Positions 1 to 37,056 of a DNA stretch of 37,056 nt are shown here, piece by piece. Location of the stretch: NCBI GenBank assembly GCA_048213135.1, contig PS015562.1:22565-59620 (forward strand), read 5' to 3'. The translations under genes were made by a program, and so were the position numbers. Within the stretch, counting starts at the first letter, position 1. Each line of letters begins with the position of its first letter. The DNA is from Reclinomonas americana ATCC 50394 (lineage: Eukaryota). Under the pieces are notes generated by a model. It worked only from the letters and a program-made list of their open reading frames with translations. It did no database searches and was not told the origin of the DNA.

Positions 1-1085
1 ATGCTGCTTTTGCATTTGAATCCTTCCCACTCTCGCTCATACAAAGACGCCAGTTCTCCGCTCGCATGCGTTCTGTCTTTCTCCTCTCACTCATTCAAAG
101 ACGCCATTTCTCCACTTGGATTCTTGTGACGTCGCCTTTTTACTCCGTCTACTCTCGTTCGTTTGTTGACCTGACCTGCTCATCACTTGCATGGTGTGAC
201 CTCGTCCGGCTCGCGCTCGTTTCTGTACCGCTGCTTTCCACTCGAATGCACTTGAATCCCGCCCTCTCTCACTCGTTCCTTAGATGCTGCTTTCCGTCGT
301 ATGCTTCTGACCCCGTTCCACTCTCGCATGTTCCTTGACCTCAGCTCTCCAAACACTCCCTCCACTCTTACTCATACGATGGCGGCTATTCTCCACTTGT
401 TTGCTTGTGACCTCGCCTTTCGACTCAATCTGCTCTCACACATTCGAACACGCCAGTTCTCCACCTGGATTCTTGTGACCTCGCCTTTGGACTCCTTCTG
501 CTCCCGCTATGTTCATTTGAATTCCTTACACACAGCTCATTTCTTGTCCTCCGTCACCGTTCAGATGCACTTGGACTCCTTACGTACTCGCTCAGTTCTG
601 CCTCTTCATGTTGTATGTAGACTCCTTCCACTCTCGCTCGTTCAATCAACGTTCTTCACTCGTATGCATGTGGACTCGATCCGCCGCAGCTCATTCTCAC
701 CGCCGCTGCTCACCTTGTGGCATTTGCGCATCCCCTTCCGCTGCTCCATTGCGTTGCATTTAGACTCCCTGCTGACTCCCTCGTTCTTGGACTCTGTTCT
801 GCATTCAAATGCATGTGACTTCTTCCACTCTCACTCGTTCAACAATTATCTCTATTCGTGTGCATTTGGACTCGATCTGCCGCTGCTCATTCTCTCACCG
901 CTGGTCACTGTGTGTACATTTATGCATCCCCATCCACTCGCACGCTTCTCTATTCAGTGCATGTGGACTTTCTGCTGTCTCCCTCGTTTCTTGGACTCTG
1001 CTCTGCATCTGAATGCATGTGACTTCTTCCACTTTCCTGCTGCTCATTCTGTACTCCCCTGCTCTCCACTCGAATGCATCTGAAC
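1..1085. repeat. Degenerate intronic repeat tract (C/T-rich, recurring tgcatttgaa / ttggactc / cactctcgctc elements) upstream of acceptor 1119
   Basis: Recurring motifs such as acgccagttctcc (47, 449), gattcttgtgac and gcatgtgacttcttccact (811, 1015); ends in branch-like ttctaat and ccgcag. Confidence 0.55.
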
Positions 1086-1119
1086 TGATTCTAATCTCGC
1101 TCTTCTCCTCCCACCGCAG

Positions 1120-4100
1120 GCGGCGGCCACCCCCGCGGTGGCACCCGCGGAGGCNNNNNNNNNNNNNNNNNNNNTGACTGGCTTTCAACCCCAGCAGCAG
1201 CAGGGTGGTGCATTCCGCGGCGGTCGTGGTGGCGCACAAGCAGGTGCACAACGCGGTGCTCGACGTGGTGGTGGCGGTGGCGGCTTTCTGCAACATCAGC
1301 AACATCAGCAACAGACGCCTGGCAGGAGAATGACAGCCGCCGCTCCACCACTACCACCACAAGCAATGCCCGCGCCAGCGCAACCCGACGCCTCGTCTGG
1401 CAAGTGGGTGCGCGGGCGCGGCGGCGGTCCCACCGGCACTGCGTTTCGTGGTGGTCGTGGTGGTGGTGGCGATCGTGGTGGTGGCGGCAGAGGTGGTGGT
1501 CGTGGTCGTCCACCATTTCAAGCAGCAGCTGGAGGTGGTCCATCTCAAGTGACGGCTGCGGCTGCCGCAGGTGGTGGTGCCGTCCCGCGATGGCGCACCC
1601 TGAAAATGCTGTACTTGCCGGCCGGCGAGCAGTCGGAGGCGGCCGTGCGCCGTCTGCTGTCGCAGTTTGGGCGCCTGGAGAGTGTCTTTGTCAATGGCGA
1701 TCGTGCATTCGTGCGCTTCTCGCACGAGGGCTCGGCGCAGAATGCGTGCGCGACACTGGAGGCCAACGGCTATCGCGTGTTTGTGGTGCAGGATCGCATG
1801 AGCGATGCCGGTGGTGCCCCGGGAGCGTTTCCTGCCGGTCCGCAGCGCACCGCTGCGCCCATGACGGCCACGGGGTCCACAATCAAGGTGCTGCATGTGC
1901 CGGCTGTGATCAACAAGTACCAGGTATGGTGGAAGAAGAGTGGCACTGTGGCGAGCTCTTTTCTTGATTGCTTCGTTGCTTCCGTTTTCGTTTCTCTCGT
2001 TCGCTGTTCCTTTCGTCAACTGTCTTGCATCCACATGTGCTTGATATGCTATCTCTTCTATGTTTTCCCGTATGCTGGGTGGTGCAGGTTATCCTGAATC
2101 AGTCTCCCTCTGTCCATTTCCCCTTTCCACTCACTGTATCTCTCCATCTCTTTCTGTCATTCACTCGTTCTCTCTCTCTCTCTCCGTGTACGTGTGTGTG
2201 TGTCTCTCTCTCCTTTCTCTCTCTCTCCGCCCTCTTTCCCTCCCTCCCTATCTCTTTCCGTCATTCTGTCGCTCTCCCTTTTGTCACGATATCTGTATTT
2301 CAATGCCTTCGTCGCTACTACAAGTTCGTATCGCGTGATTTTTGGTGGTGCCTAATTCACCGTCTTCCGCTCTCTTTTGTCGCACACTTCTCTCATTTTG
2401 TCGTGTCTTTGTCGCATTCTACCCTCGCTCTGTCTTTCACTCTCATCCATTTTGATCGTTGCCTTGGTCGCTTATCTCTCCCTTTGCCGTCTCGTGTGTT
2501 TGACGGACATCGCGTTTGTTCTTCACCTGAGCAGTCTGCCTTTCTGTTATTCACGTTCTCTGCGTTACAAAGCACGTGTCGTTTCTCTGCTCGTTACATT
2601 TGCATGCCCACCCTCTCTCTCTCTCATTTATGCTCTGTGGTTGGTGGGCCTCCGCTCGCCACAGTTGCATTCCCAATGTTCTCTTTGTCGCCACATGTGT
2701 ATCATTACTCTTCCTGGCTGTCTCTGGCCCCTCTCCTCCCCTCCCCTTTCCCACCCTTCCCCATTCTCTCCCTTCCCCTTTCCCTTCTCCTCCCTTCCTT
2801 TTCTCCCCCCTCCCCTTTCCCTTCTCACCCCCTCATCCCTTCTCCCTCTTTCACAGTTTCTGAAAAACCACTTCGCGCAATTCGGCCTGGTAACCAGCGT
2901 CGTACCGAAACCCGCCGACGAGCGCGCCTTTGTCACCTTTGCCAATGCGGCGGACGCCGAGCTCGCACGCAAGGCCACCACGCACATTGGCGAGCACATG
3001 GTCACCGTGTACCTCGCGACCAGCGATCCCAACGCCGTAGGTGGTGGCGGTGCTGCTGCTGCGAGTCAGTGGCCGGCCGCCGCCGCCGCCGCAGCAGAGA
3101 GCGCACCTCGCCCTCCACCGAAGGTCACACTGAAACTTCAGCAGCAACAACAGCAACAGCAGAGACATCGCGCCGCGCCGACCATGGAGTATGCCGCCGA
3201 GGACCAAGAGGAGGAGGAGGCGGAGTATGGCGACGATGGGCAAGAGGTCTTGTTGCTCATCACACCCTTCCTCCTTGCCTTTTCTCACTCTCATCTTTAT
3301 AAAGCAGGCTGGTGGCTCCTCCTTCGGCTACGCCGCCGCCATGAAGGAAATGGGACGCAAGCCAATTGCGCCTGCTGCTGCTGCGGGTGGTGGCGGACGG
3401 CGTCAAGTGGCGCCGCACGTGTCGCAACCAATGGCCACCGAATCCAGCGACAACCCTGAATTGTTGCGCCAGTCGGACAACTTCAAGGCCGGCAACGTGG
3501 TCTCCACCAGCGGCAAGCGCCTCCTCAGCAACACGCTGAAGAACATCATGTATCACAACCGCAAGGTGGAGGAGTTTGGCCCGCCGCAGATGCTCGAGTT
3601 CAACGAGACCGACATTCAGGTGTACGATCCACGCGCTCCGCCCCCTGCCGCATCGGTAAGCGTCTGTTTCTCGCAGTGGTGATTATCCTGTTGTGCTCAT
3701 CCCTCTCTGGGCAAGCAGAGCGAGGCCGAGGAAGAGGAGGAGGCTGAAGAGGAAGAAGCGTACGCAGCTGAGGACGCCGAGTATGCGGAGGATGAAGACG
3801 AGGAGGAGTGGTACGAGGAAGGACTGGAGGAGGAGGAAGAGTACGTTGACGGTGACGAGACAGAGTACGAGGGCGTGGCAGGCGAGGACGAGGTGGACGG
3901 TGAAGGGGAGGAGGAGGAAGTAGCGGAGGAGGAAGATGCCGAGTACGCCGAGGATGTTGCGTGCGGTTTGAAGCCATGGATGATGAATCGCCCCTATTCT
4001 CACGTGTTCTTGATTGTAGACCGAGTACGCTGACGAGTATTACGAAGGAGATGAAGACAATGAGGGAGAGGAGGCCGCAGAGCAGGGCGATGGTGAAGAG

Positions 4101-4199
4101 GAGGAGTACTATGAGGGCGAAGAGGAGGAGGAAGCGGATGACGCCGACGCGGTGCAAGTGTATCGCCCTGGGTAAGCAACACACACACACACACACACA

Positions 4200-4235
<36 letters not shown>

Positions 4236-5084
4236 CTCGTCNNNNNNNNNNNNNNNNNNNNNNNNNNNNNNNNNNNNNNNNNNNNNNNNNNNNNNNNNNN
4301 NNNNNNNNNNNNNNNNNNNNNNNNNNNNNNNNNNNNNNNNNNNNNNNNNNNNNNNNNNNNNNNNNNNNNNNNNNNNNNNNNNNNNNNNNNNNNNNNNNNN
4401 NNNNNNNNNNNNNNNNNNNNNNNNNNNNNNNNNNNNNNNNNNNNNNNNNNNNNNNNNNNNNNNNNNNNNNNNNNNNNNNNNNNNNNNNNNNNNNNNNNNN
4501 NNNNNNNNNNNNNNNNNNNNNNNNNNNNNNNNNNNNNNNNNNNNNNNNNNNNNNNNNNNNNNNNNNNNNNNNNNNNNNNNNNNNNNNNNNNNNNNNNNNN
4601 NNNNNNNNNNNNNNNNNNNNNNNNNNNNNNNNNNNNNNNNNNNNNNNNNNNNNNNNNNNNNNNNNNNNNNNNNNNNNNNNNNNNNNNNNNNNNNNNNNNN
4701 NNNNNNNNNNNNNNNNNNNNNNNNNNNNNNNNNNNNNNNNNNNNNNNNNNNNNNNNNNNNNNNNNNNNNNNNNNNNNNNNNNNNNNNNNNNNNNNNNNNN
4801 NNNNNNNNNNNNNNNNNNNNNNNNNNNNNNNNNNNNNNNNNNNNNNNNNNNNNNNNNNNNNNNNNNNNNNNNNNNNNNNNNNNNNNNNNNNNNNNNNNNN
4901 NNNNNNNNNNNNNNNNNNNNNNNNNNNNNNNNNNNNNNNNNNNNNNNNNNNNNNNNNNNNNNNNNNNNNNNNNNNNNNNNNNNNNNNNNNNNNNNNNNNN
5001 NNNNNNNNNNNNNNNNNNNNNNNNNNNNNNNNNNNNNNNNNNNNNNNNNNNNNNNNNNNNNNNACACACACACACACACACACA

Positions 5085-5119
<35 letters not shown>

Positions 5120-8100
5120 CCTGTCCTCTTTCTTCATTCATCACCCTCTGCCCTCCGATTGTCTCCTTGTAGCACTTCTCTTTTCCAGCAATGCTCACAT
5201 TATCCCCCCCTGTCCTCTTTCTTCGTTCATCACCCTATGCCCTCCGATTGTCTTCTTATTTGCACTTCTGTTTTCCAACAGTGCTCACATTATCCTCCCC
5301 GTTCTCTCTCTCTCTCTCCCTGTCCTCTTGCTTCGTTCATCGCCCTTTCTGTCCTTTGATTGTCTTTTTGTGGCACTTCTCTTTTCCAGCAATGCTCACA
5401 GTCTCCTTCCTCCTCTCTCTCCTGTCCTCTTCCTTCGGTTAGCACCCTCTGCCCTCCGATTGTCTCCTTATTTGCACTTCTCTTTTCCAGCAATACTCAC
5501 ATTATCCTCCCCCCCTCCTCTCTCTCCCTGTCCTCTTTCTTCGTTTATCACCCTTTCTGCCCTTTGATTGTCTTTTTGTGGCACTTCTCTTTTCCAACAA
5601 TACTCACATTATCCTCCCCGTTCTCTCTCCCTGTCCTCTTTCTTCGTTCATCACCCTTCTGCCCTCCGATTGTCTCCTTATTTGCACTTCTCTTTCTCCA
5701 CGAAATGCTCACATTCTCTTTCGCCCTCTCCACCTCCCAGTGGCAAGCTACGCGAAACCGTGGCGCAGGCACTGGATGCGCGACCGGACAGCGGTCCGCA
5801 AATCATTCGGCCGACTGTCCGCGCGCCACGCGATCCGAACTCACCGGGCATGGTGCGCTCGCCCACCCTCAGTCGGCTCGGTCAATCGCCCGGCGGCGGC
5901 ACTCCCGATTCCGCCGCCACCGCCGCTGCCCCTACGAAGCGACTGGCCATTGTCACTCCTACGTCGTCGCCGTCAATCATTCCCGCTGCGGCTCCTCGTC
6001 GACTGTCACCGAAGAAGCCTCCAGCTGCCGTACCGCAGCCGAAGCCTGTGCGACCTTCCACTACTACTGTTACTACTGCTGCTGGATCACCGGCAGTTGG
6101 TGCCGCTCGTCGCGTCATTCCGCCCGTGCCGCCAGACCCGCATNNNNNNNNNNNNNNNNNNNNNNNNNNNNNNNNNNNNNNNNNNNNNNNNNNNNNNNNN
6201 NNNNNNNNNNNNNNNNNNNNNNNNNNNNNNNNNNNNNNNNNNNNNNNNNNNNNNNNNNNNNNNNNNNNNNNNNNNNNNNNNNNNNNNNNNNNNNNNNNNN
6301 NNNNNNNNNNNNNNNNNNNNNNNNNNNNNNNNNNNNNNNNNNNNNNNNNNNNNNNNNNNNNNNNNNNNNNNNNNNNNNNNNNNNNNNNNNNNNNNNNNNN
6401 NNNNNNNNNNNNNNNNNNNNNNNNNNNNNNNNNNNNNNNNNNNNNNNNNNNNNNNNNNNNNNNNNNNNNNNNNNNNNNNNNNNNNNNNNNNNNNNNNNNN
6501 NNNNNNNNNNNNNNNNNNNNNNNNNNNNNNNNNNNNNNNNNNNNNNNNNNNNNNNNNNNNNNNNNNNNNNNNNNNNNNNNNNNNNNNNNNNNNNNNNNNN
6601 NNNNNNNNNNNNNNNNNNNNNNNNNNNNNNNNNNNNNNNNNNNNNNNNNNNNNNNNNNNNNNNNNNNNNNNNNNNNNNNNNNNNNNNNNNNNNNNNNNNN
6701 NNNNNNNNNNNNNNNNNNNNNNNNNNNNNNNNNNNNNNNNNNNNNNNNNNNNNNNNNNNNNNNNNNNNNNNNNNNNNNNNNNNNNNNNNNNNNNNNNNNN
6801 NNNNNNNNNNNNNNNNNNNNNNNNNNNNNNNNNNNNNNNNNNNNNNNNNNNNNNNNNNAAGGGAGAAAGGGGGAAAGGGGTGGAAGGGGAAGGGTGTGGT
6901 GTGAGTGTATCTTCTATGCGTTTAATTGTCTCCAGAAGCAGTCTATTGCCCTTCTTGTGTTGTCCCTCTTCTATTCATGTGCATTGCCTCCTCATGTGCA
7001 TGTGGTTGCTTGAGTTGTTGTGTTCTCTCTCTCCCTCTCTCGCACTCTTTCTCGCTCTCTCTCTCTATGGCTGACTCGACTTCCCATGAACTTGCGCCAC
7101 TCTGCCGCTTCATTTGCCTTTCCCGTCGTTTTCCGACATCACTGCCCACCAATTCTCTCCTTGTCGCACAGTCTGTCGATATTCTTCTATTGTTTCTCTT
7201 CCTGTCAGTCTCGTTCGCTTCATGTGCAAACATGAATTGGAGTGAGGGAGGCCACCAAACACAGAATAGGATATCGTCTAACACGCAGAAGTGAATTTGG
7301 AGAGGCAGTTGCCAAAGTGAAGAAGCAGCAGACAGTGAAGAGTCTATCGCTTTCGTTCTCTCCTTCTGTGCGTGTGCGCACGCGTGGGTGTCGTTCTTCT
7401 CACTCTTCTTGCCCACTCAGCCTCGGTATTCTCTCTCTTCCTTAACTGTGTGCTTCTATATTCGAACTGCTTATGCCTTTCTGCCCCTTTGCTCCCGTTC
7501 TCTCCCTGTCCCACAGACTATCGCTCTTCTTGCATTACCTCTCTTCTCTACATTTTTCTTCTCCTCCTCATGTTCCTGCACATCTCACACCGCCTGCCTG
7601 TGTGAGTTGGTGTCTTCCTTCACAGTCAATTGTTTTTTTGTGCAATTGGCTCGTCATGTACTCACACACTCGGAGCAGTCTGGTGCTGTTCTTATTGGTT
7701 GTTAGTCTCTATCTCTGTCTCTCCCTCTTTACCCCCTCCCACTCTCTTTCACTCTCATATCGCCTCTCACTCCATTGCACCACCGCAGCTTCACGGCTTC
7801 ATCAGCGACCGCATGCGATCCATCCTTCAAGACTACCACTTCCAGTCGTGGGTGGACGAGCACGCGGCCGATGTGGTGCAAAGGATGGCTCGCTACTGTT
7901 GCGTCACTCTTTCCTTGCCCCACTATACTGTGCATGTGCTTACAATTTGCTGAACGATTCGCCCGGCAGTGATCCTCTCCGAGTACCAATGTCGACCGAT
8001 GCCCAAGTTCGATCTCGTGCTCAACATCAACCAACTGAGCAAGGCCCTGGTCGATCTGCGCGACATGTACAAGGACCTGGCGCTGTTTGGCGTGCGTGTG

Positions 8101-9922
8101 CCCCAGGAAAACGAGTTCCGCGCCTACAACATTCTGCACAACATGCCCGATCGCGTCGGCTTGCAGCAGGAGAGCGCGAGCTGGTCGGTGGAGACGTGGA
8201 GGTCGCCTGAGGTACGAATGCACACCGTTCCCCTTCTTACCCTTCCCCCTCCCTCACACCCTCCCCCTTTTCGCAGGTCGTGTTCGCCCTGAAAGTGGTC
8301 AGGGCCTTCTCCCTCAACAACTACGTCGAGTTCTTCCGGCTGGTGCGCGAGGCCACGCTGCTGGAGGCCTGCCTGCTCAGCAGATACTTTCGCGATGTGC
8401 GCGAGCGCGCCCTCAATCGCATTCGCAACGCCTACCCGAAAGTCAAGTTCCCGCTGGACGAACTGGCGGCCATTCTCGCGTTCGACTCGGTGGAGGCGGC
8501 GGCGGCGTTTTGTCGCGTGTACGACGGAGATGTGGACGAGGAGACGGGCACGGTGGAGTTGCAGCGGCTGCATCACACGCGCAGATTACTGGAGCGCGTG
8601 CAGGCCATCAAGGTGCAGCGTGGCGCGCCGTCATTGTCTATTGCTGAGTTCGGTCGCACTGTGGAGTTGGAGTCGATGGAGGAGATTGTCGAGTTTTGCC
8701 GAATGCACGATATTCGAACGCTCGGCGATCAGGAGTACCCCGATGCTGTGGAGCTGGAGTCTTTCAAAGGTACTTTCTGGAAGGGAGGAGATGGGTGTGA
8801 AGAGATTTGTTGACAGCCGTCACACAGTGCGCTATCCGGAAGCACCGCCCACGTACGAAATGATTGTGGACGAGCTGTTTGACGAGTCTGCGTCGACACG
8901 CGACGTTGTCTACGGTGCTCTGTCCCGTCAGGCACTGGGTGTGCCTTCTGCTTCTGCCGCTGCTGTGGCTGCTGCAGTGGTGCCGGCCACGGTGGAGTTT
9001 ACGTCGCCGCCGCCGTCGCTCACCAGCCTGCCGGTGGGTGCCGATGTGGAGATTCGCTGGCGCGTCTCTGGCGGCTCGGTGGGCGTGGTGTTGCTGGCCG
9101 TGTCGTCGGTGGCCACTGGCAGTCGCGTGCTACAGCTGGCGCGCGTGAATGGTGACACGACGCGTTCGTTCCCGTGGGATGTGCCGAGAGATGGGCGGTT
9201 GTTGCGGGAGGCGGTGTGCTTTACGTTGACGGCGGAGGAGACGAATGAGGTGGTGGCGAGGTCCGGGGCGATTAGCATTCGGCTTAGTTGCGCTGGTTGG
9301 GGGGAGGGAGGAGGTGGTGCGACAAGGTGACTCACTTGGGTTTGATAATAGGCTCGGTGGTGCGCGTGGTGGCGCCGATTGAGGGGGAGAAGTGGGTGCG
9401 GGATACGGATGTGCTGGTGCAGTGGGAGACGGAGGGTGAGTGGGGGGAGGGGAAGGGGGGAAGGGGGAAGGGGGAAGGGGGAAGGGAGGGAAAGAGGAAG
9501 GGGGAAGGGGAGGAAGGGAGGGAAAGGGGAAGGGGGAAGGGAGAGAAGGGAAGGTGTGTGTGTGTGTGAATTTGTTTGGTTTCGCCGATTGTGGATGGGA
9601 AGTGGGTGGAGCGAGGCATGCATTCAGTGGCGCAGGAAGAGACGGAGTATGCGCGTGAATAATGATGAGAGAAGAGGACAAATGAGGGGAGGAAAGAAGG
9701 AGAGAGTTGGAGAGCAAGGAGAAGAGGGTGGGGAGAGACGAGAAGGCGGTGTGCATGTGCGTTTGTTTCATTCGCAGAATATATGTGGATGAGAAGTGGT
9801 TGCGAGATTCGGATGTGCTGGTGCAGTGGGAGACGGGTGATGCGTGTGGGTAGCGAAAGGGAATGAGAGAGGACAAGGGAGAGGGGGTGAAGGGAAAGAG
9901 AGTAGAAAGAAGGGAACACAAG

Positions 9923-9953
<31 letters not shown>

Positions 9954-12900
9954 TTCACACGGTTCACCGACTTACGTGAAAGTGAGGGCGAGGCACAGAT
10001 TTTGTGGTGGGAGTCAGTGGGGAGGGAACATGCGAGAAGAGGGCGATAGTGATAGAGAGAAGAGGAGAGGAGGTAAGGGAGAGGGTTTATTGGAAAGGAG
10101 ATGAAGAAAGGTGGACGAGAAGATTTGTTGGCTGTTGCGCAAATGAGACGAGAATTACAAGATGTGTGTTGTGAATTCTCCACATCCCTGTCATTCGTTC
10201 ATATGTCTTGAATGCGGTACCATCACATCATCTCTCCCCTCCTCGGTGTCGTCTTCTGCTGCTTGTTCAACCAATTCTATTTCCCGTCATCGGTTCCTAT
10301 GTTCCTTCTTTCCCGTCTGTTTTTCCTCCTCCTCTCCCTCCTGACGTCATTTCTCGCCTTCCCTTCTTCGCCTTCTTCTCAACACTGCCCATTTCATGTG
10401 CGTCACAGGTGAGGTGAAGATCGTCACCGTCCAGCTCTCCGCGTACAGCGCTCGTGGCACCATGTTGCACACGACCATTGCCAACACTCTCGTTTTGGGC
10501 CGATCGACTGATGTTTATCACTACCTGGGCAATCAAGACGGCACCGATGCGCACGAGCTGCTGTGGCATGTGCCGGTCACGCTTGGTGTGTCCACTACGG
10601 CGCTCTCGATTGACGCCCACAGTGGACTGAACGAGATATTGCAGGTGCTCTCGGTGCGACACGGGTGTGCGTGGAGATAGTGGATATCAGGAACCCGTCC
10701 GTGCGTGCCGCGTCGTCGCCGTTCCACATTCCCGACGCGGTCAAGCCTGTCGTTGGTGTGTGCTAACGTATTGTAGGAAGGGAAGGCAGTTGTGGAGACT
10801 TACTGTTCTGTTGGGCGCAGTGCCACCCACTCCTTCGCCAGTGCCGGCAAGGTGCGATGTTGCATCGCATCCCTGATTTCGATTTGTTGTGCTCACTTGG
10901 CTTTCACGCAGTCCGGTCAAGTCAAAGGCCGCTACTTTTGTTGGTGAGGATGTTGCATGTCACTAGCCACCTCCCTCGTTGCTGACCTGAGTGCTTCATC
11001 AGTTCCGCCAATGTCGCCCACCAGCCCAGCTCAACCTGGTGAGCTCTCTTCCTGTTCTCTCACTCATTGCACTTACTCATCGCCGCCACCACAGCATCGC
11101 CAGTGCCCGCACTGTCATTCTCGGAGATCCTGCAAAAGTCACAACAGCAACGCGTTGCACCTAGTCCGGCATCGCCGTCACCCAAATCACCCAAGGCGCG
11201 CGCACCACTCTTCCAGGCACCAGCTGACGAAGAAGAGGAAGAAGAGGAGGAGGTGGCGGCCGAGGAAGAGGAAGATGAGGGCATGCCGCAAGTGGAGTCG
11301 TTCCGCGCTCCGCAGGCAGACTTGGAGGTTGAATTTGTGCACCGCAAGGCCGAGACGGAGGTCAGTACAAGTGGCAGGGTGCAATACGCTTGGCTTTTCT
11401 CATCTCGTGTCAATCACCGCAGGCGGAGCGCTTCCAGCGCCTCATTCGGGAGCAGCTGCAGGAGGAGGAGAGGCAGCGACAGGAGCACACGCGGCAGGTG
11501 GAGGAGCGGCGGAAACGGGATCGTCAGGCGGCGATGGTGGCGCGGCAGTCGGTGGGGGCGCGCGATTTGCAGCATTTGGTGGAGGCCATGGAGTCGCCGG
11601 AGAGTGGGAGGTTGCGATTGAGGTCGAGGTGAGCGCATGGGGGGGAGAAGGGAGATAAGAGGGAAGAGAGGGGAAGACGTGGAGAGAGGGGAAGAAAGGG
11701 GCGAAGAAATGAGTGGGAGCGAAGCAAAGACGATCATGCACGTGTTGCTGTTGTTGTTCAGTGAGCACATCTTTTGTGTGTGGTGAGAATAACATGATGC
11801 GAACAGCAAGCAGACGAGAATTAGCGCATTGGAAGTCGTCGTGGCACCTGTGGTGCTGGCAGTGTCATCTCTGACCCACACAATCAGCGAATATGTGAGT
11901 GAGTGAGTGAGTGCCTGAATGAAGGAATGAGCGATTGAGAGGGAGAGAGAGAATGAGTGAGTGATTGAGAGGGAGAGAGAAAATGAGTGAGTGAGTGCGC
12001 GAGTGTGTTTGTGTGGGTGTGTGTGTGAGAGAGAGAGAGAGAGTGAGTGAGTGAGCGAGTGAGCGAGCGAGTGAGTGGACGCGAGTGTTGAGTGATTGTG
12101 TGTCCGTGCGAGTGCTCGTGCGTGGCTTCTTTTATCTCTAACGTATTAGCACTAGAGGAAGTTGTGCACGGTGTGTGATGCGTTCTGCGCCTTCCTCTCT
12201 CGCTTTCGCTCTGCATGTGTGAGAGAGTAAGTGAGTGTGGTATGTGGAGAGAGGGTCAGCTGCGCTCGGCGGTTGAGATCAATGCTTCATATGCGACCGC
12301 AACATGACTCTTGTCGTCTTCTATTCATCTCTCTGTTTTCGTGCTCGCAGAAGAATCACCACCGGCGACGAAGCTGACGAACTGGGAGCGATGATGGACG
12401 CCCGGCTGCGAGTCAACCTGGCGCGCTGCTTCCGTGTGGCACTGAAGCAGCGAGTGTTGCCTGACAGCGACAATCTTTTCTTGAAGGTGCGTGATGCTCA
12501 GCCTCCCAGTGTTTGTGCCAATCCTCACCTTTCGCGCGCGCGCTAGATGGCCATTGTGCAAGGCGCGGCGGCGCCTGTCGCCTCCGGTGGCGACGGAGAG
12601 GTGGACAGTCCGTTTGAACGCCTGTGCCGGCGTGTCAACCTCAGCTTCCTGCAACGCGAGGTGCACACGGCGCTGGACGATCCAAACGTGCTTGCCCTGT
12701 GCAGTGTGCCGGCCGCCCTGCGCCACGTGCACGTGTCGATTGTGCGCGTGTCGCAGAGTGATTTGCGCACGGATAGGCAGCTGAGCACGCAGCTGTTGTC
12801 GCACGCCTCGGTGCTGTTGTACGTGGTGGATACGATGTTGACGGAGGAGACGAGGTTTGTGGTACAAGATCTGATTTGTGGGAGAAATTTGATTGACTTG

Positions 12901-13084
12901 TTGCTGCTGTATCCAGCGCGGCCGTGGAGAGCGCGATTGGACAGCAGCTGGGCGACATTGAGCGGATGATCAACGACTTTGCCACCGACTACATTGAGCG
13001 CATGACGCCGCAAGTGGCCGTGGTGGTGGAGGGGCCTGAGGTTAGTGATATGATGACTCTGTGCTGCATGAGAGAGAGAGAGAG

Positions 13085-13128
<44 letters not shown>

Positions 13129-16100
13129 TGTGTGAGAGATATGCTCACTCCCCGGTGTTACAGTTTGACGAGGAGATGAATGTGGCGCTGGTCGGCAAGC
13201 GAGGTCGTGCGTGCCCTGTCAGCGTGTTCTCCGTGGGCACGGAGGCGGCGGAGTCTGATGTGCTGACGGCGGCCACGGTTTGTATGCACTTGCATGTATT
13301 GCGATCTTGAAGGCTCTTCACAGTGGTATTTCTGTCTTTCCTTGTCATCCTCTCGCATTTTGTCTTGGTTTCTTTGTTTCTCTCTCTCTCTCTCATAGTT
13401 GCGGTCCGTTTTTCGTCTCTTCGGTGGTCATGTCCGTAGCTGCACGCACTCGAGTTTTTCGTGCAGCTCGTGTCTCTCCCTCTTCCCCTCATCCGTTTCG
13501 TGTTTTGGCTGGCTTCTTTGGCGCTTCAATGTTGTGTTTTTCACTAATCTGTCGCGTTTCTAATATCTCTTCCTTTCCTCGTGCTCCCCGCGTTTGGTTC
13601 GCGTCTCTCCCTCGTCTCTCGTCTGCTTCGTATTTCGCTTGCCAGCCTTGGGTTTCCACTGTTGATGCCTCTCGTTTCGTGCCGTCTACTCTGTTTCTTT
13701 TGGTTCTCTCGCCTCTCGCCTTGTTTCCATGCCATTAACTTCTCTTTGTTCGTTTGTGTCTCAATTCCCGTCACCTCTCGTCGCGTCGGTATGTTGGTGC
13801 TCATTTTTCATTCATTTCTTGCAGCGTTATGTGTGCGACGTGGAGGCCGTGCTCGGCGCACTGCTGCCCCTGGCACCGCTGTACACGGTGCCTGTGGTGC
13901 CTGTGACCATGGCAGATACGTGACCACAGACCCCTCTTTGGGTCATGTCTCTCTTGCTGACTCTTGGTGCTTCGCAGTGCACGTCTTCTTGAGGAGTGCA
14001 TGGATACGATTCTGTCGCCGCATTTGTCGACATTCTATCAGCAGGAGGCGGTGTACCGCGAGAACGAGTGGGACGTGCGACAGTTGTACCATAATGGTCT
14101 GGGAACACGCACGCAGCAGGCGTGTAAACGTGGCAACTCACTTGGTCTTTTTTTGGCACAGATGATTTCAGCCAGATGATTCGCCGTGCGAACCATATCA
14201 TTCGTCAGGTGGGCGCCGTGGTGCGCGAGGATGTAACTGCCAATGTGCGTCAATTCTCGTCCACTGTGGTGCCGCCCGATTTCAGCGCTGTCAAGGGTTG
14301 GTGTTGCTGTCCTTGGCCTGTGTGCTGGTTGATCAGCTGACGCTTCTTTCTTCTGATAGAACTTGCCACTCTTGTGCCACCACGCGACTGGGGCGCCGAG
14401 GGGCGCATCCTGGAATTGGTGCAAGTGGCGCAGTTCCCACCGGCACCCGAGAGTGTCGCCACGATGGAGGTGAGGAAGGGATGGAGGGAGAAGCTGTAAG
14501 AGAAGCAGGAGCAGGTGGAGGAGGAGGAGTTGGGGCAGAGAAGGATAGAAGGAGGAGAAGGGAGAGCACGCAAGAGAAAAGGAGAGGAGGAAGAGTACTG
14601 GAAGTGGGCCGAGAGGTGTATGCAATTGAGAGTTCAGGAGTTGCAGAAGAAAGTGATCGCAGCGTGATTGTCAAGCTGGTAGCACAGGTGATCTTTGTCT
14701 GGAACGAGTGGCACTATGTGCATGTTTTCATGAGCTTTTCTGTGCGACATGCAGCGCATCACGCCCATTCCGTGCACTGGTAGACACACACACACACGCA
14801 CACACACACACTCTCTCTCTCACTTACTCACTCACTCACACATACACACAGACACTCTCACTTACTCGCTCACTTACACATGAGTTACACTTGATTCTCA
14901 TCATCAACACACACACACTTAGTCCCTCTCTCTCTCTTCCCTCCGTGTTACTCCATCGTGTTGATGTTGCGTCACACGCACACGCACGCACACACACAAA
15001 CTCTCTCTCTCTCTCTCTCACTCACTCTCTTACTCACTCACACATGAGTTACACTTGATTCTCATCATCAACACACACATTTAGTCTCTCTCTCACTCTT
15101 CCCTCCGTGTTACTCCATCGTGTTGATGTTGCGTCACACACACACGCGCACGCACACACACACACGCATGCACACGCAGACCTTCAGTTGCAGTTCGCGC
15201 GTGCAATTGACACAACGAGTTGTCTCATCTTCGTGTATTCTCTCCCTGTGAGTTCTCACTTCTCTTGTCCCTTTNNNNNNNNNNNNNNNNNNNNNNNNNN
15301 NNNNNNNNNNNNNNNNNNNNNNNNNNNNNNNNNNNNNNNNNNNNNNNNNNNNNNNNNNNNNNNNNNNNNNNNNNNNNNNNNNNNNNNNNNNNNNNNNNNN
15401 NNNNNNNNNNNNNNNNNNNNNNNNNNNNNNNNNNNNNNNNNNNNNNNNNNNNNNNNNNNNNNNNNNNNNNNNNNNNNNNNNNNNNNNNNNNNNNNNNNNN
15501 NNNNNNNNNNNNNNNNNNNNNNNNNNNNNNNNNNNNNNNNNNNNNNNNNNNNNNNNNNNNNNNNNNNNNNNNNNNNNNNNNNNNNNNNNNNNNNNNNNNN
15601 NNNNNNNNNNACAGGATCTGCGAACGTACATCCAGGAGGTCGGCAAGCTGAAGCGAGTGCCGACTCTGCTGGATGCATTCGTCGCCGAGGCCGAGCAGTG
15701 GGGCGTCCACGATCCGAATCTCGATTGTTGCGTAACCAGCAACTTTTCTCTCTCTCCCTCTCTCTCCCCCTCCCCTTGTGTGTCTCTCTCTCCATGTCTC
15801 TCGCTCTATCTCTCTCTCTCTCTCTCTCTCTCGACATTCTGCTCTGCTGCTCCCGCTCATTCGTTGTTCATGCTGCTCTGCTTCTCGTCATCTATCTCGC
15901 GACTTCAAACTTGTGGTATCCCTGCTTGTCTCTCTGTCTCTCTCCCTCCCTTTGTCTCCCTGCATCTCTCTCCCTCTCCCTCTATTTCACTCCATCTCTC
16001 TCTCTTTCTAGCTCTCCATCTCTATCTCTCTCTCTCTCTCTCTCTCGACATACTGCTCTGCTGGTCACGCTCATTCGCTGTTCGCATTCTGCTCTGCTTC

Positions 16101-17650
16101 TCGCCATTTATCGCGCAACATCACAATTGTAGTCTCCATGCTCGTATCTCTGTNNNNNNNNNNNNNNNNNNNNNNNNNNNNNNNNNNNNNNNNNNNNNNN
16201 NNNNNNNNNNNNNNNNNNNNNNNNNNNNNNNNNNNNNNNNNNNNNNNNNNNNNNNNNNNNNNNNNNNNNNNNNNNNNNNNNNNNNNNNNNNNNNNNNNNN
16301 NNNNNNNNNNNNNNNNNNNNNNNNNNNNNNNNNNNNNNNNNNNNNNNNNNNNNNNNNNNNNNNNNNNNNNNNNNNNNNNNNNNNNNNNNNNNNNNNNNNN
16401 NNNNNNNNNNNNNNNNNNNNNNNNNNNNNNNNNNNNNNNNNNNNNNNNNNNNNNNNNNNNNNNNNNNNNNNNNNNNNNNNNNNNNNNNNNNNNNNNNNNN
16501 NTTTCTAGCTCTCTCTCTCTCTCTCTCTCCACATTCTGCTCTGCTGCTCCCGCTCATTGTTGTTCATTCTGCTCTGCTTCTCGTCATCTATCGCGCAACA
16601 TCACAATTGTGGTCTCCATGCTCGTCTCTCTGTCTCTCTCCCTTTCTCGTTTCCACTTTCTCTCTTCCTCTCTCTTCCGCGCCCATCTGTCCTTCCTTGT
16701 CTTCTCTCTCTCTCTCTGTGCGTCTAGCTCTCCATCTCTTTGTCTCTCTCTCCATCTCTCTCTCTCTCTCTCTCCATCTCTCGTCTCTCTCCCTCCCTCC
16801 CTCATTTCTCTCTCTCAATTCCCTTGCTGACAAACGCATCGCGCACAGTGCTACTGCCGCATCGCGCCTTTGGATTGCTGTGTGTGTGCTGGCTGCGCAA
16901 CCTTCCAGCACCGCACGGCGACACCGTGGCCTTCCTCACGCCGCAGCAGCGGTCTGTTATTGTGGAGCGCGTGCAGCGTGAGGAGGAGGCCGCCGAGGTC
17001 GGTCATGGATTCGGGTGGCGACCGATCACGGGCAAGCGACGAGCGTCGACACGCGNNNNNNNNNNNNNNNNNNNNGGCGACGCCTGCCTCTCCCCCATCA
17101 ACAACGCCACCGTCAGCTGATCCGCAAACCGCGACTGCCTCTCCCGCTCCTCCTGCAGCGACGCCACCGCCGCCACCACCACCGCCGCCGCCGGCGACGA
17201 CGACAGTGACGGTGGCGTGCGTGCGCCGAGTCGACGGTGCTTGCGCAGCTGCGTGCGACGAGGACGACGATTCCGGCGAGCAGCCTCCACCTCCTCCTTT
17301 GCCTCTTCTTGCTGCTCTGCATCCTCGTCACGCTCACTGCCGCTGTCCTCGTCACTCGCGTGCCGTCGCCGCACATNNNNNNNNNNNNNNNNNNNNNNNN
17401 NNNNNNNNNNNNNNNNNNNNNNNNNNNNNNNNNNNNNNNNNNNNNNNNNNNNNNNNNNNNNNNNNNNNNNNNNNNNNNNNNNNNNNNNNNNNNNNNNNNN
17501 NNNNNNNNNNNNNNNNNNNNNNNNNNGGTGGCGCCGGTGGTGGCGGTGGTGAATGGTGATGGGGGTGGTGGTGGTGGGGGTGGGGGTGGAGAGGGGGCGC
17601 TGGCGGAGGCGGAGAGGTTTACGAGGTGGTTGCAGGCGCAGTTGGAGTGA
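1120..17650 (+). CDS. SAC3: SAC3/GANP-family (TREX-2 scaffold-like) protein, multi-exon, 5' end upstream of the window, part of the SAC3 N-terminus probably hidden in gap 6144-6858
   Basis: Inferred phase-consistent exons: 1120-1923, 2857-3246, 3308-3655, 3719-3955, 4020-4171, 5741->6143(gap), 7789-7897, 7970-8211, 8277-8769, 8828-9286, 9352-9435, 10409-10585, 10645-10755, 10821-10851, 10912-10943, 11003-11038, 11095-11360, 11423-11628, 12351-12486, 12547-12854, 12917-13040, 13164-13277, 13825-13919, 13978-14096, 14162-14296, 14360-14469, 15615-15726, 16849-17650 (gapped; stop TGA 17648-17650). Spliced core LHGFISDRMRSILQDYHFQ..VVQRMARYLILSEYQC..FDLVLNINQLSKALVDLRDMYKDL..PQENEFRAYNILHN..NNYVEFFRLVREATLLEACLLSRYFRDVRERAL matches the SAC3/GANP pattern (FxxxRxRxIxxD, NExEFRAYxIL, NNYxxFF). 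Confidence 0.85.
1594..3018 (+). other. Two RRM domains in the SAC3/GANP protein (RRM1 ~1594-1790; RRM2 split by intron 1924-2856)
   Basis: TLKMLYLP..VRRLLSQFGRLESVFVNGDRAFVRFSHEGSAQNA and TIKVLHVPAVINKYQ|FLKNHFAQFGLVTSV..ERAFVTFANAADAELAR show RNP2/RNP1-like motifs (FxxFG, RAFVxF). Confidence 0.8.
5111..5720. repeat. Intronic minisatellite, ~90-110 bp unit, ~6 copies
   Basis: cctgtcctct recurs near 5120, 5209, 5319, 5421, 5527, 5630, each followed by cttcgttcatcaccc..ccgattgtc..gcacttctcttttcca..tgctcacattatcc variants. Confidence 0.85.
14868..15140. repeat. Intronic tandem duplication (~165 bp, 2 copies) with (CA)n/(CT)n
   Basis: cacatgagttacacttgattctcatcatcaacacacac..ttccctccgtgttactccatcgtgttgatgttgcgtcacac occurs at ~14877 and ~15041. 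Confidence 0.8.
15830..16640. repeat. Intronic repeat, at least 3 copies (interrupted by a gap)
   Basis: acattctgctctgctgctcccgctcatt..tgctctgcttctcgtcatctatc variants at ~15834, ~16048, ~16531. Confidence 0.75.
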
Positions 17651-18560
17651 ATAGTAGTTGGTAAGGGCGGAGGGGGAAGGGAGATCGGTTAGATTCAAGA
17701 CAGCGCGCAGGCTTCTTGTGTTCGTACTCTGCACTCAGCAACTACGTCACTGTACTCAAGCTGCATCGGAGCGCAGTATTCTCCTCTTACGTAGAGACCG
17801 CAGAAAACGCCAACTGTCGATGTTGAGTCTTTATTCGTTCTTCCCTCATTTCTAGTAACGACCCCTCCACTGCCATCACTGTGCAATAGACTACAACAAC
17901 GACAACACTGTGTCTGTGGTCAACGTCGCCTTCAACCCTCAGTCCTCTTGTGTCTCACTGTGCGGCCACCGGTCAGAGGCTGTCACAGTATTTGAAATCA
18001 CTGCTGCGACAACAATGACAACAACAACAACAACAACAACCGCCCCTACCACCAGCCACTACCGATATGAACCTCACCAACAACATGACAAGCTCTCTCC
18101 TGTTTCAACCACGCCACCAACGTTCGATCGCGACACCACCACTGTCTGCTTTTGCTTTGCTTGCTTCATGGATCCGGACCCGGCTTTGCTTTGTTTGCAT
18201 GGCTTATGACCTTTTCCCGAATTCGATGTGCCGTGTACGATCGCAGAAAACGCTATGCGTCTATGCAAGCGCGTCAAATCCACTGTTCAACCACGCTTAT
18301 GCGCATGCGCTGCGCTGCGGTGAAAATCGCAGTTCGGAGCTCCGAGAGCGAACACACACACACGCATGGAACCTGCTGCTGCTTCAAGACTGGTGTTTGT
18401 GTTGATGTTTTGAATGGTGGGACTTGACCAGTTGCATTTGCTAGCGCGGCGGTCCACCAAAGGCCTTCACAAGCAAGATCTTCCTCCGGATCCACTGCCC
18501 AACGTAATCAATGAACCACAGCGGACTCGCAACTTTCCCTGCATCGCGCGTGAGCCATAC

Positions 18561-21500
18561 ATGGTGTGTGTCTCTGCCCACGCGCACGCGCTCTCTTCCA
18601 TACACGCACTCACTTTCCCTGTCTGCGTGCACAGTCATTCCCTGTTCACTTTTGCCTCGCCGATGGCACCTCGCGCATCACAGTGCCCGACGTCACTGGC
18701 GACATGCGAATGTGTGACCTCGTGCAACGCGGTTTGCACCTTCTGCGGGTCTCCGTGGATGCTCGTGTGCGAGTGCGCTCGGATGTGGTGCTGCAGCCGA
18801 CGAATGAATCCACACTGCGAGAACTTGGTATTTCGGCGGAGACAACCCTGACGGTGGATGTAGAGGGCAGTGGGTGCGTTGCTGTGCGTGTGTGCCTGAG
18901 AAGGGAGAGAGAGGAGTGCATCTCATCTGCATTGCGTGCGTGTGTGCGAGAAGAGCGAATAACTACAATCTTCTGCAAGATGCATTGGGCATTGTCAGAG
19001 ACGCACTGGCCGCCCGACTCCGTGCCGCGTTGCCTGTGTTCTGTCGCCTTCATCCCACCATGCGTATCGATGAAGCGTGGTGCTGCAAGGCTGTACGGGA
19101 TATCCCTGTACGGTTTGTCAGTGTTGCTCTTCTCCATCCACTGTGCGTCCACTTCCTCAGTTGTATGTGTGCTTGCTCGCAGCTACAAGCCCGGCGGCAA
19201 TCACGTGTTCTTGCATCAAGAGCAGCGTGATTATGTACTCACCTGGAAGGCAGCATTCGATGCGAATCCCAGCAGCACACCGCCGTGCCCACCGTTCGAC
19301 TTGACGGCTCTCTGTGCAATCCTGGTGAACGGAGGAATTGTGGAGGATGACGGAAGCTGCCATCTTCTCCTCGCCTCGGATGAAGAGGTTAGAGTGTTGC
19401 TTTCCGTAGAGCCATTTGTCACCCAGCTCATGCCTCCTTCGCAGCGTCGAGCGGTGGAGACGCTGCGTGACGTTCGCAACACTGTTGTTGGCCATCGCCC
19501 CGATGGCCAGCCTGTCGCCGCTGCCGATGAGGTCACTGAACTGCTCGGAGATGGCGTTGTTGAGGGGCGTCTGGTGACCGCCATCTCATCGCTCCAACTT
19601 GGTGATGCCGCGCTCGCCCACTTTCTTGCATTGTTGGAAGAAGTTCGAACAAGTGAGTCTGATGTCCATTCTCTCTGTGCGTGTCTTTTCGTCAATCTGA
19701 AGAACCTCTTCGTTGCAGGACTTCATCATATTTCTGATGCGGAGTTCGTTGCGTTGCTTGAGGCGTACAGTGGGCGCGAGTCATCAGCATTCCACGAGGA
19801 CGAGAGCTTGCGCAAAACGCTGCAGATGTATGTGCAGTTGACGACAACAGTCGGTGGCGTGTCTCGTGCTTTGCTGTCGGAGGTCGACGCATTCGTTGCC
19901 GACGACAATCGCGCCCGCGTCTTGCTGTTCCTCGGAAACAGTGGAGCTGGCAAGACAACAGCTGTGACTGTGATGGCTGATCATGCTTGGCGAGCATATC
20001 GAGAGGGGCGCAGTCGACGGCTGCCGCTGCGTGTGCCATTGTCGGCGTTGCGTGACGTCGAGCATCGTATGCTAGAGGAAGTGCTGCCATCCACGTGGTC
20101 GGGGGCTGCAGTGCAGCGCGTCAAGCAGATGCCGCTGTTGTTGCTGTTGGATGGATATGATGAGCTGTACCGTGAGATCAATCTGATGGACACAGCCCAG
20201 GTTTGCTCGTTTCTCATCTCATTTCTCGCGTAAGTTCTTTGTGACTGACTGCTGTGTGGTCACAGCTCCGAGGATGCTTGGATGTCAAAGTGATTGTGAC
20301 GTGCCGTTCTGATTACGCTGCGGGCATGGGTTCTTGTGGAACCGACTACCGTCGCTTCTTTGTTCCCACGAACGGCATATGGCTTCTGGACTTGCAACTG
20401 TTATTAGAGCGCCGAGTGGAGCCGTTCAATGACGTTCAGATTGATGACTATCTTCGACACTTTGTCGCGCACCAACCAGCTGCATGGCAAACAGCTGCTG
20501 AGTATCGTCGTGCGCTGAGTGGATTGCATGGAGTGCAATCGTTGACTACGAATCCGTTCATGCTGTCAGTGGTGGTGCAAGTGCTGCCGCAGTTGGTGGC
20601 GAGTGGCGCGATGGAGCGGCCGACTCGGCGTGATGTGCTTGACCGATTCATTCGACAGTGGATTGTGAGGGAGCAGGAGAGACAGACGCGTCTCGGTGCG
20701 GAGCGTGTGCCGAGTGAGGAGACGTGCCTAGCATTCTGCGAAGGACTGGCACGGCTGATGCATCAGAAGAACTTGGTGCGAGCAGTGTGTGATATCCGAG
20801 CAAGTGGCGAGGACGCGACTGAGTTCGGTGGTGCACCCACCGCAGCAGCAGCAGCAGCTGCAGCCGCTGCTGTGCAAGAACGTCCATTTGACAAGTTCCT
20901 CGGCCACAAGAACCAGCACGTCCGAGTGTGCTGTCCTATTGTGCGACGGTATGGGACGGATCAGTGGGGATTTGTGCATCTGTCTCTGCTGGAGCATTGT
21001 GTGGCACGGCATGTGTTTGCGTGGGAGACGTGGGATGAGGAGAGGAGATTGACGATGCAAGATGTGCAGCATCATGTGCTGGGAGTGCGATTGCTGAACG
21101 ACAGACCATCGTTGGTGGGGCAGATGGCCGAGGTTGTGCGACGGTCTCCTCGATTGCAAGCGAGATTGTGGGAGGTGATTGAGATGTCACGGGAAGTGGA
21201 TGAGGAGCGATTGGTGACGGCAGCGGCGAATGCAGCGACGGTGTTGTGTGTGGCGCAAGTGTCGTTCAGTGGGCGAGATCTGTCGGGTGTGCGAGTGAGG
21301 GGTGCAGATTTGAGGGATGCGGTGATGCACAGAACGGTGTGGAGGGGAGCGGATTTCCGTGGGGTGAACGTGTGCATGGCGTATGCGAGGAAGGCGGATT
21401 TCAGGGGAGCGGATGTGACTGGCGTGAGGTGGCCGAGGAAACCGATGGTGGGGCACGCTGAACCGGTGAGGTCTTTGGCCGTCACCCCCGATGGCCAGCA

Positions 21501-23154
21501 CATTGTGAGTGGCAGTGGGGACATGACTGTCAGGGTGTGGTCGGCGGCAAGTGGAGAGGAGGTTCGCCGACTGGAAGGCCACACTGACTGGGTGTGCGCA
21601 GTAGCGGTGACACCCGACGGGCAGCATATTGTGAGTGGCAGTTATGACAATACTGTACGAGTGTGGTCGGTGGCAAGTGGCGAGGAGGTGCGTCGACTGG
21701 AAGGCCACTCAAATGTGGTGTATGCAGTGGCAGTGACACCCGATGGCCAGCACATTGTGAGTGGCGGTCGCGACAATACTGTACGGGTGTGGTCGGTGGC
21801 AAGTGGCGAGGAGGTTCGTCGACTGGAAGGCCACACGAGTGAGGTGCTCGCAGTGGCAGTGACACCCGACGGGCAGCATATTGTGAGTGGCAGTTGGGAC
21901 AAGACTGTACGGGTGTGGTCGGTGACAAGTGGCGAGGAGGTGCGCCAACTGGAAGGCCACACGGGTGGGGTGAATGCGGTGGCAGTGACACCCGATGGCC
22001 AGCACATTGTGAGTGGCAGTGCTGACAAGATTGTTCGGGTGTGGTCGGTAGCAAGTGGGGAGGCGGTGCGCCGAGTGGAAGGCCACACGAATGTGGTGTA
22101 TGCGGTGGCGGTGACACCCGATGGACAGCACGTTGTGAGTGGGAGTAGGGATGGCACTGTACGGGTGTGGTCGGTTGCAAGTGGTGAGGAGGTGCGTCGA
22201 CTGGAAGGCCGTGCAGGAGTAGTGAATTCTGTCACTGTTACGCCCGATGGTCAGAACGTGGTTTGTGGGAGTTTGGACGGCACAATGCGGATTTGGTCCA
22301 TGGCGATTGAAGAAGGAGTGCGACGACTGAAGGGACATGCCTGGGATGTTCTGTGTGTTACCGCCACACCAGATGGTCAGCACATAGTGAGTGGCAGTCA
22401 AGACAAGACTGTACGAGTGTGGTCACTGGCAACTGGCGAGGAGGTGCGCCGACTGGAAGGCCACTGGACTGGGGTAAATGCAGTGGCAGTGACGCCGGAT
22501 GGTCAGCATATTGTGAGTGGGAGTGCCTATCCAGACTGCTCGGTGCGAGTGTTGTCACTGGCGAGTGGAGAAGAAGTTCGGCAGCTGGAGGGACACAGGG
22601 ATACGGTACTATGTGTTGCCGTCACACCCAATTGTCGGCATGTCGTGAGCGGCAGTGCTGACAAGACTGTACGGTTGTGGTCGGTGGCAAATGGCGAGGA
22701 GGTACACCGATTGGAAGGCCACACGAGAGAGGTGTCTGCAGTGGCAGTGACACCCGATGGCCAGCACATTTTGAGTGGCAGTTCTGACGGGACTGTACGG
22801 ATGTGGTCGGTGGCAAGTGGCGAGGAGGTGCGTCGACTGGAGGGCCACACGAGTTGGGTGCGGGCGGTGACTGTGACACCCGATGGCCTGCACATTGTGA
22901 GTGGCAGCAGGGACAAGACTGTCCAGGTGTGGTCACTGGCGACTGGCAAGGAGGTGCGTCGGAGTACGCAGGCATATCTCGATAGCTTGTTGCCGAGCAC
23001 TTCAGCAGCCACTGGTATCACTTGTCGAGCGGATGGCAACACTGTTCGTATTTATCAACGGCATGAGCTGGGCGAATTATTGGTGCGAGTTCTTGGCCCG
23101 CACGATCCTGACTTCACCGATGCGAAGCAGAGCAAGAACTGTACCCTCCTCTGA
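18561..23154 (+). CDS. NLR-like STAND protein: UBL - HEPN - NACHT - pentapeptide repeats - 12x WD40 - CaaX (~1413 aa)
   Basis: Inferred exons 18561-18563 (ATG), 18635-18873, 18954-19112 (acceptor could be 18950), 19183-19652, 19719-20200, 20266-23154. Walker A GNSGAGKT (19934-19957), Walker B LLLLLDGYDE (20135-20164), VIVTCR, NPFML and WGFVHLSLLEHCVAR NACHT-associated motifs, then pentapeptide and WD40 repeats. An in-frame upstream ATG at 18414 is an alternative start. Confidence 0.88.
18635..18873 (+). other. Ubiquitin-like (beta-grasp) N-terminal domain, encoded by one exon
   Basis: M|SFPVHFCLADGTSRITVPDVTGDMRMCDLVQR..VVLQPTNESTLRELGISAETTLTVDVEGSG: ~80 aa with the UBL-type TLxELGIxxxxTLxV ending. 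Confidence 0.65.
18954..19650 (+). other. HEPN domain (DZIP3-like), putative RNase
   Basis: N-terminal helix NNYNLLQDALGIVRDALAARLR, VFLHQEQRDYV, FDLTALCAILVN (from 19295) and VETLRDVRNTVVGH (R 19475, H 19493). These parallel the FDITLLxxLLRN..IxRIRxxRNxxxGH pattern of DZIP3-type HEPN. Confidence 0.72.
21265..21432 (+). repeat. Pentapeptide repeat (A(D/N)LXX-type) module between NACHT and WD40
   Basis: FSGRDLSGVRVRGADLRDAVMHRTVWRGADFRGVNVCMAYARKADFRGADVTGVRW, preceded by AAANAATVL. Confidence 0.85.
21451..22962 (+). repeat. 12 tandem WD40 repeats, 126-bp (42-aa) period, high nucleotide identity
   Basis: Consensus GHxxxVxAVAVTPDGQHIVSGSxDxTVRVWSVASGEEVRRLE. The first GH is at 21451 and the twelfth at 22843 (repeat 9 has a 2-aa insertion). 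Confidence 0.95.
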
Positions 23155-23506
23155 AATGAAGTTTTGGTGGTGTCCGTTCTTGTTTCTGCGTCGTTTCAGG
23201 CTGACTACTAAGCAATCTGCAGCATCCATTCAGTAGTAGCTTCAAGAGGATGGCCATGCCCAGTATGGGCCTCTTCTCGCGACGAAATCACAAGAGACAA
23301 TTTATAATTATTCTCGACGTCAAAGAAGTTTGCTGAACGCATTGCATTCACAAACCCCCGCATTCCACCAGCTTACACCACATCCCACTATCATACTCTC
23401 CTGCACACACGCACAGAATCAGCAGCACAACGTGACTTCGACATTGATACCCACAGGACAACTTGAGTTTCTGCGGACGATTTGTGACAGAGTGAGCGAC
23501 TTGTGA

Positions 23507-23668
23507 ATGAGTGCAGCAGCTGGTGCTCCCTCAGGCAGCGCGCCTGCGGAGGAAACCAATGAGCAGGTGCGTGCGCGCGCGTGACAGAGTGTGAGAGTGA
23601 GAGGACATGTCCATGGTTTGTGCGCTCAGTGTGTTTCTCACTGTTTTGTTTGTTTGCTTGCTTTCGTG

Positions 23669-23704
<36 letters not shown>

Positions 23705-26700
23705 TTAGAAGGATGAATTGAGATTGCAGCTGCGCGATCGGAATCAAAGAGCGGCCTCATTGCGACCAAGTACGTCATTCACACACACAAGAGAGAGAGG
23801 CATTCACACACACACACACAGTCACTCACTCTCACACTCTCTCTCTCACTCACTCACTCACTCACTCACTCACTCACTCACTNNNNNNNNNNNNNNNNNN
23901 NNCTCACTCACTCACTCACTCTTTCTCTCACTCACTCACTCACTCACTCACTCACTCACTCGCTCACTCACTCACTCACTCACTCTGTCTCTCACTCACA
24001 GTTGCTTCTTTGTCATCGCTCTCTTGCTGTCCTCTGACTTCTCCTTCTCACCATCCCCCTTCCTTCCTTTCACCCTCCCTCCTTTCTCACTCACCCTTTC
24101 CCTGATCCCCCTCCTCTCCTTCCCTCCCCTCCTTCCCTCTCTCACAGCCCCCACCGAGATGCGCAACCGCGAAACCAACATCAAAAAGAACTCGGCCTTT
24201 GTGCGCAAACTACGCACCATCACCCGCGAGAGCGCACTCGACGTGGCCACCGACATGCGCCTGCTCAACCTCACCCGCTACATCTCCGAGGCCGTCACCA
24301 ACCTCGCCGAGGCCAAGCTGCGCGTGCAAGACATTATGCCCGTGGTGCAGCTGGTCACCGAGTTCAATTGCACGTTTGAGGAGTTTGCCGAGCAGGTCAC
24401 GGCGTTGTGGGTGCGCGGGTTTGAGCCGCTGAGCACAGGTGCGGGAGAGGAGGGGAAGTGAATCCTTCTGACGCGAGAGAGAGAGAGAGAGAGGGAGAAA
24501 GAAGGGAGAGTGATTGATGTTGACCAGTGAGAGGGCGACTGTCTCACTCACTCCTGCACACACTCTTGCACATTAGTTCACTCTCTCAGGTACACTCTGC
24601 TGCTTGCCCTCTTCTCGTCTTCAACGCATCAATTGTTGCTTTGATCTCGCGAGATCCGCGATATCTCTGCGCACTCATCTCTCTCTCTCCTCTCATGTTG
24701 TCTGCTTCTCTTCCGATGCATTGCTCTTCTCGCGTGCTGTCGCTTTCCATCGTCGGTTCGACACATGCCTCTGTGGTCCTGCGAGAGGCTGTCTGTTCCG
24801 TCTGTTATACATCGCCACACTCTGCTGCTTGCCTTCCTCTTGTCTTCAACGCATCGATCACTGCTTCTTTGGTCTCTCGCTATTCTCGATATCTCTGCGC
24901 ACTTATATTTCTCTCTCTCTCTCTCCTCTCTCTCTCTCCCCTCTCATGTTGTCTGCTTCTCTTCCGATGCATTGCTCTTCTCGCGTGCTGTCGCTTTCCA
25001 TCGTCGGTTCAACACATGCCTCTATGGTCCTGCGAGAGGTTGTCTGTTCCGTCTTGGTATACATCTCCACACTCTGCTGCTTGCCTTCCTCCTGTCTTCA
25101 ACGCATCAATCACCGCTTCCTTGGTCTCTCGTGAATCTCGATATCTCGATATCTCAGCGCACTTACCTCTCTCTCTCTCTCTCTCTTTCCTCTCATCTTG
25201 TCTGGGCATTTCTCTTCTCGCATACTGTCGCTTTCCTTCCTCGGTTCAACACATGCCTCTGTGGTCCTGCGAGAGGTTGTCCGTTCCGTCTTTTTATACA
25301 TCGCCACACTCTGCTGCTTGCCTTCTTCTTGTCGTCCTCCCTCTTCAACGCATCAGTCACTGCTCCCTTGGTCTCTCGTTATTCTCTCTCTTACTTCTCA
25401 TCTTGTCTGGGCATTTCTCTTCTCGCACGCTGTCGCTTTCCATCGTCGGTTCGACACATGCCTCGGTGGTCCTGCGAGAGGTTGTCTGTTCCGTCTTTTA
25501 TACATCGCCACACTCTGCTGCTTGCCTTCTTCTTGTCGTCCTCCCTCTTCAACGCATCAATCGCTGCTTCTCGGATATCTCGTGATTGTCGATATCTCAG
25601 CGCACTTACCTCTCTCTCCCCTCTCGTGTTGTGTCCTCCTCTTTCGATGAATTGTTGTTGTCGCGTGTTGTCGCATTCCTCCCTCGGTTCAACACATGCC
25701 TCTGTGGTCCTGCGTTGTCTACTCACTTGCCGCTTTCCTCTGAGGTTGTCTGTTCCTTCTTTGATACATGGCCACACTCTGCTGCTCTCGTCCTCTGCCC
25801 CTCTGGCTCTTTTTTCATTCTCGATATCTATGCGCACTCGTCTCTTATGCGACACCCGCGCAGGTGGAACGGAGACACTGGAGGACTTCAATGCGTCGTC
25901 GTCACGGAGGCGAGTGATGGTGCGCCTGTTGGCCGACTTGCAGCTGATTGGCATTCTGCGCGACGACAAGATCATGTCGCGTATCGTTCGCTCGCTGGTG
26001 CGGTGCTGTCGCGTGTGCGTGCGTCGATGGTGCCTGACGTGTGATCACACAGATCAAGTACTCGTGTGGTGGGCGCGAGGAAACCATGGCCGGCTTGTCG
26101 GTGGTGCTGCCGTTCCTCCGTGCGTACTCGCCGTACTTTACCGATTTTGCGGCCGAGTCGCGCACGCCGCAGCAGCAGGTCAGTGGTGTGGAGAAGGGAG
26201 GGGGAAGGAGGGGAAGGGAGAGGGTGAGGGAAGGGGGTGGAGAGGAAGGGAGGTGGAGAGAAAGAGAGAGGCTGAAGGGAGGGAAAGGGAGAAGGGAGGT
26301 TGAGGGGAATTGAGAAGGGAGGAGAATGGGAAAGGGAGAGGGAGAGGAGAGAAGTGGACAGCAGATCAGGTCGGTTTCTGTCTCGTGTCTCGCCTCCCGC
26401 CTCTCGCCTCTCGCCTCTCGCCTCTCGTCACTTGCCTTTCGCCTCTCGTCTCTCGTCTCTCGTCTCTCGCCTCTCACCCCTCCCCTCCCTTGCCTCTCAC
26501 CCTTCCCCTTTCTCCCCTTCCCTCACCCCTTCCCTCCCCTCCCCTTCCATCTCCCGCTCACCCTTCTCCCTCCCCCTTCCCCCTCTCCCCACAGGACCTC
26601 GCCTCCGCCGTCACCGCCGAAACCCGACAACAACTCACCAAGACCTACCAATTCCTGTACAAGCACGCCTGCACCGTCCTCGTGGCCGTCTTCCAAGACC

Positions 26701-29700
26701 TGCGCCAGCTCGAAGCCGAGCACACACACATGATGGGCACGCGTGGCGAGCTGACGTCGGAGAGCAAGACAAAGCACCAGAATCTGACGCAGTTGTTTGA
26801 GAAGCTGCAGACGCACTTGACCACGTTGCGTCTGTTGCTCGACAGCGGTGTGTTTATTGTTGCGAGTGCTTACTTTCTTTACTGTTAGCATGGCGGAGAT
26901 TTTGGGAGTGGAGTTGGAGCTGCCCGAGTTGCGCGAGTCCGACGTGACGCGTGTCGAGGCGTCGCAGGGTCCGCACGTGGCCACGCATTCGTCGTTTGCC
27001 AAGCGAGTTGCGTTGGCGAGAGTCACGCGTGCAGCGTACATGGAGGCTGAATTTCGTGCTGATGAACAGGCGGCGGAGGACGACTCGGGTCCCTTCGAGG
27101 ACTACGACACGCGCGTATTCTACGAGGACATCATGGATCTGAAGACGCGCCTGCCAGCCGTGCTGCTGGGCCTGACGCCGAATGACAAGAGCACAGCGTC
27201 GGGCAGTGGCGCGTCGTCTTCCGAGGGGGGTGAGGAGGAAGGGCGGAGCGAGCCGGTTGATGTGTCGGCGGCTCTTAAATTAGAGGTGAGTCACCAAACT
27301 CAAGAGTGCGCCAGCATGAGAGCGCTCACAACAACGCAGGTGGCGGAGGGTCTGGTGTCGGATGCAACGGCGAGCAGTGCGGGTATCTCACCACTGGATG
27401 ACATTATCGGACAGCTGCCGAAAGCATGCTCTCGCGATTTGATTGACAAGCTGACGCTGGAGTTTTGCCGTCACAACTCGGCCAATGCGAGGAAGAAGCT
27501 TCTGAGAGTTGCGTGGCAAGGGGGAAGGGTGTGAGGGAAGGGAGCGGGAGTTGAGATATGTGGAGAGAAGGGGACAGGAGAGGTGAGATAGTGCCTGCAA
27601 GCTAAAAGAGAATGGTTGCGAAAGAGAAGGAGTGTGGGAGAGACAGAGGGTGTGCGAGTTGCGAAGGCAAGGAGTGTTACAAAAACAAGGGCATGTGACA
27701 CACGCACACCAGCAGACAGACACTTACACATGCACTCTTTGTATCTGACACAAACGGACACTCACTGTCTGCTTGTCGTCACGTTATGATGCGTTGACGT
27801 AGACTTGTCGCACAATTGTGTTTCTTGTTGTTCAGTTTCTTTGTCGCGTGCATGTATATTCACGTTGTTTTGTCTCCTCCCTCTTTCCCTCTCCCTCTCC
27901 CTCACCCTCTCCCTCCCCCTCTCCCCCCTCCCTCTCCCCCTTACCCTCCCCCCTCTCCCTCCCCCTTTCCCCCATCCAGGCGCTCTACGGCGTCCCCCGC
28001 AACCAACTCGAGCTCCTGCCGTACTACGCCCGCATGGTGGCCACACTGCATCCCTACTACAAGGACATGGCGCCGGCACTGCAGGCCAAGTTGGAGGACG
28101 AGTTCGACGCGCTCTTCCGCGAGAAGAGCCAAACGAACATTGAGTCGAAAATCAAGGTTCTTGTCCTCTCCAGATGCTTGTGAATCCTATGTGCTCGGCA
28201 ACCGACCACCTCCCGCAGAACATCCGCTTCATGTGCGAGCTGGTCAAGTTCGGGTGTGTGAACGGCAATGCCGTGCTCAACCTGTTCCAGCGGTGCCTCG
28301 ACGATTTCTCGCATCACAATATTGATGTGACGTGTGCGCTGCTGGATTGTGCTGGCCGTTTCTTGAATCGGAAGCCAGAGACGTCGCAGGTGGGTCGCTA
28401 GAGGGGGATGATTGGCGCTGCGCTTACTGACATGATTCCTCTGCAGCGCTGTGGCAACCTGATTCAGCACATGTTGCGCCTGAAGGGCATCAAGAATCTC
28501 GACCCGCGCTACGAGACCATGGTGGAGAATGCGTTCTACTCGGCAGTTCCGCCGGCGAACTCGGTGTCGGCGAGGCGGTATCGTGAGGCGGCGAGACATC
28601 CGTTGTTGGTGAGTTTGAGAGAGAGAGAGAGACAGAAAGAGAGAGAATAAGGGACTGAGTGGCGAAAGAAGCACACAGCATGATGGTCGAAGAGAGAAGA
28701 TAGAGAACGACAGGTCACGGGCAATGCGAGAGAGGGCAAACTGCTCGCCTGCTGAATTCGGGCCACTTGATTCCGCTCTCTTTTTCTTTTTCTCTCAGTG
28801 CTGTCTTTCATTCCTTTTCTCTTTTCTCTCTTCACCGTCTCTGCTCTCTTTCTTGCTGTCTCTCACTCTCTTTCTCTCCGATTCCTTGTTTTAACCACTC
28901 TTTCGGTGTTTCCCTCCCTCTCTTCTAGCACTCTGTTGTCTCTCACTCTCTCACTCTTTTTGTTTCCGTCTCTCTGTTGCACTCCTTTCTCTCTCTCTCT
29001 GTCTTTCTTCATTTCGTTCCATTTCTCTTTAATATCTTCACCGTCTCTGCTCTCTTCACTATCTCTGCTCTCACTCTCTTTCTCTCCGATTCCTTGTTTT
29101 GACCTCACTCTTTCGGTGTTTCTCTCCCTCTCTTCTATCTCTGTTCTCTCGCACTCTCTCATGCACTTTGTTTCCGTCTCTCTGTTGCACTCCTCTCTCT
29201 ATCTCTCTATCTTTCTTCTTTTCGTTCCCTTTCTCTTTAACTCTCTCTGTTTCCTCTCTTTCTGTTTCGCTCTCTCTCTCTCTTTGTGTGTGTGCGTTTG
29301 CTTGCATCTTTTCGTTGACCACCATTTCCGTGCAGCGCTACGTGGAGCACCTGGTGCACACGGTGCTCAACCGCCGCACGGCCGGCTTCGTGCTGAAGCA
29401 GTTGCAGTCGCTGCCGTGGACGGCGACTGTTATTCCGTGGCCAGCTGCCGAGGTGTTGCATGCGCCGCCGGCTGTTGCGTCTCTGTGGATATTTAGATGC
29501 GTGGCTGTCTGGAAACGCTCACTGCTTCGCGCAGGAGGAGAGGGCGGTGTTGACGGGGCCACAGTTGGTGGAGGCTGTTTCTCGTATTCTGCTGAAGGTG
29601 ACACGCGCGCGCTTTAATCAGCTGCACGTCGTGGCGTCCATCATTGCATCGCTGGCCAAGAAGCAGCAGGAGGTGAGGCAACCGATTCACGGGAGCTCCT

Positions 29701-30280
29701 TGTGGCAGGAGCTCATTCAAGCCTGAATTTTGCAGATCTGTACGGCGATTGTGGACGATCTGTGGGCGTTTTTGCGCCGCGGCCTCGAGTCGCCTGGGCA
29801 ATACAACATGCAGCAGCGCCTGGTGATGAGCTGCAAATTGCTTGGCGAGCTGTACAACTATCAGACCCTGGACAGCCGTGCCGTGTTCGATGCCCTGTAC
29901 GCTTTCATCCGCGCGTCGCCCGAGTGTGATCCGCCAGAAGTATGTCTCTGCTTGTCGCGACCGATTTGGTTGCAGTTTGCTGACATTCATTGTGCGCAGG
30001 ATACGTTCCGCATTCGCATGGTGTGTGCGCTGCTGGACACGGTCGGCCTCTACCTGAATGGACGCACAAATATGGACATGTTGAAGGTGACTGTGGTGAT
30101 GGAGGAGTCTGCATGTTGTCTATCTGTCTCTGTCTATCGTGATTGTGTGTTGGTGCGTGTCCTAGTGCTCTGTCGCCGTGTCTGTTTCTTGTGTCGATGC
30201 TTTCCTGGGATTGCTCACTTCTGTTTCTCCTGCTTTCATTCTTTCTTCTTTTTCTTTATCTCTCTCTCTCTCTTTCTCTT

Positions 30281-30329
<49 letters not shown>

Positions 30330-31351
30330 GTCGTCTCGTACTACGTCTACGTCTACGTACGTACGTCGTCGTACGTACGTACGTACGTAACTACGTTACG
30401 TTCGTTACNNNNNNNNNNNNNNNNNNNNNNNNNNNNNNNNNNNNNNNNNNNNNNNNNNNNNNNNNNNNNNNNNNNNNNNNNNNNNNNNNNNNNNNNNNNN
30501 NNNNNNNNNNNNNNNNNNNNNNNNNNNNNNNNNNNNNNNNNNNNNNNNNNNNNNNNNNNNNNNNNNNNNNNNNNNNNNNNNNNNNNNNNNNNNNNNNNNN
30601 NNNNNNNNNNNNNNNNNNNNNNNNNNNNNNNNNNNNNNNNNNNNNNNNNNNNNNNNNNNNNNNNNNNNNNNNNNNNNNNNNNNNNNNNNNNNNNNNNNNN
30701 NNNNNNNNNNNNNNNNNNNNNNNNNNNNNNNNNNNNNNNNNNNNNNNNNNNNNNNNNNNNNNNNNNNNNNNNNNNNNNNNNNNNNNNNNNNNNNNNNNNN
30801 NNNNNNNNNNNNNNNNNNNNNNNNNNNNNNNNNNNNNNNNNNNNNNNNNNNNNNNNNNNNNNNNNNNNNNNNNNNNNNNNNNNNNNNNNNNNNNNNNNNN
30901 NNNNNNNNNNNNNNNNNNNNNNNNNNNNNNNNNNNNNNNNNNNNNNNNNNNNNNNNNNNNNNNNNNNNNNNNNNNNNNNNNNNNNNNNNNNNNNNNNNNN
31001 NNNNNNNNNNNNNNNNNNNNNNNNNNNNNNNNNNNNNNNNNNNNNNNNNNNNNNNNNNNNNNNNNNNNNNNNNNNNNNNNNNNNNNNNNNNNNNNNNNNN
31101 NNNNNNNNNNNNNNNNNNNNNNNNNNNNNNNNNNNNNNNNNNNNNNNNNNNNNNNNNNNNNNNNNNNNNNNNNNNNNNNNNNNNNNNNNGTGTGTGTGGT
31201 GGTGTCGTCGTCGTCGTCGTCTCGTCGTCCGTCGTCGTTCGTTTCGTTTCGTTTGTTCGTCGTGTCTTCCTTCGGTCGTTGTCTCTCTCTTCTTCTTCTC
31301 TCTTCTCTTCTTTCTTTCTTTTCTTTTCTTCTTCTCTCTCTCTCTTCTTCT

Positions 31352-31396
<45 letters not shown>

Positions 31397-34300
31397 CCCG
31401 TGTATGTCTGCCACCTACGTGCACTCGATCTATGTGCACGCTGTGTCTTGAGTTTTATTCTGTGTCCGTTTCATTTGTCTGTGCTGCAAGCTGGGATATG
31501 TGTGAGTCATAGTATGCGGTGCTGTCATCTCTCGTTCATGTTTCTTTTTTTGATTTCTCTTCCGCCTCTTGTCCGCTTTGGAATGCAACCAGCCTCTGCC
31601 ACTGCGCTGTGCTGTCGCTCGCTCTTCTGTCGTGATGTTTGTGTCTCTGTTCCTATGCACGTGATTCAGCTGTGCATTCGCTGTGCTCTGCCAACAGATA
31701 GCGGTATTGTAATTTTGTCTCTCTCTATGTGTATGCTTGTCCCGATTCTCTCTCTCTCTCTCTCTCTCAATGGCACACGGTCTCTTCCTCTCTCCCTCTC
31801 TTTGCCTATCTGACACTCACCCTTCTCCCTCTCCCCCCGCAGATCTGGCTCGCCCACTTCTCCGTCTACGTGCGTGAATCTCGCGCACACCCGCTACCCG
31901 TGGACGTGGAAATGGCGTTGACCGACACACTGGAGAATCTGCCGCTTGCGCCACCGGCGACGCCGCAAGAGGCCTACGCCCTGTTGCAGTCGACGTACTC
32001 GCAACTGCATCCCACACTGGCCATGTGCGTGTCAAGCATTTCACTCACCTGTTTCTTGGTTGCCTCTCTGCTGACTCTCTTGTGCTCACAGGGCGCGCTC
32101 ACCTGACGCCGAGTGGCCAGCCCCAGTTCGTCTTTCACGCATCTCTACTGTGTGCACTGATCCCGTCACCCGCCAGCACGGTACTTTTCCATGTCTGTAC
32201 AATGCGTGTGTCTCCCTTGCTGAAGCGTCGCTTTAGATGGCCTGCGATGGTGGCCAGTGGTGCCGACGGACGTGCCGGAGCTGGATACCGATGATGACGA
32301 TGGCAATGCCGCAGAGGCGAGTGCAATCCTCTGAAGGTGGGAGCACAGGGCGCCTTATTGACCGCGTGTCGCAGGGTTACGAGGAGGAATTGGAGGAGTT
32401 GGAGGTGCTGGCACAGGAGGCTGCGCAGATGGACTCGGCAGTGGGCATGGGCGACGATGATGTGGAGGGTGCCGATGACGATGAGGAAGACGATGACGAT
32501 GAAGACGACGACGATGAGGATGACGACGACGAAGATGAAGAGGAGGAGGGTGAAGATGACGAGGTTGAGGGCGACGAGCAAAATGTGGACGCTGAAGAGG
32601 GAGCAGAGGAGGGCGAGGAGGAGGACGAAGAGGACGAGGATGATGACAATGACGATGATGATGACGACGACGACGAAGAGGAGGAAGTTGGTGAGGCATC
32701 AGGAAGTCCGTGAGAGAAATAGAACGACTCCTTTCCTCACCTGCGCGCGTGACTAGATGACACCATTGCGGAGCGCGCTCGTGCTCGCGAGGCGGCGCAC
32801 TTGGCGGAGGCCGCCGAGTGGGATGCGTTGTTGGCGTCCGTCACGGCCGACGAGGTGACGACGAGGCGGAAGGAGATGTCGGGACCGGGAGTGCACTCGC
32901 AGCACGTGGTGTTGTCGCATGAAGGTAGGAAGGGGAAGGGTGTATAGGGGGAAGGGAGTATGGGGGAAAGCAAAAAGTGGAGTGGCAGAGAATGGAGCAA
33001 GACGGCGAGGTTTTGCAGGTGTTGAGGGGACGGGAGTATGGGGGAAAGCGAAAAAGTGGAGTGGCAGAGGAAGGAACAAGACGGCGAGGTGTTGCAGGTG
33101 TTGGGGGGAAGGGAGTATGGGGTAAGGCAGGAAGTGGAGTGGCAGAGGAAGGAGCAAGACGGCGAGGTGTTGCAGGTGTTAAGGGGAAGGGAGTATGGGG
33201 GAAAGCAAGAAGTGGAGTGGCAGAGAGAGGAGCACGACGGCGAGGTGTTGCAGGTGTTAAGGGGAAGGGAGTGTGGGGTAAGGCAAGAAGTGGAGTGGCA
33301 GAGAATGGAGCAAGACGGCGAGGTGTTGCAGGTGTTAAGGGGAAGGGAGTATGGAGGAATGCAAAAAAAGTGGAGTGGCAGAGGAAGGAGCAAGACGGCG
33401 AGGTGTTGCAGGTGTTAAGGGGAAGGGAGTATGTGGCAGGAAGGAGCAAGACGGGGGAAACCAAAAAAAATTGAGTGGCAGAGGAAGGAGCAAGACGTCC
33501 TGTTTCTTTCGTGCCTCAACTGACTCTTCGTGTGCCCTCCCAGAGCGTGATCTTGCCAATGGCGACGACGAAGCATTCCCTCCGGCTCCGTCACAGTCGG
33601 CCGCTTCGTGGATGGGCACGAGCGGAACCGTGCTGCTGCAGGTGCGCTTCTTTCATTTTTCTTCCCCTTCCCCGTGCATTCATCCTCACATCTGCGGAAC
33701 AGGGTCTGAACGCACGCAACATTCTCGGTGGCGGCCGCGGTCGTTCTCGAGGCGTGGTGGTGCCGCAAGTGGCCAAGGTCATGCGACGCCCAGGAGCAGC
33801 GACGGCGGCAGCTGCTTCCGCGGCATCGGCGTCGACACCAACACCGGTATGTCTATCCTCCATGTCTCTCTTTCGTACAATCCTTGCTGATCTAACTCCC
33901 TCGAAGGACGATGCCACGGCCTCTCCCATCACACCGAGTGCTGCCGATGTCGAGGGTGGCGAGGGTAGTGCGAGCGACGTTGCGTGCATGAGTCAGCAAG
34001 TCCTTCTTCGGTTTCCTTTTTCTCATTGATTGCACAGCTCTCGGCAACGCCATNNNNNNNNNNNNNNNNNNNNNNNNNNNNNNNNNNNNNNNNNNNNNNN
34101 NNNNNNNNNNNNNNNNNNNNNNNNNNNNNNNNNNNNNNNNNNNNNNNNNNNNNNNNNNNNNNNNNNNNNNNNNNNNNNNNNNNNNNNNNNNNNNNNNNNN
34201 NNNNNNNNNNNNNNNNNNNNNNNNNNNNNNNNNNNNNNNNNNNNNNNNNNNNNNNNNNNNNNNNNNNNNNNNNNNNNNNNNNNNNNNNNNNNNNNNNNNN

Positions 34301-35141
34301 NNNNNNNNNNNNNNNNNNNNNNNNNNNNNNNNNNNNNNNNNNNNNNNNNNNNNNNNNNNNNNNNNNNNNNNNNNNNNNNNNNNNNNNNNNNNNNNNNNNN
34401 NNNNNNNNNNNNNNNNNNNNNNNNNNNNNNNNNNNNNNNNNNNNNNNNNNNNNNNNNNCGACCCCATCGGATGGCATGCGCTACGCCCTGCTGACCAAGC
34501 ACAAGAACAAGACCGTGGTGCGCGATGTGGTGGTCACCAAGACCACCAGTGGTCTCGGCGCGCACATGTCGCGGCTGCAAGAGGCGGCGCAGGCGGAGGA
34601 GCGTGAGCGCGAGGAGCTCACCGAGTACATGACGACGGTGTCGGAGCGATACGCGCGCGAGGAGGCGGCGAAGGCGGCCGCCGAAAAGCTGGCTCGCGAG
34701 CAAGCCGCCGCCGCGCGAGCGATGAAGCGCGATCACGTGCAACTGGCTGCCATGGGTCGCGGTCACATGGCCGCATCCGCGGTGCCACCGTCGTCTCCGG
34801 CGTCATCGGCGTCATCGGCGGGCGGTGGCGGAGCTCCGCGTGTGTTGATGCGCATCAACGCCGCACCGTACCACCCACCACCACAGGCGCAGGCAGGGCC
34901 GAATGCAGCTGCGTCGGCGGCGCCGGCCGGTGCTCCGATGAATCCGCCACCACAGCAGCAGCAGCAGCAGCATCAGCAGCAGCCGTACTATGGTCGTGGT
35001 GGTGGAGGTCGTGGTGGTCGAGGTGGAGGTGATCGTGGTGGCGGTGGTCGTGGTGGTGGAGATGGGCGTGGTGGATATCGCGGTGGCGGTGGTGGCCGGG
35101 GTGGACGGGGTGGTGATTATGGTCGTGGGGGTGGAGGGTGA
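23507..35141 (+). CDS. UPF2: Regulator of nonsense transcripts 2 (UPF2): three MIF4G domains, acidic tract, UPF1-binding region, RGG tail
   Basis: Inferred exons 23507-23566, 23709-23769, 24148-24438, 25864-25997, 26053-26178, 26595-26824, 26889-26968, 27035-27285, 27340-27507, 27980-28156, 28219-28389, 28447-28608, 29336-29473, 29535-29672, 29736-29939, 30000-30086, 31843-32024, 32092-32180, 32237-32316, 32375-32690, 32757-32924, 33544-33641, 33703-33846, 33907-33978, 34038-(gap)-35141 (or to 35137 plus 35881-35887). Diagnostic peptides: IKKNSAFVRKL..LNLTRYISEAV..EAKL; PFEDYDTRVFYE; RKKLLRALYGVPRNQLELLPYYARMVATL; KIKNIRFMCELVKF; DDFSHHNIDVTCALLDCAGRFL; LLGELYNY; DPPEDTFRIRMVCALLDTVG; MRYALLTKHKNK. 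Confidence 0.95.
24590..25800. repeat. Intronic minisatellite in UPF2 intron 3, ~200-260 bp unit, ~5.5 copies
   Basis: cactctgctgct recurs near 24593, 24818, 25070, 25307, 25511, 25775, with shared cggttc(g/a)acacatgcctc..ggtcctgcgagagg. Confidence 0.88.
28830..29215. repeat. Intronic tandem duplication (~205 bp, 2 copies)
   Basis: tcttcaccgtctctgctctct..tctcactctctttctctccgattccttgtttt..cactctttcggtgttt..tttgtttccgtctctctgttgcactcct at ~28829 and ~29035. Confidence 0.8.
32930..33500. repeat. Intronic 78-bp minisatellite, ~6.5 copies
   Basis: aagtggagtggcagag at ~32975, 33054, 33132, 33210, 33288, 33368, followed by gagcaagacggcgaggtgttgcaggtgttaaggggaagggagt variants; lies inside intron 32925-33543. 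Confidence 0.9.

Positions 35142-37056: not shown

Follow-up and report, generated by a model that had tools for sequence, protein, structure and literature searches.

The hexamer GTTGCG acts as a recurrent 5' splice-site word in the window, the whole 37-kb stretch of DNA analysed here, and the pattern is real there. It opens eight of the 54 modelled introns and is the commonest donor hexamer, followed by GTGCGT (5), GTGAGT (4) and GTGAGG (4). An earlier sequence-only reading had described a class of GTTGCG donors, an observation that our analysis partly confirmed. Reading the sequence bore out GTTGCG at all eight cited coordinates (3956, 7898, 9287, 15727, 26825, 27508, 29474 and 33979), with GTTGCGT at seven of them, as had been claimed, and GTTGCGC at 9287. 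It also holds that GTTGCGT equals the local donor G|GTGCGT displaced by one base. The label "mainstream class" may be appropriate; it rests on one 37-kb window.

GTTGCG donors in three intron-rich genes

The window consists of nuclear DNA from a eukaryote, and its + strand carries three intron-rich genes, GANP/SAC3-like, NACHT-WD40 and UPF2. Gene models were built by hand from reading frames within this single 37-kb window, and all donors are predicted ones. Stop-free frames run across the 54 modelled introns, of which the two parts of the GANP-like gene hold five and 20, NACHT-WD40 six and UPF2 23. The GANP/SAC3-like gene (1120..17650, + strand) has a long tail besides its RGG, RRM, acidic and SAC3_GANP regions, and was modelled in two stop-free parts, 1120-6143 and 7789-17055, with runs of N between them; four of its 25 modelled introns have GTTGCG donors. 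Pfam RRM_1 and SAC3_GANP match single exons of this gene, and 427 homologues were found (E <= 0.001), the best named ones being animal GANP/xmas-2. The NACHT-WD40 gene (18414..23154, + strand), a stop-free model with Pfam NACHT and WD40 matches, has six modelled introns and no GTTGCG donor. The gene for UPF2, regulator of nonsense transcripts 2 (23507..35141, + strand), likewise gave a stop-free model; it matches the human UPF2 chains 4cek_A and 4cem_A (PDB) as well as Pfam MIF4G and Upf2, and its 23 modelled introns include four with GTTGCG donors and one of the GC-AG type.

Among the donors, the word was found exclusively at those whose exon does not end in G. The sequence-only reading had counted it at 8 of about 56 donors, 8 of about 13 lacking G at -1 and none of about 43 with this G, and our own models gave nearly the same figures: 8/54, 8/14 and 0/40 (Fisher p = 2.9e-6). 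Expressed by class, G occupies -1 at 0/8 GTTGCG donors versus 40/46 other donors; in order from 3956 to 33979, the eight sites have T, T, A, T, C, A, T and C at -1. The missing G stands out against the other donors only, not against background GTTGCG: G precedes 3 of the 16 non-donor copies on the + strand, and 0/8 against that background has a probability near 0.19, (13/16)^8, which is unremarkable.

In ordinary U1 recognition, exonic and intronic donor positions compensate each other. The six other donors without -1 G resemble this situation in that they mostly carry strong intronic words (GTGCGT twice, GTACGT, GTATGT and GTGAGT, with GTGACC being weaker). GTTGCG donors have neither the -1 G nor a G at +5, and therefore compensation in the canonical register cannot explain them. 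Their +5 C is invariant, and no GTTGAG donor occurs among the 54, although GTGAG is about as common as GTGCG in ordinary donors.

The window contains 37 copies of GTTGCG versus 21.4 expected, and none of 100 shuffles reached at least 37. For GTTGCGT, 13 copies were observed versus 4.75 expected; the + strand has 12 of them and the - strand one. Three copies of GTTGCGT lie inside exons, at 19748, 20047 and 27007, and are apparently unspliced. On the + strand, 24 of 2467 GTs (about 1%) belong to GTTGCG. Among GTs near the 54 exon ends, the word was present at 9/141 in-phase and 0/203 out-of-phase positions (one-sided p = 0.00028); this comparison is independent of any choice of donors by motif.

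Placement of the eight donors

Two of the eight donors, 27508 and 7898, are placed by homology and two more, 15727 and 3956, by reading frame. The remaining four are without unique placement: 9287, 26825 and 29474, each with an in-phase rival GT, and 33979. Removing the introns restored the protein alignment at 27508 and 7898, and the frame alone at 3956, 9287, 15727, 26825 and 29474. Homology had previously been said to constrain 7898, 26825 and 27508, which is upheld for the first and the last but not for 26825.

The 472-nt intron at the start of the second MIF4G domain of UPF2 (27508..27979, + strand; donor aga|GTTGCGTG) is flanked by an upstream exon ending at residue 156 of human UPF2 4cek_A and a downstream exon beginning at 157, without a gap, and its single in-phase rival at 27529 (agg|GTGTGAGG) would add 7 residues at that junction. 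Within the SAC3/GANP domain, 7898 is the only in-phase GT for the 72-nt intron 7898..7969 (+ strand; donor act|GTTGCGTC). An HMM from 97 homologues ranked this junction top of 11 candidates with 209.1 bits, and assigned 208.2 bits to a GC donor at 7901 and 199.4 bits to the next GT. The flanking exons correspond to positions 82-116 and 118-197 of the Pfam SAC3_GANP profile, leaving exactly one split codon.

For the 1122-nt intron 15727..16848 (+ strand; donor att|GTTGCGTA), which has a run of N inside, the frame of the downstream exon that calls for a phase-1 donor scored +14.4 bits, and the other two scored -25.0 and -24.2 bits. The first phase-1 GT is 15727 and later ones lie in CT-rich intron sequence; the N-run gap may hide an exon. 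Across the 64-nt intron 3956..4019 (+ strand; donor gat|GTTGCGTG, acceptor TAG) the acidic exon changes frame, and the sole other in-phase GT is 3920 (gaa|GTAGCG). This intron carries CTCAC at -21 from its 3' end.

The 65-nt intron 9287..9351 (+ strand; donor tta|GTTGCGCT, acceptor TAG) keeps the frame and has the only one of the eight donors without T at +7; it is not uniquely determined, and with the in-phase rival at 9296 (ctg|GTTGGGGG) the intron would measure 56 nt. Similarly, the frame is kept by the 64-nt intron 26825..26888 (+ strand; donor cac|GTTGCGTC, acceptor TAG), for which an in-phase GT at 26834 (tct|GTTGCTCG) would give 55 nt and whose junction is spanned by no PDB or Pfam alignment, and by the 61-nt intron 29474..29534 (+ strand; donor gct|GTTGCGTC), for which 29453 (gag|GTGTTGCA) would give 82 nt and whose flanking exons matched nothing in PDB or Pfam. 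The putative 59-nt intron 33979..34037 (+ strand; donor gac|GTTGCGTG) was assigned by motif and intron length only; just 16 downstream exon bases precede a run of N, and GTs at 33965, 33968, 33984 and 33992 are equally allowed.

Introns with GTTGCG donors have ordinary 3' halves

All eight introns start with GT and end with AG. A scan for CTNAY within the last 45 nt of each intron located this branch-like word at distances of 16-40 nt from the 3' end in 8/8 GTTGCG introns versus 35/46 others. The mean pyrimidine fraction upstream of the 3' splice site is 0.66 in both groups alike, and the six short GTTGCG introns measure 59-72 nt, with the 31 other short introns at 54-80 nt. The U12 branch word is TTCCTTRAC, placed within about 45 nt of the 3' end; exact matches to TCCTTRAC were found in none of the eight, and with up to 2 mismatches it occurs in 5/8 GTTGCG and 19/46 ordinary introns, about equally often. 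Neither does GTTGCG(T) match the U12 donor word RTATCCTT. By their 3' halves the GTTGCG introns thus look like ordinary U2-type introns and not U12-type introns.

Standard U1 pairs poorly with GTTGCG donors

Human cells are known to use both shifted and bulged U1 registers (Tan 2016, PMC4856993; review PMC9311317). According to Tan 2016 (PMC4856993), the validated noncanonical registers together account for 1.5% of human 5' splice sites, beside 0.36% for U12-type introns and 0.9% for GC-AG sites, and Table 2 of that paper lists a shifted-register example at -6.5 kcal/mol. Duplexes with the eight donors were calculated with RNAduplex for the textbook 5' end of U1, in the sequence given by Tan 2016; the organism's own U1 may differ from it. 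With this U1, the best duplex in any register was +0.5 to -2.0 kcal/mol at the eight sites (mean -0.4), compared to a mean of -7.0 kcal/mol at the 46 other donors; the six of these without -1 G are also weak (-1.7 to -5.7 kcal/mol). Furthermore, the +5 C would meet a mismatch in the +1-shifted register, and extended shifted pairing would favour A at -1 and C at -2, the observed -1 bases being T (4), A (2) and C (2). Because of the difference between -0.4 and -7.0 kcal/mol, plain shifted or bulged pairing to standard U1 is insufficient alone for constitutive use. The earlier proposal of shifted or bulged U1 recognition is partly supported: the recurrent word is upheld and the lost -1 G is what a +1-shifted register would predict, but the pairing strength that standard U1 provides does not bear the proposal out.

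Candidate modes of recognition

We tentatively favour the explanation that most of the eight sites are genuine U2-type GT-AG donors read in a displaced register with a lineage-specific helper, a possibility that we hold to be real though short of probable. The analysis showed the motif, the reading frames, two junctions placed by homology, the excess at in-phase positions and the ordinary branch sites; register and helper are what we infer. A second, nearly fixed donor word, GUUGCGU, would replace the local G|GUGMGU consensus and would represent it displaced by one base, with the G and U usually at +5/+6 now at +6/+7 and the first intron G in the place of the exon's last G. U1, and later U6, would pair one base deeper into the intron while cleavage would still occur before the first GU. 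Since the U1 base for -1 G would already be taken by +1 G, the exon would need no G. Textbook U1 pairing is too weak unaided, so that a lineage-specific helper must be assumed; candidates are contacts made by proteins or a U1 whose 5' end is slightly changed.

The sites share with human shifted-register sites the GT-AG ends, a consensus lying one base inward and a U after the GU (Roca and Krainer 2009, in Tan et al. 2016, PMC4856993, Figure 1B), as well as the retained cleavage at the first GU and a dispensable exonic G (Tan et al. 2016, PMC4856993). In contrast, the human sites are described as rare and held by a long pairing run (PMC4856993), whereas GTTGCG is near-invariant, makes up 8/54 donors and pairs with standard U1 at about -0.4 kcal/mol.

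Less likely in our judgement, if still worth serious consideration, is a dedicated partner complementary to all seven bases of GUUGCGU, either a U1-like variant snRNA or U1 itself with a non-textbook 5' end; a single major spliceosome would then work with two codes for the 5' splice site. Near-invariance over seven positions (7/8 identical) without exon consensus is the pattern of full base pairing. A partner with G opposite +5 would fit both the invariant C there and the lack of GTTGAG donors, and pairing to standard U1 is about zero. Co-evolution of snRNA and motif has been reported for the U12 system of Physarum (Larue et al., bioRxiv 10.1101/2020.10.12.336362), and humans have variant U1 genes (PMC3561869). 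On the other hand, a search with Rfam gave no match in the window, and hence no snRNA gene there, and U6 would have to accept a GUUGCGU site too. We know of no organism in which a second U1 with a changed 5' end serves a large intron class. The more specific version, in which G|GUGMGU and GUUGCGU are two donor codes of the major spliceosome and the latter, at about 15% of introns, is recognised in the +1-shifted register and without exon contact by a separate U1-like snRNA or by a U1 with a changed 5' end, appears doubtful to us.

A bulged register on ordinary U1 and U6 is unlikely. Here +1 G and +2 U would pair, +3 U would bulge and GCGU would pair like the local +3 to +6, GU-U-GCGU being the local GUGCGU plus one U, and the catalytic GU would stay in place for U6. 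The bulge +2/+3 register, validated in human (Tan 2016, PMC4856993, Figure 1C legend and Table 3), has the same extra U between GU and the remaining consensus (Roca et al. 2012, in Tan et al. 2016, PMC4856993). However, that register pairs on both sides of the bulge including the exon, and its U1 base opposite -1 is free, so that -1 G stays useful and should be favoured even above its frequency at ordinary donors; it was observed at 0/8 GTTGCG donors, and no stable duplex is predicted with textbook U1, the energy being about zero. Moreover, the human +2/+3 class is given as tiny, with 68 predicted sites and 54 after curation (Tan 2016, PMC4856993).

It is more unlikely still that there is no class at all, that is, that a few of the donors are real and the rest are chance in-phase words picked by eye which would fade genome-wide. 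The four sites without unique placement (9287, 26825, 29474 and 33979), the resemblance of the -1 bases to background and the common codons that make up GTTGCG are compatible with this, and three automatic parses without a donor model chose GTTGCG at just 1 to 4 of the eight cited sites. Yet the four best-placed sites were set by homology or frame and not by motif, and with a background of about 1% of GTs four independent chance matches would have a probability near 1e-8. The 9 to 0 in-phase excess and the 12 to 1 strand bias of GTTGCGT also speak against chance.

A transformed, expanded minor-spliceosome class is highly improbable: the introns resemble U12-type introns in forming a second class with a long fixed donor word and no exon consensus, and Physarum provides a precedent for a minor class that became common and changed its signals along with its snRNAs (Larue, Elias and Roy, bioRxiv 10.1101/2020.10.12.336362), but donor and branch words differ from RTATCCTT and TCCTTRAC (0/8 for the branch word, with near matches about equally common in both groups), and the 3' halves match ordinary introns of the window, including CTNAY in 8/8.

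Implications for splice-site recognition

Gene finders trained on a single donor matrix would misplace exon ends at GTTGCG donors. If RNA confirms that about one in seven introns of the window starts with a fixed GTTGCGT, few atypical classes of splice site would be as common, in contrast to the fringe role of noncanonical U1 registers in humans described by Tan 2016 (PMC4856993). Given that UPF2 and GANP are conserved housekeeping genes, a single atypical word serving such a share of introns would then show that donor recognition by the major spliceosome can reach a second stable solution. It would also offer a natural system for studying the tolerance of U1 and U6 for a displaced register, a possible co-evolution between snRNAs and splice signals, and the way in which the choice of the cleavage site is separated from U1 pairing.

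Gene content of the window

The window, eukaryotic nuclear DNA of 37,056 bases with ten N runs, combines GC-rich exons with CT-rich, frequently repeat-bearing introns and carries three + strand genes: a GANP/SAC3-like gene (1120-17650) with RRM and SAC3_GANP domains (Pfam), a NACHT-WD40 gene (18414-23154) recognized from its gene model and Pfam matches, and UPF2 (23507-35141), matched by the human UPF2 chains 4cek_A and 4cem_A (PDB) and by MIF4G and Upf2 domains. A SAC3 exon of 164 residues retrieved 427 homologues at E <= 0.001; the named best ones, judged from eight looked up among the 150 listed, were animal GANP/xmas-2 proteins plus one amoebozoan transcript. Since RRM and SAC3 occur together in the single protein of the best homologues, the RGG/RRM/acidic gene (1120-6143) and the SAC3 gene (7789-17650) probably form a single GANP/xmas-2-type gene interrupted by runs of N. 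Homologous-protein searches with UPF2 exons as queries returned nothing (3 of 3), metagenome relatives comprised three distant UPF2 loci, and an Rfam scan of the window gave no matches.

Further features accompany these genes. Between two N runs, 17076-17376 scores +53.2 bits as coding on the - strand and is stop-free there, all + frames being non-coding; it probably represents either a contig scaffolded in the wrong orientation or a segment of a - strand gene nested in the tail region of the GANP-like gene. A - strand stretch at 36279-36430 resembles a last coding exon with its stop near 36279, followed by GA-rich repeats up to the window end. Tandemly repeated units, 78 to 251 nt long and with 79-90% matches, occupy long introns and the region 5' of the first exon (615-1033, 5119-5715, 24658-25333, 28806-29240 and 32939-33433). 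Two modelled NACHT-WD40 introns, 19388-19444 (57 nt) and 19653-19718 (66 nt), are multiples of three without an in-frame stop, so their retention would preserve the frame.

GTTGCG is the most frequent donor hexamer of the curated gene models

Exons were curated by hand and every model was tested for an unbroken frame. Hand-curated models were adopted because automatic dynamic-programming parses (no donor model, self-trained or crude) were too noisy without a trustworthy donor model, with many plainly wrong calls; of the eight putative GTTGCG donors described here, they picked no more than 1 to 4. The curated set comprises 54 introns (5 + 20 in the GANP-like gene, 6 in NACHT-WD40, 23 in UPF2). 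The sequence-only reading had placed GTTGCG donors at 3956, 7898, 9287, 15727, 26825, 27508, 29474 and 33979, and the hexamer is indeed found at all eight, seven of them reading GTTGCGT, preceded in order by T, T, A, T, C, A, T and C. Its manual counts (8 of about 56 donors, 8 of about 13 without a -1 G, none of about 43 with one) were reproduced: GTTGCG is the top donor hexamer with 8/54, ahead of GTGCGT (5), GTGAGT (4) and GTGAGG (4), and accounts for 8 of the 14 donors lacking -1 G and for none of the 40 carrying it (Fisher p = 2.9e-6).

GTTGCG occurs 37 times in the window compared to 21.4 expected from shuffles, none of 100 shuffles reaching 37, and 24 of the 37 lie on the + strand; GTTGCGT occurs 13 times compared to 4.75 expected, 12 times on the + and once on the - strand. 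On the + strand, GTTGCG stands at 8/54 donors versus 16/2414 other GTs (p = 1.7e-8), a figure that depends on our own donor choices. A phase test that selects no donors by motif covered the stretch beginning 45 nt before each modelled donor and ending at the first in-frame stop, with limits of 200 nt downstream and of 44 nt ahead of the acceptor. GTTGCG made up 9 of 141 in-phase GTs (the eight sites and 11611) and none of 203 out-of-phase GTs (one-sided Fisher p = 0.00028). Within the window the donor pattern is real, and chance is an improbable explanation for it. Sequencing error turning GGTGCGT into GTTGCGT was rejected, as it would move the intron start one base downstream and disrupt the frame at 27508 and 7898. 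An introner family was rejected on visual inspection alone: beyond the donor word, nothing is common to the six short introns.

The claim that the class is seen only when the -1 base is not G holds in comparison with the other donors, 40/46 of which carry -1 G versus 0/8 GTTGCG donors, a striking contrast. Against background the absence is not striking: 3 of 16 non-donor GTTGCG words on the + strand are preceded by G, which makes 0/8 unremarkable (probability about 0.19 by our arithmetic). It is safe to state that -1 G is not selected for in this class. Of the G-preceded GTTGCG words, the one at 11611 is in phase with the ordinary donor 11629, 18 nt further downstream, and might serve in its place. 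Another, at 9799, belongs to an exon-like copy of 9386-9435 (the end of exon 9352-9435); this copy, at 9790-9838 inside the 973-nt intron 9436-10408, includes a donor-like GT and may represent an exon duplicate or an exon used alternatively. Intron 14470-15614 holds two repeat copies with one GTTGCGT each (14966 and 15128), neither of which is used.

Among other donors, the UPF2 GC-AG intron 32317-32374 has the strong context gag/GCGAGT, and 32317 is the sole frame-keeping phase-0 donor there besides a GT at 32272. The odd donors 3247 (gag/GTCTTGT) and 28157 (aag/GTTCTTGT) share CTTGT after the GT as well as -1 G, one of them having an extra T. Between 21505 and 22897, the single 2.9-kb WD40 exon contains nine GTGAGT and four GTGCGT words, none spliced in the model; the GTGAGT words are preceded by T in eight cases and A in one, so that even a strong hexamer on the intron side does not suffice here when -1 G is missing.

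Apart from the donor, GTTGCG introns resemble the others. In all eight the terminal AG is preceded, 16-40 nt before the 3' end, by a CTNAY word (also present in 35/46 of the others), pyrimidine content does not differ, and the six short ones measure 59-72 nt within the 54-80 nt spanned by 31 other short introns. The U12 branch word was found in none of the eight, loose matches being equally frequent in both intron classes. By these sequence features they are ordinary U2-type introns in which the donor alone is odd.

Placement of the eight donors

Homology fixes two sites and the reading frame another two; three more are compatible but non-unique, one is not placeable, and the evidence for the most secure ones is independent of the motif. 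At 27508 the exon boundary matches 4cek_A without a gap, the upstream exon ending at residue 156 and the downstream one starting at 157, while the in-phase rival 27529 would add seven residues; the best metagenome UPF2 locus (L002) has no intron at this position. Site 7898 is the sole in-phase GT and ranked top of 11 junctions with 209.1 bits under an HMM built from 97 of the 150 listed homologues (the GC donor at 7901 reached 208.2 bits and the best of the other GTs 199.4 bits), and the flanking SAC3_GANP matches, positions 82-116 and 118-197, leave one position for the split codon. Homology had also been claimed to constrain 26825, but no PDB or Pfam alignment of the flanking exons extends to that junction.

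The exon downstream of 15727 scores +14.4 bits in the frame requiring phase 1 versus -25.0 and -24.2 in the others; 15727 is the first phase-1 GT, later GTs lie in CT-rich intron sequence, and a gap falls inside the intron. The GANP tail around it had no phmmer match to the 150 listed homologues. Site 3956 is demanded by a frame change in the acidic region, with 3920 as the only in-phase alternative. The frame is likewise preserved at 9287 (in-phase rival 9296), 26825 (26834) and 29474 (29453); exons flanking 29474 had no PDB or Pfam match. Site 33979 is putative, placed by motif and intron length with 16 exon bases before a gap, and has 33965, 33968, 33992 and, read from the sequence, 33984 as alternatives.

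U1 pairing and possible modes of recognition

As had been pointed out, GTTGCGT is the local donor G/GTGCGT displaced by one base. The proposal of shifted or bulged U1 recognition built on this fared less well in duplex folding. Each donor (-3 to +9) was paired with the textbook U1 5' end as it stands in Table 2 of Tan 2016 (PMC4856993), in a model without proteins or pseudouridine and with a U1 sequence that may not be the organism's own. The best duplexes of the eight sites in any register reached +0.5 to -2.0 kcal/mol (mean -0.4), compared to a mean of -7.0 kcal/mol for the 46 other donors. The six other donors without -1 G ranged from -1.7 to -5.7 kcal/mol, implying that the organism tolerates weak sites; GTTGCG donors are still the weakest group.

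We tentatively favour a displaced register, with U1 pairing one base further into the intron and cleavage before the first GT, operated by ordinary machinery plus a lineage-specific helper. The +1 G would then occupy the U1 base normally paired with -1 G, and the missing -1 G preference fits this register because that partner is taken. Extended shifted pairing would yield a preference for -1 A or -2 C, and the eight sites have none. The C at +5 is invariant and mismatched to standard U1 in this register, and GTTGAG is found at 0/54 donors, yet GTGAG is about as common as GTGCG among ordinary donors; this hints at a partner reading the C. That the class is read by a dedicated variant U1-like snRNA is possible, if somewhat doubtful. 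A bulged register is unlikely: a simple +3 bulge frees the U1 partner of -1 G, yet the preference for this base is lost. That the donors form no real class is also unlikely, given a window pattern that chance hardly explains and members fixed without the motif. A U12-like class is very improbable, as these introns fail both U12 motif tests, and what little probability remains goes to some other reading.

A full-text literature search for the donor word with splicing terms gave, among the matches listed, only primers and unrelated uses. According to Tan 2016 (PMC4856993) and a review (PMC9311317), shifted and bulged U1 registers in human cells are established but rare; Tan 2016 gives validated noncanonical registers as 1.5% of 5' splice sites and, in its Table 3, 68 predicted +2/+3 bulge sites. 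Larue et al. (bioRxiv 10.1101/2020.10.12.336362) report in Physarum a second class grown common, U12-type introns whose snRNA co-evolves with the motif, from which the GTTGCG introns differ in lacking the U12 motifs. The putative GTTGCG class of R. americana is known here from the gene models of one 37-kb window, and in that window the pattern is real.
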